A stretch of DNA of 64,000 bases. Origin: Klebsormidium nitens (taxonomy: Eukaryota > Plantae > Klebsormidiophyceae). The DNA is taken from the NCBI GenBank assembly GCA_000708835.1, contig DF237153.1, positions 1 to 64,000 of the forward strand. The letters run 5' to 3'. The notes under the pieces were generated by a model that did no database searches, had not been told where the DNA came from, and was given only the letters and a program-made list of their open reading frames with translations. This document shows, in pieces, positions 1 to 64,000 of the stretch (position 1 is the first letter of the stretch; the number at the start of each line of letters is the position of its first letter). The translations under genes were made by a program, and so were the position numbers.

Positions 1-16
1 TGAGTACAGCTTTTAC

Positions 17-2502
17 TTGAGTTTCTCCACGGAGAAGGAGCCCGGGACAAACATCCTGCGGCAGGCCATCGATAGACTCCGTGAGACGCATGGGCAGCAA
101 TACGAGGCAGTCGAGGCTGACGGTCCTCGCCTGCGAGAGTTCCGCGACCAGCGGCTCCATGACATGAGGAAGTTCATCGCCCGCATCCTGCTGGCGTTTG
201 CTTTGGGCCTCCGCGAGTATCTCAGGCAGCACAGAGACAAAGCCAGCCCCAAGGGCTTCCTCCTATTCCAGCTCATCGGCATCAGTGCACAGGAGGTGAG
301 GACTGCTTGTTTCTGGGGAGATTAGCTTCTTGGGGCAGGGGTTCAGACATCAAACGATGCTAGTCCCTTTGCTCCTGCAATAGCTTCTGAAGTTTGACCT
401 TGTTCTCGCACTTTCTCCCCTCCGCAGTCTGCATTGTAGCATCTCATTGCCATCACCTTCTTTGCTGCTCCAGAGTCGCTCATGGGCGTCTGTTGTATTT
501 TCAGGACTGGCTGCTGACGACTTGGGGTTGCCTGCTGAGCGTGTCGCGGGAGGCGGTGGAGCAGAAGCTGCAAGCGACGGTAGAGGAGCTGCGAAGGCTG
601 ACCAATCAGGACTTCTTCAACACCTTCCTGGATGAGGCGCAAGCCGGGATGCGGATGATGGACGGGTACTTTCCGAGCCGTGACGGGATGGAGGGGCGGC
701 CGTTGCTGAACGGCTTGGTTCGGAGCCTGCATCATAACATCTTCACGCACTTTCACTTCAACCTGCCGGGTTCGTCCTGGAAAAACCAGTCAGCCCCCAT
801 GGCAGGTTGACGCTCTTTGGCACTCATCTGCTTGATATCGCTCAGCGCATATCAGCCCTCTGTCTGCAGCGCAGTAATTCTTGGACCTTGCCAATTGTCT
901 TCGAAGTCAGTCTTTATATGCAGGCCGTCCAGCAGTCACTGATCTGGCCCTTCTTGCTTGAGTGCAACTCGCATCCTCCGGGAGTTTCTCGGAGTAATGG
1001 GGTGCCTTTGGTTCGTGCAGGCACGGGACTCAGCCTCCGCCTGGCGCAGCAGCTCGATTCTGCCGTCGGTGAGATGGGTGCCGCTCAGCTAACGTCCTTC
1101 ACCGACTTCCCCCCCTTCACCACGGACGAAGCGCTCAAGTACGCCCGGGGGTTTCTGCAGAGCCCCCCAGAACGCGCCCAGGTGCACATCCTCGTGGGGC
1201 GTCCGCGATTCGCCGCGCAGCTCGTGCAGACGGTGCTCCTGGGTAAGTCCTGGGAGGAAGCGCTGCAGGCTNNNNNNNNNNNNNNNNNNNNTCGTTTTCT
1301 CCTGCTCCCAAGTCGCTCATGGCATCTGTTTGTGGTCCAGGACTGGCTGCTGAAGACCTGGGGCTGCCTGCTGAGCCTGTCACGGGAGGCGGTGGAGCTG
1401 AAGCTGCAAGCGACTATGGAGGAGCTGCGAAGGCGGACCAGACAGGACTTCTTCAACACCTTCCTGGATGAGTCGCAAGCCGGGATGCGGATCCTGGACG
1501 GGTACTTTCCGAGCCGTGACGGGACGGAGGGGCGGCCGTTGCTGAACGGCTTGGTTCGGAGCCTGCATCACAACATCTTCACGCACTTTCACTTCAACCT
1601 GACGGGTACGTCCTGGAAGAACCAGTCAGTTCCCATGGCAGGTCGACGCTCTTTGGCACTCATCTGCTTGATATCGCTCAGCGCATTTCAGCCCTCTGTC
1701 TGCAGCACCGCAATTCTCGGACCCTGCCAATTGCCTCTGAAGTTCTGTATTTTTATGCAGGTCGCCCAGCAGTCACCTGTCTTGNNNNNNNNNNNNNNNN
1801 NNNNCGGCCATGGGGGCCCTCTTCGAACGCATCATCCCCCAAGCGCAGCTTCGCTTCCTGACCAGCAGCTGTCTGGCAGATCATTCCTTGTTCAAGGGAT
1901 TAGTGGGCCTCCCCGACTGCTTCTACGGGCCCGCACGCGTGGTGTCTCTCTTTGGACAGGGTGAGAAGAGCTACGAGCTGAAGATCGACGACACCCCGTG
2001 CGTCGAGACGTGGAGGAAAGGGCGGGGCCTGCTTGAGTTCCTCCGCGAGCCGGGCGGAGTCCCCTTCTTCTTTCCAGAGGAAGGAGCTGGACCTGATCAC
2101 GCCTCGTACCTGAGAATCGGCGACGAGCGGTGGCTCGCCATCCTGCAAGCCAAGTGCCGCAAGAAGGTGCCAAACAAGGCACATGCTTTGGGCTCGCTCA
2201 ACATTCGGACCATGTACAGAGGCGTGAAGGAAGGTAAGCGAGAAGAGAAGCGCAGAGAGCTGACGTCTCTCCTCAAGCAGAGGGGCGTGAAGGGTATCCT
2301 GCGAATCCTCCTGGCGTACCCGGCAGAGGTCAACGCGGCCAGCTATACCCTGTCCACGCTTAGGCAGTCTGAGCGGCAGCGGCTCCAAGCAGAGGAGGGG
2401 AACGAATTCGAAGTCGTGCAGCTGTGCATCTCAAAGTCGAATGCGGAGCATTTCCTGACGGCCAATGAGCGGCGTCACCTGGATTGTCTCAAGGACGTTT
2501 GA
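17..2502 (+). CDS. Partial multi-exon Crinkler-like protein (P-loop NTPase-like region + C-terminal PD-(D/E)xK nuclease-like domain), interrupted by two 20-N gaps
   Basis: Coding blocks at about 17-295 (donor gt 296), 505-805 (acceptor ttttcag, donor gt 806), about 1020-1271, 1339-1640 and 1805-2502. Motifs FLDEAQ/FLDESQ (Walker B-like), RPLL, GTGLS and GRPRF, plus C-terminal GPD...ILQAK, resemble CR-NTPase + CR-REase architecture. The exon chain could not be fully resolved. Confidence 0.5.
470..1784 (+). repeat. Direct duplication of one exon plus following intron (about 470-950 and about 1305-1784)
   Basis: DWLLTTWGCLLSVSREAVEQKLQAT...HFHFNL and DWLLKTWGCLLSLSREAVELKLQAT...HFHFNL, with near-identical downstream intron. 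The second copy is bounded by N gaps on both sides. Confidence 0.85.
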
Positions 2503-5500
2503 TAGCGCAATGCATTGTGAAATCTCGCAAGGGGTTTGACGGCAATGGGGTCCGTTGCAAGTGGAAAGTAAAGAGGGTACAGATGGATTCGAGAGGACTT
2601 TTGGCTGGTTAGAAGATCTTCAAGGTTGGTGCCGAGTGCGAGGAGGGAGTGCACAAGGCAGTTCGACCAGCAAGAGGAGCCTGCTTCAACATTCTTGAGG
2701 GTGCCATTCTAGTGCTTCATTGTGCATACATATAAAGGAGCCGATTGGAGATTGAATTCAAACTCGCAATTGAAGGCCATGGAAGTTTGCAGCATTTGGA
2801 TTGCTGTACATGTTTGTGTCCTCAAGTGTGAACTCAAAATAGGCATGTGACACTTGCATGATATCGCATGACGAGCGAAGAAGAAAGGCCTCGGCATTGT
2901 CACAATTGTTGCGCAACGCGATTTGACTCTGCTCGATTCCCCACTTTTCTCGCTTTGGACGGATCTCATTTGCTAATCACTCCTTCCAATGCTCCGGTTG
3001 CAAGGCATTGCACACGGTTTTGAAGCTGAAAGTATTCACTTGCTACCCAACATTGCGCATCCCCGCCATTGAGACAGCTTTGGAAGCCTAGAAAATGGCA
3101 CTCATTGATAGCATCTCATGTCCGGCCCTTGGTCGCAAATCCAGTTTTGGAGGAAGATCATGCAAGTCCTCACGTGGTAAACCACCCAATCGGGCTCTTT
3201 AATTGACTGGAAAAATCACGTTGGATCTCTGTTTCCCGGCGTGCAATGTACATGTACTCTTCAGAGTGTCTCAATAGAGAAAGCGCAGCAACTTGAAATA
3301 CATGTTTCACGTTATAAAGCACAGCTGCTCTATTGTGCAAGGGTTTCCATCGGGATTCATACGATGGTTTGTCAAATAGCTGGGAAAGTAACATGCATGC
3401 TGCTGATCGCTCCACCGACCACTTATTCGAAGATCTTCTTCAAAGCCATCATTGGTGACTCGTAAGTCAGATAGTCTAAATGCAATTTTGAAGCTTCAAC
3501 TGACCCACCAACGCTGGCATACCTCTACGATTTCGTCTGTTCAGTATTTTGGCATGGATCGTGTGTGTTGGCTACATACAAACTGAAATTTCAAGCGAAG
3601 ACATTTGTGCGCAAGGGTTCTGGAGTTGCCAAAAAGGCCCGGCACAGAGCTGAGGGCCCGGCATTCACCATTACCGCGCTGTGGTGGACCGTTCCCACCC
3701 AGGTCCCAAGTTGGAGCAGAGCACTCCCTGGCCCTGGCCCTGGTAGCAAGCAGATGCCCCAAACTCGCGAAGGTTGAAAGGTCATTCACGTTGAACACTG
3801 TTGGAGATCAGCTCTATCAAGCTCGGTTCTTCAGAATTCCAAAGGTGACTGGGAGTTCAAGTCACGCGCGGTGACTCATAATCCGGGTCATCGGTACAGT
3901 GGCGCTGGCAAGGTCTGGCATCCTTTGGCGTCCTGCGGCGGAGCTTGAATCTGCTTGTTTTGCTGCCAGGTGTCCTTCTAGAAGCAAGAAACTGCTTTTC
4001 TAGGTCAGCAATAGGTCGGCAATCGGTGACCTGGCACACTTTACGGCGGCACCCGATGGCGCACTCTGGCTCACTTTGGCAGCTTAATGAGGGTGTTTTG
4101 ATGGGCTGCAATGGTCCTCAACTTCATTTCTCAGAAAAACAAAGGGTCCATTTCTGGAGGGAGCTCTCTGGGAAGCTCGGAAGCTGGCAATCTGTGGGCA
4201 GCGCGTCGTGCACGCAGGCGTCTGGTGATGCTCAGGTAAGAGCAGCTTGCCTTTCATTCTTTCTGACAATCCCGAGGGCCTGTGCTGTCTCCTTCAAGTG
4301 GATGTTTCTGGGTCTTTGTGTGCTTGCAAAAGGATGCTGTTGGGCATGCTGAAGCATGACCAGGCATGCCTATCTCATCAGCATCAGCGTGCAATTGTGT
4401 AAGCAATTAGCAACCCTAATCGCCTTGGCAAACCCAACAATACATCTTGCAGGCATGCATGCATGTGCATATTGTTTTATAACCTTGATGCAGGCTGATA
4501 GCTCAGCAACAGCAGAGTGTGTGGACAGCCGCACTGTGCATCAGCTTTCAAGGTAAGCCCTTGCGCCCAGGCTTCTGCGCGTCTGCAGCTGAGTGGCCTG
4601 CACGCCTGTTGGCTTGCAGGATTGTTTTCAAAAACAGGACTGCTTTCGGCTGATGGTTCAGCTAAATTCTCTCCTGTTAGCAATTCCTCGATCCTCTCCT
4701 TGACCAGCAATTGCTCGTCAATGTGTTTTTAAAACCTGGGGGATCCCTGAGTGTTGTCTGGTCATTTATTGCAACAGATGGCAGACACTACCATGCCACA
4801 ACAGCAAGGGCCGGCAGCCCCGCTGTTTGAGGGCAAGGAAGGCACCCCTTCTGTTGGATTACCGCCTTCCATCGGGGTGAGCTCATCAACGCTGATCTGT
4901 GCGTGCGAGGTCAGGCCATATGGAACAGATCAGTCAAAGCTCCGATTGAAGAGACCAATTGGAGTTTAATTACACAGACCAGCTGTTGCAGTTTGTGACC
5001 TCCTGCCAGGCACTTTCCTTGGTCCTTCTGCAGTCAACAAATGAAAGCTCTGACAAGTTGCATTGGCTTGGAGGCTCAGATGAATAATGCAGCTGGTGCA
5101 AACTGTTGGGCCTTGCCAGGCACTTTACGGGCCCTTCTATGTTTAGTAGAGCAAAGGTCTGAAGGGCTGACAATTTGCTTTGGGCTTGGAGGCTGGTGCA
5201 AACTGTCAGCTCCTGCCGCGCAATTTCCTGAGGTTCTTGTGAGATTCATGGCGCAATCTGCTGGACAAAATGCTAAGAATTTTGCCAGACACTCAGCCAG
5301 ACAGCAGCAGAGACACATGTGCCTTCGGTGATGTCATCGTAGGCTCTCTCTCTGCAGGGGGGGAATCAAGCAACAAAGGAAGCCACCCCGCGCTCATCTG
5401 GTGCTGCACCCAATTTGAGCAGCCCCTTGGTTCACCCCATGCATGAGGTGGTTCCTGGCGCAAACAGTGGCGCGGAGTCAAAAGCTGGGGTAAGGCCAGC

Positions 5501-5559
5501 ATCTTGGATGCAGCTTACGAGGCTCTTCAGGATCATGGGCAGAATGGCCAGGTTGACTG

Positions 5560-6895
5560 CAAGTCAGAATGTTAGCCGTGGAAGTCTGGAATGCTTATTT
5601 TCATGGAGCAAGTTTTGACTGCCCCCCAGCGCTGATCCGTACAACACTGTTAGGATCAGGGCTGGGGCGGGAGTCAATATTTCTGTCGTGAGAGTCAGGA
5701 ATGCTTATATTCATGGGGCAAGTTTTGACTGGCCCAGCGCTAGGCCTTACAGTACTGTTAGTACTAGGGCCAGGGCGGGAGTCATAATTTCTGACGTGGA
5801 AGTTTGGAATGCTTATACTTTGAAGGGAAGTTTTGACTGGCGGGCGCTGCCGCTCCAAGCATTCTTCAAGCTCGCTGTTAAAACGACTTGGAAGCTCTGG
5901 AAGTCAAAAGTTCTGTTGTGAAAATTTGGAATGCTTATATCACAGGTAAATTTTGACTGCCCCCAGCGCAGCCACTTGCAAAGGCATTTTCAATCAGGGC
6001 TGAGGCGAGAGTCAAAAGTTTTGCTGTGAAAGTCTAAAATGCTTATACTATGAAGGAAAGTTTTGACTGGTGGGCGATTCTACTCCAAGCGTTCTTCAGG
6101 ATCACGGTTTGGATTGGCTTAGCAGAAAATCCTGCCTTGAAACGCTTGAATGCTTAGATTCATGGGGCAAGTTTTGAGTGGCCCCAGCGCTAAGCCTTAC
6201 AGTACCTACTCTTAGATTTAGGGCCAGGGCTGGAGTCAAAAGTTCTGACGTAGAAGTCTGGAATGCTTTTACTTTGAAGGGAAGTTTCGACTGGTGGGCG
6301 CTGCCGCTCCAAGCGTTCTTCGAGCTCGCGGTTGGAATGGATTGGGAGCTCTTGAAGTCAAAAGTTCTGTCGTGAAAATCTGGAATGCTTATATCAACAG
6401 GTAAGATTTTGACTGCCCCAGCGCTGCCTCTCACAACGCATTCAGGATCAGGGCCGGAGTGGGAGTCCAAAGTTCTGTCGTTTGAGTCTGGAATGCTTAT
6501 ACTGTTGATGGAAGTTTTGACTGGTGGGCGCTGCCGCTCCAAGCGTTCTTCAGGATCCCATTCTGGATTGGTATACGAGCTGTGCGAGTCAAAAGTGTTG
6601 CCTTGAAAGGATTGAATGCTTATATTCATGGGGCAAGTTTTGACTGGCCCCAGCGCTAAGCCTTACAGTACTGTTAGTGCCAGGGCCAGGGTGAGAGTCA
6701 AAACTTCTGCCTTGAAAGGTTGGAATGCTTATGCTCACAAGGGAAGTTTTGACAGGTGGGCGCTGCCGCTCCAAGCGCCTGCAGGATCACTGTTGGATTG
6801 GCCTGGGGACATCTGGAAGTCAAAAGTTCTGTCTTGAAAGATTGGAATGCGTATACTAGCAAGGGAAGTTTTGACTGGTCAACTCCACCGGTCTC
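5560..6895 (+). repeat. Tandem array 1 of family-A palindromic box (about 12 units of 108-122 bp, higher-order a/b/a'/b spacers)
   Basis: Recurrent (G/A)AGTCAAAAGTTCTG...GGAATGCTTATA...GTTTTGACTG box. Spacers alternate between type a (cccagcgct...cagggc) and type b (gggcgctgccgctccaagc...). Confidence 0.95.
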
Positions 6896-7000
6896 AAAAT
6901 CCTTCAGCTCATGGGTTTGATGGTTTCAGCCCTGGTGTGATCTTGCTCGCGCTCTTTCGGGTTTCGCACTGCGGGTTTCTCATGCCCCTCGATTGACCCC

Positions 7001-9790
7001 TTGCACGACACGTGCGGCGCCCCCCGCGATGATGCTCTCCTGCCGTCAACCATCAGAGAGCTCGTGGCGAGCGCGGCCAGAGGCTTCCTCACCAACTCCA
7101 AGAGAGGCCACCGCATTTTCCAAAAGGTGGCGGGGACCCTGGGCCAGCGCGCTCAAGAGGAGCTCGGGTCTGCAGGCCTTCTCTGGTCGAAGGCTGCCTG
7201 GGATGGGAGCCTGCATGCCGCGATGGCAGCTCTCCAGTCACTGGCGGGCACTGTAGACGCTGGCTTGCAAGAGGGCTTCGAGAAGGTCTTGACATCGATC
7301 AGGCAGGCCCACATGGAGGGGCTCAAGCAGCGAGAGAGTTCGTCCAGCAGAGTCTGCNNNNNNNNNNNNNNNNNNNNNNNNNNNNNNNNNNNNNNNNNNN
7401 NNNNNNNNNNNNNNNNNNNNNNNNNNNNNNNNNNNNNNNNNNNNNNNNNNNNNNNNNNNNNNNNNNNNNNNNNNNNNNNNNNNNNNNNNNNNNNNNNNNN
7501 NNNNNNNNNNNNNNNNNNNNNNNNNNNNNNNNNNNNNNNNNNNNNNNNNNNNNNNNNNNNNNNNNNNNNNNNNNNNNNNNNNNNNNNNNNNNNNNNNNNN
7601 NNNNNNNNNNNNNNNNNNNNNNNNNNNNNNNNNNNNNNNNNNNNNNNNNNNNNNNNNNNNNNNNNNNNNNNNNNNNNNNNNNNNNNNNNNNNNNNNNNNN
7701 NNNNNNNNNNNNNNNNNNNNNNNNNNNNNNNNNNNNNNNNNNNNNNNNNNNNNNNNNNNNNNNNNNNNNNNNNNNNNNNNNNNNNNNNNNNNNNNNNNNN
7801 NNNNNNNNNNNNNNNNNNNNNNNNNNNNNNNNNNNNNNNNNNNNNNNNNNNNNNNNNNNNNNNNNNNNNNNNNNNNNNNNNNNTTGCAGCTTACAACGAT
7901 ACTTTTCAGCGAAGTGGGCTGTACTATAGTTCAGCGCCCAAGAGCAGACGCCTCACAGGTGAGAGGCTCATTGCTGACGCCCCAGAGGTCCAGCTTTGCG
8001 AGCTCTTGTGCTTTGCCCGAATCAGTTGCCTTCTTCGCCATTGATCCATAACATCCTTCCATCGCAAGCTACGCTCCGCGTCCTGCATCTGTTTCTAGAT
8101 TCCGAGGTGTGGTCTTTTTGCGAGCAGCAACGCTCCTGATCATTGGGGGGATCGAGCCCAATCCCGGCTGGGGGGGCGACGAGGTAAGCGATTATGCGGC
8201 TCAAGGCAGGACAACGCTGGGAAGCGACATCGACAGAGGGTGGCCACTCGTCCCACTGCCGTCACTGGAGGTGAGCGCGCGCACAATCGCCTTGCAGCAT
8301 CATCGAAGAGGATCCTTCCATGATTGCTGAGATCGCTTGCGTGCGAGCTGAGAAGCATGTCCAATCATGCCCAATCATGAGAAGCATGTCGTTTGCATGT
8401 TGGTGAGACGTGCGGCATCCCAGAACAAAAAAGGGCACAGATGAGGGAACCTGAGCTCAATATCATCGCCTTTCTGTGTTGTGCAGGAGGTTTACGGCAG
8501 TCCGCCGTCGCGCCAAGCCCAGAGCATGCATTCACAGTTCGAAGCGTGGAGGAGCCAAGCACGTTTGAGCGAGCAGGTGAGTTAGGAAGGTACATCACAT
8601 CGGACAGTTGCAACGAGATATTACTGATCTTTGCATCCTGACCCCAAACGTCTTCAGACTGGCACTGCTTTCAGCCTGGGAAAGAGATCATTGAAGTCGC
8701 TGAGTGTCCCTTGCATAGCTGTCTAGCGCAAGCCCTTGAGATTGGGCCGAAAATGATGGCAATCTGCATGTTGTAAGCAGCAATTAGGTCTCTTTCTCAA
8801 CTTGACTGTATCTAGTGGGTCACGTTCCAGCACTTTGTGAAAGCTCACGGCCTGGCTGGTTGCGGTCCGTGAAACACGTGTTGAGCGGCGCTAGTCGTCA
8901 CCTTTGCATCAGGTTTGCTTAGAACTGATCAGGAACCTCTCATCCTCTGTCCAGATAAGCGGCGGCAACCAGCGGTCGGCTACGAGTGCGGCCAGTGAGT
9001 CCGGGTCCGAGCTGTCGGATATGGAAGACGAAGGCGAGGACATTGAGGGGGCGGAGTTTGAGAGCGTGGACGAGCCTCAAGACGTGGGAACATCCAGGGA
9101 TCGCGCATTCATCGACGATGAAGACGCAAGCGAAGATGAAGAGAACGAGGTGATTGCGCAAGGCAGGTTTCGTGTTGCCAGAGGATCGAGCTCCGACTCG
9201 GATGTCCCTCTGCTTCTGGCTCGGCGCTTCAAGCCGCAGGCGCCGGGACGGGCGACCAAGGCGCTCCAAACAAGCCGCCGAGCCCGTTCTCCGCCCTCTT
9301 GGTCGAGAGCTTCGGCCGAGGAAGGCAGCCCTTCACAGGGCTTTTCCTCTACGGTGAGCGACGGGGGTTGGGCTGATCAGCAGCTGCCGCCCGCTACTGG
9401 TGGCCGCATCCTGCTGCAGCGCTCCGAGGAAGCCGCAATGGACACGGAGTCCGGGTCGGACGAGCTTCCGGGTTTCCGTAAGCGGCGGGTGCTTGATGGG
9501 GCAGCCCGCTCTCCACAAATCAGGCGGCGCCGTCGGGTGCTGCTCTCATCATCGGAGCCCTCGGGTGAGACCGGCAGCGTCTCGGCAAGGCGGAGCGGTG
9601 CTGCTGGGTCGGAAGAAGAGGTGCAGGAGAGGGGGGCCGATGAGCTCGTGCCCGGCGTCGGCGCCAGCTTCGACGGTTCGCCGGAGCCTGAAGACGACGG
9701 CAGCTTGGACGAGTCAGATTTTGGGGAGGAGTTTGCGACTCTGTGCGTGATCGAGCCGCGCCCGCGGCGAGCGACCATCAGTCGAGTGAG
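7001..9790 (+). CDS. Uncharacterised multi-exon protein with acidic/Ser-Arg low-complexity region (fragmentary, spans N gap)
   Basis: Open coding-like block 7001-7357. Short exons at about 8099-8183 (..GGIEPNPGWGGDE|gtaag) and about 8487-8577 (tgtgcag|EVYGSPP...SEQ|gtgag) join in phase 0 to the long ORF resuming at about 8956 (ISGGNQ...EDEGEDIEG...). No recognisable domain. Confidence 0.35.
7358..7883. other. Assembly gap (N run)
   Basis: Continuous N. Confidence 1.
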
Positions 9791-9877
9791 CACCATTAAT
9801 AGGGTTGTTCGCGCTCTTCGTCTGTCTCGGCTCTTCAAGGCCTCATTCACAGTGAGCAGATGTCTGTATCTGTTTGC

Positions 9878-11690
9878 CGAGTCAAAAGTTGTGCCATTGG
9901 AAGCTGATATGCGTATGGAAAGAGGCAACTTTTGACTGGTCGGCGATATTGTTAAGATACTTTTCAGCGGTTGAGGGGGATGTTCAGTGGTGGTCGGAGT
10001 CAAAATCTGGGGCTTTATGGGACGCAAGTGCTTATTATGAGAAGGATTTTTGCCTGCCAGGCGAAGCCATGTCTGCGAGCTTCTTCGGGGATGGTCCGGT
10101 TTGTTTCGGAGTCAAAACTTGGGGCCTTATGTGATGCGAGTGCTTATTATGAGAGGATTTTTGCCTGCCAGGCGAAGCCATGACTGCGAGGTTCTGCCGG
10201 GGATGGTCGGGTTTGTTTCGGAGTCAAAACTTGGGGCCTCAGGCGATGCTTATTATGAGAGGAATCTTTGACTGCCAGGGGACGACATTATTGCGAGATT
10301 CGGCTTGGGATGGTCGGGATTGATCTGGAGTCAAAAGTCGGGCCTTATGGGGATGCGAGAGCTTATTATTGAGAGGGATTTTGACCGCCATGGTACGCCA
10401 TGACTGCGAGATTCTGCTTGGGGTAGTCGGGATCGATCTGGAGTCAAAAGTCGGGCCTTATGGGGATGCGAGTGCTTAATATTGAGAGGGACTTTTGACC
10501 ACCAGGGGAAGCCATGATTGCGAGATTCTGCTTGGGATGGTCGGGCTTGGTTTGGAGTCAAAAGTCGGGCCTTGTGGGATGCGAGTGCTTATTATGAGAG
10601 GAGTTTTTGACTGCTAGGCGGCGCCAGCAACTTTGGAATGGTCGAGCCGGTTCCGGAGTCAAAGGTTGGGCCTTATGTGATGCGAGAGCTTCTTATTGAG
10701 AGGGACTTTTGACTGCCAGGGGACGCCATGTCTGCGAGATTCTGCCCGGGATGGTCGGGCTTGTTCCGGAGTCAAAGTTGGGGCCTTATGTGATGCGAGT
10801 GCTTATAATAAAAGGGACTTTTTTGACTGCCAGGCGGCGCCAGCAACTTGGAATGGTCGGGCTCGTTCCGGAGTCAAAAGCTGGGCCTTATGTGATGCGA
10901 GTGCTTATTATGAAAGGGGATTTTGACTGCCAGGCGGTGCCATGACTGCGAGGTTCTGCCTGGGATGGTCGGGCTTGTTTGGGAGTCAAAAAGTTGGGGA
11001 GTTAAGTGATGCGAGTGCTTTTAAAAAGGGTAATTTTGACTGCCAGGCAACGCCATGACTGCAAGATTCTGCCCGGGATGGTCGGTCTCGTTCCGGAGTC
11101 AAAAGTTGGGGCTTAATGGGATACGAGTGCTTATTATGAGCGGAATTTCCGACTGCCAGGCGACGCCACGGCTGCGAGGTTTGGACCGGGATGGTCGGTC
11201 TTGTTCCGAAGTCAAAACCTGGGGCTTTATGTGATGCGAGTGCTTATTATGAGCGGGATTTTTTGACTGCCAAGCGGACGCCAGTTCCAGGTTCGAACAG
11301 CTCGACCAGTCAAAACTTCCCTTCATAAGCATTGCAGCTTTCTTCGGCGGAACTTTTGACTCGCCGCCAAGCTCGGCCATACCTTGTCGTTTGTGAAATT
11401 CGGCGACTGACAGCAACGACCATTCAAAACTTCCCCTTAGAGTATAAGCATTGCTGCTTTCCACGGCGGAACTTTTGACTTACAGAGATGGTCGGTCGGG
11501 TTTTAAAGTCAAAGCTTTGGGTTTTATGCGCTTCACGGTGCTTGTCTATAAAAGCCACATTTGACTGCCGGGCGGCGCCATCAACTTCCAGTTTCTGGCA
11601 GGCTTGTTCGAAAGTCAAAAGTAGGGCCCTGTTCACGAAGGGCGTGCTAATTTCAAGAGGAATTTTTGATTGCTGCGCTGCGGCTAACGC
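9878..11690 (+). repeat. Tandem array 2 of family-A palindromic box (about 13 direct units of 100-115 bp, two inverted units at about 11290-11480, two further degenerate units)
   Basis: Consensus GAGTCAAAAGTTGGGGCCTTATGTGATGCGAGTGCTTATTATGAGAGGGATTTTTGACTGCCAGGCGACGCCATGACTGCGAGATTCTGCCCGGGATGGTCGGGCTTGTTCC. Unit starts near 9998, 10108, 10221, 10328, 10441, 10555, 10655, 10770, 10871, 10983, 11096 and 11210. Confidence 0.95.
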
Positions 11691-11716
11691 GTGCGCGCCT
11701 CGATGGATAGCTCTCA

Positions 11717-11971
11717 CTAAGCCCCCCGCCTTCTTGCTGCCTTGCAGGATCCGGCTCCCTTCACCAGCGACCCGCACCCCCCCACCCGACCCCGCTCTGC
11801 TGCTACGGAGGTGGTGAGTCCACTTGACGGACGCTTCTCGAAGGCCACATAAGGCAGCTCCAGGTCGTCTTGATAGCGGCGGTCGTGCACTGCTGCCAAG
11901 GTTGCGCTCTCCTCAGCAGTCAGGGGCCGAGACAGAGCAAAGCGGCCGGTGAACTTGGTGTCGTAGCCCAT
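11717..11971 (-). pseudogene. Truncated tandem duplicate of the 5' end of the 11985-12695 gene
   Basis: MGYDTKFTGRFALSRPLTAEESA is identical in both copies. Nucleotides about 11910-11974 closely match about 12637-12697, then the sequence diverges and stops. Confidence 0.7.
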
Positions 11972-11984
11972 GATTCGATGCCCT

Positions 11985-12695
11985 TCAAGAGTCAAAGCGT
12001 TTCCTTAAGTCTGTGTCCGTTGGTCGTAACTGCGTCGTCTGTGCGCCATTTGTCCCTAAACCCTTCATCCTCTTGCTGTCTTGCTGGAGACGGGCCTTTT
12101 CCACATCGACCCGCATCCTGCCGGCCAGCCTCGCTCCGGAGCGACAGAGGTCGCGCCTACGGTGAGTACAATAATTTCTCCTCGCCGTGTAGTCGAAGAA
12201 CGCCTCGTTTGGGTAGTCGTACGAATCGTCTCCGATGCACAATGCAATCGGTGGGGCCATCTTGACAAAAATCTGGTTGCCGTTTAACGTGATAGACCCC
12301 GTGTCGCCCGAAAGGTTGTCTTCCAAGGTGACCGTCCCGCTCAGTCGTACTCCCCATACTTCAAAGAAGTTGGAAATGAAATACTCGAGCCAGCTGACGT
12401 GGTTGTAGAAGGGGCCCTTCCCGTCCCAAACAAGAGCGCTCTTGTCATGCGAGACGGTCCAACGGCATTTGCATGATGGGAATTCCTTGAAGATGTGCCA
12501 TCCTTCCCCATTGCAGTAGGGGTCGACTCCCTCTCGCAATATCTTGATCGGGCGCTCCTGACCCGGAACCGCAGAGGGTAGCTTCAGACCATCCTCTGGG
12601 CGGTAGTCCTGAACAGCCTTGAGAATTGCGCTCTCCTCAGCGGTCAGAGGGCGTGACAGGGCAAAGCGGCCGGTGAACTTGGTATCGTAGCCCAT
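11985..12695 (-). CDS. Intronless hypothetical protein resembling a phage/bacterial/large-virus uncharacterised family
   Basis: 236-aa ORF with MGYxTxFxGxFxLxxPL N-terminus and CxW...LVWDGKGPFYNHVSWLEYFISNFFEVWGVRLSGTV core. Family resemblance is from recall, not a search. Confidence 0.6.
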   Translation of the reverse strand: MGYDTKFTGRFALSRPLTAEESAILKAVQDYRPEDGLKLPSAVPGQERPIKILREGVDPYCNGEGWHIFKEFPSCKCRWTVSHDKSALVWDGKGPFYNHVSWLEYFISNFFEVWGVRLSGTVTLEDNLSGDTGSITLNGNQIFVKMAPPIALCIGDDSYDYPNEAFFDYTARRNYCTHRRRDLCRSGARLAGRMRVDVEKARLQQDSKRMKGLGTNGAQTTQLRPTDTDLRKRFDS

Positions 12696-13503
12696 GATAT
12701 GTTGTCCTCCGGGGGCCGAAGCGTTCCCCTAAGCCCGTGCGATGCCCTCTCTCACTCGTTCGAGCGCTGTGCAGGAGGCTGTAGCCAGGACGAGGGCCGC
12801 CTCGAGCAGGGGGGACTCCCCAGCGCCCACTGGTTTTAAAGTACCGATCAGAAACCCGTTCGAAACGGTGAGCTACATCACAACTGGGGCGTGGCCACAT
12901 GTGCACTAGTCTGGAGCCGGCTGCGCTTGTGCGACTTTTGAGGGGCGGGAAGCAACAACTTCGATTCGTTTGAACATTGCACTTTGGAATCATGTTCTGA
13001 CTGTTTGGAGTGCCGGCCGTCGGTAGCGCAATCTGCGTAGGTGCGGGTGCTTCCATTCTTTCAGAGTCGGTCCACAGCTCGTAGCTCTTTGCAAAGAATC
13101 AACAATGTGTACAGCAACAATCGGGCTGGGATCACCAGTCGTAATCGATCCCCAAATCTAGGGTTCTCGTAGGCTCGCTTGTCACACTCATGTCATTACA
13201 TGTGCATGCGCAGGCTGGAGGCGATGCTCAGGATGCGCCTGGAGGTCTTCCCCGCCAGGGGGCTCGCCGAGCCTCATCCCGTGGACGGGGCTCCGATCGT
13301 GCAGGTAAGTGTCCATGTTCTATGACCAGTTCACGGAAAAGACTACTGCTCCGGCCGGATGATACTGGAAGCTCTTCCTCAACAATCCTGAAAAACATTG
13401 CTGTCCCGCTGACGAGATCGATCCGGTCAGGTTCTTTTGAAACGAGCAAGCACGCTGGACAAGAATGTGAAGTCTTGGTCCCTCCTCAGTACAGAGTCAA
13501 CAA

Positions 13504-13929
13504 CTAGTCTTCTCCGTAGTACCCTTTGAACTCGAACGGCTCGACTTCTTTGTCAAAGTCATCTAGACCGAAGCCTCCACGCTCTGCATTTAAGAGCAGG
13601 CTGACATACGGCTCGACCGAATTCTTGTGAAAGTCCTCAAAGCCACCATTCTCTGTGAATTCCTTCAAGAGAGCCGGCCAATCCACCCCACTCGGATCAC
13701 CGCATATGCCCATGCGCGATTGTCTTTGTGGCTGCTTCCAAGAAGAGCCTTGCCCTTTCACAAGTCTCTTGGTCGTTGCTGTCAAGCTTGAACACCTCTT
13801 GTACCAGCTCGGTCGTGATGGGCGTTCCCTTTGCAGAGTCCATCTTTGAGTCCTGAGGTCTGCCTTTTTTTGAAGGAACGTCCCCCTAAGTACTAGACGG
13901 AGCAGAGATTTGTCAACAAGGATCATCAA
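13504..13929 (-). CDS. Small hypothetical protein, GGFE-motif family copy 1
   Basis: DWPALLKEFTENGGFED matches the W-x6-F-x3-GGFE[DE] motif in ORFs at 20.5 kb and 32.8 kb. The start is uncertain. Confidence 0.55.
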   Translation of the reverse strand: MMILVDKSLLRLVLRGTFLQKKADLRTQRWTLQRERPSRPSWYKRCSSLTATTKRLVKGQGSSWKQPQRQSRMGICGDPSGVDWPALLKEFTENGGFEDFHKNSVEPYVSLLLNAERGGFGLDDFDKEVEPFEFKGYYGED

Positions 13930-14246
13930 AGACTGAGTCGGCTTTCAATTGCACCTTATCAAAGCTTGTCCTTGACCTGATGAAAGCGTTGGTCCGGCCG
14001 GGAAGCTAGAGTAGCCTTCTATTCATATACCACACCTCTTTTATCAGCGTCAACACCAAGGAGCCTTCACAGCTTTTGATTGCTGGTCAGCCCGCTCCCA
14101 GGCGGGATGGCCGTCGGTTTGCTCGTGAGTTGGAATGTCTGGACTTGGACAAGTCGCTAATTATAACACCAACAACGAGAAACACCTTTGGACCCGTTCG
14201 TTTGTTGTGCTTTGCTCACATGCTCTCCGACCGTTGCGCGCAGGAG

Positions 14247-17200
14247 ATGGAGATGGAGGAGATTCCAGAGGCAAACACCGTTGGGCAGGACACGACTGAG
14301 CCAGCTTCAAACGAGATTCAGGATTCCGCCGGCAGCCTGCTGGTGAGAACGTGCGCGACCTTGGAACAGCCCGCTGTCTTTTGCCTAAAGCGGCCACACG
14401 GCTTCCTGCTCAAGTCATTCTCTCGATTGCAAACATTGTGATTACAAGAGGCACTCGGCCCCTAATCTCCCTTTTGTGAACAATCACGGTCATTCAGATG
14501 CAAGCACGGTCTGACTACACGGGTCTCTTAGGCACATCTGCGAGGATTCCTTGAGATTGCTCTTGAGTCCAAATCCTCTGAAGAAATCCAAACGAGTCCC
14601 TGGGCTAGCTTCCAATTTGAAATGCATGTGCGGTTCAGTCATGCAGTCTGCTGACTGCTTCTCGAACATTCCACTCTGCAGAGGCACACGACGACCGTCT
14701 ACGGCCAGCAGTGGTTCAAGAGCAAGGAGACTCCGACCGGCCGGGGCCCCAAGGACCTCGCCGTGGCCTGGAAGACCCTCCACGGCCACGGCATTCTCGT
14801 CGCTGCTGACTCCGCGTCAGATTCCGCTGCCAAGATGTTCACCAGCTTCCAGGACGTTCCTGCCCTGCTGGTTTACTGCGCACGCCTCCGGGGCCGGAGC
14901 AAGCACCTGTACGAGTGCCTGCTCGAAGTGACCCCTTCGCTGCTCTACTACGACCTGGACTACTACGTGCCTTCGAACGTGTGCGCGGGGGACTCCGAGG
15001 ACGCGGTCGGGGCGCGGGACGCAGAGTTTGCTGAGCGGAAGCGGCACTTTGAGCGGCTCAGGGACGGGTTTCTGGAGGCGGTTCTGGGGGTGTCGAGAGA
15101 GGCGGTGCGGTTCGAGGAGAGCACTGCGCACGGAGGGGTCCCGGGGGGGTTCAAGTTCAGCGTTCATGGGGTGCTCAAGGGCTTCTACCTGGAGGACAGC
15201 CGAGCGCGGGGCCTGTTTGCAAAGGCATTCGAACAGTTCCTGAAGAACCCGCCCCCGCAGTTGGCGCGCAGCGCCGAGTTCGTCTGGACGGAGGATCAGC
15301 GGGGCCGCCCAAAGCTAATCTGGGACGGCACGGTCTACTCCAAGTTCCAGAACTGGCGCATGCTGCGGTCGAGCAAGAAGGGGAGCGACCGCGTCCTCGA
15401 GCCGAGCGAGGGCAGCTCGGAGCTCATTGTGGACCACCTGGCGGGGCTCTACTCGGCAGCGGCGCTGCAGTGCTGCGCCCGGCTAGACGTGGCGCGCCTC
15501 GAGGCGTACCTCCAGCAGCACGCGCCCACCCTGTCGCGGCCGCGGCGCCCAACGATGCGCGTGAGAGACGCGGGCCTCGCGGAAGATGGCGGGCAGAATC
15601 GGGCGGACCTGGGCGAGGAGGAGCAGCGCGTGCTGGTGGAGTGCTACCAGCAGGAGCACCCCGGCGCTACGCTCGCGCGCGTTCACGTGGTCGGCTCGGG
15701 GGTCTTCACGGTCCACTTCGACGTGCCAGAGCCCACGTGTCTCCTCGCCGGCCGTCCGCACACGTCCCCGGGCAACAACAACACGTACCTGCTCTACCGC
15801 CGAACCCGGCCGGGGGTGGCATTGTACAAGTGCCATTCCGCCACCTGCAGGTGAGCAACCACGGGCAACAGGGACCGCTTCAATCCGATTCCTATCTTCC
15901 AAACAACGATCCATGAAATACGTTTTAGGAGGCCCAAGGCTGGACGATAAGAATCAATCCGAATCGCCCGCGGTTTCTGCTTCTGGAACAGCTTCCGTCA
16001 CTAGCGTCGTGAGGTTCTGCAAGATACTTCAGGGTCGACAGTAGGATTCGTTTGGCACTCTGTAATGCTAGACTCTTGCAGCTGGCGGTGTATCAGTCAG
16101 TCAAACTCTGCCCTCATGATATAAGCGTTGCAGCTTCCAATGTTGAAACTTTTGACTCGCCGATAAGCCCGGCCATACCTCGTTCTTTTCGGTAATTCTG
16201 TGCTTAGCAGCGTGTACAAGTCGAAAGTCCCCTCGTAGTATAAGCTCTGCAGTTCTTTTATGGCGGAACTTTTGACTCGCAGCCAAGCCCAAACCCGGCC
16301 ATCCCTCGTCCTCCGTGAAACCTTGTGAATTACAGCGTCAACCAGTCAGAACTTCCCGTCAGATAATAAGCTCTGCAGCTTCTCACGGCAGGACTTTTTG
16401 ACTCGCAGCTAAGCCCGGCCATACCTCGTCGTTTCTGAAAATTCGTGGGTAACAGCGTCGACCAGTCAAAACCTCCCGTGAGAATATAAGTATTGCAGCT
16501 TTCCAGGTCGGAACTTTTGACTCGCCGCCAAGACCGGCCATCCGTCTGTCTGTCCGTGTGTGCTTAGGAGCTCAGACCAGTCAAAACCTCACGTCAGAAT
16601 ATAAGCATTGCAGATTTCCAGGTTGAAACTTTTGACTCGCTGACAAGCCCGGCCATACCTTGCCGTTCGGGATATTCAGGGACTAACGGCGCGGACCAGT
16701 CAAAACCCCCCGTCAGAGTATAACCATTGCCGCTTTCCCCGGCGGATTTTTTTGACTCACTGCAAAACCCGGCCATCCCTTCTGTTTGTGAATTCCCCTT
16801 CGAGCTAAAGTCTTCGCCCTCTCGTTTTGCAGCGGAGTTGCGCGTGTGCTCCATTTGGAGACAGAGCAAATCACGGGCTGGACGGAGGATTATGTCAAGG
16901 CGGACGGCATGCACCCGTATCCACTCTTCTCCCTCGATTCCCCTGCCAAGAAAACGACCCTCGTGTCAGCCAACAAGGGCATTGGGAAGTCGAAGGAGGG
17001 AAACGACTGGCTGGAGAGACTTCTGCAACGGTTTCCGTGTGCGACCTTCCTCATGGTCGCAGCCAACGTCACGCTCGCTCGGAAGTATGCGGAGGATACA
17101 CGGCGGTGCGGCGTCGCGGCCACGCTGTATCTCGATGTGCTTGGAAAGATCGAGGCGAACAGGGTCGTTGTTTGCGTAAACTCCCTCCCCAGACTGGCTG

Positions 17201-20019
17201 CGAATTTTGACGTGGTCATAATGGACGAGATGGACATGATCCTGTCCAACATGAACTCGGACGTCATGGCCCGGAAGAAGATGGTCTTCCTGGCGCTGGA
17301 AGGGGCGACGCGGCACGCCAAGGTCGTGCTCGGGATGGACGCGAACATCGGCAGCCCGCGGGTGATGCAGTGGCTGCACATGGTGCGGCCAGATGCTGCC
17401 TTGCACACAATCCGCAACCGTGGGGTGTACCCGGGAGCGCGGAAGGCCACGATCAAGTACATCCCTGCGACGGCGCGGTTCCAGAAGGACCCGTACGGCC
17501 CGGCGATTGCCGAGACGTTGGAGTCTCTCGCGAAAGGCGAGCACATCATAGTAAGTGTCTTCTCTCCTCCGACCCATCCTTGCGCAAGACCGAACGAGAC
17601 ATTCTGCCCCGCTCCTCGCTAAAAGAGCCTACGAAGAAGTGGACTCTGTGCTTCTAGATTGCGCTTGGTGAGCGCCTGCTCCACGTCCCCCTTGTTTTTT
17701 CAGATTGACGAGCAAGCCTTCACGCTAGATCTGTTTCGTTTTTCGAAGTGACTTCGTGCAAGCCTTTGCCAAGAAAGACGTCAAGGCCGCCCTACCTTTA
17801 TTGCCAGAATCAAAGTCAGCTGATATGGCGGAATCTGCCAAGTCTGATCTACGCTTTAGAGAAAGGAACATCAGGACAGTCCGCTCTTTCTGACCAAACT
17901 CATTGAAGGATTTCAGTCTGATGACGTGGCAGATTTCTTAAACGGAACCAATGGGCTGCTGCCACGTCAGCATAAGGAATTCTGATTGCTTCTGCACGAA
18001 TCTGATCTTGCTGGGTGGGTTTAAAGACGTTAAGACTGCCCCTCGGAATCTGTCCTGGTGGGCTTAGATGAGCGCTTTTATCTAGTGACGTGGCAGCTTT
18101 TCGAAGTGAAGAGGCCGTCACGTCAGCAGAAATGAGTCTTCGTCAAAGTTAAATGCAAGTCTGAACACAGACGCTTTGTTTGGACCAAGAATCGGGCCAC
18201 CGATGCTAACGCCCGTGGGTGCCCCGTGGTTCCATTCCATTCCGTCCAATTCTGTTGGAACAGACATCTGAATTCGCCGTTTATCTTTTTGCAGGCGCCT
18301 TCGTCCAGCAAGACGTACGTCCTGAAGCTCGAGGAAGCCTTCAAGCAGCGGTTCCCAAGCGACGGCCCGACTGCCAAGTCAGGGAAGTTCTTCTACTCCA
18401 AATCTACGACGAAAGCGGCGAAAGCCGCTCTCGAGCTGGCGGTCACCGACCCCGACACCCACATGACGGCAGACCTGTGCGCCTCCTCCCCCGTGATCGG
18501 CCCCGGCATCTCGCGAGAGCGGCCCCACTTCGACAGGCTCATCGCTTTCGCCTTGAACAGCTTCGAGCGGGGGCCGACCGTCGAGACCTTCCTCCAGCAG
18601 CTCTTCCGCGATCGTACGGTCACCGACTTTACAATCTACGTCAAGGAAGGCGCGGGCCCCCGGTCGCTTCCCTCGACCGTGGAGGACGTTTTCTGCGCGA
18701 TCGAAGACAACGATCGCGAGCTCGCCAAGCTCTTGGGCAGCACCGACCATCTGGATTTCCTGCTGGCCCCCTCCGGAACGCGGCCAGTCTGCAACAGGAA
18801 CTCCCCCGCCTGCGTCCTGTATGCGAACAACGTCCTCACGGTCGCCAACAGCTTCCGCAACTTCCCGGAGCTCCTGCGCGCAGACCTGATCAAGCAGGGG
18901 TTCGTCGTCCACGAGGAGTACCTGGGCAACGAAGCCCCCTCTTTTCAGGTGCGCAGAGTGGGTCCCAAAGACGATGACCAGGACCTCGCTGACGATATTT
19001 GGCGCGCCAGGTATGTGGTCGATGACAAGGCGTATTGCAACCTCCTCGAGAAGGATGAGATCGAGACCCTGGACGAAGTGGAGGTGCGGCAGAGACACAT
19101 CTACGAGTGCATCCGCAACGTGCACAAGGTGGATCCTCGTTGCGTTAACCACAACTACGAGGCGGTGCACTGCGGAAAGGAGCTCGTACCGTATCAGAAT
19201 TACATCAGGTGAGCGAAGAACGATACAGTAATCCAAGCAAGCTGCGGTTAGGTCGATCTGAGATCGTGCTCAGCCCTGTTCTTTGGAGGCTTCCGAACCG
19301 CTTGCGTGATGAATCTCGCTTTGAAGAATCGACGCTGCTTTCGATTGCCTCTTGGATCAGCACGTCATTCTTGGATCAGCTTTGCCGTGCTTTCTCTCTG
19401 CTTTAGAAAGGGGTGTCTTGTTGCTGTCGGCTTTAGATGTACGGGTGCATCCAGATGACCCTGCAAAGCTCCCCTGTACAGGTTCCAAACGACTCCGTTC
19501 CCCGACCTCATTGACGACCTCGCGAGAGCCCTGAAAGAACGCGACATGGAAGGCGTGACAAAGGATTACGTTGCTGACATGGGCGACATGTCGCTTCGAG
19601 TGCCTCCTGCGGTGATCGTTCTGGCGGAATTGATGGGGTGCGGGCCGGAGGATGTGGAGAGGTGCAAAGAGGATGGGTTTCCGGTCGAGGAGGATGCATT
19701 TCAAACGGTCCACGACACGTTGCTCGCGCAAACGCCCAAAGTGCTCAGCTTTATGCACAATTTCTACGGGATTGATCAGACGGCCGAAACTCTAACGGCG
19801 ACAATGAAGCGCAACGCCATCAAGAAGATTCTCCACATAGGCCTCGGGCTCAACCACATTCCCCCGAAGAAGTCGAACGGGAAGTTCGTAGCTGGCTGGC
19901 CCCACATCTTCAAGCCGCTGCTGTGGCAGGAGGTGCGAGAGAAGTACGGCCGACTGGTTGATTACCAGGCGACACAGACGGCGGAGGTTTGCAAGATAAC
20001 GCCCACAGATGCTTTATAA
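14247..20019 (+). CDS. Five-exon fusion: PrimPol-like archaeo-eukaryotic primase + C-H-C-C Zn finger + UL9/origin-binding-protein-type SF2 helicase
   Basis: Predicted exons 14247-14342, 14682-15850, 16833-17550, 18295-19208 and 19482-20019. All introns are GT-AG and keep the frame (phases 0,2,0,2). AEP motifs YYDLDY, FSVHG and WDGTVYSKFQNWRMLRSSK. Zn finger CLLAGRPH...YKCHSATC. Helicase SANKGIGKS (Walker A), VVCVNSLPRL...VVIMDEMD (Walker B), MDAN, HIIAPSSS, SSPVIGPGIS. Exon 1 is the least certain. Confidence 0.85.
16098..16800 (-). repeat. Tandem array 3 of family-A palindromic box (6 boxes, about 117-125 bp period), inside intron 15851-16832
   Basis: Plus-strand units ACCAGTCAAAAC...ATAAG(C/T)ATTGCAGCTTT...AACTTTTGACTCGC...AAGCCCGGCCATACC, i.e. 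the family-A box in reverse orientation. Confidence 0.95.
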
Positions 20020-20505
20020 GTGCTTCAGGAGGGGGCAGCATAAGTAGGTCTCTCGTGCAAAAGATATCAGTTATCTCTCTGTTCTGATTATTATGACAGA
20101 ATAGACATTCTTGTCTGAGAGTTATCTGTTCTGTCGACCCTAGTCTTCTTTATTGCTCAGAATTGAAACCGTTTTGTACCATAACAAGCCAGCCTAGTAC
20201 CCTTGCAAGTACAATGAATATTATAAACGAGGTTCCCCGACATCAAGACCAGACTACGATTCGGCATCATAGAATCGCCATGCTTGCATGACGCGCCCAT
20301 GGCCCGCAGTTTACAAAAGACTTTGGATGACATGGTATATGAAGCTGCCAATCTGCACGGGTTAGAAGGCTCTATTGTATGGCTTTCCGATGCGAATTGA
20401 CGGGCCGATCCATACCGCACTGCACTCGATGCACCTTGACAATACGATCAATTGCGTCTTTGAGATCTCCCGCCTCTCTGCCGCTTCTCGGTCTCCAACC
20501 GGCCT

Positions 20506-20865
20506 TCAATCCTTAGCGTCACACGAAAGGTAGTTGTACTTGTCCAGGAGGTGATTGAGTGACTCGACATCATGGTGCGGCTTGTTGAAGAAGCGTTTGT
20601 GATATTGGTGAAGGATATTGACACGAGACCGCTCTTCGAAACCTCCATGAGCCAGGAATGCCAGAAGAGCACCCGGCCAATCTATGTTGCCCACTTGTCG
20701 ACAGCTCCCGAAAGCGCGAAGATGACGGATCACAAAGGCGATGAGATTGTAGAGCTCCAAAGCGGTCTCAATCGCCCATGAGTCATCAGTATTCATCTCG
20801 AAAAGATGCTTCACGATCTCTCCGTCGCTAATGAAGCTCCAGTCAAAGCTGAGGTCGGACGCCAT
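20506..20865 (-). CDS. Small hypothetical protein, GGFE-motif family copy 2
   Basis: ATG at 20865 (MASDLSFDW...). Contains IDWPGALLAFLAHGGFEE. Confidence 0.55.
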   Translation of the reverse strand: MASDLSFDWSFISDGEIVKHLFEMNTDDSWAIETALELYNLIAFVIRHLRAFGSCRQVGNIDWPGALLAFLAHGGFEERSRVNILHQYHKRFFNKPHHDVESLNHLLDKYNYLSCDAKD

Positions 20866-21027
20866 GCTCAACAATTGGTTGGTTTTGGAGCAATTGCGTC
20901 TCCCTAAGTATGTCACTAATGGCCGGGCGTGACCACTTTTGCACGTTCTAGGTCGATTTTGCGTGTGGAAGTCACACTCGACATTCGTTGAATAGCATGC
21001 ACAGCGGAATCTAGCCACGGCCGTTAC

Positions 21028-21501
21028 TTGCCGCTTGAGCGAGGGTTCCGTACGTACTTAGGGAAAGAGATTGGGCTGATGATAGTATCAGATTTTCGGG
21101 CCCGTGCAATGGAAGAGCTTGCAGATGGACGCATCCGATGCCGAGCAGTTGGGGTGACCTTCGAAGGTCGTCGGAACCGGATTCGCATGCTTCGACCTGG
21201 TCAGGAGCTCATACTACGCAAGCATTTGATGGATGGATATAACGCACATGGCATCGGCATCTTCGCTCCTACGGAAGACTCGCCTCTGGGCTTTGTTGGG
21301 AAAGAGTTCAAATACCATAATGTTTTTGGCCCAATTCGGAGAGGGTTAGAGATGCAAGCACGAGTGCACCGCGTTAATTGGGGCCGCTATGGACAGTGTG
21401 GGTTTGAGGTGGAGATTCTTAACGATTCAAGCTCGAGTACAAGCTACAACCCTGCTTTGGACGACACGCTCTGCGAGATCATTAGAAGAGAGCGATCATA
21501 G
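21028..21501 (+). CDS. Stand-alone HIRAN-domain protein (degenerate)
   Basis: RAVGVTFEGRRNRIRMLRPGQELILRKHLMDGYNAHGIGIF...LGFVGKE follows the HIRAN pattern (vaGv.f.gr...l..G..l.L.rep.NpyD.nAi.v...lGyv). Probable ATG near 21109. Confidence 0.65.
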   Translation: MPLERGFRTYLGKEIGLMIVSDFRARAMEELADGRIRCRAVGVTFEGRRNRIRMLRPGQELILRKHLMDGYNAHGIGIFAPTEDSPLGFVGKEFKYHNVFGPIRRGLEMQARVHRVNWGRYGQCGFEVEILNDSSSSTSYNPALDDTLCEIIRRERS

Positions 21502-21582
21502 TTTGAAGGACGATTTGTCATCACCGCGGTAGTGCAACGGTTGCCATCATTTTTCTCTATAGACGATAGTTGAACAGATTGT

Positions 21583-22137
21583 ATGGATGCGATCCTTGGT
21601 TTTCGTCCTCATGCACGCGTCGCAATTCTTGACATGGACAAACAGATCCTTGAAAGTGGTCGGTCGGCAATTGTGAGGGCATATCAAGAATTTGGATCCC
21701 TTGAAACGACGTTGGATGCCATTGCGATGGGCGGCATCCGATGTTTAGCAGATCCGTTTAATTTGCCCCATATATGCAGAGCCCTCGTTCGCTCGTTGAT
21801 TGCGGAGGGTTTCCAATCCTTTTGGGATAGAAGCAATGCAGATTGCCCATACATGGTGAAGGTTAGCTGGAGAGCTGCCCTGAGAAATGCAACTCAATCT
21901 CGGCGACGAGCCCGCAAGTTGCGAGTCGTAACATCCAAGGAGAATGTGCATGATGCTCGAGTGCTTTCTCCCCTCGACCACATACAAACAAGAGCAATAT
22001 CCCCATCCTTCTCATCTCGTCCTCCGAGTGTCATCTGGACGGATGATAACGTGCCTGTGCTGGGCCTGGAGGAAATTGCAAACGTGAAACCGCTTCGAGG
22101 TGCTCTCGACTCTCCCAAATCCGCCCGGTCTGGATAA
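21583..22137 (+). CDS. Hypothetical protein
   Basis: 184-aa ATG-initiated intronless ORF, co-oriented between HIRAN and the recombinase. No recognisable motif. Confidence 0.35.
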   Translation: MDAILGFRPHARVAILDMDKQILESGRSAIVRAYQEFGSLETTLDAIAMGGIRCLADPFNLPHICRALVRSLIAEGFQSFWDRSNADCPYMVKVSWRAALRNATQSRRRARKLRVVTSKENVHDARVLSPLDHIQTRAISPSFSSRPPSVIWTDDNVPVLGLEEIANVKPLRGALDSPKSARSG

Positions 22138-22324
22138 CGGAATATATAAAAAAGCCCACTTTCCTATTTCTGTACACCGCTAGTCACATTATCTGGAGCT
22201 AGTAGCTTTTCGGCCGAAAAGTTACGACCCGTCTGGCTACGAAGCCGGCTTATACAAGCTTTTGTAACCAGAAAATTGACAAAAGCGACTTGGCATGTTG
22301 AATTCGTTCGACGATTTTTGAGAC

Positions 22325-23461
22325 GTGAATAATCACATTATCTGGCGAGATGGGCGTTTGGCGTGTCAGAAATTTTATCTGCATTATCTAGAAAACCTGA
22401 AGATGCAAGTGCCCAGCGGAAGCACGAAACGTGTAACCTCCGTAACCAACGGTGAACGGCTGCTGCGCCAGGTCTTTGATGATGGCGATCGCAACCAAAA
22501 CACGATTGCGCAATACGTGAAGCACGTGATGCGCTTGTTTGAGGGCTTGCACAAACAGAGCGACTTCGGCGATCTGGAATGGATCAAGAGTTCCGACACA
22601 ATCATCAAATATTTTCAAGAGACCTACCCGGTTAAGCTCAGTATGCAAAGCACTGGTATTAATCCGCTTTTAGTCGTGTGCAGGAAAGCATTCCCAAATG
22701 ATAAACGACTCTATGATGCGTACTACGAACGATTCACAGAGGTGCGTAGACTTATGGAAGAAGCACGGCCTCCGCCTCAGCAACTCACCGAGCGTGAAGC
22801 GGCCAATTGGAAGAATCTAGATCAGACTACTGAGCGCCGAGTAGAGCTCCAGCAATACGTGAACCGCAAGATTCTGCACAAACGACCAGAGGAGTTGACC
22901 ATCGAGGACAGGATCATTCTGATCCGCCACCTCATCTTATGCCTCTTCACGTACCAACCAGCACCACTTCGAAATGACTACTCAGAGTGCCCGATCGTCC
23001 GTAATAAGGACATCGGGACCGCTGAGGCGCGCGAGCTCATGTCATCCTCTCGGAATTACGTGGTCGAATTCGAGAAGGGCCAATTTCGTCTCGTTTTAAA
23101 AGACTTTAAAACAGTCAAACACCATGGCGTGACAAGCATCGATATGTCCACGCGGTCCAACAGTGTGATTGCTGAAAGCCTGCAGGTATTTCCACGCAAG
23201 TACCTGTTATCAAGGATGAGATCTCCCGATCAGCCAATGACAAGAAATTATATGACAAAGTTCTGCTCGACCGGTCTCTTCAAGGACGCAGCCGTCGGAA
23301 GTTGCCTTTTGCGGAAAATTTGCGTGTCGAACGCGATGAAAGATGCGCCAAGCTTGCGAGAGAGGGAGGAATTGGCACAGCAGATGCTCCACATGGCGTC
23401 TATTGCTCAAAGAGTCTACGAAAAAAAGTACAACCCGGACGGTTCAAAGATTCAATTTTGA
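22325..23461 (+). CDS. Tyrosine recombinase/integrase of the virophage/Polinton-like-virus type
   Basis: Uninterrupted ORF (likely ATG near 22403). Catalytic pattern PLRND (R), DFKTVKHHG (K), SCLLRK (xxxR, His replaced by Leu), MLHM (H), QRVYEK (Y). Confidence 0.85.
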   Translation: MNNHIIWRDGRLACQKFYLHYLENLKMQVPSGSTKRVTSVTNGERLLRQVFDDGDRNQNTIAQYVKHVMRLFEGLHKQSDFGDLEWIKSSDTIIKYFQETYPVKLSMQSTGINPLLVVCRKAFPNDKRLYDAYYERFTEVRRLMEEARPPPQQLTEREAANWKNLDQTTERRVELQQYVNRKILHKRPEELTIEDRIILIRHLILCLFTYQPAPLRNDYSECPIVRNKDIGTAEARELMSSSRNYVVEFEKGQFRLVLKDFKTVKHHGVTSIDMSTRSNSVIAESLQVFPRKYLLSRMRSPDQPMTRNYMTKFCSTGLFKDAAVGSCLLRKICVSNAMKDAPSLREREELAQQMLHMASIAQRVYEKKYNPDGSKIQF

Positions 23462-23508
23462 CGGATATGCACATTTCTCAACTCGCTCAACGCCTCTGCG
23501 GGATTCTT

Positions 23509-23943
23509 TCATGATACTTCGATGCTCGTGAATGCACCCAGAGGAAGAGTGGATGCTTTGATTCCACTCTCCATGTCCAAAGAGCTAGTTATCTGAGGCA
23601 CCTCAAATCCAGCATCGATCAAACGTCGCGCTGTGGATTTATGGAGCTTTTTCGTTCGGCCATTTATGAATCTGTAATAAGCCTTCCGTAACAAAATTTC
23701 GTCATGATGTCTGTAATAATATGCCCTCATATTTGCGTTGTGCTTTTCTGGGTGAATCTTGGCATATTCTCTGTGTTTTTGACACGCTCGACACGGACAT
23801 GGTACATGCGCTCGAGTCTCCTCAGAGGCATTCAAGTTGCCTGCATCCATTTGTTGGACCATTTTCGAGTCCTGTTGATTGATGAGATTATTGTTTTGTT
23901 CTCCAACCGCACCAAAAATGGAGGTGCGTTTGTTTGACGTCAA
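23509..23943 (-). CDS. Small basic protein with aromatic/basic helix (possible DNA-binding regulator)
   Basis: CPCRAC followed by KHREYAKIHPEKHNANMRAYYYRHHDEILLRKAYYRF. Convergent with the recombinase and divergent from the primase-helicase. Confidence 0.45.
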   Translation of the reverse strand: MTSNKRTSIFGAVGEQNNNLINQQDSKMVQQMDAGNLNASEETRAHVPCPCRACQKHREYAKIHPEKHNANMRAYYYRHHDEILLRKAYYRFINGRTKKLHKSTARRLIDAGFEVPQITSSLDMESGIKASTLPLGAFTSIEVS

Positions 23944-23967
23944 TTTTACCTTGCGCTACACAAGGAC

Positions 23968-26809
23968 ATGATGTCTGCAACAGGCCCAGAGCACGCTAGC
24001 ACCCCAGGACCTCAGACGCTCAAGCTCTTCAAGTGCTCTGGGCTCCAGGGCATCCGAGACGAGATTGAGAAACTAGCCGCTGCTGGCCTTTATGCAATCC
24101 CGATCCGACTCTATTGGAAAGATGGCAAAAAGCAAGCCGATTACCCGCGTCGATGGGCGCATATCAAGGATCCTGACTCATGGCGCCAATCTTCTGAGAG
24201 CCCATTGCAGCAAGTGCAGCCTGGTGCTAACGGAGTCGCAATTCTCACCGAGGTCTCCAATCTAATGGTAATTGATATTGATGTTGCGGGCGATGTCATT
24301 CTCTCTCGGGTATGGAGCTTTGGAACGAGTTAGTTGCCAAACACGGCCAACCAAATACCTTGACAGCAAGGTCCGGAAGGAATGGGCTCCACCTCTACTA
24401 CCGAGCAAATTCACCGGGATTGGTGCAAAAGAAGAACTTTGAGACCATCAAGGTTGATGGCAAGGTCTATGTTGTTGATGGACGTAGTATTGGTGGCCTG
24501 GTGTACGCCCAACCCGCAAGCTACATCAATGGCGAGGGCAAACTCGCAATGTATCAATGGCTGAACGGGCCTCCGAGCTTTGATGCGTGCAAGGAGATGG
24601 ATCCTTGGCTCGTCGAGATCATAAATAATCGCAACGGTCAGCGCACAACGACAAGCGAAGACAAAGACGGGCCACGGAACGAACCATTGGCAGCGTCCAT
24701 CGAAGCATCAGAATCGGAGAGTATCGAAGTCGAGCCCAATCGGCGGCCGGCCACAAGCTCTGAGTCTCCACACGGCAAAGAGCTCTTGCTGGCGGGACTT
24801 GCGGAGATGCTGAGGGAGGCAGGCGATTCGACGAGCACGTACGCGGGTACTTTGCCGCATGGTTTGTACGGAACGTACTACTGCTATCGCACGCACGGGC
24901 CTCGAAGGTGCCTCTTTGGCCACATGCACTCGGGAAGCAACAACTTTAATCTGCTCAAGAGGGGCCGGATCATCTACTATCGCTGTCATGGTGCCGAATG
25001 CAGCCACAAGCCGGCCTAAAAGCTTGGGGTCTTGGACGATCTCAAGGCCGCCTTGCAGGACGCAACGACCGAGCCTCCCGTGGATCCCCACGACGACATG
25101 CAAGTGATTACTCAGTACACGAGAGGGACTCGAGAGGTCCAGGATTTGCTTCTCAAGATCGTTGTTGAGCATGCGGCTCCAAAGGCGTACGCCAACCTAG
25201 GACGCCTCTTTGCGTACATGTACATGATCGAGGGCCGCATTCTGGCGACCACCAACGATGCAGAAAAGAGCCGCGAGTCGCACTTTTTTTTCTGGAATGG
25301 TTCTTCGTGGATCCAAGATACCTGCAATATGGTTACGAGCGTCTTCACAAGTCAGATGGGCTGTTTGCTGGCATGGTACGAGCGACAGCAGGAGAGATAT
25401 TTGGGCACTCTGTACTCGAAGCACCGAGACTTGCAGGGCTACGTGGTGGATGGCAATCTCAAGCATCTCGACATCGAAGAGGTCAACTCCACGGTGCTGA
25501 AGAGAATCAGGATGGCCACGGAAGCGTGCATAAAGGAACGAGACGAGAGCATGCCCAGCTTTGGCAAGATCAACGTGCAGGATATTGTTGACGTCCGAAA
25601 GTGTATGCACTCTGTGGTCAACAAGCTGCACGTCCCCGGATTGCTTGACATGTTCGATCAAGACCGTATGGTGGTGAATGCGCCAAACGGGTTGATCGAT
25701 CTTCAAACAGGGGCGCTTCTACCCCATCATCCTCAAGACCTCTGCAATAACATGACGTGTGGGTATATCCAAGGAGCTTCAACGCGGTCCACTGCGAGAT
25801 TCCGGAAGTTTCTCATGGCCCATGTTCTTCCACCAAATGCAATTGCGTGGTTGCAACTGTTGCTGGGGTACTGTCTCACAGGAGAGATTTCCGAGGAGCT
25901 CTTCATCATCGCAGTCGGTCTGGCGGGGGCCAATGGAAAGGGGGTGCTACAGAGAGCGCTTCGTAGAGCAATGGGGACGTACAATTGCGCTGGAAATAAG
26001 GCCATCTTCATCAAGCCAACGTTCAAAGCCAACGCATCAGCAGCTTCAACCCACCTTATGCAGATTCGGACAAAGCGTTTCGTTACCAACTGTGAAGCTG
26101 ACGGAAGCGAGGAGCTCCATGCGACATTTGTGAAGGAGGCGAGCGGTGGAGACGAGCTCGACGCACGCGAGCTCTTTTGTAAACCGCAGAGCTATGTGCC
26201 TCAATACAAGCTTTGTTTGTTCACAAACTACATGCCCCATTTTCCTGGCGACGATACCGCCCTCCTTCGCGGATTGTGCTCCTGAGCTTCGACTATGTTT
26301 TCAAGAGTCCGGACGAGCTCGACGAGAACAATAAATCGCACAAGCCAATTGATTTGAGCATCAAGCCCTACTTCGAGTCCGACGAAGGCGCGGCAGACCT
26401 ACTTGATTTTCTCGTTCAGGGCGCAGCAATGTATTATGCGAAGAAGAGGCTTGCACCCACCCAGAAAGTACTCTCGCCCGTCCCAGAGGCATTCAAAACA
26501 GCGGCAAAGGAGTTTGCAGATGAGAACGACAAACTCCAGGCGTTTATAGATGATTGTTGCATTACAGAGGGTCCTGATTTGAAAGTCGCCAAGGCTGATT
26601 TCGTCGAGGCCTTCAAAAACTTCCTATATGCAGGTGGGCACGACACAGGCTTGGCTAGAGATGGGCTGACACGAGCAATGCGCGTGAAAGGCTTCTTGCA
26701 AACGCCGCCGGACGGCAATAAGGGGATTATGATCCCGATGCGTGGCAATAGTAAAGTTCGGGGAAGAGGATACTTTGGAATCCGTTTGAAAACCGATGAT
26801 GACATTTAA
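23968..26809 (+). pseudogene. Bifunctional primase-polymerase (Prim-Pol) + Zn finger + D5-like SF3 helicase, disrupted
   Basis: N-terminal NGVAILT...VIDIDV, TARSGRNGLHLYY and VDGRSIGGLVYAQP. Zn finger CLFGHMH...YRCHGAEC. D5-N FFFWNGSSW and NAPNGLIDLQTG. Walker A GLAGANGKG, Walker B FVTNCEAD, motif C LFTNYMP. Lesions: frameshift near 24305, in-frame TAA at 25017-25019, frameshift near 26268. Confidence 0.9.
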
Positions 26810-26879
26810 GAGGAAGAAGAGAAAAGCGCCGAAGAATTGGCCGCTAACGAGAAGGATTAAGAGTCGAAGGGTTAGATAT

Positions 26880-27370
26880 TGATCAATCGAGCACGTGATA
26901 CAGATGATACACGAAATCGGCCATTTCAAGTGGGCAATGTATCAACGTTTTATTGTTACTTTTTCTTCTCTTTGTTCCGCATTTTGGTGCGGGTTCGGCC
27001 TTCAGGTATGCAGCATTGTGTAGGGAGTGGGGTTAAAGATTGCAATGGGTGTGCTGTTGTGTCGATGTGCCTTTTTTGAGGTGATACAGATGATACAAGA
27101 TACACACGTAAAGTGTATAAAGAATTTTTAGAGAATAAATACGTTTCACATATATAGGAGCACATGCAGCAAGAACGTGTATCAACCGTATCAATCGTAT
27201 CACACCAGAACAGCCCCATTGCAACACAATGCTCATGCAGAACACAAGAAAGTGCCCCTTTCTCGACCACAGTTAAGGCCGTTGCAATCACTTTTACCTC
27301 ATCAAAGAACACATTATGTACCGTTTGGAGCATGATCTAATACTTGAGTTTTTGTATCAATGTGTGTATC
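26880..27370. other. Putative replication origin: convergent GATAC/GTATC iterons around an AT-rich core
   Basis: GTGATACAGATGATACA at 26895 and 27081 (the latter extended by AGATAC). Inverted GTATCaaccGTATCaatcGTATC at about 27177-27203. Further GTATC at about 26939 and 27354-27368. About 70-bp AT-rich segment between the opposed clusters. Confidence 0.55.
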
Positions 27371-27485
27371 ATAAGGAATCCACACCATATGTGTAGAAAG
27401 CGTCCTTTCTGAGCTTCAAATGTTCACTCAGCTGCATGGATGTTCAAAATGGTGCGTAACAGAAAGAGATCAATTCAGAAGGACC

Positions 27486-30400
27486 TCAACATTGCCCTCT
27501 CTTTATCGAGTCTCTTAACGGATTGCTAGCCTCTCTCCAGTAGACAGCGTACTTTGAGCGCTCAAACAACGTGTCGAGGATTGTCGTGACTCTGCTCAGC
27601 AGCCGCTTAATGCTCGTAATCTGCTGGAGGCTCGCCGCACATCTTTTGAGCCCGGAATTGATCCTCTCTGAGGCCGTCGTGATCGTCTGGCGATGTTGCG
27701 AAAAGCTGTCAATGAACAGTGTCGGAGCGCACGTGTGCGTCGCGTAGCGCTTTGCGCCAGACGGCGCGCAGCTGACGGGCCCACTATGGAATCTGTCCAC
27801 AACAAAACAGACAAACTTGGCCATCGAGGGCACCCGGTTGAGAAACCACTCTTGGGCATTGCAAGCCGCGTCCTCCACGATCGTCAGCCCTCGAAGAGTC
27901 TTGAACGGGAAGCGCGTGATCAAGACGGTTCCCATGTCACAAACCGATTCGCCCCCTTTTAGCCAGTGAAACCCGAGGGGCGCCCGATCTTGACAGCACG
28001 CGATGAAAATCCCGGCGCGCCCTTTGGAGGATCGAGGGTTGGGGGCGCTGCAGTGTTGGGTGAGCCGCTCCTCCGAACCCCTCTTTCCCCGACCGGCTTC
28101 GTCTTCCCAATCGACGAACCGAGGCCGGCCGTACAGTAAGGGATGGAACGAGTAGGTCGAGACGGCGCCGGCCCGCTCCGCGTAAGTCGCTGACGGCGCT
28201 CGAAGGAAGCCGCCCTCTTTGTAGCACAAAGGCTCTCGAACTTCAAGCTCAAATAGAAGCGAGTTGGCAGCCCCCTTCAATGCCGCCCCGCGCTGCTCGG
28301 CATACTCCATTGCGGCCCCCTCCAGCTGACCCGCAAGCCTCAGCTTCTCGCCTTCGATCGCCCAGAGGTGCTCGGTCGCATCATGGAGGGCGGCCAGAGG
28401 CGACCGCGACAAGGGCCCTGGCCGGTTTGCGCTGGGCTCGAAGCAGAGGAGGTTCGTCGCGTAGATGTCGCGCACGATCGGCCGCAGCGCCGCCGGAAAG
28501 GTATACTGTCCGCCAACAACGGGATGGAGGCGCAGGACGGCCGCCAGCATAGGGCCGTCGTTGGAGAGAAAGGCCATCCCTCGCGCATCGAGAGGCCCCT
28601 CCAGCAACACGTGTCTCAGCAGCTTCAGAGTGACGATGCGCCCAAATACCCAGGAATACCTGGGGATGAGGAGGGCATGGAGCAGGGCTCCATACGGCTG
28701 GAAGTGCGTGGGGCACCAACCGGTCGGCCCCACCGGCCCCTCCTTGAGAAACCCTTGCATCCAGGGCCGCCTCGGGACCCCCCGGCAGACGGCACACGTG
28801 GCCGGGTCAACACAAGCCCCCGACTCGATCGCGAGGTCGACCAAAGCAGCAACGTTGGTCGGAAGCCCCTCCCGCATAGCGACGAACTCCTCCGGCTTTA
28901 AAGGCGCGTTGCTCCCTTGGGCCGGGGCCTTCCGAAAGTTGCACCAGCGAAGCGCCAGCGCCCGTATTGCCGGCCGTAGCTCCGAGAGGCCGTTCCGGTA
29001 CTTCCAAGGGCAGTCGATCCCCTCCAGCGGCACGTCAGAGGGACGCACCCCGCCCACGCTTAGCGGAGTGAAGCCCCCAGCAACCCTCGGCGCCTCGGGG
29101 TCCGGCTCACAATTGCTGTGCAAGGACGCCTCCATGCCAGAATCCCGCATCGCGCTTGAGTTGGCAAAAAATGTGCCGTCGAAAGTGATGACCTTGTCCC
29201 GCCTAAAAGCGTAGGTCGACAGCTCGGAGCTCGGCCCCTCCGTTCGCTCCGGCCTCAGGGGGGTGCCGGCCGCACGCGCCTCTGCCTCGGCCGCCTCCAC
29301 TTCGCTCGAGTAGAGATGGGAACAATCCAAGCGCGAGCAGACGTGCTGGATCCTCGAGCGTGCTGCGAGGTCGTTGAAGGCCTGCATGGCGGCGTCAAAG
29401 ACCCGGTCGTCCAGCCTGGAAACGTCCGGCCCCTCAAGGCTCCTTGTGGCCATGTCACCGGCCTCGAAGTTGAGGCTGTGGGCTGCTCCAAGGGCTGCGG
29501 CAAAATAATTGCGCAAGAGGAGCCCGTGCGAGATGAGGTTGGTGCCGGAGAAATTGAAGATGCCGTCCTCCTGCAAAAAGGAACAACATCACCGTGGATA
29601 TGCGTTTAGGAGAGCCTTCATTCTTTCCAAGACTTGAATACAGCAGACCATGTCTTTGAACGAAAAGTTTGCGTCCGCTTTGAGTATTGTCGGCCAGAAG
29701 GGCTTGCTCAATCTTCAAGATTTGGGTGCTTCAGCCTGTACCTGCAAAGATACTCAAGCTGCTATTGGAACAATGATGCACGACTTTCCTTTCTTGAGCA
29801 ACAATTCACCCGGCCCGCTTTATGTCGAGTCGGTCTTGCCTCAAGAATGTTGCGCATTATGCTGCAGTGCGTGGACTGATTTGCGATGGCCCATGGATCC
29901 CCATAAAGGGTTGGCAACATGTTTGAAATGTCTGGATCTTGGACTGCACAGCGCACTTGATTGTCTGACCACAACCGAGGCTCGAAAAAAGTACGAGATC
30001 AAAGACCTTGCTCCGCTTCAATGGACCTCTCATCCTTTGAAAACGGTTCAAATTCGTTACTATCGGGAGGTCGACGTACGTGTGCTTGCTATCCGGGAGC
30101 GAGGAGGTCCGGTGGGCTTTAGGGAGGCTCAAGAAGCTCGACAAAAAAAGATTATAATGCAACGGAGGAAAAGGCTCGTCAAGCATTACGAGGATCTTGC
30201 GAACCTAGGAAGGAGCTTCCAGACGCAAGCCATACTAGCTGGTCTCAATCTGCCAGAGTGCATTGACCTTCGAGCAAAGCTCGAGAGCCCCAAGGAAGAA
30301 TCCGAGCGCATCTTTCGGGAGGAAGCGATTCAGCAACTCTCATTCCTTCGTCGTATGGTGCCCTTGGAGTCTCCGAAGAAGTATTTGATGTTTTGGACCG

Positions 30401-32378
30401 AACCAGACTACTCGCCCACTATCAAAGGTAAGTGCAATATTGACTACCTCAAGGGAAATGCTCTTTTACCTTCGGAAGCAGCATACAAGCGATATAAGGA
30501 CTCTGTACTTCATCGATGTGCCATCAACCCGTGTGATGAAGGTGTTAGCTCTCACCTGGCCGTCGTAGGCTACTAAGCAGCAAGCCGCCTCTCGCCCTGG
30601 GGCAATGCGGCAGACCCTCCGATAGGTTGTCACCTCGTATCTCGCTCCGGCCGTTGTCAGCGCCCCCTTCCGGCTCTCCACTTGCCATGGTCGGCCGCAT
30701 GGCGAGAGCGCCTCGGCGGGGCGTGGGGCGCAGAAGTACTTTGCCTCGTCCCTCTTCCGTACACCCTCGTCTCCCCACCGCTCGCAAAGGCTCACAACAC
30801 TCGCTCCACCCTGGCTCATGACCGTGTTGACCTTCTTGTGGCTGTGCCCTATGTCAAGGGCCGCCGCCGAGAGACACTCCCAAGGCTCGAGCGTCCCCCG
30901 GTGCGTGCACACCACCTTTGAGTCGGGCCGACGGCAAACCGAATCGTTGCACACCAAGAGCCTCCTCGCCCCCGCTTCCCGTTGCGCGACTCTCTCGGCG
31001 CGTCTCTCAGCAAGACTTTGCGTCGCCTCGCTTTTGCAACCATCGATTGCGCGCTCTGTCGGTGGCAAAGTTTGCTTCGAGAGCACCCTTAGAAGGTGCC
31101 GGCAGCGTTCCAAACCCAAGCAGTCGATGCCGCTGCAGTGCGCAGTCTCCCCTCCAAGCACGCAGACCACGGGCTCCTCTCCAGGGTCGCTCACGACGAA
31201 GACCCGCAGCTGCGGCCCGCCCTTCCACGCCCCTGCGTCCAACCCAAACAGTGCACTCCCCACGCACCCCCCTTGTTCCAGCGGCAGCACCCAAGGCGCG
31301 CCGTTGGTCACCTCCCGCGCGAACGAACGGCTGTCGTCAAAGGCCGTGAAGATGGCTTCTCCATTCTGCCACCAGCCGCTCATGGAACGGGTCTCCTCCA
31401 GGAACGCCATATCATGATCACGGCACCCCCTCCGGCCGCAGAGGCACCGAAAGCTGCCCATGTGGTCGACCTTGACGAGCCGTGGGACGTTAGTGAGGCC
31501 CCGTTCCGTCGCGGAGACTTCCAGAAGGCGGCCACTAGAGGCGTCGAGCAGGGCACAAGAAAGAGGCCGGGAGCAACAGCAATCGGGGGGATCTTGCTCC
31601 GACGGAGTTCCGACAGGACCGCCAGCGTGCCGAGCTCCCGTGGACTTGGCCCCTCCTCGAGCGTTCTCTTGACACCCCGCCTCGAAAGGGCGGCCGCCTT
31701 GGACTCGCGGCAGTACGGACACGAGGCGAGGTCCCTCCTCTGGACGAAGAACTGGTAGCCGCCCTCGCTCGCCTCCTCCCCTGACCGTACCTCTCGAAGC
31801 TCCTTCGTACCAGGGAAGGCTTCGTACTTGGTGAAGAGCTCCTCCTGAGGAACAGGGCACCCGCTCGCGCTCGAGACAAAGGGGCGTCCAACTTCATACT
31901 CGGCATTCACGCACCGCAGGCACAGAAGGTGCCTTCCTCCGCCCCGGCAAATGAGTGCCCCGCCCCGATTTCGTTTCCTCTCCCAGATGAAAGGATTGCA
32001 CCCTCGAGCGTAGACGGCCCCCTTTCCGCCACAGGTGCGCCCAAGGCACGTCGAGCCGAAACCGCCCCGTGCAAAAGCTCCGGCAGGCCGCAGGCTGAAA
32101 GCGAGCCCGTAATCAAACGCAAAGTCGACGGCCCCTCGCTTGGCCGCATAGGAAGCGTGCCCTCCCCTCACGCCCCCAGCATTTGGCAGGGGCGGGACGG
32201 CAGCCGGGACGCTCTTGATGTCGCTGAAGAGCGGGGCCGGGCCCTCGAAGTGGACCGCTGCGCAGCTCCTGACGGTTTGACCGGCCTTCAGGAACTCGTG
32301 TAGACGCTCTGAGGCTGCTGGCGTGGTCGAGGCAAGTAGAATGCTGCTCGTAGCTTCTGATGGTTTTGCAAGGTCCAT
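27486..32378 (-). mobile_element. KDZ (Kyakuja-Dileera-Zisupton) superfamily transposase gene with Cys clusters and SWIM-like fingers
   Basis: Exons about 32378-30556 (one apparent frameshift near 31535) and 29570-27486. The phase-0 GT-AG intron 30555-29571 restores YDGQ|EDGIFNFS. Catalytic-type motifs TFDGT, GIFIACC...GGES, VEDAAC, VVDRFH and SERIN. SWIM-like CLCGRRGCRDH and CSGIDC...CRH. Confidence 0.85.
29650..30576 (+). CDS. Intronless protein with XPA/Rad14-like Zn finger and XPA-C-like helical domain, nested antisense in the transposase intron
   Basis: 308-aa ORF. CALC...CLKC followed by LTTTEARKKYEIKDL...RYYREVDVRVLA...GG...REAQEARQ resembles the XPA minimal DNA-binding region. N-terminal LQDLGASACTCK is weakly F-box-like. 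Confidence 0.65.
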   Translation: MSLNEKFASALSIVGQKGLLNLQDLGASACTCKDTQAAIGTMMHDFPFLSNNSPGPLYVESVLPQECCALCCSAWTDLRWPMDPHKGLATCLKCLDLGLHSALDCLTTTEARKKYEIKDLAPLQWTSHPLKTVQIRYYREVDVRVLAIRERGGPVGFREAQEARQKKIIMQRRKRLVKHYEDLANLGRSFQTQAILAGLNLPECIDLRAKLESPKEESERIFREEAIQQLSFLRRMVPLESPKKYLMFWTEPDYSPTIKGKCNIDYLKGNALLPSEAAYKRYKDSVLHRCAINPCDEGVSSHLAVVGY

Positions 32379-32574
32379 CCTGATTGACAGAGAAACGGGA
32401 GAATCTGACGGTTGAAACACCTGGCAGTTTTCGATCTCCCTAAGTCTAAACACACCCAATTTGATTGCACAGTTGTGAGTAGGATAGCTTCCTCAATCCC
32501 TAAGTATGTTTGACCCATTCAGAGCCTCTTGCAGAAGTCCTCTGCGGCTCCGGTGTCTAGGGTCACGAACAATC

Positions 32575-32760
32575 CGTTCCCACGGCGTGCTTGATGGACC
32601 CGGCATACCCACAAAGATGTACCAAAAAACGCCCAATAGATTCTTATATGTAATACGTCTTTTCTTGGTACAGGGTGATTTTTGTGCCCGACGGCTGGAT
32701 TTCCGTTTCAAGGGGCGAGTCCGGCCATGCCCTGCAACATGCACAAAAGAACGTTGCGCG
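32575..32760 (+). repeat. Isolated family-B palindromic repeat unit (about 1.3 units)
   Basis: CCGGCATACCCACAAAGATGTACCAAAAAACGCCCAATAGATTCTT...TTTCTTGGTACA...AGGGGCGAGTCCGGCCATGCCC. Confidence 0.9.
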
Positions 32761-32832
32761 ATGGATGTCTGCCAGCAGCGGTATCGCGCTTGAGGCGCTT
32801 GATCTAACTCGGAGTTCACAAGCTTAAGGCAA

Positions 32833-33300
32833 ATGCATGAGTCTAAAAGGTCATCTGGACGGATGGAACAAGGCAAGTCGCCGAAATCAACGTGTCGCTT
32901 TCTGCCACTGCCTCTCTGTAGAAATCTGTTTGGCATCGACCGCAAAAGCGACCTGGACAAGGACGACTATCTGAAGAGGTGCCGATTCGTGTCGGGTGTT
33001 GTCATGGGAAGCGGCTGGGATTTGAAGCATCACATAGACCTGCTCGCGTTTAATCAGACCTTTTGGCCCCACTGGCAGGCTTTACATGCAGAATTCCAAA
33101 AGAGCGGGGGTTTCGAAGACCCCGAGTGGCCCATCTACAACCTCAACGACAACACGCTCTGCTTCGAAAGGTTCAAGAACAACGGAGAACCGATTCAAAG
33201 AATGGAGACATCAAAGACCTTCTACAAGCCAGGCCGGGCGCAGATGCTTGGCAAGGACGCGCGTAAGGGGAGTTCGGGGAGTCCAGCTAACGTTGTTTAG
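32833..33300 (+). CDS. Small hypothetical protein, GGFE-motif family copy 3
   Basis: YLKRC...GSGW...HWQALHAEFQKSGGFED. Lies between family-B repeats. Confidence 0.6.
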   Translation: MHESKRSSGRMEQGKSPKSTCRFLPLPLCRNLFGIDRKSDLDKDDYLKRCRFVSGVVMGSGWDLKHHIDLLAFNQTFWPHWQALHAEFQKSGGFEDPEWPIYNLNDNTLCFERFKNNGEPIQRMETSKTFYKPGRAQMLGKDARKGSSGSPANVV

Positions 33301-33689
33301 ATGCTCACGTTATCAGAGAAGACAAGTCCGAGTCGTCATTCCGGACGGCATAGACTTAAAGATCTGGACATGTGAAATATGAGGCCGGCTCGAAACTTAT
33401 CATGGCAAAATTGCTGGTCGCTGAAAGGATTCACGTTCTTGTGCGATACACCAACGTGTCATGAAGAAACTACCCAAACACATGCGCCAGACAATCAACG
33501 CACAATGAACATGCATCAGATTGTCTGCATGCACTGGAGGCATTAAAGGCCCTGCATGAGCATCCGAACCTCCAACAGGCTTTGATTGATCTGATGGGTC
33601 CGAAGCTGACGGTACTCACTTTTACTTCTTCAACGTGGGGCCGATCGCTGGCGGCTGTGTCTTGCAGCTGAGTGTTGATGCGTCATGGG

Positions 33690-34925
33690 ACGGGCCGCCC
33701 AGCCATACCCTGCAAGGTGGTGACCAGAAGGNNNNNNNNNNNNNNNNNNNNNNNNNNNNNNNNNNNNNNNNNNNNNNNNNNNNNNNNNNNNNNNNNNNNN
33801 NNNNNNNNNNNNNNNNNNNNNNNNNNNNNNNNNNNNNNNNNNNNNNNNNNNNNNNNNNNNNNNNNNNNNNNNNNNNNNNNNNNNNNNNNNNNNNNNNNNN
33901 NNNNNNNNNNNNNNNNNNNNNNNNNNNNNNNNNNNNNNNNNNNNNNNNNNNNNNNNNNNNNNNNNNNNNNNNNNNNNNNNNNNNNNNNNNNNNNNNNNNN
34001 NNNNNNNNNNNNNNNNNNNNNNNNNNNNNNNNNNNNNNNNNNNNNNNNNNNNNNNNNNNNNNNNNNNNNNNNNNNNNNNNNNNNNNNNNNNNNNNNNNNN
34101 NNNNNNNNNNNNNNNNNNNNNNNNNNNNNNNNNNNNNNNNNNNNNNNNNNNNNNNNNNNNNNNNNNNNNNAGATTCTTAAGAATGAATACATCTTTTCTT
34201 AGTACAGCCCCATCGTGTGCCGGATGGTCGAATCCCCTGCGCTTGATGGGCCAGCCCGGCCATACCCCCAAAGATGTACCAGGAAACGCCCATTAGTTTC
34301 TTAGAAAGTAATATAGCATTTCGTGGTACACTCGACTTCTGCGCTGGATTTTTGGGATCCAGTTTTAAGGGGCGAGCCCGGCCATACCCCCAAAGATGTA
34401 CCAGAAAACGCCCAATAGATTCTTAGAAAGGAATTCAGCATTTCGTGGTACACTCGACGTGTGCGCCAATAGCTAGTAGAATCTTAAATGCCGATGGTGC
34501 GCTGGATAGCTCGCATTCCGTTCGAGGGGCTGCAAGCCCAGCCATGCTCTATAGGATGTACCAAAAAACGCCCAATAGATTCTTTAGAAAGTAATGCAGC
34601 ATTTCTTGGTACACCCCGATTGTGCAATGGATGGCTGGCATTCCGACGCTTGAGGGGCTGCAACTTGCCCACCCATGCCTTACAGTATGAACCAAAGAAC
34701 GCCCAATAGATTCATCAGTCCTGACTGTGCGCTGGATGGCCGGAATTCCTTTGAGGGGCTGCAAGCCCGGCCATGCCCTGCGGGATGTACCAGGAAATGC
34801 CCATTAGATTCTTTAAAAGTAACACATGGTTTCTTGGTACATTCGGATCTGCGCTGGATGGCTAGCATCAGCACACGCTTAAGGGGCTGCAAGGCCGGCC
34901 ATGCCTTGCAGGATGCATCTCCACT
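33690..34925 (+). repeat. Tandem array of family-B palindromic repeats (at least 6 units of about 100-160 bp; includes N gap)
   Basis: Unit GCCCGGCCAT(A/G)CCC...GATGTACCA(G/A)(G/A)AAACGCCCA(A/T)TAGATTCTTAGAAAGTAAT...TTTC(G/T)TGGTACAC...GCGCTGGATGG...GAGGGGCTGCAA, starting near 34255, 34376, 34536, 34667, 34766 and 34894. Confidence 0.9.
33732..34170. other. Assembly gap (N run) within the family-B array
   Basis: Continuous N, with repeat-unit sequence on both sides. Confidence 1.
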
Positions 34926-35751
34926 TTGCTTCGGTACTGATAACTCGATCGATAACACCAAGTACAACCCGGCTGACAGACTGACAGCTTATAACTCCTA
35001 CAGCCATACAGCTCGACTCTCCAAGTGAAAGCGACAAGTTGATCGAAAGCAAAACCAATGCCGCATTGCTTACCTCTTGCTCGAAAAAAGACACGCTTAC
35101 TTCCGCCTTCCAGCTCGCTGTGGCCGGGCCGCACAAATGCAGCCCTCCGCGGCCACGAGTCAGCCAGTTGCCAGTGGCAAGTACAAGCCCATACTGACTG
35201 CAACTCCGACTTGGCGGCGCATAGCTTATGGGTGTCAGGGCCGAACCGGGCACTTTCTGTGCATTTCAGCCGAATCACAGATCGACGGCGCTCGGATAAA
35301 CCCTGGCCATCGGACGGCGATGAGAGTTGGGTGGAATTTGAGACTCGCGCCGCGCCCCCAGTTTCGGATGAGCTGGCGAGTCGCGGCCGGCCGCGTCCGT
35401 CCGACGCGCGGCCGCGACGAACGTACTGTTCGTTCCGTCCGCGTCTCCTTGCATTCCGCTCAAATCTAAGTCAGACTCAGACTCGGACTCCAGTGACTTA
35501 GACTCAGAGCTCTGCTTGCCGATTCTCAGCTGCAAATTGAAGAAAGGAAAATTGAAACCAATGCAGCAGCTAGGACCCTATGCAATTGCGCCTCCTGACA
35601 GTGAAAGCGCAGCATTGACGGTGTCCTGTGCCAGTATCCCCTCAGACAGTGGTCCATCGGGGCTTTTGTGGTGGAAATATGAGTCCAAGCACCACCACAC
35701 CATACCGCCAACACTGGTCAAGTTGCAGGGATTTGTTTTCCTGATGCCACA

Positions 35752-36944
35752 ATGAAGGGTGCTGAAATGCATTGGGGAAGGCCTTTTCTGTCCATCAACA
35801 GTCTCCCTGATGCAGTTCTTGTCCATATACTCTCCCAGGCACCCAAACTTCAGGACTTTTACAATTTTCGAAGGGTTTGTAGGAGCTGGCGCGTGTTGTC
35901 CTCCCAGATTGAATGCCTTCATTTCAAGCGGCTGAATGGGAGCAAGTGGGCCAACACCACTCCCTTGTTGAAGCAGCTGCCAGCACTCAAAGAGCTGCAT
36001 TGGGGGTCAGCAATTGAGCCCGAGCTTTCTGATCTGAGCAAGAACCTCGTCAATCTGCAGATCCTTTCGATGTGGAGGTTGACAGGGGAATCGCTGACGA
36101 GGCCTGAGTGGGCGTTTCAGCGGCTTGTCTCGTTGACAGTTACGGTTTTGAGAATGACGGTGGAAGAGTTAGAGACTCTGCTCAAACGGTGTCCAGTCTT
36201 GGAGGACCTCTCCATCGGTCGTTCCATTCTGCAGAAATGATGGAGCAGAATGGCGGATTGGAGGTTGCTTCACCATCATTGAAGAGGTTGGCAATGGAGA
36301 CCAATGGTGTCCAGAACCTGTTTCATGCAAAGATAAGGGCGCCTGAGCTGAGGGAGTTGTCCCTTCCCTCCTTCAAAAGCATTCACCTCAAGGAACATCA
36401 ACTTCAGAAGCTTACCCTTTCCACAGACGGCGTCAACATGCCTTACAAAGACCGCCTGTCTCTTGAAAACATTCGTGGCCTTGTAGTCAAGGTGCATCGA
36501 ACCCCGCAAATGGACTGGGACGCTGCCTTGAAGAATACCATCGACCACTTTCCATCACTCAGCAGTCTCGTCTTCGAGTACAGTGGCAGTTCTGAGTGCT
36601 GGCCTGAGCAGCAGATGGTTCCCGTGACACGATTTGCTACCATGCTCATGAATCTGACAAGCCTCACTTTGATAGCACCAATGCTAGTGATTCTGCGAGT
36701 GATTTCTCCACCTAGGTGCACGGAATCCGGGCACAGACTCCCTAGACTTGTCAGACTAGAGTGCGGCGTTCCGCACCCAATGACGGATAGTTGCTTCAAC
36801 GCCTTGGAGTGGCTGTTGATAAATGCCCCGTTGCTCAGAATTCTGGTTCTGAAAGCAAGGAGCAACTTGCTCGGGAAGGCAACTTTGACCAGAGTTCTTG
36901 CGCTCCAAAGAGAACACCCTCTACTCAACATCAGCTTCCAATGA
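35752..36944 (+). CDS. F-box / LRR (RNI-like) protein with an apparent frameshift near 36230
   Basis: F-box INSLPDAVLVHILSQ...RVCRSWR. LRR-like LKQLPALKELH, LLKRCPVLEDLSI, then in the second frame LEVASPSLKRL, APELRELSL, LPRLVRLE and APLLRILVL. Confidence 0.75.
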
Positions 36945-39051
36945 TAGGCTCTAAGGTAAGGAGATCAGATTCGCAACATTTCAGCACCCTAGCTTATATT
37001 TTGCGCATTCATGGTCTTGACACAGTTGTTGCAACAAGAGATGGAGAGGTCGGTTGACTGCGTATTTTTTGCTTTCTAACCGTGCTCCAATCCGATTGTT
37101 TCGCATGTTGCGGAAGAGAGATGCAGCCAGAGGCACCTGTTTGGGTAGGTTTTCCTTCGCGGGTGTACTGCCCGGTTTCGCAAGATGATGTCGCAGTTTG
37201 ACCTCAGAACGAGGTAGTAAGTGCGCTTCCAGAGCTTTACACCCAAAGAAGGTTAGGTGCTTCAAGTGTACCTTTTGGCCCTCCAAACACTGAAAGCAAA
37301 TCACTGACTACGGGGGTTGTTTTTGCAGGAGAGAATGTTCTCGGAGGCTGAGTACGCATTGTGCCATCGCATGACGCGCTAAACTGCCACACTTATCACC
37401 AATACGACTGCACGACCATTTGGCTCAGGAGTCAGGCTACACTTCTAGCTTCTTTCGCAACCTGTTGCTCAACTATGGTAATCAGGAACGACAGGCCCTC
37501 AATTCGCTATAACAGCTATGGCCCTCTTGTCACTGAACTTTGAGTCGCACCAGGCACATCTTACTTTTTCTGAACTGCATCAGACGCTTTAAAATTGGTC
37601 ACTGGGCGCCGCAGTCTAATTGAATTGGTATAGATCATGCATGTACATATGTGCATCTTCATTTCAAGCCAAGATTACATGAAGATCGAGTTGCAATGAA
37701 TCGAACATACCAACGGGCGGCCTGCGCTATAGTATCATAGAATAGGCTCTAGAGCTGCAGCCTGCCATATGTTCATGCGCGCGCGCACGGTTGCATATGA
37801 TACCATGGCCAAATTTTTCCATCTAACGACACGTATGGGCATGCTGGCGACCGTATATAGCTGTGACGCGCCACCTTGCCACGTACCCGCTGCCCGAGGC
37901 ACCGAGGGCCCCTAGCAAATTCCAATTACGAAATCCTTAGTACTTTCAACCGTCCAGATCAAATGATTTATAAAATTTCCTGGCAAGTCCATGCTCGAAC
38001 GTACGTAGGATCGATATCCATGAAGCACAACTAGCTAGATATGTTGACATTGACCTGCATGTTGCTGTGGTCAACACCGCGCGGCCTGCATTCAAGGCCA
38101 TGAGGTGTGCATCATGATAGATGAATGTTCACTGCACTCAAATGAACGTACGCTGGCCCTGCTATCGACTTGCAACTTGGAGGTGTTTTGGCGATCGTCA
38201 TGGGAGATGCAATGCGCGAGCTTACCAAACCCGACCCGCCTCTCAGGCCGAATCGCGAATGTGACTGACCCTTGAAGAGCTTCTAGAAGGCCATATCGGC
38301 TTTAGCTTGTTCAACATCAGCATTGATCGTCGACAAGGCTACACTCCGCTTCTCAACAATGCAGGGGTAAACCAGCTCTACCGCACATGTGCAGTGAAAA
38401 TATTCCCGTGTTGCTCTCCAAACATTGCCAGACCTTGTATTATGCACAACGTGCAACTCCACGGGGAGACAACCGTTCCTGCAGATTGCTCTTTAGGAAC
38501 TCTTTGATGTGTGCCTATGCACACGCTCTACGAGTCAATTATCTACTACCTCGGGTGCGGCACCCAACCGTGCAACCCCGCCTGTCCTGCCGTTAATTGT
38601 TCTAACTTTTGTACAATCATCCGTAACCTTTGTATACAGGTTCGAAGGCTCGTTGCAAGCATTAATAGGTACCGAACTGGGCACCCATGCACAACGACCC
38701 TCGTTATAGACTCAGCTTGTCCCGCGAGAGGGGCCGGGTCGGCTTCTCTGAAAAGTTGCCTAACGTGCAGCCTGAACATATCACCACAGGCAACCCCGGT
38801 CTCTCTTCATACAGCTGTCCTTCCCCGCAGTCCGGAATGAGCCCTTCGACTCACGTCCACTTCTCCCTGCAAGGTTCTGGTCTCCAATCACGAACCAGTC
38901 AACGCTCAACTAATCATTATCAGAGGAGAGTGCCTCATCAGAGGAGAGTGCCTCCTCCTCGCACCCATCTTCGAAGGTGGTATCCCTTTGTACCAGATCA
39001 GCTCAAGATGCTGCTCAGAAATATCTACAACTCGTTGTTTGGATGTGAACC

Positions 39052-42000
39052 TTAGCCTCCCCGACTCCTTGCGCCTGCCCCGGTAAACCCCCGGGACATG
39101 GACCGCCGGTTGCCCTCCTGCCATTCTTTGATCGCGCTCCGGATAATCAGGTTCGGCGTGAGAAGCAGGTTTGTCACAGGCACATTGGTGAGCGGCGACG
39201 TGCGCTTGCGCTGGAACCACCGCGCGATCTCGGCCCGCTCGTACGTGTTGCCGTCGGCAGCCACGACGGGATCTTCCATGATGTCCTGCACGCGCGCACC
39301 GTACTTAGGGGTTAGGCTAGGTTAGGAGTCAGGTTAGAAGTTAGGTTAGGTTAGGTTTCAACGATGAAACTTCTTAGAAAGAAGTCTCGGGTCGGCCCTC
39401 CCTCTTAGCCCAGGGAGACGGAAAGTCCTCTCGTTGTCTTGGGGGCTGACGGGCTTTTGCCCCAAACTAAAGAACACAATCTGCATTATGAAGTACGAAG
39501 ACCTTGGATGTGAAGTCACAAGATTCGTTGGTCGCAGAAATCAAAAACGAATTTTGGCAGTTCGATTTCTGCAGTCAAGGAAAAGTCAAGCTTCTCGAAG
39601 CTTTTCTCCCGGGGAAAGGCAAGAGGAGTCGAGAAGCGATTGACGTGCCATGCGACTGGTGACAGCCGGCAGCGCCAGCCCCCTTTGCAGTGTTAAGGAA
39701 ACCAACTCGAGCAGCACAATTAGAACTCGATTCCACGTAGGGGAAAAGCCAAACCAAACTGAACTTCTGTCGGCCGTCCTTCACTCCCAACTCAAAAAAT
39801 GTTCTTCAAAGAAGCTCCGCCGGCTGAACGAATCCAAGAAATAGCTGAAGACCATAAAATTCCGGACCCGTGAAAACGCCACTGAATCTGGTGAACAACC
39901 CCGGTTTCACATGTTGCTCCGAACCGTTCGCAAAAGTAGATCTTGGAAAGGTTTGCGGGGACTTACATGGCTGATGGGGCACAAGAAAATGCTGGGCACA
40001 ACGTCCTCTTCCCCGGTCGCTTCTGGAGTCGCCCCCTGGTTGAGCCCCTGGCTGGCCTCCCGGGCGGCCGCTTCCATGGCCAGGGTACGCGCCGCCTCTA
40101 GTACCGGCAGAACCTCTTTCTCCAGGTCGGGCCGGTCGCGGCGCCGGATCTCGGCGCACTTGAGGCCCAGGTTGGCGATCTGCAGAGTGGGAAATGTTGT
40201 GGGTGGTCGCCGGTTGGACGGCGGTTGAGGACGGATTGAAACGAGTCGGGTAATATCGCATTAAAGAACCGCCGGGAACCTTTGACAAATTCCAGAACTC
40301 TTTTGAGGGTTTAGGACATGCGACATCGGATTGATTGTTGAGGCAGGAGCGGCGACTTGCAGAACGCCAAACCCGGATTTCACAGGGTATCAGCAAGTTC
40401 CTAACCCGCCGACTCGACTTTAATCAGGCGGCGGCAAAACAACTGAAAAGACTGCAGAGAGATTGGTACAGCTGCTGCGGCAATGACAGGCCCTCCGAAA
40501 GCAGAAAGCGCGCGATAGATAATCAACCCGAAAACAGTGAAACTTCTTCCCATCACTCACCCCCGTCACTACGCACAGGTTTCGATACCCAGGCGATCGC
40601 ATCTAAAGAAACGACTCACCTTGGTCGCCACCTCTTCCGGCCAGCTCCCCGCCGTTTGGTCGACGACTGGCAGGACGTTTCCTTCGTCAAGGGCGTCCTC
40701 GACGGCGCCCACGATTCCTAGGGGCGGCCGGTTGGTGAGGAGCTGGAGGAGGCATATGCCGAACGCGTAGACGTCGCTCTTCTGGTTGAACGTGCCTTTC
40801 TGCTGGTACTCTGCGGCAAAGGAAAAGGGAGTGAATGTGGGTTCCCGGGGCGAGAAGCGAAGGCGAGCAGATTTTCAACTTTGATGCGGAATGGTTGAGA
40901 AAGCCACCTTCGCCAGTCTTACCCCGATGGTTGCGTTTCCTCATCAAAACGGCTGCATTGTCGGACAGACTCGTTATCACGGAATTCACCAATGCCTTCC
41001 ATAGCAACTCACCATGGACTGGTTTCTGCTGGCGCTACACTTACATTCGAGAACAATACACACGAAGGCAGATGGACAATGTAACTCTTCGAACCGAGTC
41101 CAGATGCGGACAGCAAAAGCACCTGCTTCCATCCGACAAGCATGTACAGACCTCACGACAGACCCGGATGCGCAGGAACCGTACCTGGATCTATATACAT
41201 GGGGGTCCCTTGTGGGCTGGAGTCGAAAATTGACGTCTGCGCCTGCCTGCCTCCACCACGCCGCCGCGTCATGCCCGTGAACGTCGCGGTCGCGAGCTCG
41301 GGTGCCACGCTGGCAATGCCGACGTCACCCAGCTTGGAGGTCAGGTTCTGGTCGAGCAGGATGTTGGAGGGTTTCAGGTCCTTGTGGATGATGCTGGGGC
41401 GGGAAGTGTGCATGTACAGGAGGGCGACCGCGACCTGCAACGAGAAGGAGGTTGGGTTAAAAGCGGTCAGGGGAAGGTTAGAGGTAGTTTAGAGGTTTTA
41501 TTGGACGGGTTAGACCAGCAAGTTCAATGAGCTGGGTGCCTCCATTGAAGGATGGGTCGAATATTCGCGCTTGAGTTTCAAGACTTGGTTGGTCAAAAGT
41601 GGCTGTTAAGTATCTGTAAATTGACCTCCGGCAACGTCTTTGGTTCTCGAACTCTGCGAGCCCTGCACGTCTTTCCCCAATGTAGAACCTAACTAGACAA
41701 CAATTGACGAGCTTCCGCTATATTGTTCATGGACAGCAGACGAATACGTAGGGCCTCACCTCGAAGGCGATCCTGATCCTGGTGAACCAGGGCAGCGCCG
41801 CCGAGTCGCCCTTCCTGGCGAGGCGGTCTTCCAGCGACCCGTTGGCGCAGTACTCGTAGACGAGGCAGCCGCGCTCGGGGCAGCAGCCCATGAGCATCAC
41901 GATGTGCGGGTGGCGCAGGCCGCTCAAAATCTCCACCTCGCGCTTGAACTCGTCGGGCCCCTGCGAAAGAGAGTAAGGAACCGTCATTAAGTCACCTAAG

Positions 42001-45000
42001 ACCGCATGAAAAAGCGCTTGAGAGAGGGTGATGGCCTGCAGGTGGCACATAACAAAGAATTGTGCACCAGAATTTGCTCTGGGTGATGAGAGAACGACGA
42101 CGCAAGCAGTCCAGCTGAAACTGGCTCGTCGTTTTGAAACTTTTGGATCGCAGGAGAAGAGAAGGATCGTGGTTGACAGGAGTGAGTTAAGCTCAGAAAC
42201 AGGAAGAAACAAACGAACTCTTGGGCAAACATCTATTCGCAAGATGCCTGTTGAGAAAAGTCGCCTGATTGTACGTGCTACGGAAGCAGAAAATGGATAC
42301 AAACATAATGAAAGATGTTGACTATCTTTGTCAGAGATTATCTCGAGCAACCAACTGCAAGTCCACCACATTCAGAAAACATTTGCACCATGAAACATAC
42401 CTGTAACCCCTCGGGGTTTAGAATCTTGATGGCCGCCGGCGTGTGCTCCAGCCTGCCCAGGTAGACCTGCCCGAAGCCGCCCTCCCCCAGAAGCTTCGCC
42501 GGGCTGAAGCTTTCGGTGGCCGCCTCTAGTTCGCGGAACGAGTACGTGCGGTACTGCCGCTGCGCTTTCTGCCGCTCGAGCAGTTCCTGCAGGGTGCCGA
42601 GAACGAGTGCGGCTCAGCGGTATGTACCGCAAATTCGAAGCAAAGCCGTCTAGAGGCATGGGTTGTAAGCTTCCTCATCAGGAAAGACTGCAGTCGGGTT
42701 TCGATTCAGGAGACGATGCTGGTGGCTGAGTTTCTCGTGCTTAGTCACCTCAGAGAATGAGTTGCGAATTGGGCTTCTGCTGAAAGGTGTCGATCTAAAA
42801 TCAGGACGTATCTTCGATGAAAAAGTCCGATGAACCTAACGTTCCTTCTCAAACGTTGATAAAGAGTATCTGATGAAGGAATCCGACGACGATATCCAAC
42901 GACACTGAAGTAGCACAGAGTCAGACCTCCGAATCAACATTTGAATCCATGCACTTCAAAACCTCGAAACACCCTCTGGAACGGCTGTCTTGCTTTCTGC
43001 ACTACTCACCTTGTAGTGCTCCGCCGCCTGCTGCCGCTCCGCGACCCGCTCCTGGCGTTCTCTCTCCGCCGCTTCTTGCGCCGCGCGCTCCTTGTTGCGC
43101 GCCTCCTGCTCCGCCCTGCGCGCGAGCGCGCTCTCCTGCTTCGCGAGCTCGCGCTCCTGGTGCGCGGCGAGCGCGCGCGCGCGCTCGGCCTCCGCAAGGC
43201 TGTTTGCCGACAGCGCGCGCGACTCGGCCTCGCGCAGCTGCCGCTCGTAGTCGGCCTGCTGGGCTTGTAGCCTGGAAAAGGCGAAAGCGCATGATTTGCG
43301 GTTTGTTTCGAAGCCCGACTAAAGGCACGGCAAGGCAGAAAGCATTCTGGGCTTGCAGCTTGGAGACCGTCCAAGATTTCAGGTAGTTTTGTGTTCGTGT
43401 CGCAAAACGGAAAAAGGTGATCGAAAGCATGGCAACGCCGAAAGACCGCTGCGCGTGCAGCCTAAGGGACGCAATAGGCGGCTTTACTGTATTTGTAACG
43501 CGAGAAAAAGGAGGCACGCCAAAGGCGAACGGATATGACGGCCCAGGATCCTTCGAGAAAATCTGAGCACTCCGAAGGTCTGTTGTCAAGTGAGCCATTC
43601 GCTCCTGGACGAGGAGAGAGAGTTTTAGGACTGCAACTTTTCATTGGATCGGCTTTGACAGTGAGGAGCGGAATCTTTCCGACAAACGACTTGCAACATT
43701 CATTGCCTCAAGCGCCTTCCTTAGTTCCCGCTCACCTGGCTGTCGCTTCCTCCGACATTTTCAGCTTCCTTAGAACCTCCGCCAGCTCGCCGTTGTCAAA
43801 GCGCGCCTTCGCCGGTCCGTTGCTAGCCGGACTCTGCCCGCCCCTCTCTCTTTGTCGTTCCTCGTAAATTTGGAATTCAGGCTCGTCACCAGACAATTGC
43901 TGACCGTCGCTGTTCACCCAAACCTGAGGCCCGGTTGCCATGTCCGCACGCTCGAACCTGCTCCCGTTTTGCGGGCCGGCATGCCCGTTCGCGGACGTCC
44001 TTGGAGCTGGAAGAAAGCTACCCGACTCTGTGATGATGTATCCGCTGTAAGACTGCGCGTATAAGTTCGGGGGTTGGAGGCCCCCCTGGGGAGACGGCCC
44101 GGGCTCGCTGTAAAGCGACCGGGGGCTGCTGCTCGGCTGGGAGTGAGGGCTTGGAATAGAACCCCAGGGGTGTGAATAGTCTCCGGGGGGAAGAACCGGG
44201 GCGCTGGGGATGGCTACTGCGGGGGTGGCCGGAGGGGTGTGTGGTACAGTGACGGTCTCGTTTCGGGGGAGTGGGGACAGGGGGATGGGAGGGAGTACTG
44301 GTGGGAGTACGGATGAGGGTGAGGCCGTTGGAGAAGGCGTGCTGCAGGGAAGGAACGTAGTCTGAGTTAGTATCTGTGTTGTGGTGGTTTCAGCTACTGT
44401 TAGAGCGGAGCGGCTAGGCCAACAACCAATAAGCCAGGTCACTTGAAGTCTGTGATGTACAGGTGGCAGATCAACTTTCACAGACATACGGCCTTCGCAG
44501 TCTCGAACAATCAAACGTTCTGATTTGCAGAATGATAGTTACGGACTAGATTTCAGAAGACCCTAGCAACGGGCAACTGATTTTTCTAGATCCCTGCATC
44601 GTAGAAGAGTTAGCGACTGTGATACCCTAGCTGATCAAGCATGCGGTCTTACCTTGAGCTCGAACCATCACTTTGCGAGCCGTTGGCTGCTCCTGAACCT
44701 GCTGCACCCCTCTTTCCGTCATAGATGTGAGAGGTTACCAGCTCCGCCCTGTTGTTGATGAGGTATACGCTGCAGCGAGCGTGCTTCGCCACCCGTGCAG
44801 TCAGGCTCTTCCCCTTCAGAAGGCTGGAATGATGAGCACAGCACTTCAGGTTCAATTCTCAAAAGTCGATCAAGCAAGAATCCTGGGCTCTCAAACTGAG
44901 GTTATGAACCTCTGCTCAACTGTCACAAGATCCTTTGTCAGCTGGGACTCCTGAATAGATTCACGGAGTTCAGTTTCTTTGGATTTCGATCCGACGACCG

Positions 45001-46689
45001 CAGGCCCTTGATTGTTAGTTGCCTGGGGAGGTTCTGCTGCCTTGTTGTTGTAACCTCAGAATTGCAGGATTCAGGTCAACAAGAAGCATGGCAGCGAGTG
45101 CTGTCCACCTTCGTGACTTCAAACAACAAAGTTGATGACAGGTTGAGAGAAGCCAGTTCATCACAGAACCAAAAAGCGCTCCCTCACGTGGTGAACTTGG
45201 ACTTTGTGCTGCCAGTTCCCATTACGAGGTGCGTGGCCCCAGTCTCTTCCACCAGTGAAAGGATGCCCGACTCACGGTCATCGCACCAGCGAACCATGAA
45301 AGAAGCGGTTACCTGGGGTTGAGAAGAGGTTCATCTTCATGTCAATTTGAATGAAGTAGACAATTCTTAGAAGCTTAAACGCAAAGCCGTTTGAACACTC
45401 CCGAGAATGTTGATCAAAGAACAACAAAATAGCTCAAGAAGGCATGTTCCTGCCAAATGAAATTCTAAGCAACTTGTGCAGAAGCGGGATCCGACTGTTG
45501 CGTAGAGGGAGTGCTGATTTTAAGGGAGCGCTGATTCTGGTAGTTGGGGCTTGGTGGCTTAATTTTACATGCAGCTCTGCTTGAGGAGGCCTGTTGCAAA
45601 CTTGACTTGTCGAACAAACAAGATGAAGGTGCCAACCTCCTACAGTCAGAGCAGTGTGAACAAAGTATTGTGTCACAGAACTGATGAAAAGACGAACACA
45701 GGGCATTAACCTTGCTGGTAAACTCTAAAACTCCTGTCCTTCTAATCATAGCCACAAGACAGAGACTGGACACTTTCAGATGCAAAGTGGGTTCTTCTTG
45801 CTTCCAAGCACTGAACCTTCATACGTCAAGCTCAGAGCTCAAGCTCCCCTTGGCTCAGAGAATTTGGTACCCGCCGCCAGCCTGAGCGGTTGACTTAGTG
45901 TCAACGAATTGTTGGCGCAACAAAGCCGAAGTTATGTTTGCTCATGAAGTTTCTATGGACCAACCCATGGGGATCAATGCAAAGGCAAGGAGCCTCACCT
46001 TCTTCTCCTTGCAGACCTCTTGGTAGTCCTTGAGGAAAATCCCTGCCTTCTCTGTGTCCACCTTCAGGTATGCATTTTGGAACTTGTCCTCCGCCCAAGC
46101 AAAAGGCACTCTTCCCACTGCATTTAAAGAAATGAATGTTCAGCATCCTTCAGTCAGCATTCTTCTGCATGCCCTTCTTTGGAGGACGTTCGGTCAGTAC
46201 GCAGATGGAGGCCACCCACCCTCAGCTCGCTACATGCAAATTTATCTTGAAATTTTCGAGTTCATGGATCATTTCTGGTCAGAGCTTGCTTCAAAGAACT
46301 CAAAGCTATGAAGGCGACTGTAACTGATGATGCCATTAGAGGAACACTGCGATTCAGCAAGGTCTCTTCTCAAAAGAGCCACTCTGATCATTGAGTTCAA
46401 AAGCAGACTCAACAGACTGAGTTCGAAAGCATTCAACAGACTGAGCTGAACAAACCCACACAGGCATCCACTTGGACCAGAGGCCTCCAGGGGGCTCTTA
46501 GGGGTGCTGTTCATACTTACTGGCAGTTGGAATGAGGTCTGGAAACTTCAGGACGTGGCCAAGAACCGCCTCATCTACACCGGGTTTTATGAAAGTAGTA
46601 ATTGCCCAGTGCAGGGCCGCCTTGCATTCAGTATCTTTGTTGTTCTTCAGGGCAACGAGGACCTTCTTGACTTCTTCAGGGGCAGCCAT
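39052..46689 (-). CDS. USP-like domain + coiled-coil + Ser/Thr kinase + U-box protein (plant PUB kinase class), 12 exons
   Basis: Exons 46689-46521, 46117-45999, 45312-45188, 44823-44653, 44341-43736, 43271-43010, 42586-42401, 41960-41760, 41434-41185, 40810-40620, 40179-39967 and 39285-39052, all GT-AG. VLVALK...ALHWAI (USP); [31 protein letters not shown] (kinase); FLCPISH|[17 protein letters not shown]...TSPLTN (U-box). Confidence 0.92.
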
Positions 46690-47750
46690 GCTGGCTGGCT
46701 CCCAACTGCTCAACCCTGGTTTTCAACAAACTCTGGCTAATTTTGCAGCATATGCTCTAGGAATCCTCTAGGAATGTGTCTCAGCCTCTCTGCCCCAGCA
46801 ATGTGCAGACAGGAATGACCTCAACAACGACTTTGCACTAGACCTGAACAACTCGACAACAAATTTGACTTGCAGCGCTTGAATTCAGGGTTTGCTCGCC
46901 AGGACGAAGGCCCTGACCCTGACTAAATTTCCAAAGGCCACCGATCACTCCGCAGTGCTGAATGGATTATTCCTTCAACCTCAAGGGATCGGCAATGATT
47001 TGGAGGAGGAAGGTACCGGTAATTCCAGATGAAACTTCTGCAAAGAAGCGCACCTGGGCTTCAGCTTCTGCCGCTGCTGCACTTTTGAAGGCAGCAAAGG
47101 TCAAACACACTGACACACTCCCTTTGTCAACGCAATGCAAGCTGCATTTTTGTGCATCTTGGCGTCATTCTCAGCTGTTCAAGAACTTGAAGATGATGAG
47201 CTCGCTGCGTGTCCTCGAGAGTGAGGGGGGTCCCCGTCCGACAAAAGGCAACTTTAGTGTGAAAACCCGTTTGCCACCTCTCTTCGCGCGTGGCACCGGT
47301 TATAGTCCCCGGGAGCTTACCCCGAGATGATGCAAGCGCTCACAAAAGGGCCGGAGAATTACGCGGAGAGATTGGTCGGTTCCGGTGTGCCGGGCCCGAC
47401 AGGTTGGGGGCTGGTGACGTGACTGGGGCTTCAAAGCACTTAGGAGCCAATCAAATGGCTCAGCTTGGAATCTTGAACAGAATCTTTGCATCTCATTGCC
47501 TGCTCCGCTGGTGGGAATACCCTACTGAAATCAAGAATCTCAAAGTACTCAAACTCGGAACTTCACAACTCTTGTCCAACGAAAGTCGTGGACAATCTAC
47601 AAAGGAAAGCTCGTGAGTCGTGCCATTGGCATGGGCCACACAGAAGTGGTGTCCTGTCGAGCGCACTCCTACCGGTAGTCCCAGTCCTGGCTCGTGGAGG
47701 AGAACGAGGTCTCAGCATTCGTGGCCTGTAGGGCAGAGCTTGTGCTGGTG

Positions 47751-50700
47751 ATGGAGAAATGGCTGGTGTATGCTGTTTTGATCATCAGCATGTGCGCTGT
47801 TCAAGCTCAGCAAACGATGACTATCCTCAAAGGAGGTGACGCCGCGGTTTCCGATTTTGATTTGATAGTTGATCTTTGTGGGGATGTAGGATTGAATGCT
47901 GAGAGCAGTGTGAATAAATCCTCAACCTGAGACAGAGCACGCATTGCTGGTTCAGCAGAGCTTAGCCAGATTGCTGTGATCGGTCCTGTTCTGCTTCGGC
48001 AAGAAGTCAGTATCTGCAGTGCTTGCAGTCCGAACATTAGGGTTTGGAGACAAACTCATTCTCCGTGCTGAGCTGTTGCCTGAGGACCTTGAGTATACGG
48101 ATTTCAAGAGAATTAAGAGGATTTCCTCTCCTTGCTGTGCAGGTCCCCTCACGTTTTCGGCAGGTCCGAACGAGCCCAAGTACGCAGTCAATTATGTTGA
48201 CGAGGGGAACACAGAGATGGAGGGCGAGGAGGTGACGCAACCTTTCTTAACATCGTTCTCTTTGGCAATTGTGGACTTTGATCGTAAACGAGATGATCTG
48301 TAAAATGTTGTACGGTTCAGAGCTTGTGAACTGTCCTTGTTATCTGTTTGGCTGGGCAACGGGTCTGCACTCAGTAGGAAGCTTGTCGAAGCGCCGATAT
48401 CAGAGCTCTCTGGGAATAGGCTTATCCTTGGGAGTAAGGAAGCTTTCGAGCAATTCTGCCTTTTTTGCTTCATCTGGAATGGCTGACCACTGATTTTTAT
48501 TTCTTCTTCATCTCCCGCACCGCCCGTTCATATCTTATCTGATCTCTACCCGGTTTTTCCAAACTCTATAATCCAAACCCGCACATGCCCTGTACACTCG
48601 GATAGAGGCCCCAGCGAGCCGCATCTTCCTTTTCAAAAGTCCTGATGACCGGCCAGCTTTTGTGACTTTCAAGCTGCACATAGGGGAAGAGGAAAGGATC
48701 CCTCTCTCTCATCCGCTTGGAGCTATTCCCGAAGCTGTAGCCTGCTCTTTGTTGGTATCTTCTGTTCTTCTGCCTTTTACCCAGAAACACTCATCATGGT
48801 GAGATTGAGACGATACTTCCAGGCACATGCATTTATGTTCAGCAAGAGAGGGGTGACGGCACATATACCCTCTTCCTCTCACAGACTCACACAAAGGTCG
48901 GAACGACCACTTCACATCAATTCTTCACCCTCTTCTTTCGTGGTTTGCAGACCTCTCTCCAGAAGGTTGTGATGACTGACAAGGCTGGCAAGAAGTTTCT
49001 CTGCATGCTGCCTGAAGTTAAGGAGGACGAAAGCGAGGGGCATAGCTATCCGTACGCACGAAGGAGCGAAATCAACGGCAGCACCGAAGGGGGGGAAGGG
49101 GGGCCACACAGGCAGCAGTCCCCAGGGGAGGTCCTGAAGGGTCATCGCAATGTGTGCTTCTACCTGGTGAGGGCAAGGGGGGCGTCGTGGACAGTCGAAA
49201 TGTAATTCCGGTTCATGTTTCTTTGGATTACTTTGACATCAAATCTGCTTCCTCTTGAAACGACTTCGAACTTTAAGCCCAATTGATGCTCCTACCTTTT
49301 ATGAAGCTTTCGATTTCATGTGGGACTCTGCTCTGCGACACTCCTTCGAGAACTCAGATGTGGCTCTGATGTACCTGTCAAAATTGCGAGAGGTTTGACG
49401 GCTTGGCCATTGAAACTAAGAGAATGGCTTTCCAAGGCCTAGTAAAACTGGAAGGTGGATGTCCATTTTTATATTGGTTTATATTGACTCGTTTGGTGAA
49501 AGGACACGCGCCCTTCCGGTATGTGTTGATTTCTGTTTGCAACACTGTAGCCTCACTTTGATCGGCAGCCTTTTCTTTAGCAGTCATGCCAGGTCAGCCC
49601 GCTCGTCTCCTCCTTTAGCTGTCCCATTGCTCGACTCGAACGACACGAAAACACTGCACGTACCAGTTTACGGGATTTATGGCGGAACGGCAAGTTTATG
49701 GCAGGATTAAAATGGAATTGAGGGCGATGATGCAGCGCCACAGTCTTGGTGCTTTCTCCTGCCATAGATCTCCATCTCTGACCGTTGGCCGAGTGTGGAG
49801 TCAAAGCACACTCGTTCAGCCGTTGCTCTATTCTTTGGCAGTAGTCTCGATTTTATGTTGAGTTACGGCTATGTTGAGTTAAGTCAGGCCCGGGGAACGG
49901 GTGGGGTTGTTTGGGGGGTTTAGGGTGGGTACGGGTGCGGAGCATGTTAACTTTGGGTTTCTGTTTTTAGTTTGTTTGTGCCCGGGGAACTGATTTTCAA
50001 CATACACCTAAATCAACATAAAATCGAGACTTACTTTTTTGTCTCACAGATCGACGGCTGGTGGACGTACGAGTTCTGTTACCGGAAGCACGTTCGACAA
50101 TTCCACAAAGAGGGGGACAAGGTGAGCATTCCAGGCCGTTCGAGGAAAGCGCACCGATGGGTTGAGAACCTGCAGTCACGCGTTGCGTTCTTGTTGTGGG
50201 GGCTTGACTCATTTCGGTGGTATTCGACGGCTGGCCTTGTGCTTCAGTTTCAGCGAGCGTTTTGGATGGCTTCGCTGATAAGTCTATGATCTTTCCGCCT
50301 TTTAAGTTTTTAGACCCAATGTTTTGCGTGGGGAGTGATCCTTTGGATTCTTTCGACGTTGGCATGCTCTTGAAGCCTTCGTTCGATGCAAAAACTGCTT
50401 AGCTTTGGTTGTATCCACCGGTTCATATCCAATGTCGGGATGGGCTGTCTCATAAAAGTTTCATAATCAGCATCGATATGCAACGGCCGAGCCTGGATGT
50501 GCCCACGGAAAATGGAACTGATGATGGCACCGAGACATGCTGCATGTCTTTATTCGACCAAAGCCGAAAGCAACAAGAAGCTGGCATCGATGAAATCGCA
50601 AAATCCACAATAGTAGCTGAATTACTACGCTGAGATCGCCATTAGTTCTAGTATCCGATCCCCGCAGGTGGTCGCAGACTTTTCTCTCGGGACGTTCGAT

Positions 50701-52082
50701 TCGGACGCCACCGCGGCGCTCTCCGACGGGTCCGAAGTCGGTTTCCAAAAAGAGCCGCAGTCGGCAGAGGCCGCGCTGCGCTACTACAGCCAGGTGTACA
50801 CAAACGGCACGTCGTGCGACCTGACGGATCAGTTGCGCCAAACCGAGGTACGGATTGAATGAGTTGATATAGGGGTCATGGCCTCGGAAGACTAATCCTT
50901 CAATTTCTCTCCAATTAGATTTAGTAAGCTCCTCCTCTAACACCAAGGATATATTCCTAAGAACACCTTCTTCGCACCCGTACCCACCCTAAACCCCGAA
51001 GCTAAGCCTACCCGTCCCAGGCTGGTTGGCTTACTCTATCTGAAGTTTGGCCAAGCTTCGCTAGATTGAAGTCTTACTTGGATCCGAGGGAAGCTCTCAA
51101 AATGCTGACGACTGCTGAAGGAACTCAGGTCGCTCTCCACGCATAAATCCTTGCGCAGCATTCACTCCGGTCGGTGGTGCAAATTTTGCAACTCAACTTT
51201 CGCTCCGACAGATCCTTTTCACTTACAACGGTCCTCAAAAGAACCCAGCTTAATGGGTACCTTCTGTGCAGGTCCGATTCTTCTGCTCGCCCGAGTCCCA
51301 GTCGTACTTGTCCGCAATCTTGGAGCCTGCCACATGTCGATACATCCTCAAATTCCACACGCCTCTGCTCTGCAAACACCCGTAAGTTGCGTCGTAACAC
51401 CGCAGATGTTGAATTTCACGCTCGGCCAGAACCGGAAAGGTGCTGAACTTTCTTGTCGAGGGTACAATGAGGGCGAGGCTGCCCGGTAAAGGTTGTTCTG
51501 GTCTGAAACCTGCCTCTAGATTGGGCAGCACAGCACGGTCCTGTCCGCCACTCTCTAGAGACGAACTGGCAGTCCTGTTTCAGGAAAAGTCTTGCGTTAC
51601 AAAGGGGAGTTAGGTTGCTGAGTCCGCTTGCGTGAACCCGACCGAGGGTGACTTCAAGGGCCTGGTTTTCTGGTTGCGGTGACATGTGCTTCTTCAGTGC
51701 TTGTAGAAATATAGTCCAAGGTGACCACACATGGCCATACTTGTACCTGTAATCTCCCTGTGGTGATCATTTCATAAGAGGCCGTTTGACGACTGCCAGG
51801 GCTTACCAGTAGACCAATGAAGCTAGAGCGGATTAGACGGAATTTACCCCAGCTTTTGTGAGAGGGCCCGCTCGGCTTCCGTTCGATCAAGATGGCCCTG
51901 ATCATGGTAAAGGCAGCCAATCGCTAGCTCTTTGGGCGCTGTGCAGGTTGTACAGGCAAGAGACACGGCCGTGGAGCACGATCCACTGCCGACCCCACGC
52001 GGAAGAAAGCGCCGACGGGGCCAGTGGGCAGTCATCGATGCAGAGAACAGACGAAACACGTGACCTTGTTGAGAAAACATAA
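47751..52082 (+). CDS. OS9: OS-9 ER lectin (MRH/PRKCSH domain), 7 exons
   Basis: Exons 47751-47835, 48143-48231, 48951-49166, 50050-50121, 50668-50847, 51272-51381 and 51947-52082 give a continuous frame. Signal peptide, then KFLCMLP, CFYL|IDGWWTYEFCYRKHVRQFH, YSQVYTNGTSCDLT...TE|VRFFC, EPATCRYILKFHTPLLCKHP. Confidence 0.93.
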
Positions 52083-53729
52083 TGCATTTTAGGCAATATT
52101 GAGTGAGCACGAGCATGAGCAATGTGGTCGATGGCTTCACATCATCAACTTTGCATGCACGTATCCCAGTCCTCAAGCACCGGCAGCTTTTTGATCCTAT
52201 GATACGGTCCTGTCACGACGTTTTGAGAAGCTCAGTGTTCACACCATGCACGCGCCCGTGATCATCCAATGCATGGTACGTAACATTGGGCGGCAGCACT
52301 CGTGGCGCCGGGCGGCCTCCATAGTTGTGTATACATGCCATGTGCATGAGACGGCGGCGATCGGATCTCATTCACCAAGTAGCACCAAGTGATCATCACT
52401 AAGTCATGCATCTAGCTGGCATGCAGCCTGTTTACTAGCTGGCTACTAAAGCTATTGAGCATGGAGAGAATCCGGCCATGGCTTTAGCCGTGGCCGTGAT
52501 CACTTGCATGTACGTGTGTACGTTGCTGAAGACTCATGCAGGTCATGACTGCGGGCCACCGCAATTATTATTTTAAGTACATGACAGAAGCCTGGAGTCG
52601 ACATATAGCCAAGACACGTTCTCTAGCTGCATAAAATCGCGACGGACAGTTGGTGGCCATGGTGAGTTTCAATTGTACATCTTGTCGTTTGATCGCGACC
52701 TTTGCATGGTTGCTGTGCCTCTTCATATTGGTGGATATTGGACAATGTGATATATCCAGCCAGTGACTAGATGTCGGGCCTCTGCTAGCTTGCAGACCGG
52801 CCCCTTACATGAAGCATAATTACAGGCCTCAACACTCTTCTTCCACAGGGTTGACTGCTCCGCACGCGGATGATTCCGCCCCTTGATGAAAATTTCAGAC
52901 GTGTTGCTTCTGCATCGATCTCCAAAGTGCACGCTCTTAATTCTATCCCTTCAATGGATCTTGTCAAGAAGTCGGGCTGTTTCCGTCGAAGCATGACTCG
53001 TACTCTCTATTGGTCTCGCAGGGTTACATGATCCGGGCCTTCAAGTTGGCCAGTCTTCAAATGCAGGCTTTGCAGCCAGGGAGCACATCCCGCTGACTGT
53101 TCTACCCGCATAACAAAGGCATTTGAAGGTCTTATACAAAATTCTACCTATAGGTATACAGAGACAGAAATTAAGTTGACTGTTTGATGCCACTGGATCC
53201 CGACGAAGACGCATCCTGCTTCTTTATCCCTTACCACTTGTATCCAGCTGCCGTTATAAAAGGCCGGCCGCGTCATGTTTCGTAAGTCTCAAGACTTCTC
53301 ACGGAAGGCTACAGATCAACAAGCTACCACCTTTGGGATTGGTGCTCCTATTATCTTTCGACCTGTTATGGCACTGCTCGTGGGCTCCAGGCCCTCCACA
53401 GCAGCCTGGAGCCGAGACCACAACCTCTCCAAATCCTCACCGTACCTCCGCCGCTATCCGGCTAGCCGCTTTGTCCCCTCTTTGTCAGTGCCCTGGATTC
53501 CGCTCCTTCTCAATAATCACCGTAGTAAAAAGAATAACAATGGATGCGAGCCCCAAGTTCTTGACGGGAATTTGCAGCGCGCGCTCGCACTCGCGTTGTG
53601 CTTTAGTCTCTCCTCCCCTCTTTCTTGACTCCCCCTTCCTGCGCCCGCCGACAGTTGACCGCTCGTCAGTCTTGTCGTCTGCAAGGGTGACCAGGCTCTC
53701 CTAATGTCCTGCGCATGCGCACCAGTTGA

Positions 53730-53912
53730 GGGTCTGCGTCCTTTATTGCGTTTAATGATTCGTCTGTGAACACGTGACATTTCTCGGACACAAGTGGCGT
53801 CCGGAGAGTCACGGGGTCCATCTGGCGAAGTTAAGATGTACGAGAAAGATCTTTGAGATGCGGTACGCTCAAAGAAAGCTTTAGATCCGGCCGAGCCAGC
53901 CCGCTACGGATC
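53730..53912 (-). pseudogene. Degenerate U-box exon remnant of the second kinase paralog
   Basis: After cggtcag the minus strand reads ESRFGDP*RAGSAGSKAFFERTASQRSFSYILTSPDG...IIK/(N)AIKD, against [33 protein letters not shown]...IIRSAIKE in paralog 1. Contains a stop and a frameshift. Confidence 0.45.
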
Positions 53913-54290
53913 TCCGAATCTAGACTCCTGACCGTATGTTGGCTGCAAGCACACCAATCCGTCCAGTTTTCCATTTCCATCAGGCGCAACTCTTTTGGAG
54001 GTTGGTGGTTGCTTTGAGGACCACAAATTCTCGAGCTCGGTATCTTCGGAACTTGTTTGGGTACGGCTTAGACTCTCTGGCAAAGAGTGGGGAACGCTTT
54101 GGGTGTCGGTTGTTGAGACTAAGGTCGTTTCTTGCCTCAAGAACCAAGATTGCGTCGAAGTGAGCAAACCGTGCACAAGCGACAGCGGACGGGGCAACGA
54201 CATACAAGCCTGATCTTATCTTCCAAGACAAAATCGTAATAAATTCATAGCGAGAATCGACTCTTCGAAGTCAGTTACCTGTCTGTTAGG

Positions 54291-57200
54291 CTACGAGGAA
54301 ACGCTGGACAGAGCGTCCTCCCCCCCGTTCACCGCCCCGTAGAGCCCCCGGCTAGCCTCCCGGGAGGCGGCCTCCAGGGCCGCGGTACATACCGCCTCTA
54401 GTTCGGGCAGGACCTCCTTCGCCAGATCCGCCCGATCCCGGCGCAGCATCGTGGCGCATCTGAGGCCCAGCTTGGCGACCTGCAGAATAAGGGATGGCAG
54501 TGCTAGGTCGCCAGATTCGAACACTGACCAGAGTGCGTTGAGCTAGAGGGGGACAAAAGTCAGTTTCGGAAGCCGTTTTACGAAGCTGGACTGCTTGAGA
54601 CAAAGCGACGGTAAATTCTTGATTAAGGAGGGAAAAGGTCCTAGTTGGCGGCTGTGCAGAGTGGGTCGTAACAACCGCTTGGAAACGCTGGCGCAACAGG
54701 TCTTGGCCCTAAGCAGCGGAGCAGCGGGCTCTATGACGCGATGACAATTCTCATGTCTATTTGCAAACCAAGGGACCCCAGACACTCAGCTCCTTGTCAC
54801 TCGACTCCATTTTCACATGATACACTTAGGAGTCCCCCGCAATTTTTCCAACCAGCAATCTCGTCGAAACATTCCAGAAAAACCCAAAAGTAGACTCAGC
54901 AGAACGGCCCTCTGTAGCGAAAGCCCCACACCGCTTCAAAAACCAAGGATTCCTGTAAACAGATCACAGTCTTCCCTGCGAGCGCACTCTTCATATATAT
55001 CCGCTTTTGAGCGACAGCAGCTCACGAACGGCTCACCTTAGTCGCCACCTCTTCCGGCCAGCTCCCCGCCGTCCGATCGACCAGCGCCATGACGCGCCCT
55101 TGGTTGAGAGCGTCTTCGACGGCGCCCACGATCTGCTGCGGGGGCCGGTTGGTGAGCAGCTGGAGGAGGCATATGCCGAACGCGTAAACGTCGCTCTTCT
55201 GGTTGAACGTGCCCTGCTGCAAGTATTCTGCAAGATGCGACAGACTTTTGAGTGATTTAGTTTGATGCAGCCAAGATTGCCAGTTTGGGAACGGGTGAGT
55301 TACTTTGGGGGGTTTAGGATGGGTACAAGGATGCGGAGGAAGTGAATTTGACGAGCTATACTGTTAAATTTCGAGCTGATTGGTTCCAACGCTCATCAAG
55401 AGTCCGCAGGGTTAGTGCGCATTTCGTTGGAGTTGATCCCGGCAGGCGTTTTTCGGAAAGCAACGGCTGCAACGATTGTTCTGTATTAAAAATGCGCGGA
55501 TTGATTTGCATCTCTTCTCTGGCGGCGGAGGCATGTTGCAAAAGACTCGGATCAATCTAGGGACAATCTGAAGGAATCGTAACAACCCATTCTACGGAAA
55601 GCTTTTAGTTGCGAAGTTTTCTTACCTGGGTCCATGTAAAGGAGCGTCCCCTGAGGGCGCGTGTCAAACATCAACGTCTGCAAGTTCCCGCTGGAACCTT
55701 GCGCCGCACGCGAGAGTACTGTAGTCGCAAGTTCGGGCGCCACTCTTGCCATGCCGACGTCACCCAGCTTGGCGGTGAGATGCTGGTCGAGCAGAATATT
55801 GGACGGCTTGAGGTCTTTGTGGATGATCATGGGACGAGAAGTATGCATGGCGCGCAGTGCAATCGCGACCTGCGGAAGAAGTGGTTAGGAAAAGGCTTTC
55901 AGGAGTTACTTCAGGAGCTCACTAAGAAAGTGCTTAGGGCCTTAACAACCAGAATCAGAAAGTGGAAGGTTTAGAGTGCAGGGTTGGACGGCTTCAGGTC
56001 CTTGTGGATGATCATGGCGCCGCTCAATCATGATCTGCAGACGAAGTGGTTAGGGGCTTAACCTTTAAGGGTTCCTTCTAAAAAACGGGAATCGGGTGGG
56101 GATCCAGATTCGGACGGCGGGGCTTTGTGGATGACCATTGGACGGGGCGTGTGCATGAAGCGCAGCGCAATCGCAACCCGCGGAGACAATGCTCAGGGTC
56201 TTAACCGTCAGGGTATATCTTCAGGGAATTGAAGCGAGTTTGGCGTCTAGAAATGGGTTGAACGGCTTGAGGTCCTTGTGGATGATCATGGGACGGGACG
56301 TATGCATGGCGCGCAGCGCGATCGCAACCTGCAGAAACAACGTTTGGGGTCTTAACCTTCAGGGGTTACTTTCTGAAGTCGGAGAGTTTAGAGTTTAGGG
56401 TATGATGGCTTCAGGTCCTTGTGGGTGAGCATTGGACGGGACGGGCGCATGATGTGCGGCGCACTCGCAACCTGCAAACGGAATGCGTAGTGCCTCAACC
56501 TTCGGGGGTAGGTTATGGCGAATCGAGATTCAAAGTTCGGGGTTAACCCATTTCAGGCTCATCAAATTGACCCGGGCCGTCGATCCTACACCTTCTATTA
56601 GCACCCCCGGAAGGTGTAGGATATTCTTTGGGCTAGGCGCAGAAAAGAGAAGAACAAAAGGAGCACCAGAGCGTGGGGGAAGTTGAGCGAATCGCAGCCC
56701 GTACCTCAAAGGCGATCCTGATCCTGCTCATGTAATCCAGCGATGCGGAGTGGTCCCTTCTGGCGAGGCGGTCCTCGAGCGACCCGTTGGCGCAGTACTC
56801 GTAGACGAGGCAGCCGCGCTCGGGGCAGCAGCCCATGAGCATCACAATGTGCGGGTGGCGCAGGCCACTCAGGATCTCCACCTCGCGCTGGAACTCGTCG
56901 GGACCCTGGAAAAACGGGTTACGTGGAGGTATGGGATTCAAATCGGTCGACAACATGTTCCTGGCGACGGTTTACACCGACGGTATACCTGAACTGTAAT
57001 CTCCAAGAAGCAGTCCGTCGATTTCCCAAGTATTTTCTAACCCCGGCGCAGTACGCGGATGGCATGAAAACTTGGGGCATAGAAGGCGGATGGCGCAAGA
57101 TACTTGGAGTTTTCACCTCGCGCTGAATTAAAATGGGGCTTGCAAAAGCGGATCCAGGAACGTGACTTAGTTGGTATAAATGCAATGAAAGCACTTGAAT

Positions 57201-60200
57201 TGCGGCGGAATGCTGAAGAGAATTCGGTCATAAACTGGCACGTCATACTGGTTTGAATAAGAAGTGAGGGTCGCCTTTCTGGTTAGGAATCTGACACCCA
57301 CCTGCAAACCCTCGGGGTTTAGGACCTTGATAGCAGCCGACCTGTGCTCCAGCCTGCCTAGGTAGACCTTCCCGAACCCACCCTCTCCAAGCAGCTTTGC
57401 CGGGCTGAAGTCATCGGTGGCCGCCTCTAGTTCTCGGAACGAATACACGCGGCACTGCGACTGAGGCTTTCGCCGCTTGATCAGTTCCTGCATTCGATCG
57501 CCGTCAAAATAAATGCGTGGTCTGGTAGCTTACCAAGGCGTTAGCACAACTTGAAACGTGATAGGACATGCACGGTTACTCCAGGCCCTCTACGGTGCTG
57601 AACGCCCGAACTTGCCCTACTATCAGTCCGGTCCGTCAAAAGAAGACTCAGACGCGCGGAGTGTGCATTTCCCGAGCTCTGACAATCGACGCCTTGAAGG
57701 ATGGAGATGCTCAAAGAAGCACTAAGGGGTCGTCTAGGTCGTGTGGCCAAGTCCGTGTTTGAGCCCCGCTTGAAAAAGGTCGGTTTCCCAACGAAGAGAG
57801 AACGGCCGATGTCAGTCTCTGATCAAGTGAGCCTACGGAAGATCCCAACTTTTCTGTTCCTTATTCAATCAATGCCATTCTCAGTCATACGATATAAAGA
57901 GCAACCTGGTATTGGGTTCCGTTGACAACAGAGACTTAAAGTGCTGCGGATCGTACAGTCATGTATGTTGCGAAGCTACGCTCACCTTTTCTTGGCGTTC
58001 CTTCTCGGCCGCCTCCTTCGCCAGGCTGGCCTCCACCTCGCGCAGCTGCCGCTCATAGTTCGCCTGCTGGGCTTGGAGCCTGAAAGACACAAGTGCAGCG
58101 TACGGTCATTATGTCCCAAGAGACGGTGATGATTCAACGTCTGAAAGGCAGCTGATAAAAATGGAATGTGCCATTTCGGTACTACCGAGGAAGCTGCTGC
58201 TAAAGGCACCCTCGGAGGCCCCGACCAAGACATAGAAGTAGTGACTTTGCTTCGAAAAGTGGACCGAGCACAGAAGCACAACCCACCACGTTCTTTTACA
58301 GCTTGACGATTCCTCCTTCTTCTTGATTCCCTGTGGCAGCAGCGCTCAGACATTGCTTTCGAGATCGGCGCAAAGCAGTCCTCACCTGGCTGTTGCCGCT
58401 TCCGATAGCTGCAGCTTCCTCAGCACATCCGCCAGCTCGTCACTGCCCCGCACGTCCTCTTCCCGACCCATGGTTTCCCCCTCGACATACTCGCTATGCT
58501 CGGGTACAGATCCGGGCACCCGCTGACCCTGGCGGTTAACCCAAGCCTCCGTCGCGGTTACCGAGTCAGGAGTGCCGGTTCGGGACTGCAGCATTACCGG
58601 TTGAGAGGGGGATCCCTGAGGAAACGGCCCGGGCTTGCTGCTAACAGATAAGGCGCTCGAGCTGACCACTGAGCGGGGGGACTCGTTTGCGGGGGTGGAC
58701 GGGCGCGAGTCGTGGGACACTGTCGAGGGAGGTATGATCGGAGGCAGGAAAGCCGCGCTGCAAAAGAAGGATCCGTGAACTGTCAGACCACTAGATAGTC
58801 TGGGCCGTTGTGATTGCCTTGAATTGAGTGCGCCTGCTGCTGGAGGCGCAACCAAACAAGAGTAGAATCTTGGCTCGAATCTTGCCCCTGAGCCGTCGAA
58901 ACCCTGTGACCCCCATACTGCCAAAACCCCCAAGCCCCCAAAAGTGTGCACTCCTTAAACCGTTGAAAATTAAGACCAGTGGTCTTTGCACATGCACATT
59001 GTGAAGGAGGCTTCCAAGCCGAAGCATGCAAGTGCTGGCTTGACAAATCAACTCAACTTTGAAGTCATTGGATCAAGTTGGGCTGGCCTCTTCTTCAATC
59101 TTACCTTTGGCCCGGCATGTCTTTTCCGAGTCCACGTTTTGCTCCTGACCCCGCCACGCCCCTCTTCCCGTCATAGAACTGAGAGGTCAACAATTCGCCC
59201 CTGCTGTTGACCAGAAACACGCTGCAACGGGCTTTCTTAGCCACTCGCGCCGTCAGGCCCTTCTTCCGGAAACTGCAAAAAAATGCAGCACCTTGTGTTG
59301 AAAGAACGAGATTGGGCCTACTGACAGATGTCTGATCTCATGAGGCCCTAACAAAGATTTCAGCGAGCCAGTAAAGCTTTGATTTGTTGTGGTTTGTGAA
59401 ACGATTAGGCCCTGACAAAGCCAGTGGAACTTCATTTGTTAGTTGTTTATTGAAAGAACCAGACGCAGAGCATGGACAATTGATGGAAGTAAATCGTGCA
59501 ATATGCTGCCACATATGTGAAGACCCTGGAGAAGCACAACGACATGGGATACAGCAAGATTGAGCTCAGAGTTGGGGAGCAGATCCGCAGACCAGCTTTT
59601 AGAGACGATCACAAAACGTTGGATCCGAGTCAAAGTGAATCGGTGAGGGGCCTTAGGTAGCATTTCTTGCCGCTATGTTTGGAAGACCTCGGGCAAGACG
59701 GTAAAGTCAAAGGGCAGGTTCGCTTACGAGAACCCAGTCCTTCCGCCGGTCCCCATGACGAGGTGCGTGGCCCCGACCTCTTCGACAATCTCGAGCATGA
59801 CTGGTTCGCGGTCGGTGCCGCAACGGATCGTGATGGAGGCTTTTACCTGCATTCTTAGGAAGTCTGCTCAGAACTTTGGTCATTTTGCCAAATGCTGTGC
59901 AGGACAGCTGGATAACAAGTATAACTAGTAAGAAAGCTGTTACCTGACTCTGAAGATGTTAAGAGACCTTCGCACCACGGATCAAGTGGGGTTCAGTTGC
60001 CCTTAGATGCACCCCAGAGCTGCGCTATCATTAGAGCACCAAAATTAGGCAAAAGAACATTCAAATTGTCAGGCCAACCAGTCCACCAAAAGAATGACAG
60101 GGGCCGGAGTGAAATCTCTTACGCTCTGTTGCTTGCAGACCGCTTGGTACTCCTCAAGAAAGATTGCCGCCTTCCTCCCCTCCTCCTGAATGTAGTCAGC

Positions 60201-60744
60201 CTGGCATTGATCCTCTGCCCACGCCAGCGGCATTGGTCCCTCTGCAGAACAGGAAAGCATCTATTGAGCGCCCTGTTATTCTAGAGAATCGGTCGTCATC
60301 TACAGAAAAGTTTTGAGCATTCTTCACATATTCTGATCAACAGAGCTTCAGGTTGAGATACAAGCTGTGGAGATCCTTGAGCGGACAACTGCATCAAGTA
60401 TTACACACTGACAGCTAGAAATAAATTCGATGCACTCAATTCAAATCGGAGGGGTGTCACAAGAGTCTGAGAAGGAGACATAGCACTTCTCTAGCTGACC
60501 AAATGACTTCATGCCCGCAATGCATCGCTAACCGGCACAGAGGCCTTCAGAGTAGCACATGAGGATGTAGCTTACTAGGAGTTGGGATCAGGTCTGGAAT
60601 CTTCACAATGTGCGCCAGAATGACTTGATCCACACCGGCTTTCACAAAGAAGTTGATCGCCCATTGCAAGGCCTCTCGGCACTCGGCACTTGTGCTGCTC
60701 TTCAGCGCAACAATCACCGTCTTGCCTGCCTCCATGTCGACCAT
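54291..60744 (-). CDS. USP-like + coiled-coil + Ser/Thr kinase paralog lacking the U-box, 11 exons
   Basis: Exons 60744-60576, 60241-60123, 59846-59728, 59272-59105, 58757-58386, 58079-57986, 57487-57302, 56905-56705, 55869-55626, 55227-55037 and 54479-54291. Intron positions match the 39-46.7 kb gene, and the 186-, 201- and 191-nt exons are identical in length. Confidence 0.9.
55980..56500 (-). repeat. Four degenerate tandem copies of the intron-end/exon-9 junction (kinase VIa-VIb) within intron 8
   Basis: Copies at about 55982-56045, 56110-56185, 56255-56345 and 56405-56480 of the sequence encoding [22 protein letters not shown] plus the upstream ctgcag/taac acceptor region. Period about 140 bp. 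Confidence 0.85.
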
Positions 60745-63700
60745 GGCAGCTTCTGCGCGCACAGGGCCTGGTTTTATTCTTGGTGGTAACCCAATGTGAC
60801 TGCTTCTACTCCAACTTGTGCATTTTAAGTTTTCTTGTAAAGGATGTCTCACATACGCTATGGAGAGGGCGGCAAATGCACCTCGATTGAGCTGCAGATC
60901 ACGGCTGCGCTGAGCCTAGAAAGCTGACGACATCTTTTCCAAAGCTCAGATGCACCTCTCCTCCCTAGGCAAGCTACAAAACTAAAAGCTGAGCTTCCTA
61001 GTCAATGGATCTACTCCAATACTTCGCCTTGCTGCTCGTTTCCGTTGGACCTCTTCCTCTGACCTTCTGTCAGATTTCCTTTTAAGTTCTAGCTTGATCT
61101 TTACTGCAGTACTTCTGCAGGATCTCTTTCAGAACGCCCTTCTTCGGATCTTTCTGCGCCTAGACTCTACAGCCTGCAATCTGCACTACAGGCCAGAGCA
61201 TCATTGTTTCGTCAGCTACACTGAGCAGATTCTGCTGCTCAAGATTTCATCCGGCATTCCGCAATCTTCGCTGGACTAGAATGGGACGTAGAACATGCAA
61301 CTGTCGATCCCGAAACAGCTGGTGACATCAGCCCTGATCGGACGATGTAGAAGGCAATGTATACTTAGATCGGACGGTGAATTACTACCTGTCAGACACC
61401 AAGTCATATGATACACTTAAATGAAAGTTCAGAAGACGGTCAGGCGTTTTCGGAGACGGCCGCCAGTAACAGAGTTCGCGGCGTTTGTGATGCACGGATT
61501 CCTCGTCTTATTTCGCCGAAATCTGGCCAATAGCTTGCCGTCAAGATCCCGGTTGCATTTTCCCGGCAATATGATCTGGGTACCAAACCCTGTGTAAAAC
61601 CTCACGAGCCGGCGAGCGGCCGCGCCACAGCCGCTCGCGATCGGTAGATTTGAATCCTTATGATCGATACCATGGCATGCGACCCTATCAAAGCGGAGAT
61701 CCTCAGCTGCTGCAGGAGAGCCGCTAAAGGAGGTTGGATTTCGCTCCCACGCCACAAACTTTTGAAATTGGTCCGCGAAAGACACCAGTCTGTCAAACTG
61801 AAATTCGACAATCTCAATATCTGATCCGTCTGAGCCACGTCGAGGTGTAACCAGCGGCCGCGCACAACGGTCTGCCAAGCAAGGTAATTAACTGGTTGGA
61901 CGATCATGCACTAAGTATAGAAACCACAATGTGAACAATCCGGTGTCAGTGTGAAAGAGTATCAACAACAATCTCGATGTTCCGAATGCATGTGAAGTAT
62001 GCGCCCCAGCTACCATATGCCAGACGGCTTTGTGAAGGCAGGTGTTTTTGATCAATTTTGATTTCGATCTTGTATCATTGTGGTACGTTGCAGGCCGCCG
62101 GCCAGGCCCGCTTGACGAGCTTTGTGGAATCCTTCTGTTGCATACTGGTTGGCAAGCTTGGCAGATGCGCTTCCGCTCATGTATAGCAACACGTGGTTGA
62201 GCAGATTGGACGAGTCTTTCAGAACGGCTCATAATCTTGGCAAACTTATGCAAGGTTTACCTAAGTTGTCCATATCCAATTCTTGGCTCAAGCTGGCGCC
62301 CCTTGCAACTTGAACTTCTCTAGGACTCTTTGTAGCCGCGGTAGCTGCTGATACGCCGCCACGGATCGCCTTGCTTGCACTATTGACCCCACCTGCATGG
62401 CAAGGATGTGCGTCGTATGAACCCCTGTGGAACCCTGTTAACAAACCTTGCAAAACACAGGCATACCGAGTTCTAATGACTGCAGCGCCATGTTTGTGGT
62501 GTACCGCTTGTTTTTGTCCTTCTCAACAATTCTTTTTTAGCTTGAGCGGAATGCGCATGACTCGAACAGGAAGAGCGCTTACCAGAATGAGCATGGACGT
62601 GAAACCGATATTCTCGCCGCCCAGCATCGTCTGCCGAAAGTACGCGTCGATTTGAGTGGACACGATGGCCAGGATCCCAACCAGCATCCCCCCTGCAGAA
62701 GCCCAAACGTGACGTCAGAGATGCACACACATGGCGTCAGCGAAGCACAACAGCAGGCACAAGGAGGCGGCAAAGGTACAGAACAACAGTCCCACCGAGC
62801 ATTCCCTCTGTAGGAGGCCAACCATGACGTCAGCAACGCACAGTAGCGTAAGAAAAGGAGGCGGCGGACCCATGACCACGAAAAAAGGATGAGCTTTTCG
62901 AAAAACCCTAGCAACGCCCGATAGGGAAACTCAGCAAAGCGGGACGCTCGCGAAGGGGCTTGGCCAACGCGTCAGCGGCAGTCATTGGCTGAAGCCATCA
63001 GGAAAGAGAGTTCAAGGAAGTAAGGCCAGCAAAAAAAGGGCAGCGAAGTGCCTCAGCAAAAGGCGTCAAAGGCGACGACGTTTGATACCTCGTCTGCCTG
63101 TGTCGTCTGCGCAACACTCACTTTTTGATAGATAAGATTCGCTTGACAGAACAAACAAATATCCATTTGGATGGCTGGGGGATCTCAACGCAAAGGACCC
63201 GTCAAGCGCTGGGATACGCCGCTGGAATGAGCGGTCAAAGTGAAGCGGCTGCTCACAACAAAGGCACAAGGGGCTCCGTATACAGCACGAGTACGTCGCT
63301 ATCGACCTGCCTGGTTTCAACCAAGCGGTTGAACCAAATTCAACCAGCATCTCAACTCAAGATAGAAGGCCTCATAGAGGGCCTCGTAAGCGCTAAAGGA
63401 AAGGCTTTATAAGCGCTTGAGATAAGCGGTTGCTTACCCCAGAAGCGCGCGCTGGTCTGTACGTAGCGTAAGTATTGCACCGTTTGTCGCCCGGGCCGGA
63501 TCTGGGGAACACGTGCCCCGATCTGATTGAGCCACTTGGACAGCTCCGTCGGGTTGTCGGACTGTATGGAGAAGAAGGACGATTCTGATGGGGCAGTATC
63601 GTGTCTCTCGTTTGAAGCAACTGGTGAACTCCGAAGGATAATCTACTTGTCGACCTTGTTCGACCAACAGATCGCCACAGGAGGGAGGAGGCTAGAAAAG

Positions 63701-64000
63701 CGAGAGGGGGATATGAAGTGTCCTGATGCTGCCGCTATTTGCAGATTCGTTGAGGATCGTTGACTTTCAGACATTTGTGAAAGCAACGCGTTGATACCTA
63801 GGGCGAAATAGAAACAAAGCCCCTTCGCCTTGAATACAGTGCCCAAAGGTCCTACTCTCGTAGTTCTACATGAAGCCGGGATCTGAACGGGCTGCTGAGG
63901 ACGTCATTCCGCTGCTACCAGACAGAAAGCCAAAGAGAACAGCGAGGCCCGGTTCGGCATACTTACGATGTCTACCAGGTTGCACAAGAAGATGACGGCG

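Follow-up and report, generated by a model that had tools for sequence, protein, structure and literature searches.

What kind of genetic unit is the block of replication, integration and transposition genes lying near the start of Klebsormidium nitens contig DF237153.1? We analysed the first 64,000 nt of this contig (the window), in which a preliminary description had placed, at 5560–35000, a candidate capsid-less self-replicating element, either a composite giant transposon copied by its own primase-helicase or a nest of related elements. The core modules (a PrimPol-Zn-UL9 gene, a tyrosine recombinase, a Prim-Pol/D5 gene, a KDZ transposase and two families of inverted-box arrays; Table 1) were verified and all are members of multi-copy Klebsormidium families, and the block is a capsid-less, multi-copy mobile-element region of Klebsormidium rather than a set of host genes. 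Both proposed edges were wrong: the region 3754–5709 is multi-copy and transcribed, so the element extends left beyond 5560, whilst the repeats stop at ~35428. Gene identities, introns, multi-copy status and the ending of repeated DNA near 35428 were read directly. Our tentative interpretation, which we rate somewhat below an even chance, is that the block forms the right-hand part, at least 35 kb long, of a Kyakuja-like giant transposon of the KDZ group, with cargo that arose when two replicon modules of viral origin became nested. We found no literature describing the element, in a search outside which lay Repbase Reports, subscription journals and supplements.

Table 1. Features of the K. 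nitens window, ordered by position.
Feature	Position	Strand	Basis or detail
Upstream exons of helicase-family transcript	3754..5709	+	RNA joints 4232>4491, 4550>4776 (GT..AG), 5709>7067; X1 summed depth 92–181
Array A, 12 type-1 units (AGTCAAAA ... TTTTGACT)	5540..6901	-	57–59 bp core, ~115 bp period, dimeric
PrimPol-Zn finger-UL9/CyRepA1-like SF2 helicase gene, nine exons	8128..20019	+	Profile matches, RNA joints
2A-like peptide motif GGIEPNPGW	8145..8171	+	Kept in four paralogs
Array B in helicase intron, type 1	9871..11681	.	13 minus, then 2 flipped, then 2 minus units
Phage-like ORF (Met at 12695) and partial tandem duplicate	11720..12728	-	Antisense, nested in array-B intron
GGFE ORF 1, small, nested in intron	13507..13944	-	ORF list, blastp
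Array C, 6 type-1 units with GCCCGGCCATACC box	16072..16782	+	Intron between PrimPol-Zn and helicase exons
GGFE ORF 2	20509..21057	-	blastp E 0.002 vs GGFE ORF 1
ORF, HIRAN-like by eye	21079..21498	+	Motif resemblance alone
Intact intronless tyrosine recombinase, algal giant-virus/virophage type	22403..23461	+	Catalytic residues, fold
Short ORF separating recombinase from primase gene, at high copy depth	23512..23859	-	ORF list, depth
Prim-Pol/D5-type SF3 primase-helicase, broken	23938..26809	+	Pfam matches, ORF layout
AT-richer tract, candidate origin or end of recombinase-D5 module	26810..27488	.	Boxes, paralog homology
KDZ DDE transposase gene, candidate CxC region	27486..32378	-	One intron 29574–30555; frameshift near 31550
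Cys-rich ORF, XPA-like by eye, antisense in KDZ intron	29650..30576	+	Motif resemblance alone
Arrays D/E, 6 full and several partial type-2 units	32576..34917	+	TGTACCA ... TGGTACA, 55–57 bp core
GGFE ORF 3, inside array D/E	32803..33300	+	ORF list, blastp
Inferred right terminus, multi-copy final 200 bp	35228..35428	.	TG at 35427–35428; GC hairpin 35377–35418
Host F-box/LRR gene, flank outside element, single-copy reference	35683..36944	+	X1 depth 21.7; X6 depth 0

The intron-containing PrimPol-Zn-UL9-like helicase gene was borne out. Its nine-exon chain is open over ~1,528 aa with 0 stops, further exons lie upstream across an N gap, and it matches Herpes_ori_bp in Pfam (E 1.2e-12) and CyRepA1 (E 2.9e-25). 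Its splice joints are present in RNA contigs of paralogs, and the splice 15845>16828, across the intron that holds array C, is supported; P0172, which is letter-for-letter the window's own exons, was excluded from every paralog count. The protein combines a long acidic N-terminus, a PrimPol-type primase whose motifs I and III weakly match those of human PrimPol (E 0.19) and a UL9-type SF2 helicase, the union of helicase and primase that characterizes UL9/CyRepA-type initiators. The nearest solved fold is the HSV-1 origin-binding protein (OBP; E 1.3e-10), as judged from a low-confidence predicted model (mean pLDDT 49) in which the putative origin-binding domain (model residues 963–1169) is mostly below pLDDT 50. 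The 2A-like motif departs at two positions from the ribosome-skipping consensus GD[V/I]ExNPGP, as given in PMC3708506, and the paralogs read G[G/C][I/V][E/D]SNPG[P/W]; a true 2A peptide was rejected, the canonical motif being found in neither. Herpes_ori_bp genes occur in multiple copies in Mucoromycota.

The five arrays first described as palindromic are real but fall short of full palindromes: their units are inverted 8–12 bp box pairs at fixed spacing, belonging to two families (type 1 with 35 units at E<1e-6, type 2 with 6 full units), with none beyond the block. These families have just one 14–18 nt box in common and no further homology was detected between them. The 14-nt box is present both in the transposase-adjacent arrays D/E, placed between transposase and right end, and in the helicase-intron arrays. 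As a tie across the block, the motif AGCCCGGCCATACC does recur (16 matches vs 0.37 expected), but the tie is thin, array A being without the 14-nt box common to the other arrays. Folding gave a mean z of -1.4 for the 35 cores and -1.6 for spacers, and the viral contigs scanned contained 0 instances of the array pattern. CRISPR-like and integron attC-like arrays were both dropped on finding that spacers recur in dimers and that the 59-bp cores form no full hairpins.

Could the block be a true self-replicating capsid-less element? PrimPol-UL9 would then bind the 57–59 bp inverted-box units as iterated origins, prime and unwind, whilst copies would circularize and re-integrate via the tyrosine recombinase, with KDZ as a passenger. 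Consistent with this, the helicase gene and recombinase are both intact, replication initiation is the role of the nearest tested relatives (HSV-1 OBP and plasmid CyRepA1; in the part of PMC9978351 consulted), boxes I and II of HSV oriS together span 56 bp, near the 55–59 bp cores here (from the portion of PMC13483431 seen), recombinase and UL9 occur together on one other contig, and a helicase paralog is spliced and deep in the RNA-like run X7 (~2,000–3,400 vs 38.7 for the host F-box gene). The low model confidence of the putative origin-binding domain argues against it, as do array cores that are not strongly AT-rich, the match of just 1 of 4 JGI UL9 contigs to a recombinase contig and, weakly and from contigs only, X7 contigs that cover the helicase but leave recombinase and D5 uncovered, which is not evidence of silence. 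No RNA records were listed over 20000–29900. We hold this reading to be distinctly unlikely; self-replication without a capsid nevertheless might be a candidate, kept open by the oriS-like array geometry and the strongly transcribed helicase paralog. A rather doubtful variant would be a new class of capsid-less self-synthesizing transposon, in which spliced PrimPol-UL9 acting at oriS-like 57–59 bp arrays replaces the family B polymerase, KDZ or the viral tyrosine recombinase integrates the product and the expressed paralog is the active helper.

The intronless cassette of recombinase and Prim-Pol/D5 held up in part. The recombinase has all of R217, K266, R331, H357 and Y366, conserved in alignment A1, and its fold resembles algal giant-virus and virophage recombinases, and Cre. 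Its profile found no relative among PDB sequences, whilst metagenome contigs gave 1 distant locus from 98 candidates (25% identity), with loci in 0/55 viral contigs and 0/43 prokaryote genomes. The Prim-Pol (E 1.2e-6) and D5_N (E 1.3e-9) domains were matched in Pfam, but in this sequence one stop and two frame changes leave the gene as four separate ORFs; the viral contigs scanned held 0 D5 loci. The site called origin-like proved to be an AT-richer tract (26810–27490, GC 41.6%) with 11 GATAC/GTATC boxes vs 0.7 expected, a candidate for an origin role, into which D5 paralog homology reaches (joints 26790>26875, 26929>27057).

A tyrosine recombinase with a primase-SF3 helicase is the combination typical of PLVs and virophages, and helicase, recombinase and D5 have their nearest relatives in Nucleocytoviricota, Preplasmiviricota and virophages. 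This favours a giant-virus or polinton-like provirus in an eroded state, stripped of structural genes and invaded by a KDZ transposon, as do several NCLDV insertions in K. nitens (PMC5294986, seen in part) and the pairing of OLV11-like recombinase with SF3 helicases in PLVs (PMC4642659, likewise). Against such an origin, which we consider very improbable, capsid, A32 ATPase, PolB and VLTF3 had 0 Pfam matches in 147/147 ORFs of at least 85 aa at positions 1–35700, a search limited within 5560–35000 by 965 unreadable N bases; the absence of capsid, packaging ATPase and B-family polymerase first noted by eye was thus borne out within this Pfam search. Gene density is low, the viral contigs scanned are without a relative, and the helicase gene is rich in spliceosomal introns, its family expanding with intact frames. 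Capsid and packaging genes also had no PHROGs match among 23 ORFs, divergent capsids and DNA left of the window lying outside that scope, and the HUH endonuclease of Helitrons and Replitrons had no Pfam match in the 147 ORFs. A Polinton or self-synthesizing transposon was rejected, no PolB being found in these ORFs, as was a giant endogenous NCLDV element: in place of core genes in a gene-dense, intron-poor block there are D5-like and UL9-like genes only and a main gene of at least 9 exons. CpG depletion fails to distinguish block and host.

The KDZ assignment proved correct (Atlas 0.96; PF18758 in 11 of the 17 distant matches scanned), with motifs D, D-F-H and E invariant in alignment A4; the window's KDZ ORF itself had no Pfam match and this copy is frameshifted once. 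A CxC4 match in paralog P0158 (E 0.011) fell under the cut-off, and Atlas neighbours have CxC2/3/5/6. In run X1 the single-copy contig of the host begins at 35399, which, if contigs were built from 31-mers, makes 35428 the last repeated base. The repeat would thus end in TG, as in Kyakuja termini, a dinucleotide with a chance of 1 in 16 at a given position. The terminal hairpin stands 10 nt before this end, and summed depth over the final 200 bp is estimated at ~156, against 105–272 for the KDZ gene and 21.7 for the host. Helitrons end in CTRR, and the inferred end at 35428 differs. Kyakuja have CA..TG ends, a 7-bp target-site duplication (TSD) and no terminal inverted repeat (TIR), according to the part of PMC12730594 consulted, and a Zisupton of 31.7 kb (Zisupton-3_cRei) was excised in Chlamydomonas (10.1101/2022.05.23.493040, seen in part). 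Searches for 7-bp (Kyakuja) and 8-bp (Zisupton, Dileera) TSDs gave no exact TSD+CA match in 1–35400 and one-mismatch candidates at chance level; 1–35300 contains no inverted repeat of the right end (Zisupton-type TIR), and no left end matching the right terminus lies within 1–35400; the unit may thus extend over every module. An X5 loose end near 35382 had no match to the window and no empty site was seen; the proposed check of ends therefore located the right one, but neither left end, TSD nor empty site.

Whether the modules travel together was judged from contig depth and linkage. Depth is not copy number, and the host reference is one contig (21.7); on this scale summed depth varies several-fold among modules. 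Near-identical contigs across two module junctions (19101–21386, depth 44.7, 3 differences; 25462–27767, depth 32.5, 11 differences and 6 gaps) suggest a second copy. Four of the 6 long near-identical contigs listed have depths of 34–39 and two of 24–28, and the recombinase region 22526–23671 has a contig at single-copy depth (17.5, 0 differences), so this second copy is not continuous. Recombinase and KDZ co-occur on contigs of 68,235 and 13,348 nt, and recombinase and UL9 on one of 41,549 nt; that 3/27 KDZ or UL9 contigs equal a recombinase contig in nt size, against 0.27–0.55 expected, comes from a test that equates contigs by size, ignores repeat clustering, pools different samples and draws on lists that are incomplete. 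The modules are also found apart. The 8 JGI contigs (up to 193 kb) that bear the closest KDZ copies (at least 80%) all differ in length from the 33 recombinase contigs, the 14 named K. nitens scaffolds bearing paralogs (UL9 5, KDZ 5, recombinase 4) never combine two modules, and UL9 and KDZ have 0 contigs in common.

Such separation fits an inert nest, in which the helicase gene with its arrays, the recombinase-D5 cassette and an ordinary-sized KDZ transposon are unrelated, heaped in a methylated repeat island and partially duplicated by chance, the block never having been mobile as a unit. Other observations point the same way: an X5 contig holds recombinase and D5 colinear (22168–26075) whilst its first 2,486 nt mismatch the upstream part, two named recombinase paralogs (P0029, P0030) are joined to another, NrS-1-like helicase, module depths are unequal and ORFs are nested within introns. 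We rate this explanation as somewhat unlikely, with four points against it: no left KDZ end with TSD lies near the transposase, there are three cross-module co-occurrences (involving other subfamilies), a 14-nt box and equal core size are common to arrays of different modules, and the junction contigs are duplicated. Since modules co-occur above the random-model expectation, 'composite or nest' was the right reading. The broken D5, the occurrence of modules on their own and the thinness of the unifying features weigh towards a composite mobilized from a KDZ-type end rather than an element demonstrated as self-replicating.

The small ORFs add little to this unity. The phage-like ORF (11988–12695) stood up to the search (phrog_38666, E 3.2e-13; duplicate 67% identical). 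The GGFE ORFs, proposed as a second tie, do recur, but the likeness is thin, the three having only 16–27 residues in common (blastp among the window's ORFs, E 0.002 and 0.06–0.07). The HIRAN-like and XPA-like labels, based on motifs seen by eye, went unconfirmed: Pfam, NCBIfam and PDB gave no match and the phage profiles none of meaning. The XPA-like ORF is missing in at least one paralog (joint 29413>30576, X1).

In the favoured KDZ composite, the whole unit would be mobilized between CA..TG ends by cut and paste. The DDE transposase, whose gene sits 3 kb in from a terminus that ends in TG and has arrays D/E in subterminal position, would act on this frameshifted copy in trans; the left end would lie beyond the window or within an N gap, or have decayed. 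The recombinase and Prim-Pol/D5 cassette (~22170–27400) may be a separately mobile PLV/virophage-like module that was inserted and then decayed. The spliced PrimPol-UL9 may be a domesticated Rep-type gene of NCLDV/PLV ancestry. Acting at the inverted-box arrays, its product would bind, prime and unwind, helping copy gain or gap repair. Run X6, with its excess of C>T and G>A, covers 1900 to ~35.4–35.9 kb and leaves the host gene uncovered. The block is probably methylated, and dense methylation probably silences this copy, whilst the helicase paralog is strongly transcribed.

Among known systems, KDZ transposons (Kyakuja, Dileera, Zisupton) share with the block a KDZ-type DDE transposase with a candidate CxC region, Kyakuja the putative TG end without TIR and Zisupton-3_cRei giant size in a green alga; in the accounts consulted, their fungal cargo is TET/JBP and no primase-helicase or tyrosine recombinase cargo is described, whereas the block has both. 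The 'Plavaka giant repeats' of Amoebidium resemble the block, itself probably methylated, in being methylated multi-gene units of up to 50 kb with an edge DDE transposase and tyrosine recombinase genes of lateral origin, but the block's transposase is KDZ, its main cargo gene is intron-rich, and its inverted-box arrays and UL9-like helicase go unmentioned for those repeats in the main text (PMC11244446, seen in part). PLVs and virophages resemble the block in the intronless recombinase adjoining a primase-D5 helicase and in the nearest recombinase fold (PMC4642659, as far as seen); in the block, major and minor capsid, packaging ATPase and terminal inverted repeats were not found and D5 is broken. 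HSV-1 shares a UL9-type SF2 helicase and inverted-box units of ~56 bp, and cyanobacterial plasmid CyRepA1 a primase fused to a helicase, whereas here the gene is nuclear and spliced, with a PrimPol-type primase, long acidic N-terminus and putative origin binding, and the array boxes are unrelated in sequence to those of oriS. Teratorn (herpesvirus plus piggyBac) also unites a DDE transposase and virus-derived replication genes in a giant unit (PMC6431247, in the part consulted), but no polymerase, capsid or terminase was found in the block, which is far smaller.

If the favoured reading is true, the range of giant cargo-bearing KDZ transposons comes to include algae sister to land plants, and virus replication genes have a route by which to acquire introns, remain intact and spread within transposons. 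If the helicase fires at the arrays, the element would be a PolB-free self-copying one, of a kind foreseen in a review (PMC6431247, seen in part), and a testable nuclear counterpart to the herpesvirus UL9-oriS pair, and the multi-copy Herpes_ori_bp genes of Mucoromycota would be open to re-reading as similar elements.

We tentatively regard the block as a giant KDZ transposon, a reading to which we give a little less than an even chance. Its KDZ transposase, recognised in the preliminary description, was confirmed by Atlas placement (see table) and by a homolog search that gave 101 matches, with PF18758 present in 11 of the 17 distant matches scanned. A frame change near 31550 is spanned by paralog proteins, and three contigs of the public sequencing run X1 have one extra base there relative to the window. 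The gene's intron contains a Cys-rich antisense ORF, which one paralog contig skips. Green algae are described as having giant KDZ elements, among them a 31.7-kb Zisupton, and the block is alike in being both giant and KDZ.

Transposase and recombinase genes of the block
Feature	Coordinates	Strand	Evidence
Tyrosine recombinase ORF	22403-23461		Catalytic residues and fold matches
KDZ-type transposase gene	32378-27486	minus	Atlas 0.96

The block had been drawn from 5560 to 35000, and neither edge held. The DNA at 1900-5500 is likewise multi-copy (X1 depth 92-370) and belongs to a helicase-family transcript, so 5560 is no boundary. On the right, a single-copy host contig in X1 (depth 21.7) begins at 35399 and, assuming that X1 contigs are built from 31-letter words, we infer that the repeat ends in TG at 35428. 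A 16-bp GC hairpin lies ten bases before this TG, and the last 200 bp of the repeat have an estimated summed depth of ~156, within the range of the KDZ gene. Such a TG terminus would be like that of Kyakuja elements, whose termini are described as CA..TG with a 7-bp TSD and no TIR (PMC12730594). Within 1-35400 neither an exact TSD plus CA nor an inverted copy of the right end was found, and the few one-mismatch TSD plus CA candidates all lie within genes. A pair of adjoining hairpins (35377-35435) straddles the inferred terminus; the GAAC/GTTC arms of the second are reminiscent of the ends of rolling-circle elements. The right flank holds a host F-box/LRR gene (Pfam), followed by what we take to be two U-box kinase-like genes and one OS9-like gene. 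The U-box kinase-like genes (39100-46700 and 54300-60750) are paralogous, ~14.5-15 kb apart with exons 82-88% identical, and the second carries one kinase exon as several short repeats (55796-56509).

Other copies were examined through protein collections and through the contigs of four public sequencing runs that map to 1900-37200. One of these, X6, shows too many C>T and G>A changes, at 629 and 558 places, and covers the block from 1900 to ~35.4-35.9 kb, with no cover on the host gene, from which we infer a bisulfite-type library where only densely methylated DNA still matches. Tandemly duplicated, highly multi-copy ORFs at 1-2502 (X1 ~370), very deeply transcribed in the RNA-like run X7 (~10,700), are covered by X6 as the block is and are thus possibly further cargo; they have no Pfam match and are reminiscent of CRN/REase-type genes. 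Silent transposons of K. nitens are reported to carry CHH/CHG methylation (PMC5890265), and methylated giant repeats holding a Plavaka transposase and recombinases are described in Amoebidium (PMC11244446).

That the modules travel together, as first proposed, was borne out only in part. Using the printed nucleotide size of contigs behind JGI proteins as a fingerprint of the same contig, we found size matches to the 33 recombinase contigs for two of the 23 KDZ contigs and for one of the four UL9 contigs, where 0.27-0.55 would be expected if the modules lay at random in 104 or 50 Mb (P between 0.003 and 0.019, under a model that ignores repeat clustering and whose 891 size pairs permit a rare chance match). 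Contigs were drawn from ten of the 26 recombinase clusters, 18 of the 101 KDZ matches and two of the five UL9 clusters. The co-occurring recombinases belong to other subfamilies and are only 44% and 61% identical, so these are not the window's locus. Against linkage, none of eight contigs with the closest KDZ copies matched any recombinase contig in size, UL9 and KDZ shared no contig in the same comparison, and none of 14 named scaffolds held two modules together. In favour of linkage, two X1 contigs bridge the module junctions at 19101-21386 (depth 44.7) and 25462-27767 (depth 32.5; 11 differences, 6 gaps), with the raised depth and few differences expected of another, nearly identical copy; in a further set, four of six comparable long X1 contigs had depths of 34-39. 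Also against linkage, the recombinase contig of the window copy has a single-copy depth (17.5), and summed depth, which is no copy number, is several-fold unequal among modules. The block may instead be an inert nest, a doubtful reading that sits well with the unshared contigs and less well with the size matches.

The proposed intron-containing PrimPol-Zn-UL9-like helicase proved correct. Herpes_ori_bp matches exon 16833-17550 (Pfam, E 1.2e-12), while exon 14682-15850 aligns weakly to human PrimPol (two motifs, E 0.19) and ends in a C-H-C-C cluster conserved among paralogs. The ORF has no stops over ~1,528 aa in nine exons from 8128 to 20019. X7 supplied GT..AG joints at 7955>8125, 8268>8485, 8573>8952, 15845>16828 and 17550>18295, with others in the helicase-family transcript (4232>4491, 4550>4776), mostly from paralogs ~87-90% identical to the window. 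The plasmid Rep family CyRepA1, described as a proven plasmid initiator (PMC9978351), matches residues 487-959 (E 2.9e-25, under the family cut-off). Atlas places the helicase in Herpes_ori_bp clusters of Nucleocytoviricota, Mucoromycota and Preplasmiviricota, and HSV-1 origin-binding protein gave the four best PDB matches of a low-confidence predicted model (pLDDT 49). Paralogs occur on five other K. nitens scaffolds and in one K. subtile transcriptome. A 2A-like motif (8145-8171) lies upstream of the primase domain and is conserved in four paralogs from K. nitens, of which two retain the final P; it could split an acidic N-terminus from the primase-helicase. One paralog (~87-90% identical over 14682-20019) is spliced in X7 at ~50-90x the depth of the adjoining host F-box gene, and a joint (7214>14659) found in both its DNA and RNA contigs suggests a more compact gene than the window copy.

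Arrays B and C lie in helicase introns, as do two small antisense ORFs. All 35 type-1 units with E<1e-6 fall in three arrays, and the rest of the window has none; type 2 comprises six complete units and some partial ones (32576-34917); on the reversed window no E fell under 0.07. In every unit a pair of inverted boxes, 8-12 bp long, flanks a core of fixed length, which measures 57-59 bp in type 1 (less in a few units) and 55-57 bp in type 2. The arrays called palindromic are regular inverted-box arrays, and their units did not form full hairpins in a fold test. Of the motif said to recur across modules, what stands is a GCCCGGCCATACC box (16 matches against 0.37 expected), the sole element common to two otherwise unlike array families. 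The geometry is similar to that of HSV-1 oriS, where boxes I and II are described as forming a 56-bp unit, with the boxes inverted around an A+T spacer (PMC13483431). This likeness is a lead to oriS-like units; for arrays D and E, subterminal transposase-binding repeats would be an equally good reading. Two flipped type-1 units in array B (11280-11500) have their closest kin in array C, 4.8 kb off, and a junction of 11485 with 16450 in one X1 contig hints that the arrays have recombined with each other. Another X1 contig spans the 440-base N gap at 33732-34170 (33719>34171) with 19 letters; the gap is probably much shorter, in which case D and E would be almost a single array enclosing a GGFE ORF.

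The recombinase has no Pfam match, and its catalytic R, K, R, H and Y are conserved throughout a 16-row alignment. Its predicted model resembles recombinases of algal giant viruses and one virophage (7 matches, E<=0.001) and also Cre, with an N-domain like those of Ndc10, Xer and lambda integrase (Z 7.5-8.9). Homologs form 26 clusters (44-82% identity), all named members being from K. nitens, as are the named homologs of three block genes; one homolog protein, P0172, agrees in every letter with the window's own exons. The window is therefore nuclear DNA of K. nitens. The cassette stood as described in that recombinase and Prim-Pol/D5 genes adjoin, but the latter is broken by two frame changes and one stop. 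A 7,700-nt X5 contig with another organism label carries recombinase, small ORF and D5 colinear over 22168-26075, its first 2,486 nt having no fit to the window upstream; the cassette is therefore a unit of its own. In two named paralogs a recombinase piece is fused to a different SF3 helicase, and OLV11-like recombinases are described as paired with SF3 helicases in PLVs (PMC4642659). The sole metagenome locus with a recombinase relative (L001:218-937; 25% identity, GC 25%, unlike Klebsormidium) is perhaps a virus or PLV.

As noted earlier, no capsid, packaging ATPase or PolB appeared among 147 ORFs, a search of limited sensitivity. NCLDV insertions are reported in K. nitens (PMC5294986); a viral remnant, which the recombinase likenesses would suit and the lack of capsid matches would not, is very improbable here. 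A self-replicating element, consistent with the CyRepA1 match and at odds with the broken D5 frame, is quite improbable, and a PolB-free self-synthesizing transposon unlikely. Our literature searches turned up no account of a KDZ element whose cargo includes a primase-helicase and a recombinase; Repbase or supplements may contain one. As a giant KDZ transposon, the block would be moved whole from its ends by the DDE enzyme, the window copy in trans; the recombinase-D5 cassette would be a nested, decaying PLV/virophage-like module, and the spliced helicase gene may be Rep-type cargo binding the arrays.

Follow-up and report, generated by a model that had tools for sequence, protein, structure and literature searches.

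The KFL_002040020/040 locus of Klebsormidium nitens carries 35 units of a 59-bp box (family A), set out in three arrays within the window that we analysed (the first 64 kb of contig DF237153.1). The box is very probably a selected protein-binding DNA site, putatively of the element that carries it, and appears to have multiplied within three introns of a giant-virus-type PrimPol–UL9 helicase gene that is itself multi-copy. We tentatively favour, at somewhat below even confidence, the reading that these boxes serve the element's own UL9-like protein as putative binding sites, in the manner of herpesvirus oriS or the baculovirus hrs.

Architecture of the family-A box

Each unit consists of a AGTCAAAA arm and a facing TTTTGACT arm, with a GCTTAT core between them. 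The original prediction had described about 35 such units in three arrays, and we recovered 35, with the arms separated by 41–44 bp in 33 of them and by exactly 43 bp in 20. The arm centres lie 50–51 bp apart, approximately five helical turns; the core is exact in 24 of the 35 units and has its best match at box position 32–34 in 33. Exact paired arms occur 14 times in the window and 0 times in each of 100 dinucleotide shuffles, and every copy of AGTCAAAA (n = 24) and TTTTGACT (n = 24) in the whole 64 kb lies inside the arrays. Ten other introns of the same unit are without an exact arm, which counts against the favoured reading. TTGAC(C/T), which had been attributed to each arm, is present in 56 of 70 arms and missing from the remainder. 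The 14-column core is 68% AT, the whole spacer 41–49% GC and the linkers 59–63% GC.

Array 1 (5562–6876, forward strand) holds 12 boxes and shows a higher-order repeat of about 230 bp that comes from alternating linkers. The middle array opens with a single forward box that groups with array-3 units (9880–9937), continues through array 2 (9998–11268, forward; 12 boxes with a 113-bp period) and two array-3-type boxes in the orientation opposite to array 2 (11308–11480, reverse), and ends in two degenerate boxes (11507–11671, forward). Array 3 (16099–16757, reverse) has six boxes with a period of about 120 bp. Both box orientations thus occur, sense in two introns and antisense in the third; the reversed direction of array 3 relative to the other two, and the intronic position of all arrays, correct the original prediction. 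Its claim of a separate spacer for every array holds only in part: a linker motif, GG(G/T)ATGG(T/C)CGGGCT, is common to arrays 2 and 3, 6 bp from the arm, and array-3-type units are found within the middle array too.

The arrays fill introns of one gene

None of the three arrays is free-standing. Spliced contigs join 5490 to 7012 across array 1 (intron about 5490–7012), and gene model P0003 also skips the array; the letters between the joints of these contigs are variant array copies, and the window copy has no AG at the acceptor that they use. Array 2 lies in a predicted GT..AG intron (9786–11747), the exon downstream of which resembles paralog P0005 by eye, and contigs join 9783 to 13262 across the middle array, with the intervening letters unknown. 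Array 3 occupies an intron at the PrimPol/helicase exon junction (15851–16832), where a contig of run X5 has a GT..AG joint (15845>16828) and 4 differences over 1,393 letters. Runs X5 and X6, the RNA nature of which is read from their GT..AG joints, give little or no cover over 20.8–32 kb, which we do not read as a sign of silence.

The two annotated genes, KFL_002040020 and KFL_002040040, are one gene model in paralog P0204 (2,047 aa), with the order zinc-finger-like N terminus, 2A-like motif, PrimPol, UL9-like helicase and winged-helix-like end. In the window copy the two halves are parted by a rearranged insert (11714–12739), which contains an antisense ORF and a directly duplicated stretch and repeats the 11748 exon in inverted orientation; no open frame there joins the left exons to the replicase exons.

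KFL_002040020 (4101–9788, forward) is the N-terminal half of the gene family; its exons match P0003, and it is homologous to residues 129–449 of P0204. It encodes a helical domain, a 2A-like motif and an acidic linker, with a Cys/His cluster in paralogs. The N-terminal domain is kept in six K. nitens proteins and received no Pfam, Atlas or PDB assignment. The putative 2A-like motif (8145–8171, forward) reads GGIEPNPG-W, and GG(I/V)ESNPG-P in paralogs P0006 and P0204, compared with a canonical GD(V/I)ExNPGP (PMC3708506). All copies seen have G in place of the canonical D, and the final residue is P in P0006 and P0204 and W in P0003, P0005 and P0007.

Conserved boxes in drifting surroundings

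We compared 30 of the 35 units, omitting the five most degenerate. Identity between arrays is 0.92 in the arms and 0.92 in the core against 0.43 in the rest of the box, and mismatches to the array majority number 22 of 480 in the arms and 8 of 180 in the core, compared with 748 of 2,718 in other columns. After correction for the tree, A/T columns in the arms and core have changed 1.3 times each versus 4.5 elsewhere, and G/C columns 0.5 versus 5.7. Indels avoid the box, the length of which has a standard deviation of 0.5–1.8 versus 3.2–6.1 for the linker. Units cluster by array, a sign of local amplification, and because they are related by descent, p-values overstate their independence. The box has thus been conserved while its surroundings drift, and is therefore likely to be a protein docking site.

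Summed contig depth, a rough measure that detects only copies at least 80% alike, is 37–82 in array bins and 44–80 in exon bins, against 20 in single-copy DNA. Depth therefore follows the gene, at 2–4 times single copy, and the box is not, at 80% or more likeness, the abundant satellite that the original prediction had named as part of what would count against it. The box pattern, which itself recovers 8 of the 35 window units, had 0 matches in viral contigs and 14 single matches, none in an array, in metagenome contigs; we read the 14 as chance.

Several other classes of repeat were rejected. The box shows no covariation (score 0.094, reached or exceeded in 180 of 500 shuffles), its units gave no consensus RNA fold and no Rfam match, and its orientation differs between introns, all of which speaks against a structured RNA, hairpin or snoRNA-like element. 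The flanks of the units lack the target-site duplication that a MITE would have; the arms do not match the attC core of integrons, and the linkers are repeats, not cassettes. A CRISPR-like array is ruled out by the homology of the linkers.

A UL9-like replicase from the same gene

KFL_002040040 (13233–20019, forward) is an intact, spliced ORF of 1,169 aa that encodes a PrimPol and a UL9-like SF2 helicase. The helicase matches PF02399 (Herpes_ori_bp; E 5e-12), with a PrimPol-type primase preceding it, and this similarity to UL9 is limited to the helicase (Pfam positions 46–218 of 820). A family profile search matched OBP (E 8e-46) and human PrimPol (E 1e-10); on its own, the window exon matches PrimPol at E 0.19 only. 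The P0001 model has HSV-1 OBP as its best PDB match (Foldseek E 3e-10; Z 16.9 with 408 aligned at rmsd 13.9, over a range that extends to OBP residue 813), and among named viral proteins it best matches origin-binding proteins of Nucleocytoviricota (E 9e-21).

The C terminus is predicted to form a winged-helix-like domain: winged helices dominate the structural matches of the C-terminal exon model, for which Foldseek returned nothing at E ≤ 0.001. OBP residues 634–805 rank third of 48,161, a weak match (Z 3.9, rmsd 4.4, 102 aligned) that is tied in Z with unrelated winged helices. An R110-N111 pair, invariant in 8 of 8 C-terminal sequences and placed at the start of a predicted helix, loosely resembles RVKNL of OBP, which as such is absent from these sequences. 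No integrase is encoded by the replicase gene, the mobility of which we infer from its copy number.

The neighbourhood is multi-copy throughout (2.5–35.4 kb), and contigs link the replicase with 21.4 kb, and D5 with the 3′ end of KDZ. A stretch at 22325–26809 (forward) contains a frameshifted Prim-Pol/D5 primase-helicase, with Prim-Pol and D5_N Pfam hits, and an intronless ORF that we take, on motifs only, to be putatively tyrosine-recombinase-like; the latter has no Pfam or PDB match above cut-off and is annotated as fused with D5 elsewhere in K. nitens. A KDZ-like transposase region follows (27489–32492, reverse), with ESM Atlas features at 0.96 to KDZ clusters, recognition below the threshold of the tool, and no Pfam hit. 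Adjoining this ORF is a second, high-copy paired-arm repeat, family B (32573–34930, no strand assigned; TGTACCA..AAA / TTT..TGGTACA, 55–57 bp), with a depth of 196–216 and local peaks above 1,000, close to the end of the repeated block mapped at about 35,414–35,444. Family B carries the linker motif of arrays 2 and 3, a profile of which found five family-B sites and two other sites in 64 kb. The same architecture and linker motif thus recur in family B beside the KDZ ORF, which weighs against the favoured reading, since the replicase gene is not alone in having paired-arm arrays. The family-B pattern had 0 matches in viral contigs, where relatives of P0012, P0035, P0036 and the recombinase alignment were also not found, and no giant-virus hallmark genes were found in the window.

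Putative origin-binding sites

The prediction that the boxes are hr-like origins or UL9 sites stands in part. We find a selected, orientation-independent site tied to a PrimPol–UL9 gene, three introns of which it fills, and a protein that has HSV-1 OBP as its closest solved structure and a predicted winged-helix-like end. The hallmarks of oriS, in which inverted boxes surround an AT-rich spacer (in the accessible portion of PMC12543377), are matched only in part: the boxes are inverted, the core is 68% AT but the whole spacer 41–49% GC, and HSV Box 1 (GTTCGCAC, as given in Table 1 of that source) is absent from both strands of the window.

We hypothesize that the gene's own protein binds the arrays, which would be used as origin-like and possibly enhancer-like sequences. 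The winged-helix-like domain may read each arm as a half-site, AGTCAAAA(G/C)TT, placing two protein units on one helix face so that they would flank the AT-richer GCTTAT core. The helicase could then open the core and the fused PrimPol prime synthesis, the element presumably copying itself with host polymerases. Tandem duplication would have increased site density, and introns may be places in which arrays can expand and leave the ORF intact. A wider claim, which we regard as possible and on balance unlikely, is that the locus represents an undescribed self-replicating eukaryotic element with a spliced polyprotein gene from giant viruses and origins in the form of tandem intronic arrays. The polyprotein would then comprise a regulator, a 2A-like skip site, a PrimPol and a UL9-like helicase, and a separate box family would belong to every diverged paralog, with family B as one more of them.

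Like HSV-1 oriS (as covered by that same portion of PMC12543377), the boxes are inverted and keep a constrained spacing on either side of a relatively AT-rich stretch, with a UL9-family SF2 helicase encoded alongside, the model of which best matches OBP. Unlike oriS, there are 35 tandem units instead of one origin, the box sequence is different, the spacer is less AT-rich and no Box 3 hairpin is seen; unlike UL9, the protein is fused to a PrimPol, as in giant viruses, and its gene is nuclear, intron-rich and algal. Baculovirus hrs, the activity of which scales with the number of palindromes, share several dispersed arrays and a repeated unit of imperfect dyad symmetry (both per the part of PMC4535591 available), and a dual origin and enhancer role is a candidate here too. 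The repeated unit of an hr is a continuous, imperfect 24-bp palindrome, whereas the K. nitens arms are split by about 43 bp and their arrays are intronic in algal nuclear DNA, in which no viral genome or IE1 homologue was identified. The closest named structural relatives are the Nucleocytoviricota primase–UL9 proteins (Pyramimonas orientalis virus, Bodo saltans virus, Marseillevirus and ASFV), which have a similar PrimPol–helicase layout of about 1,000–1,300 aa; the K. nitens gene differs in being intronised and in having, in addition, an N-terminal module and a 2A-like motif.

Other candidate binders

An improbable alternative that nevertheless retains some weight is that the boxes are anti-silencing or activator sites of the VANDAL/VANC or TnpA kind, for which the binder would be the gene's own small N-terminal product. 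This helical, Cys/His product, possibly released at the 2A-like motif, would keep the element transcribed in methylated chromatin. Within their own element, VANC motifs accrue in tandem both in introns and in upstream regions (in the part of PMC5735166 seen), and the VANDAL/VANC and Spm/TnpA systems (the same part, and that of bioRxiv 10.64898/2026.08.24.746577) share with our arrays tandem-duplicated motifs in mobile-element introns, array-specific divergence and dense clustering. Silent transposons are methylated in CHG/CHH in K. nitens (accessible section of PMC5890265). Run X8 has an excess of C>T and G>A changes (431 and 454 places versus 9–36 for other changes) in contigs most of which are still 90–99% alike, as expected of a conversion library over methylated DNA, which X8 probably is. 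The gene is also spliced in RNA-like runs, and its N-terminal domain is conserved across the six proteins. Against this, that domain has no family or fold match, and VANC motifs are single 8–9-bp words in one orientation, whereas the K. nitens site is three-part, 59 bp long and fixed in geometry, with inverted pairs. No Mutator/Spm transposase or VANC/TnpA homologue was found, in a Pfam scan that covered 26 ORFs.

We consider it decidedly unlikely that the element has captured enhancer arrays for host WRKY transcription factors. The frequency of TTGAC(C/T) in the arms and the intronic, orientation-independent clustering would be compatible with enhancers; however, 60 W-boxes lie in the 59 kb outside the arrays, and the motif accounts for 6 bp per arm only, leaving the A-tract, the 43-bp gap and the GCTTAT core unexplained, as well as family B, which has the same layout with different arms. 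The W-box reading of the original prediction is weakened accordingly, as is its suggestion of transposase-binding subterminal repeats.

The latter reading, in which the boxes would be displaced repeats within one composite element, bound by its KDZ transposase or a partner, has very little probability. The layout and linker motif common to families A and B favour it, as do the multi-copy state and contig bridges of the block, but family A is internal, intronic, 10–22 kb from the KDZ ORF and 18–30 kb from the sole mapped end, and the subterminal place is held by the far deeper family B. The arms of the two families differ, their longest common word (14 bp) is equalled in 13 of 300 control stretches, and no inverted partner of the right end, or terminal inverted repeat partner, was found in 1–32 kb. 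Amoebidium 'Plavaka giant repeats' (PMC11244446) and KDZ transposons (PMC12730594, PMC11343200), as far as the available portions of these sources go, are likewise large multi-copy blocks that have a transposase on one flank and carry recombinase-like, intron-poor cargo. The K. nitens block differs from the former in being KDZ-like, and from both in carrying a spliced replicase gene with internal arrays; a pair of termini and a target duplication, which in KDZ transposons is 7–8 bp long, were not found in it.

Least probable is a neutral intronic minisatellite with apparent conservation from arm–arm conversion or low mutability, which local amplification and the variant array copies at contig joints would fit, but which is at odds with conservation in A/T and G/C columns alike (the non-palindromic core included), its persistence between arrays only 43% alike elsewhere and the avoidance of the box by indels.

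Implications

The 'replication origin-binding proteins' of giant viruses owe their name to a resemblance to UL9, and they are not known to have a cognate origin. We found no description of this gene family or its arrays in the literature searched, a scope outside which lay Repbase, subscription journals and supplements. At this locus a candidate site and its candidate binder share a single gene, and the 35 natural variants define the bases and the spacing that matter. If the self-replicating element is real, its box would provide the first recognition sequence of an origin-binding protein of the Nucleocytoviricota type; if the N-terminal product binds instead, anti-silencing of the VANDAL kind would have arisen independently among the algal relatives of land plants.

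A repeated box selected at the level of DNA

A paired-arm scan counted 35 units of the family A box (59 bp, with inverted arms and a GCTTAT core) in three places, around arrays 1 to 3 (5562–6876, 9998–11268 and 16099–16757), much as the original prediction of about 35 units had it. Both 8-bp arms are exact in 14 units, and no such pair arose in any of 100 dinucleotide shuffles. The arms lie 41–44 bp apart in 33 of the 35 units, and GCTTAT stands at box position 32–34 in 33 of 35. Array 1 has 12 units on the + strand with alternating linkers, array 2 has 12 on the + strand with a period of 113 bp, and array 3 has 6 on the − strand; five extra units flank array 2, two of which are of the array-3 type and inverted. 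The claim that each array has its own spacer holds in part: linkers have diverged by subfamily, but one linker motif, 6 bp from the arm, is common to arrays 2 and 3, and their spacers are not unrelated. Because of this shared motif, we regard the three arrays as diverged subfamilies of one unit. Units group by array on a tree, so each array expanded locally from founder units.

Among the 30 regular units, mismatches to the array majority number 22/480 in the arms and 8/180 in the core, compared with 748/2,718 at all other positions, and the length spread of the box is much smaller than that of the linker. When 30 units were placed on a tree (leaving out the five most degenerate, which biases toward conservation), arms and core changed 1.3 times per A/T column versus 4.5 elsewhere, and 0.5 times per G/C column versus 5.7 elsewhere; with conservation in both column types, base composition does not account for it. 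Between arrays, identity is 0.92 in the arms, 0.92 in the core and 0.43 in the rest, and p-values come out too small because the units are related by descent. We found no covariation between arms, and the boxes formed no consensus structure; the asymmetric core is in transcript sense in two introns and antisense in the third. The constraint acts on DNA sequence and spacing.

The arrays lie within a replicase gene

Exons of the window match the K. nitens genes KFL_002040020 (4101–9788, +) and KFL_002040040 (13233–20019, +), the latter being the replicase gene, open across six exons (1,176 codons). Array 1 is skipped (5490>7012) in contigs of variant copies from two RNA-like runs; array 3 is skipped at GT..AG by one contig (4 differences in 1,393 letters); and 9783 is joined to 13262 across array 2 in both RNA-like runs, with unknown letters between. 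The arrays fill 86%, 91% and 67% of their introns, respectively, and the exact arm is absent from ten other introns. A diverged 2,047-amino-acid paralog, KFL_001380210, unites both halves within a single gene model (residues 129–449 match the left gene family at 39–54%, residues 965–2046 the replicase at 41%), so all three arrays sit within one ancestral gene. The window copy has no in-frame join of the halves, which are separated by an insert with inverted and duplicated sequence. The stretch 11714–12739 carries an antisense open reading frame (ORF) of no assigned family, partly duplicated, and an inverted copy of the adjacent exon; its depth in the DNA run X1 is 206, above its flanks. A joint 7214>14659, seen in X1 and in the RNA-like run X6, links an N-terminal exon to the PrimPol exon across unknown letters, and points to a further member of the family whose middle part differs.

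The replicase family profile matches the HSV-1 UL9 origin-binding protein (OBP; E = 8e-46) and human PrimPol (E = 1e-10), and many of the 165 relatives in a representative library have 1,000–1,300 amino acids. The model (pLDDT 86) built for a transcript product that is 94% alike has OBP as its top PDB match and giant-virus origin-binding proteins as its top matches among viral models. Folded by itself (pLDDT 73), the last exon gave weak matches only, mostly to winged-helix DNA-binding domains; its match to the OBP DNA-binding region was weak (rank 3 of 48,161, Z 3.9), Foldseek returned no significant match, and R110–N111 is kept in 8/8 aligned C termini. Because of these weak matches and the invariant pair, the C-terminal domain is plausibly a DNA binder. 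In the N-terminal module, a helical domain is conserved and a 2A-like motif is present, and paralogs also show a Cys/His cluster; comparison with Pfam, Atlas and PDB gave no family assignment. The 2A/StopGo-like motif, GG(I/V)E(S/P)NPG(P/W), occurs at 8145–8171, in the K. nitens protein P0006 and in the 2,047-residue paralog P0204, separating the N-terminal module from the replicase in a nuclear, spliced, algal gene family (2A reference: PMC3708506).

Copy number and neighbouring repeats

Against a depth of 20 for single-copy DNA past 35.4 kb in X1, possibly the assembly source, array bins reach 37–82 and exon bins 44–80. By this rough measure, which does not detect copies less than 80% alike, the abundant satellite that the original prediction had set against itself is not seen, array depth being close to that of exons. 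Joints within arrays 1 and 3 reveal that variant copies exist elsewhere. In one X6 contig, a box stands immediately 5′ of an exon homologous to that at 7067, a hint that box and gene co-occur in another copy.

The 2.5–35.4 kb block is present in multiple copies over its whole length; besides the arrays and their gene, it includes a recombinase-like ORF, a Prim-Pol/D5 gene and a KDZ-like transposase. By depth, the recombinase stretch is single-copy and the replicase end double. Searches for the block's left end, termini and target duplication found none. The stretch at 20300–27400 lacks introns and contains an ORF (21028–21501) that we take to be HIRAN-like (no Pfam match), the recombinase-like ORF (23 relatives, some of them K. 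nitens models fused to D5) and the Prim-Pol/D5 gene, which is frameshifted. Composite giant repeats are treated in PMC11244446. In run X8, over 2500–22400, C>T and G>A exceed other differences more than tenfold, and most contigs are 90–99% alike, a pattern that could come from a conversion library made on heavily methylated DNA.

Outside the block, a multi-copy gene at 1–2500 is partly duplicated and contains gaps; its C terminus is presumably Crinkler-like (no Pfam match). Two paralogous host genes (39100–46700 and 54300–60750) are U-box/kinase-like by eye, the second with a tandemly duplicated, decaying exon at 55796–56509, and a 63-bp inverted repeat at 49894–51018 lies in two introns 1 kb apart.

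A second paired-arm repeat, family B (55–57 bp; 32573–34930), is flanked by the KDZ 5′ end on one side and, on the other, by the right end of the block, which it adjoins. It is high-copy, its depth (196–216) being far above that of the family A arrays. The array-2/3 linker motif profile has 5 matches in family B and 2 elsewhere in the window; a 14-bp word shared by the two families was equalled in 13/300 control stretches.

Possible function of the boxes

The two half-sites, inverted and spaced by about five helical turns, point to a symmetric protein pair, and the fixed off-centre core to a third contact or a melting site; the nearest candidate binder is the product of the gene hosting the arrays. 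OBP, the solved relative, acts in this way at oriS (PMC12543377), and arrays of such units are origins and enhancers in baculoviruses (PMC4535591). We tentatively favour this reading, in which the boxes are oriS- or hr-like sites for the host gene's own UL9-like protein. The predicted hr-like or UL9-binding role agrees with layout and host gene, but the layout also suits a rival. Intronic tandem arrays are a signature of VANDAL anti-silencing sites and of TnpA clusters (PMC5735166 and bioRxiv 10.64898/2026.08.24.746577), and silent transposons are methylated in K. nitens (PMC5890265); anti-silencing sites of this kind are a less probable reading. That the arms are WRKY sites seems improbable. 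Binding by the KDZ transposase is slightly more doubtful still: for KDZ subterminal sites, family B is the better candidate (for KDZ termini, see PMC12730594 and PMC11343200). A neutral repeat, set beside the conservation of arms and core, is the least probable.

The box may work like an oriS/hr or a VANC-type site, yet it belongs to none of these families. We infer its binder and function; the box itself is real, under selection and linked to a replicase gene derived from giant viruses.

What the first reader, a model, noticed from the sequence alone, without database searches (positions are those of the whole stretch)
14247..20019. Spliced, apparently intact PrimPol-Zn finger-UL9-like helicase fusion gene
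Seen: ORF-track fragments join through four canonical introns into one frame of roughly 1,140 aa with AEP catalytic motifs, a C-H-C-C finger and SF2 motifs. Established: UL9-like origin-binding helicases are known from herpesviruses and some large DNA viruses, not as standard plant genes. Inference: a single-chain initiator-primase-helicase that has acquired introns and host-like codon use, meaning either a domesticated viral replicase or the replicase of an undescribed eukaryotic transposon.
Basis: partly seen in the sequence, partly recalled or inferred. Interest (0 to 1): 0.82.

Follow-up and report, generated by a model that had tools for sequence, protein, structure and literature searches.

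The report
Spliced giant-virus replicase gene family
A green alga (likely Klebsormidium) carries an intact, spliced and transcribed gene for a giant-virus-type primase-helicase with about 20 annotated relatives, which together likely form an undescribed selfish DNA element that would use this enzyme to copy itself.

Summary
Five exons joined at GT-AG introns give 1,144 aa without a stop: a PrimPol-type AEP, a C-H-C-C finger, a UL9-like SF2 helicase and a C-terminal domain, with all catalytic motifs intact. Spliced contigs join three of the four introns; a K. subtile transcript reads through the fourth. The fusion is not new: mimivirus R8, ASFV pF1055L, OsHV-1 and mriyaviruses have it. (1) K. 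nitens has 23 related gene models, about 21 loci on 19 scaffolds, in about seven deep subfamilies that appear to share intron positions. (2) Full-length relatives are ~2,000-aa polyproteins: N-terminal module, StopGo/2A-like motif, linker, replicase. That module lies 5-7 kb upstream here, separated by a 3.5-kb intervening stretch. (3) One relative carries a D5/SF3 helicase instead. (4) Inverted-motif tandem arrays fill the unit's introns. Best reading (0.5): the replicase of an amplifying, virus-derived selfish DNA element. No transposase or termini were found, so passive duplication (0.3) and domestication (0.17) stay open.

The parts
3433..4235 (+). 5' transcribed exon of the extended unit (coding status unclear)
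   Evidence: contigs with 1 mismatch over 3433-4232; GT-AG joint 4235/4494 in 4 of 4 runs
4494..5489 (+). small upstream exons (4494-4552, from 4778, to about 5489)
   Evidence: joints 4235/4494 and 4552/4778; the later boundaries are my reading of the sequence
5477..6906 (.). array 1 of ~110-120 bp units, each with GTCAAAA..TTTTGAC as an inverted pair
6941..7357 (+). N-terminal module exon (no known family), runs into an N gap at 7358-7883
   Evidence: 63% and 55% identity to N-termini of full-length paralogs P0081 and P0083, E 2e-33 and 8e-28; no Pfam/NCBIfam hit
7884..8576 (+). exons ending 7958, 8128-8270 and 8487-8576; StopGo/2A-like core GIEPNPGW at 8148-8171
   Evidence: GT-AG joints in 4 of 4 runs; open frame; motif
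8955..9785 (+). acidic low-complexity linker exon
   Evidence: joint 8576/8955; 379 aa open from 7886; 50% over 39 aa to P0072 linker, E 0.002
9779..13261 (.). 3.5-kb stretch skipped in a paralog transcript; holds array 2 (9881-11614) and two antisense phage-like ORFs (11717-12004, 11985-12728)
   Evidence: joint 9778/13262 in 1 of 4 runs, in frame; phrog_38666 E 3e-13
12775..13304 (+). 5' exons of this copy's own transcript (12775-12867, non-coding in the replicase frame; 13214-13304 with ATG 13224)
   Evidence: GT-AG joints; in-frame stop in 12775-12867; 1,172 aa from 13224
   Evidence: joints 13304/14244 and 14342/14682 in one 0-mismatch contig
14682..15850 (+). PrimPol-type AEP primase domain and C-H-C-C zinc finger
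   Evidence: motifs; PDB PrimPol E 1e-5 by profile; AF2 pLDDT 79, Foldseek PrimPol E 3e-11, ASFV F1055L E 4e-15
16090..16781 (.). array 3 in intron 2
16833..17550 (+). UL9-like SF2 helicase, first RecA lobe (motifs I-III)
   Evidence: PF02399 E 9e-13
18295..19208 (+). helicase second lobe (motifs IV-VI) and start of the C-terminal domain
   Evidence: phrog_4913 E 6e-8
19482..20019 (+). C-terminal domain with a conserved KRNA(I/V) helix followed by a beta hairpin; stop at 20017-20019
   Evidence: joint 19208/19482 in 4 of 4 runs
20992..26809 (+). neighbouring intronless virus-like cluster (HIRAN-like ORF, tyrosine-recombinase-like ORF 22322-23461, broken Prim-Pol/D5 primase-helicase); membership in the unit not shown
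   Evidence: PF09250, PF08706; PHROG primases; HIRAN and recombinase labels are recalled from motifs, with no library hit

Best explanation
This is an intact, spliced, transcribed gene for a giant-virus-type primase-helicase, and it is likely the replication enzyme of a virus-derived selfish DNA element that has multiplied in the Klebsormidium genome. Shown: the reading frame, the catalytic motifs, the splicing, the homology to upstream module exons, and the many relatives. Inferred mechanism: the full element makes one spliced mRNA for a ~2,000-aa polyprotein. StopGo skipping at the 2A-like motif would release the N-terminal module from the replicase. The C-terminal domain would bind repeated sites in the element, possibly the intronic inverted-motif arrays. 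The SF2 motor would open the duplex, the zinc finger and AEP would prime, and a host polymerase would extend, as no polymerase gene was seen in the window. Copies would spread as DNA with their introns, inserted by an enzyme not identified here or by recombination. In this copy a 3.5-kb stretch separates the module from the replicase, which would be translated alone from ATG 13224 or 14247.
For: (a) 23 K. nitens models, about 21 loci on 19 scaffolds. (b) The AEP tree of 43 rows has about seven supported groups with stems of 0.34-1.1 and a median end branch of 0.061, the pattern of old lineages each with recent copies. (c) Introns appear to predate the amplification. 8 of 11 unspliced-style metagenome ORFs covering the finger stop one residue after its last Cys, as this window's exon ORF does, at 35-46% identity. 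6 ORFs start at the intron-3 acceptor position. (d) 7 of 7 K. nitens models with more than 550 aa before AEP motif I carry a 2A-like octapeptide; 3 fit (D/G/C/N)(V/I)ExNPGP exactly; the loose pattern appears in 18 of 16,000 shuffles. G/C at p12, H at p16 and W at p19 are reported functional variants (PMC12846837). (e) P0072 has the same 2A-like motif, linker and AEP but a D5/SF3 helicase. This is the SF2/SF3 interchange described for mriyavirus replicases. (f) The helicase also matches the plasmid replication family CyRepA1 (E 3e-29, below cut-off). (g) 51 of 58 GTCAAAA/TTTTGAC hits in 64 kb lie in three arrays within this unit. (h) Intact and decayed copies coexist: partial or split models, and a transcribed paralog with D123G.
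Against: No transposase, integrase or capsid gene was found inside the unit, and no terminal inverted repeat or target duplication in the window. No DNA context of any paralog could be fetched, so shared element ends are untested. Some paralog contigs have depths of 1,260-6,145 and listed substitutions give dN/dS near 0.27; both fit a host function as well. K. nitens is already known to hold several diverged giant-virus insertions (PMC5294986), which could supply duplicates passively. The arrays may be a genome-wide minisatellite and do not fold better than shuffles. UL9's RVKNL is absent. The window's motif differs from the canonical 2A core at two positions, and one paralog ends in Q. No activity of any kind was measured.
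Confidence: 0.5

Rival explanations
1. Passenger: a replication gene from an old giant-virus insertion gained introns and was then copied passively, by segmental duplication or as cargo of KDZ-type or tyrosine-recombinase elements; it plays no part in its own spread.
For: It sits beside intronless virus-like genes and a KDZ-like ORF. Multiple diverged NCLDV inserts are published for this alga. Many models are partial. Recombinase-rich giant repeats flanked by Plavaka transposases are known in Amoebidium.
Against: Catalytic motifs are kept in most models across subfamilies about 40% identical. In-frame indels in the linker of paralog transcripts (414 and 117 nt) and the conserved 2A-like motif imply long selection on the protein. 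The neighbours have no contig cover at 20.3-22.9 and 23.6-28.2 kb while this gene is covered and spliced (absence of cover proves little).
Confidence: 0.3
2. Domesticated host family: Klebsormidium uses the enzyme itself, for example for fork restart after desiccation or UV damage, for maintaining repeat arrays or chromosome ends, or against giant viruses.
For: Host-like GC3 (0.69-0.87 against 0.50-0.64 in the intronless viral neighbours), many introns, deep paralog contigs, dN/dS below 1, transcripts in K. subtile.
Against: About seven subfamilies with recent near-copies and many broken members; a StopGo-like motif, which in cells is reported from retrotransposons (search listing); a swapped helicase module; no named homolog outside Klebsormidium at high similarity.
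Confidence: 0.17
3. Chance join or contamination: unrelated ORF fragments, or a free virus contig in the assembly.
For: No contig join across intron 3 is listed for this copy. The runs are only guessed to be RNA.
Against: Open frame in 50 of 20,000 random splice choices; exact-match spliced contigs; host F-box and kinase genes in the same window.
Confidence: 0.03

Closest known systems
NCLDV AEP + UL9-like SF2 primase-helicases (mimivirus R8, ASFV pF1055L, OsHV-1 homolog, mriyavirus SF2_hel; NCVOG0024)
   Same: Same domain order, similar length, intact AEP motifs; both halves find these proteins by fold; described in 10.1101/2024.02.29.582850 and PMC3493329 (passages).
   Different: Chromosomal, spliceosomal introns, about 21 loci, an N-terminal module and 2A-like motif in front, no capsid or polymerase gene seen in the window; only 11-19% identity in the structural alignments.
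[quoted passage not shown]
   Same: Best PDB match by sequence (E 2e-13) and by structure (Z 21.9, 524 residues aligned, rmsd 15.7).
   Different: UL9 has no primase; RVKNL is absent here; origin binding untested.
Eukaryotic PrimPol (CCDC111)
   Same: AEP fold, motifs I-III and a C-H-C-C finger.
   Different: Fused to a helicase; about 26% identity to a sponge PrimPol, which sits on a very long branch. The alga's own PrimPol was not in the tree.
Giant endogenous viral elements of K. nitens and Amoebidium giant repeats
   Same: Virus-derived replication genes in multiple diverged chromosomal copies.
   Different: Those genes are described as mostly intron-poor and silent in Amoebidium; this family is intron-rich and transcribed.
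Polinton-like viruses, Mavericks, Helitrons, yeast Y' elements (recalled, no call tested these)
   Same: Repeated elements that encode their own helicase or primase-helicase; Y' has an SF2 helicase, an intron and internal tandem repeats.
   Different: No capsid, pPolB, HUH or integrase domain was detected in the unit; telomere linkage untested.

Membership tests
NCLDV-type AEP-SF2 (R8/F1055L) primase-helicase | N-terminal AEP of the NCLDV-herpes/PrimPol clade with intact motifs I-III | tested here: met
   D123/D125, H194, D247
NCLDV-type AEP-SF2 (R8/F1055L) primase-helicase | C-H-C-C zinc finger after the AEP | tested here: met
   C385, H392, C416, C421
NCLDV-type AEP-SF2 (R8/F1055L) primase-helicase | C-terminal UL9-like SF2 helicase in the same chain | tested here: met
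   intron 2 join seen in one run
NCLDV-type AEP-SF2 (R8/F1055L) primase-helicase | Phylogenetic nesting among viral members | not tested
   No viral full-length sequences were retrieved for a tree; only fold and profile matches
Herpesvirus UL9 origin-binding protein | RVKNL origin-recognition motif | tested here: not met
   absent; a conserved [KR]RN[AV][IV] helix lies near the C-terminus in 11 of 11 checked relatives (motif from PMC12543377)
Herpesvirus UL9 origin-binding protein | C-terminal DNA-binding domain fold | tested here: inconclusive
   paralog model aligns to UL9 up to residues 741/810 but at rmsd 15.7; the domain was not folded alone
Herpesvirus UL9 origin-binding protein | Sequence-specific binding to an origin | not testable with these tools
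   needs binding assays
StopGo/2A peptide | Core (D/G/C/N)(V/I)ExNPGP or a reported functional variant | tested here: met
   window GIEPNPGW (W19 variant); exact in P0011, P0018, P0083; further changes in P0012 and P0072
StopGo/2A peptide | Ribosomal skipping activity | not testable with these tools
   needs a dual-reporter assay
DNA transposon / Polinton-like element | Transposase or integrase within the unit | tested here: inconclusive
   none detected in the longest models; recombinase-like and KDZ-like ORFs lie 2-8 kb downstream, linkage unknown; 526 N inside the unit
DNA transposon / Polinton-like element | Terminal inverted repeats or target-site duplication | tested here: inconclusive
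   none in the window self-comparison; element ends unknown because no paralog DNA was available
DNA transposon / Polinton-like element | Dispersed multiple copies | tested here: met
   about 21 loci on 19 scaffolds in the K. nitens annotation
Host SF2 helicase families (DEAD-box, RecQ, DinG) | Best match to a cellular SF2 family | tested here: not met
   PF02399 is the only Pfam hit for exon 3; UL9 ranks above all cellular chains

The most novel reading that the evidence does not exclude
A new class of eukaryotic self-replicating DNA element: capsid-less, intron-rich, descended from a giant-virus replication gene, expressing an N-terminal module and an initiator-primase-helicase from one mRNA by natural StopGo recoding in the plant lineage, with interchangeable SF2/SF3 helicase modules and its own intronic inverted-repeat arrays as origins.
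Probability: 0.3. Interest if true: 0.88.

Novelty: new variant of a known kind. Interest (0 to 1): 0.66.

Why it matters
The R8/F1055L-type primase-helicase is a viral enzyme. A spliced, transcribed, amplified family of it in a close algal relative of land plants would show a giant-virus replication gene turning into a chromosomal selfish element or a host gene family. It also offers candidate natural StopGo sites in a streptophyte; PMC12846837 reports no evidence of natural StopGo use by plant viruses. Both points, and the candidate origin arrays, can be tested directly in a culturable alga and in vitro.

Tried and rejected
No whole genome is held, so copy number rests on annotated proteins. 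The one metagenome scan gave 4 distant virus-like loci and no family member. Viral-contig scans found nothing usable for exon 3, the AEP alignment, L004's helicase, the array motif, the recombinase-like ORF, the helicase alignment or the D5 ORF; the prokaryote genome scan was blank. These pattern scans reach close relatives only. The run search listed no holder on record as RNA. Array units fold no better than shuffles (z -0.9 to +0.5, 6 of 6), so a hairpin role is not supported. The second repeat family (32.6-34.9 kb) has no inverted partner left of the unit, so a giant KDZ element enclosing the gene is not supported. A direct in-frame splice from 9785 or 9851 to 13214 or 13259 fails on phase. 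No library named the N-terminal module, the recombinase-like ORF or the KDZ-like ORF. Four look-ups of earlier findings were empty. Literature searches listed no paper describing this family; subscription journals and supplements (for example Figure S5 of PMC5294986) were not seen. The helicase tree is only the quick version. My own off-by-one slips were corrected; a count of 54 in my notebook should read 51.
Full report
Observation. Random nearby GT/AG choices gave an open frame in 50 of 20,000 draws. Contigs of four runs guessed to be RNA join intron 1 (0 mismatches, 1 run), intron 4 (4 runs) and intron 2 (1 run, probably a paralog). Intron 3 has no listed join (44 joints were not shown), but the K. 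subtile transcript product P0001 reads through it. The same contigs extend the transcript upstream through three more introns; an in-frame ATG at 13224 gives 1,172 aa, with an in-frame stop one exon earlier. The organism is taken to be Klebsormidium because the close named homologs are all from K. nitens or K. subtile; this was not tested otherwise.

The protein. Exon 14682-15850 has no Pfam hit but a family profile finds human PrimPol (E 1e-5). The AF2 model (pLDDT 79) matches PrimPol (E 3e-11), poxvirus D5/E5 and herpes primases in the PDB, and pithovirus primases, ASFV F1055L and origin-binding proteins of Bodo saltans virus, marseillevirus and others among viral models. The Atlas puts it with mostly viral clusters (score 0.98, but recognition 2253 is under the tool's threshold). 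The helicase hits PF02399 (E 9e-13), HSV UL9 by sequence (E 2e-13) and by structure (Z 21.9 against 17.5 for the next chain; model of paralog P0002, 38% identical to the window protein), NCLDV origin-binding proteins and CyRepA1 plasmid replication proteins. All catalytic motifs are intact. UL9's RVKNL is absent. This AEP plus UL9-like fusion is published for mimivirus R8, ASFV pF1055L, OsHV-1 and mriyaviruses (10.1101/2024.02.29.582850, passages; PMC3493329, passages), and primases with UL9-related helicases are also noted in prokaryotic elements (PMC5862659, passages). The architecture is therefore known.

The family. Searches returned 22 KFL models plus GAQ92823.1 from K. nitens; merging two apparently split pairs leaves about 21 loci on 19 scaffolds (scaffolds read from locus tags and contig lengths). 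These searches were capped, so this is a lower bound. In a 43-row AEP tree about seven supported groups have long stems and short tips. Unspliced-style ORF calls from metagenomes mark the introns indirectly: 8 of 11 that cover the finger stop one residue after its last Cys, like this window's exon ORF, at 35-46% identity (the others run on 2, 4 and 29 residues), and 6 start at the intron-3 acceptor. This suggests amplification as intron-containing DNA; it is inferred from protein ends, not from DNA. Of 58 distinct listed differences between this copy and paralog contigs, 32 are synonymous and 26 not, about 0.27 after correcting for sites. That uses only 40 of 200 and 20 of 379 listed sites, each classed singly. 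One lower-depth paralog has D123G. Exact-match contigs have depth 2-7 and some paralog contigs 1,260-6,145; contig depth is a poor measure of expression.

The longer unit. The longest models (P0081, 1,945 aa; P0083, 2,047 aa) read N-terminal domain, CxxC..FCxxH motif, 2A-like motif, acidic or proline-rich linker, then the replicase. The window has the N-terminal domain at 7004-7351 (63% and 55%), a gap of N, and a 379-aa open chain of exons from 7886 to 9785 whose introns are joined in 4 of 4 runs, with GIEPNPGW at 8148-8171. All 7 K. nitens models with more than 550 aa before AEP motif I have such an octapeptide; none of the 9 shorter proteins checked does. PMC12846837 (passages and section 9) expands the core to (D/G/C/N)(V/I)ExNPGP, reports about 90% activity for natural H16 and W19 variants, and found no natural use in plant viruses. 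PMC12338488 (passages) found that alanine changes in PGP abolish activity, so activity here is not assured. One paralog contig joins 9778 to 13262 in frame (1 of 4 runs). In this copy 3.5 kb lie between, no obvious splice restores the frame, and the replicase would be made alone. P0072 pairs the same motif, linker and AEP with a D5/SF3 helicase, the interchange reported for mriyaviruses. Three arrays of 110-120 bp units, each with an inverted GTCAAAA..TTTTGAC pair, hold 51 of the window's 58 motif hits and all lie in this unit. Paired boxes around a spacer recall HSV oriS (PMC12543377, passages), but this is an analogy only.

Surroundings. Downstream lie intronless virus-like ORFs: a broken Prim-Pol/D5 gene, and ORFs I read from recalled motifs as HIRAN, tyrosine recombinase and KDZ transposase, none with a library hit. 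Most have no contig cover. K. nitens is known to hold several diverged NCLDV insertions (PMC5294986, passages and section 3.3) whose genes are enriched for methylation (PMC12344493, passages); PMC11244446 (passages) describes intron-poor giant repeats in Amoebidium; PMC5890265 (passages) added nothing on this family. No terminal repeats were found, and no paralog DNA could be fetched.

Verdict. The protein is a new member of the R8/F1055L class by three tested features. The locus is a new variant: a spliced, transcribed, amplified polyprotein family that I did not find described in nine literature searches. I put 0.5 on the replicase of a selfish element, 0.3 on a passively copied relic and 0.17 on a domesticated family. 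Enzyme activity, StopGo, origin binding and mobility are all inferred. Interest 0.66.

Noticed in passing
window 22322-23461 (+): Intronless ORF with R..Y and H-S-x-x-x-Q-x-x-Y-like motifs that I recall from tyrosine recombinases of giant viruses and polinton-like viruses; no library hit; partly covered by a contig that runs on into other sequence at 23376.
   Followed up: partly
window 23900-26809 (+): Broken Prim-Pol plus D5/SF3 primase-helicase (internal stops and a frameshift) with a C-H-C-C finger resembling that of the spliced gene (45% over 38 aa, E 0.03).
   Followed up: partly
window 27486-32492 (-): Intronless GC-rich ORFs, the last with a KDZ (Kyakuja-Dileera-Zisupton) transposase-like signature by recall; no Pfam hit; a separate ORF (29638-30576, +) sits between them on the other strand.
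   Followed up: partly
window 32573-34915: Second repeat family (about 120-230 bp units), all on one strand, next to the KDZ-like cluster and an N gap.
   Followed up: partly
window 11717-12728 (-): Two tandem copies of a phage-like ORF (phrog_38666), antisense and partly inside an intron of the replicase transcript; paralog contigs cover it.
   Followed up: partly
window 1-2502 (+): Multicopy spliced gene with very deep paralog contigs and an internal 300-475 bp duplication; resembles Crinkler-like P-loop/REase-fold proteins by recall only.
   Followed up: no
P0031 (JGI contig, 5 kb): A single called ORF in which a D5-like C-terminal region is followed by the end of the family's AEP and zinc finger, hinting that D5 genes and this family are neighbours elsewhere too.
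   Followed up: no
K. nitens models: Many family models are first or last genes on their scaffolds or flagged partial, which suggests repeat-rich or possibly subtelomeric sites.
   Followed up: no
L004 (7.2 kb metagenome contig): Virus-like contig with an AEP gene and a UL9-like helicase gene as separate, convergent ORFs; the helicase matches the family profile at 97.5% probability.
   Followed up: partly
window 40600-42600 and 55000-57500: Duplicated kinase-containing host gene pair about 14.5 kb apart; F-box/LRR gene at 35683-36944.
   Followed up: no

What the first reader, a model, noticed from the sequence alone, without database searches (positions are those of the whole stretch)
22325..27370. 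Phage-satellite-like gene order (integrase - small regulator - primase/helicase - iteron origin) in a eukaryotic nuclear genome
Seen: YR (+), a small divergent basic ORF (-), Prim-Pol/D5 (+), then the iteron cluster directly downstream. Established: PICI/SaPI-type satellites use int, regulators, pri-rep, ori in this order, and YR plus D5-like genes occur in virophages and Polinton-like viruses, which normally also encode capsids. No capsid is visible here. Inference: an endogenised satellite or plasmid-like parasite of a large DNA virus. The intact YR alongside a triple-lesioned replicase suggests the copy is replication-dead but possibly still excisable.
Basis: partly seen in the sequence, partly recalled or inferred. 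Interest (0 to 1): 0.85.

Follow-up and report, generated by a model that had tools for sequence, protein, structure and literature searches.

The report
Giant-virus satellite replicon in algal genome
This is a broken copy of a roughly 5-kb mobile DNA unit, present in many copies in a green alga, that carries a recombinase, a primase-helicase, a likely replication origin and giant-virus-type promoter motifs but no capsid gene nearby, so it is likely a coat-less parasite of giant viruses parked in the host's chromosomes.

Summary
The observation largely holds. The window has a tyrosine recombinase (YR, 22403-23461 +; Cre/Xer fold), a 117-aa basic ORF (-), a Prim-Pol/D5 replicase with three breaks (23968-26809 +), and ten TGATAC repeats around an 80% AT core (0 of 2000 shuffles). 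An identical protein record is labelled Klebsormidium nitens; the flank has host genes split into exons. The unit is a multi-copy family: YR and replicase share contig lengths in 8 cases, are fused in one gene model, and are collinear in a 7.7-kb contig of another study that also keeps the repeats. New here: the giant-virus early-promoter octamer AAAATTGA lies upstream of the YR and the small ORF, the only 2 of 71 window ORFs with it. The YR belongs to the virophage/Polinton-like virus (PLV) type, not to bacterial PICIs. No capsid or packaging ATPase was found in the window. However, the species holds 7 PLV capsid genes whose linkage to this unit I could not test. No att pair was found, and one of the three breaks is absent from the reads. 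Verdict: likely a capsid-less, helper-dependent, PLV-derived element (0.5); a plain PLV end module remains possible (0.3).

The parts
22168..22225 (.). Likely left edge of the unit; includes a 24-bp near-perfect palindrome at 22202-22225 (candidate recombination site, inferred)
   Evidence: The X5 contig's match begins at 22168, and two X3 contigs leave the window sequence after 22220. Palindrome is I6. No partner copy found at the right end.
22272..22279 (+). Exact giant-virus early-promoter octamer AAAATTGA, 131 nt upstream of the YR start
   Evidence: motif taken from 10.1101/2022.07.28.501842 section 9.
22403..23461 (+). Tyrosine recombinase, 352 aa, virophage/PLV (OLV11-like) type; open frame with a one-residue insertion before the catalytic Arg
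   Evidence: The name OLV11-like rests on virophage-type context and PMC4642659 passages, not on a direct comparison with OLV11.
23509..23862 (-). Small basic ORF, 117 aa; likely DNA-binding (inferred), no family
   Evidence: No Pfam or NCBIfam hit. Weak Atlas look-alikes are unnamed, one cluster viral (0.90, low recognition). Its core has higher summed depth than its neighbours in X3.
23940..23947 (-). Exact AAAATTGA, 85 nt upstream of the small ORF start; a one-mismatch copy lies on + 53 nt upstream of the replicase start
23968..26809 (+). Prim-Pol / D5-like SF3 helicase replicase pseudogene (about 940 codons); breaks at about 24295-24308, 25017-25019 and about 26270; C-terminal domain likely winged helix
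   Evidence: The C-terminal model (pLDDT 67.9) matches ASFV C962R best (E 0.013) and RFX winged helices only weakly (E about 1).
26896..27371 (.). Iteron-like cluster: 10 TGATAC copies, several 9 nt apart; likely replication origin
   Evidence: folding z -3.0. The first pair and the next inverted copy are kept in the X5 contig after an unaligned 3' part of the helicase (tables 5 and 7).
27110..27155 (.). AT-rich core (80% AT) flanked by converging repeats (+ at 27082 and 27091; - at 27179, 27188 and 27197); likely unwinding site
   Evidence: Most AT-rich 45-mer between 20 and 30 kb.

Best explanation
The stretch 22168-27400 is a decayed copy of a multi-copy Klebsormidium element made of a virophage/PLV-type tyrosine recombinase, a small basic protein, a Prim-Pol/D5 replicase and a repeat cluster, and it is likely a capsid-less satellite that is switched on by an infecting giant virus. 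SHOWN: gene content and order, repeats, promoter octamers, many diverged copies, breaks in this copy, and no capsid or ATPase detected in the window. INFERRED steps: (1) on infection, the giant virus's early transcription machinery would read the AAAATTGA motifs; (2) the YR would excise a circle; (3) the replicase's C-terminal winged helix would bind the TGATAC repeats, the SF3 ring would melt the AT-rich core, and Prim-Pol would prime replication, as with P4 alpha and pRN1 ORF904; (4) copies would re-integrate through the YR, recombine with each other, and might travel in helper or PLV particles. This copy cannot make a whole replicase as assembled; it could at most be complemented in trans by another copy.
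For: LINKAGE: 8 contig lengths are shared between YR and replicase records (8 of 26 YR contigs of 6 kb or more; 0.02 expected by chance). K. nitens gene model P0040 fuses YR residues to Prim-Pol/D5 in the same order. A 7,700-nt contig of another study is collinear over 22168-26075 and rejoins at the repeats. COPY NUMBER: 12 replicase gene models labelled K. nitens, one of them identical to the window's; many diverged contigs in the best-holding sample. HELPER: exact AAAATTGA upstream of 2 of the 3 genes; only these 2 of 71 ATG ORFs of 100 aa or more in the window have it; 7 of 20000 shuffles give 2 of 3. The same motif precedes PgVV Yrec and TVpol and a transpoviron helicase. Klebsormidium carries NCLDV core genes. 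NO CAPSID SEEN: Pfam on 15 + 117 ORFs and on read-through frames of 19200-22402; of 29 profiles built from 853 viral-locus ORFs, including MCP, penton and ATPase clusters, only the YR and D5 profiles hit the window. The 2,486 nt upstream in the X5 contig do not match the window's upstream DNA. Scans of viral contigs with family-level queries or patterns found no full-length relative (one 25-residue match).
Against: K. nitens has 7 PLV major capsid genes (PMC10120064 supplement rows), and YR plus primase-helicase beside a repeat is a described PLV end module (PMC11296320 passages); linkage of these capsids to this unit is untested. My capsid profiles were virophage-type and may miss a PgVV-type MCP. 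No att pair and no empty site were found. Only 1 of 39 virophage-locus YRs has the octamer upstream, and its conservation in other copies of this family was not seen. YR and replicase distances do not co-vary across 10 linked pairs (Spearman 0.06, Mantel p 0.36). The winged-helix match is weak. The X5 contig has depth about 2 and shows single-base gaps in its own YR. Origin function, excision and helper dependence are all untested.
Confidence: 0.5

Rival explanations
1. It is the replication/integration end module of an ordinary endogenous Polinton-like virus (PgVV type), whose capsid module has been lost here or lies in other copies; the repeat cluster is part of the terminal repeat.
For: 7 PLV MCP genes in K. 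nitens; Streptophyta are listed under the PgVV group. Yrec is the most widespread information gene of PgVV-like PLVs, and PgVV uses the same early promoter. End-module model in PMC11296320. AEP-SF3 fusions are common PLV replicases. 4 of 10 examined viral loci with related YRs carry a Sputnik-type MCP and 6 of 10 a Pox_A32 hit.
Against: No morphogenetic gene detected in the 64 kb. The shared sequence begins only about 235 nt before the YR. The family YR forms its own branch (17 rows, SH-aLRT 100, quick tree) apart from all 21 YRs taken from capsid-type or other viral/metagenome loci. No full-length family-level relative in viral contigs.
Confidence: 0.3
2. It is an autonomous nuclear DNA transposon (Crypton-like excision and integration plus its own replicase) that no longer needs any helper virus; the octamers are relics or chance.
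For: Many diverged copies in one genome inside transposon-rich islands; the YR alone has a 3% chance of the octamer in its own shuffled upstream sequence.
Against: Two exact octamers on the coding strands (7 of 20000 shuffles); intronless open frames; ancestry among virophage-type YRs rather than any Pfam Crypton family.
Confidence: 0.12
3. It is a fragment of an endogenised giant virus genome, with the gene order repeated only because such fragments were duplicated.
For: AAAATTGA and D5 helicases are NCLDV features; Klebsormidium has NCLDV insertions; one related YR lies in a 175-kb contig with an NCLDV capsid (L005); the best solved relative of the replicase is ASFV C962R.
Against: No NCLDV core gene in the window. 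Copies are 50-80% identical in protein with different flanks, which fits a small mobile unit better than a duplicated viral chunk.
Confidence: 0.08

Closest known systems
PgVV/Gezel-14T-type Polinton-like viruses and OLV-group virophages
   Same: OLV11-type YR, primase/polymerase-SF3 helicase replicase, AAAATTGA early promoters before the YR and replicase genes, integration in algal genomes.
   Different: No MCP, penton or A32 ATPase found; about 5 kb instead of 15-30 kb; no long terminal inverted repeats seen; Prim-Pol (PF09250) instead of TVpol; iteron-like cluster.
Transpovirons (Mimiviridae, pacmanvirus pltv)
   Same: Small, capsid-less, helicase-centred, helper-virus promoters including AAAATTGA; thought to derive from PLVs by loss of the structural module.
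   Different: All known transpovirons encode pPolB-SF1 helicase and have terminal inverted repeats; here an SF3 Prim-Pol/D5 and a YR, resident in a host nuclear genome.
Satellite phage P4 replicon and PICI/SaPI satellites
   Same: Integrase, small gene, primase-helicase and repeat origin; P4 alpha binds origin repeats through a winged helix; intact relative P0036 passes TIGR01613, P4-family primase.
   Different: Eukaryotic host; YR not of a phage-integrase family; AEP-type rather than Toprim primase; no family-level relative in bacterial or archaeal genomes; no packaging-interference genes seen. PICI gene order is recalled.
Archaeal plasmid pRN1 (orf56/orf904)
   Same: Prim-Pol + SF3 + winged helix replicase with the origin directly downstream of its gene.
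   Different: The pRN1 origin is a stem-loop without iterons; there is no integrase in the minimal replicon; the small gene here is on the opposite strand.
Cryptons
   Same: Eukaryotic DNA elements with a tyrosine recombinase (passage).
   Different: Cryptons carry no primase-helicase or origin (recalled); this YR matches no Pfam family and is related to virophage-type YRs.

Membership tests
Polinton-like virus | Double jelly-roll major capsid protein in the element | tested here: inconclusive
   None found in the window, but no PgVV-type MCP profile was available and other copies' flanks were not read.
Polinton-like virus | A32-like packaging ATPase | tested here: not met
   No Pox_A32 hit; ATPase profiles of 18 and 4 members built from viral loci gave no hit in the six frames of the window. 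Holds for this copy only.
Polinton-like virus | Minor capsid protein (penton) | tested here: inconclusive
   A virophage penton profile gave no hit; pentons are too divergent for this to exclude one.
Polinton-like virus | YR or RVE integrase plus pPolB or primase-helicase | tested here: met
Polinton-like virus | 15-30 kb with terminal inverted repeats | tested here: not met
   No long inverted repeat in 18-34 kb (longest 36 nt at 72%); the shared unit is about 5 kb.
Transpoviron | pPolB-SF1 (Tlr1-like) helicase | tested here: not met
   The helicase is D5-like SF3; the defining feature is.
Transpoviron | No capsid genes and helper-virus promoter motifs | tested here: inconclusive
   Promoter motifs are present; capsid absence is shown only for this window.
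Transpoviron | Linear episome replicating in virus factories and packaged by the helper | not testable with these tools
   Needs infection experiments.
PICI/SaPI or P4-like satellite | Phage-type integrase at a bacterial att site | tested here: not met
   No Pfam, PHROGs or NCBIfam integrase hit; eukaryotic host; no att pair.
PICI/SaPI or P4-like satellite | Primase-helicase followed by an iteron origin | tested here: met
   Met as sequence arrangement; origin function not tested.
PICI/SaPI or P4-like satellite | Divergent repressor pair and helper-packaging genes | tested here: not met
   One small ORF of no family, tail-to-tail with the YR; the feature is recalled.
Crypton | YR as sole enzyme, short terminal direct repeats | tested here: not met
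   A replicase and repeat cluster are linked to the YR; boundaries unresolved; the feature is recalled.

The most novel reading that the evidence does not exclude
A second, independently evolved kind of transpoviron: a capsid-less satellite of giant viruses that pairs a PLV-type tyrosine recombinase with a P4-like iteron replicon, lies as a large family of integrated copies in the nuclear genome of a streptophyte alga, and is woken by the giant virus's early transcription machinery, making it the eukaryotic functional counterpart of phage-inducible chromosomal islands.
Probability: 0.35. Interest if true: 0.85.

Novelty: new variant of a known kind. Interest (0 to 1): 0.62.

Why it matters
Known integrated parasites of giant viruses (virophages, PLVs) carry capsids, and the known capsid-less ones (transpovirons) use a different replicase and have no integrase. 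A capsid-less, host-integrated, helper-promoter-driven family would fill that gap. It would offer a candidate iteron origin for a eukaryotic D5-like replicase, where origins are only hypothesised, and would point to an uncultured giant virus of Klebsormidium, a model for plant terrestrialisation. It also warns that annotated K. nitens 'SF3 helicase' gene models include broken copies bridged by predicted introns (P0196, P0040). Even under the plain-PLV reading, the repeat cluster and promoter motifs give direct tests of the PLV end-module model.

Tried and rejected
CONTAMINANT OR CHIMERA: rejected; one sample's contigs cover all 30 bins of 13.7-33.6 kb (it may be the window's source, so it is not independent), another study's contig is collinear, and host genes flank the island. 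BACTERIAL PICI ANCESTRY: rejected (empty; the best-ranked plasmid matches shown are 23-31% identical and none of 468 records covers 80% of the query). SEARCHES THAT GAVE NO CONTEXT: no whole genome is held. The single metagenome scan gave one distant locus (1 of 80 stretches). Viral scans with family-level queries were empty or trivial. ENDS: no repeat over 10 nt shared by the two ends; the sequence that follows 22220 in other copies is not in the window. A tandem-repeat element seems to begin just right of the cluster and may have removed the right end. CO-EVOLUTION of YR and replicase: not found (fragments cover different regions). DECAY OF THE YR by substitution: 8 of 108 conserved columns, 4th highest of 20, not decisive. 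EXPRESSION: no RNA holder listed; X7 and X8 laid nothing on the unit; neither is evidence. Rfam: 0 matches in 19-35 kb. The wide structural search of the C-terminal model was not finished when I stopped, and the viral fold library was not searched. The gene maps in the PMC10120064 dataset are figures and gave no text; bioRxiv supplements (PgVV gene tables) could not be seen and may bear on the capsid question. The careful YR tree did not finish; the quick tree is quoted. Contig depths were not used as copy numbers.
Full report
SETTING. The window has two parts. Beyond about 35 kb lie host genes in exon-sized pieces (F-box/LRR, two kinases, PRKCSH). From about 5 to 35 kb lies an island of tandem arrays and intron-poor ORFs. 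A protein record labelled Klebsormidium nitens is identical to the window's replicase pieces, with a predicted intron bridging two of the breaks (P0196), so the host is a Klebsormidium-type streptophyte alga. No whole genome was available.

RECOMBINASE. The ORF from ATG 22403 to 23461 (352 aa) has no Pfam, PHROGs or NCBIfam hit. It has 26 relatives among 1276 candidates at 50-82% identity, mostly unnamed, two labelled K. nitens. A profile reaches 2206 proteins at E up to 0.001. Arg, Lys and His are invariant and the second Arg and the Tyr nearly invariant in a 16-row alignment with outgroups. The model (pLDDT 72.8; residues 295-343 poor) matches Cre at E 3.5e-4, then Xer and lambda integrase. 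An outgroup alignment found 49 loci among 128 candidate stretches in viral contigs (21-32% identity). Of 10 of these loci scanned (75 ORFs), 4 carry a Sputnik-type MCP, 6 a Pox_A32 hit and 1 an NCLDV capsid. This fits the OLV11-like YR of virophages and PLVs (PMC4642659, passages), though I did not compare it with OLV11 itself. In a quick tree of 64 rows the 17 family rows form one branch (SH-aLRT 100) apart from the 21 locus-derived rows; the nearest outgroups are unnamed metagenomic proteins of unknown context. The window copy has a one-residue insertion just before the catalytic Arg, absent from the other 20 rows and present in a zero-difference contig, so 'intact' may not mean active.

REPLICASE. 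Prim-Pol and D5_N domains and P4-type primase profiles span 23968-26809. Against P0036 (985 aa) there are three breaks. Longer relatives number 11 among 3648 candidates and shorter ones 30 among 3307. Of 38 compared, 6 cover at least 85% of P0036; two of these are gene models that may be spliced. Twelve gene models are labelled K. nitens. In run X3 the stop is carried by a zero-difference contig (13.7 of 46.1 depth; it ends 30 letters beyond the stop), while other contigs read another letter. The only contig over the third break has one base more, which keeps the frame open (33.3 of 33.3). That break may be an assembly error or belong to one of two near-identical copies; contigs drop variants, so this cannot be settled. 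The closest solved relative is ASFV C962R (E 1e-17). The C-terminal model matches it best (E 0.013) and RFX winged helices only weakly.

REPEAT CLUSTER. Ten TGATAC copies lie at 26896-27371, against a shuffled maximum of 9 in 2000 shuffles (mean 3.9) and at most 3 per 500 nt elsewhere. Two plus-strand copies (27082, 27091) and three minus-strand copies (27179, 27188, 27197), 9 nt apart, converge on the most AT-rich 45-mer between 20 and 30 kb (80%). In the X5 contig, about 820 nt of the helicase 3' part do not align, yet the first repeat pair aligns and the next inverted copy appears in the loose end at about the same distance. A diverged contig of X1 also runs from the helicase end into this region (table 5). 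So the cluster travels with the replicase. That it is an origin is inferred from P4 alpha and pRN1 (PMC4234260, abstract and first part of section 18). It could instead be a recombinase-binding array.

A FAMILY, NOT A ONE-OFF. Eight contig lengths are shared between 35 YR-bearing and 35 replicase-bearing lengths (0.02 expected; 8 of 26 YR contigs of 6 kb or more). This is indirect: order and distance were not seen, and 18 of 26 had no match. Gene model P0040 fuses YR to Prim-Pol/D5 in the window's order. The 7,700-nt X5 contig (another study, depth about 2) is collinear from 22168 to 26075, with identity falling from about 94% to 83%; its first 2,486 nt do not match. YR and replicase distances do not co-vary over 10 linked pairs (p 0.36), which fits shuffling between copies or noisy fragments. 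The left edge lies near 22168-22220, beside a 24-bp palindrome. No right-end partner was found.

PROMOTERS (new here). Section 9 of 10.1101/2022.07.28.501842 (read whole) reports the giant-virus early motif AAAATTGA upstream of PgVV Yrec and TVpol. PMC11788076 (passages) reports it before a transpoviron helicase. The window has 6 exact copies (2.8 expected; 7 of 100 shuffles reach 6), so the count alone is unremarkable, but placement is not. One lies 131 nt before the YR start, one 85 nt before the small ORF start, both on the coding strand, and a one-mismatch copy lies 53 nt before the replicase. A third exact copy inside the YR's last codons is not a promoter candidate. Only these 2 of 71 ATG ORFs of 100 aa or more have it within 150 nt, and 7 of 20000 shuffles of the three upstream regions give two hits. 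The 150-nt window was my choice. Against a general rule, 1 of 39 virophage-locus YRs and 20 of 488 viral-locus ORFs have it. Conservation in other family copies was not seen.

CAPSID QUESTION. Pfam on 15 and 117 window ORFs and on read-through frames of 19200-22402 found no capsid or A32 ATPase. Of 29 profiles built from 853 locus ORFs, only YR and D5 hit the six frames. However, PMC10120064 lists 7 MCP genes for K. nitens, cluster PC_0089 (supplement rows), and places Streptophyta in the PgVV group (passages). Its gene maps are figures I could not read. PMC11296320 (passages) describes YR plus primase-helicase plus repeat as a mobile PLV end module. I had no PC_0089 sequence to test with, and could not read the flanks of other copies. 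The decisive test is therefore open.

MECHANISM. Most likely (0.5) this is a capsid-less PLV derivative. Giant-virus early transcription would express YR, small protein and replicase; the YR would excise a circle; the replicase would bind the repeats, melt the AT core and prime; and copies would re-integrate. All four steps are inferred. Rivals: PLV end module with capsids elsewhere (0.3), helper-free YR transposon (0.12), giant-virus fragment (0.08; Klebsormidium NCLDV genes in PMC5294986, passages).

KNOWN VERSUS NEW. It works like P4 or a PICI in logic and like a transpoviron in lifestyle, but it fails membership of both: it has no phage integrase or bacterial host, and all transpovirons encode pPolB-SF1 (PMC11071308, passages). 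Ten literature searches, seen as listings only, showed no paper describing this family or iterons in a PLV; the library lacks most subscription papers. Also seen as passages: PMC11244446, 10.64898/2026.06.19.733378, PMC12220804, 10.1101/2022.07.28.501842. PICI gene order, Crypton features and the KDZ motif are recalled. Earlier scan notes gave no look-alike and one P4-origin analogy.

VERDICT. A real feature; new variant of a known kind; interest 0.62.

Noticed in passing
window 14655-19212 (+): A second replicase-like gene in pieces: an AEP-like primase ORF (14655-15851; motifs recalled, no Pfam hit) followed by a UL9/CyRepA1-like SF2 helicase (Herpes_ori_bp E 1e-12; CyRepA1; phrog_4913), interrupted by a 115-120-bp tandem array at 16119-16781. 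Diverged copies exist in reads.
   Followed up: partly
window 5577-6877, 9995-11284, 16119-16781: Three tandem arrays of 108-120-bp units sharing an AGTCAAAAG-like core; possibly subterminal repeats of one mobile element family.
   Followed up: no
window 27489-29588 (-), with 30469-32492 (-) and 32540-34900: A 700-codon ORF with a KDZ-transposase-like motif (PF18758 only at E 0.17; motif recalled), further long ORFs, and a visible imperfect repeat of about 120 bp. Many diverged contigs lie on it. It starts about 115 nt right of the repeat cluster and may have disrupted the unit's right end.
   Followed up: partly
window 20992-21501 (+): Stand-alone HIRAN-domain ORF (Atlas score 0.93, 28 of 30 hits PF08797). 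It and ORF 21574-22137 lie in a multi-copy stretch that elsewhere continues without the YR unit.
   Followed up: partly
window 11988-12728 (-) and 11500-11900 (-): ORF matching phage family phrog_38666 of unknown function (E 3e-13), with a near-duplicate of its N-terminal part just downstream (read-out).
   Followed up: no
window 22181-22196, 22330-22345, 22382-22392: Three copies of a CATTATCT-containing repeat upstream of the YR, and CACATTAT again at 27310; candidate recombinase or regulator binding sites.
   Followed up: no
window about 22963, 25074, 25819: Three separate three-base insertions in this copy relative to other copies laid on it, each in frame.
   Followed up: partly
window 22450-25400 versus flanks: Zero-difference contigs over the YR and Prim-Pol have about half the depth (14-18) of contigs on either side (33-45), with a second diverged version at similar depth. 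This could be two haplotypes, or a near-identical second copy with a swapped middle.
   Followed up: no
window 23660-23855: The small ORF core has far higher summed depth than its neighbours (170 in X3; 289 for the 23660-24323 bin in X6), so it may also occur in other elements.
   Followed up: no
P0026 (K. nitens gene model): A YR fragment fused to a different, NrS-1-like helicase (PF19263), hinting that this YR also pairs with another replicase.
   Followed up: no
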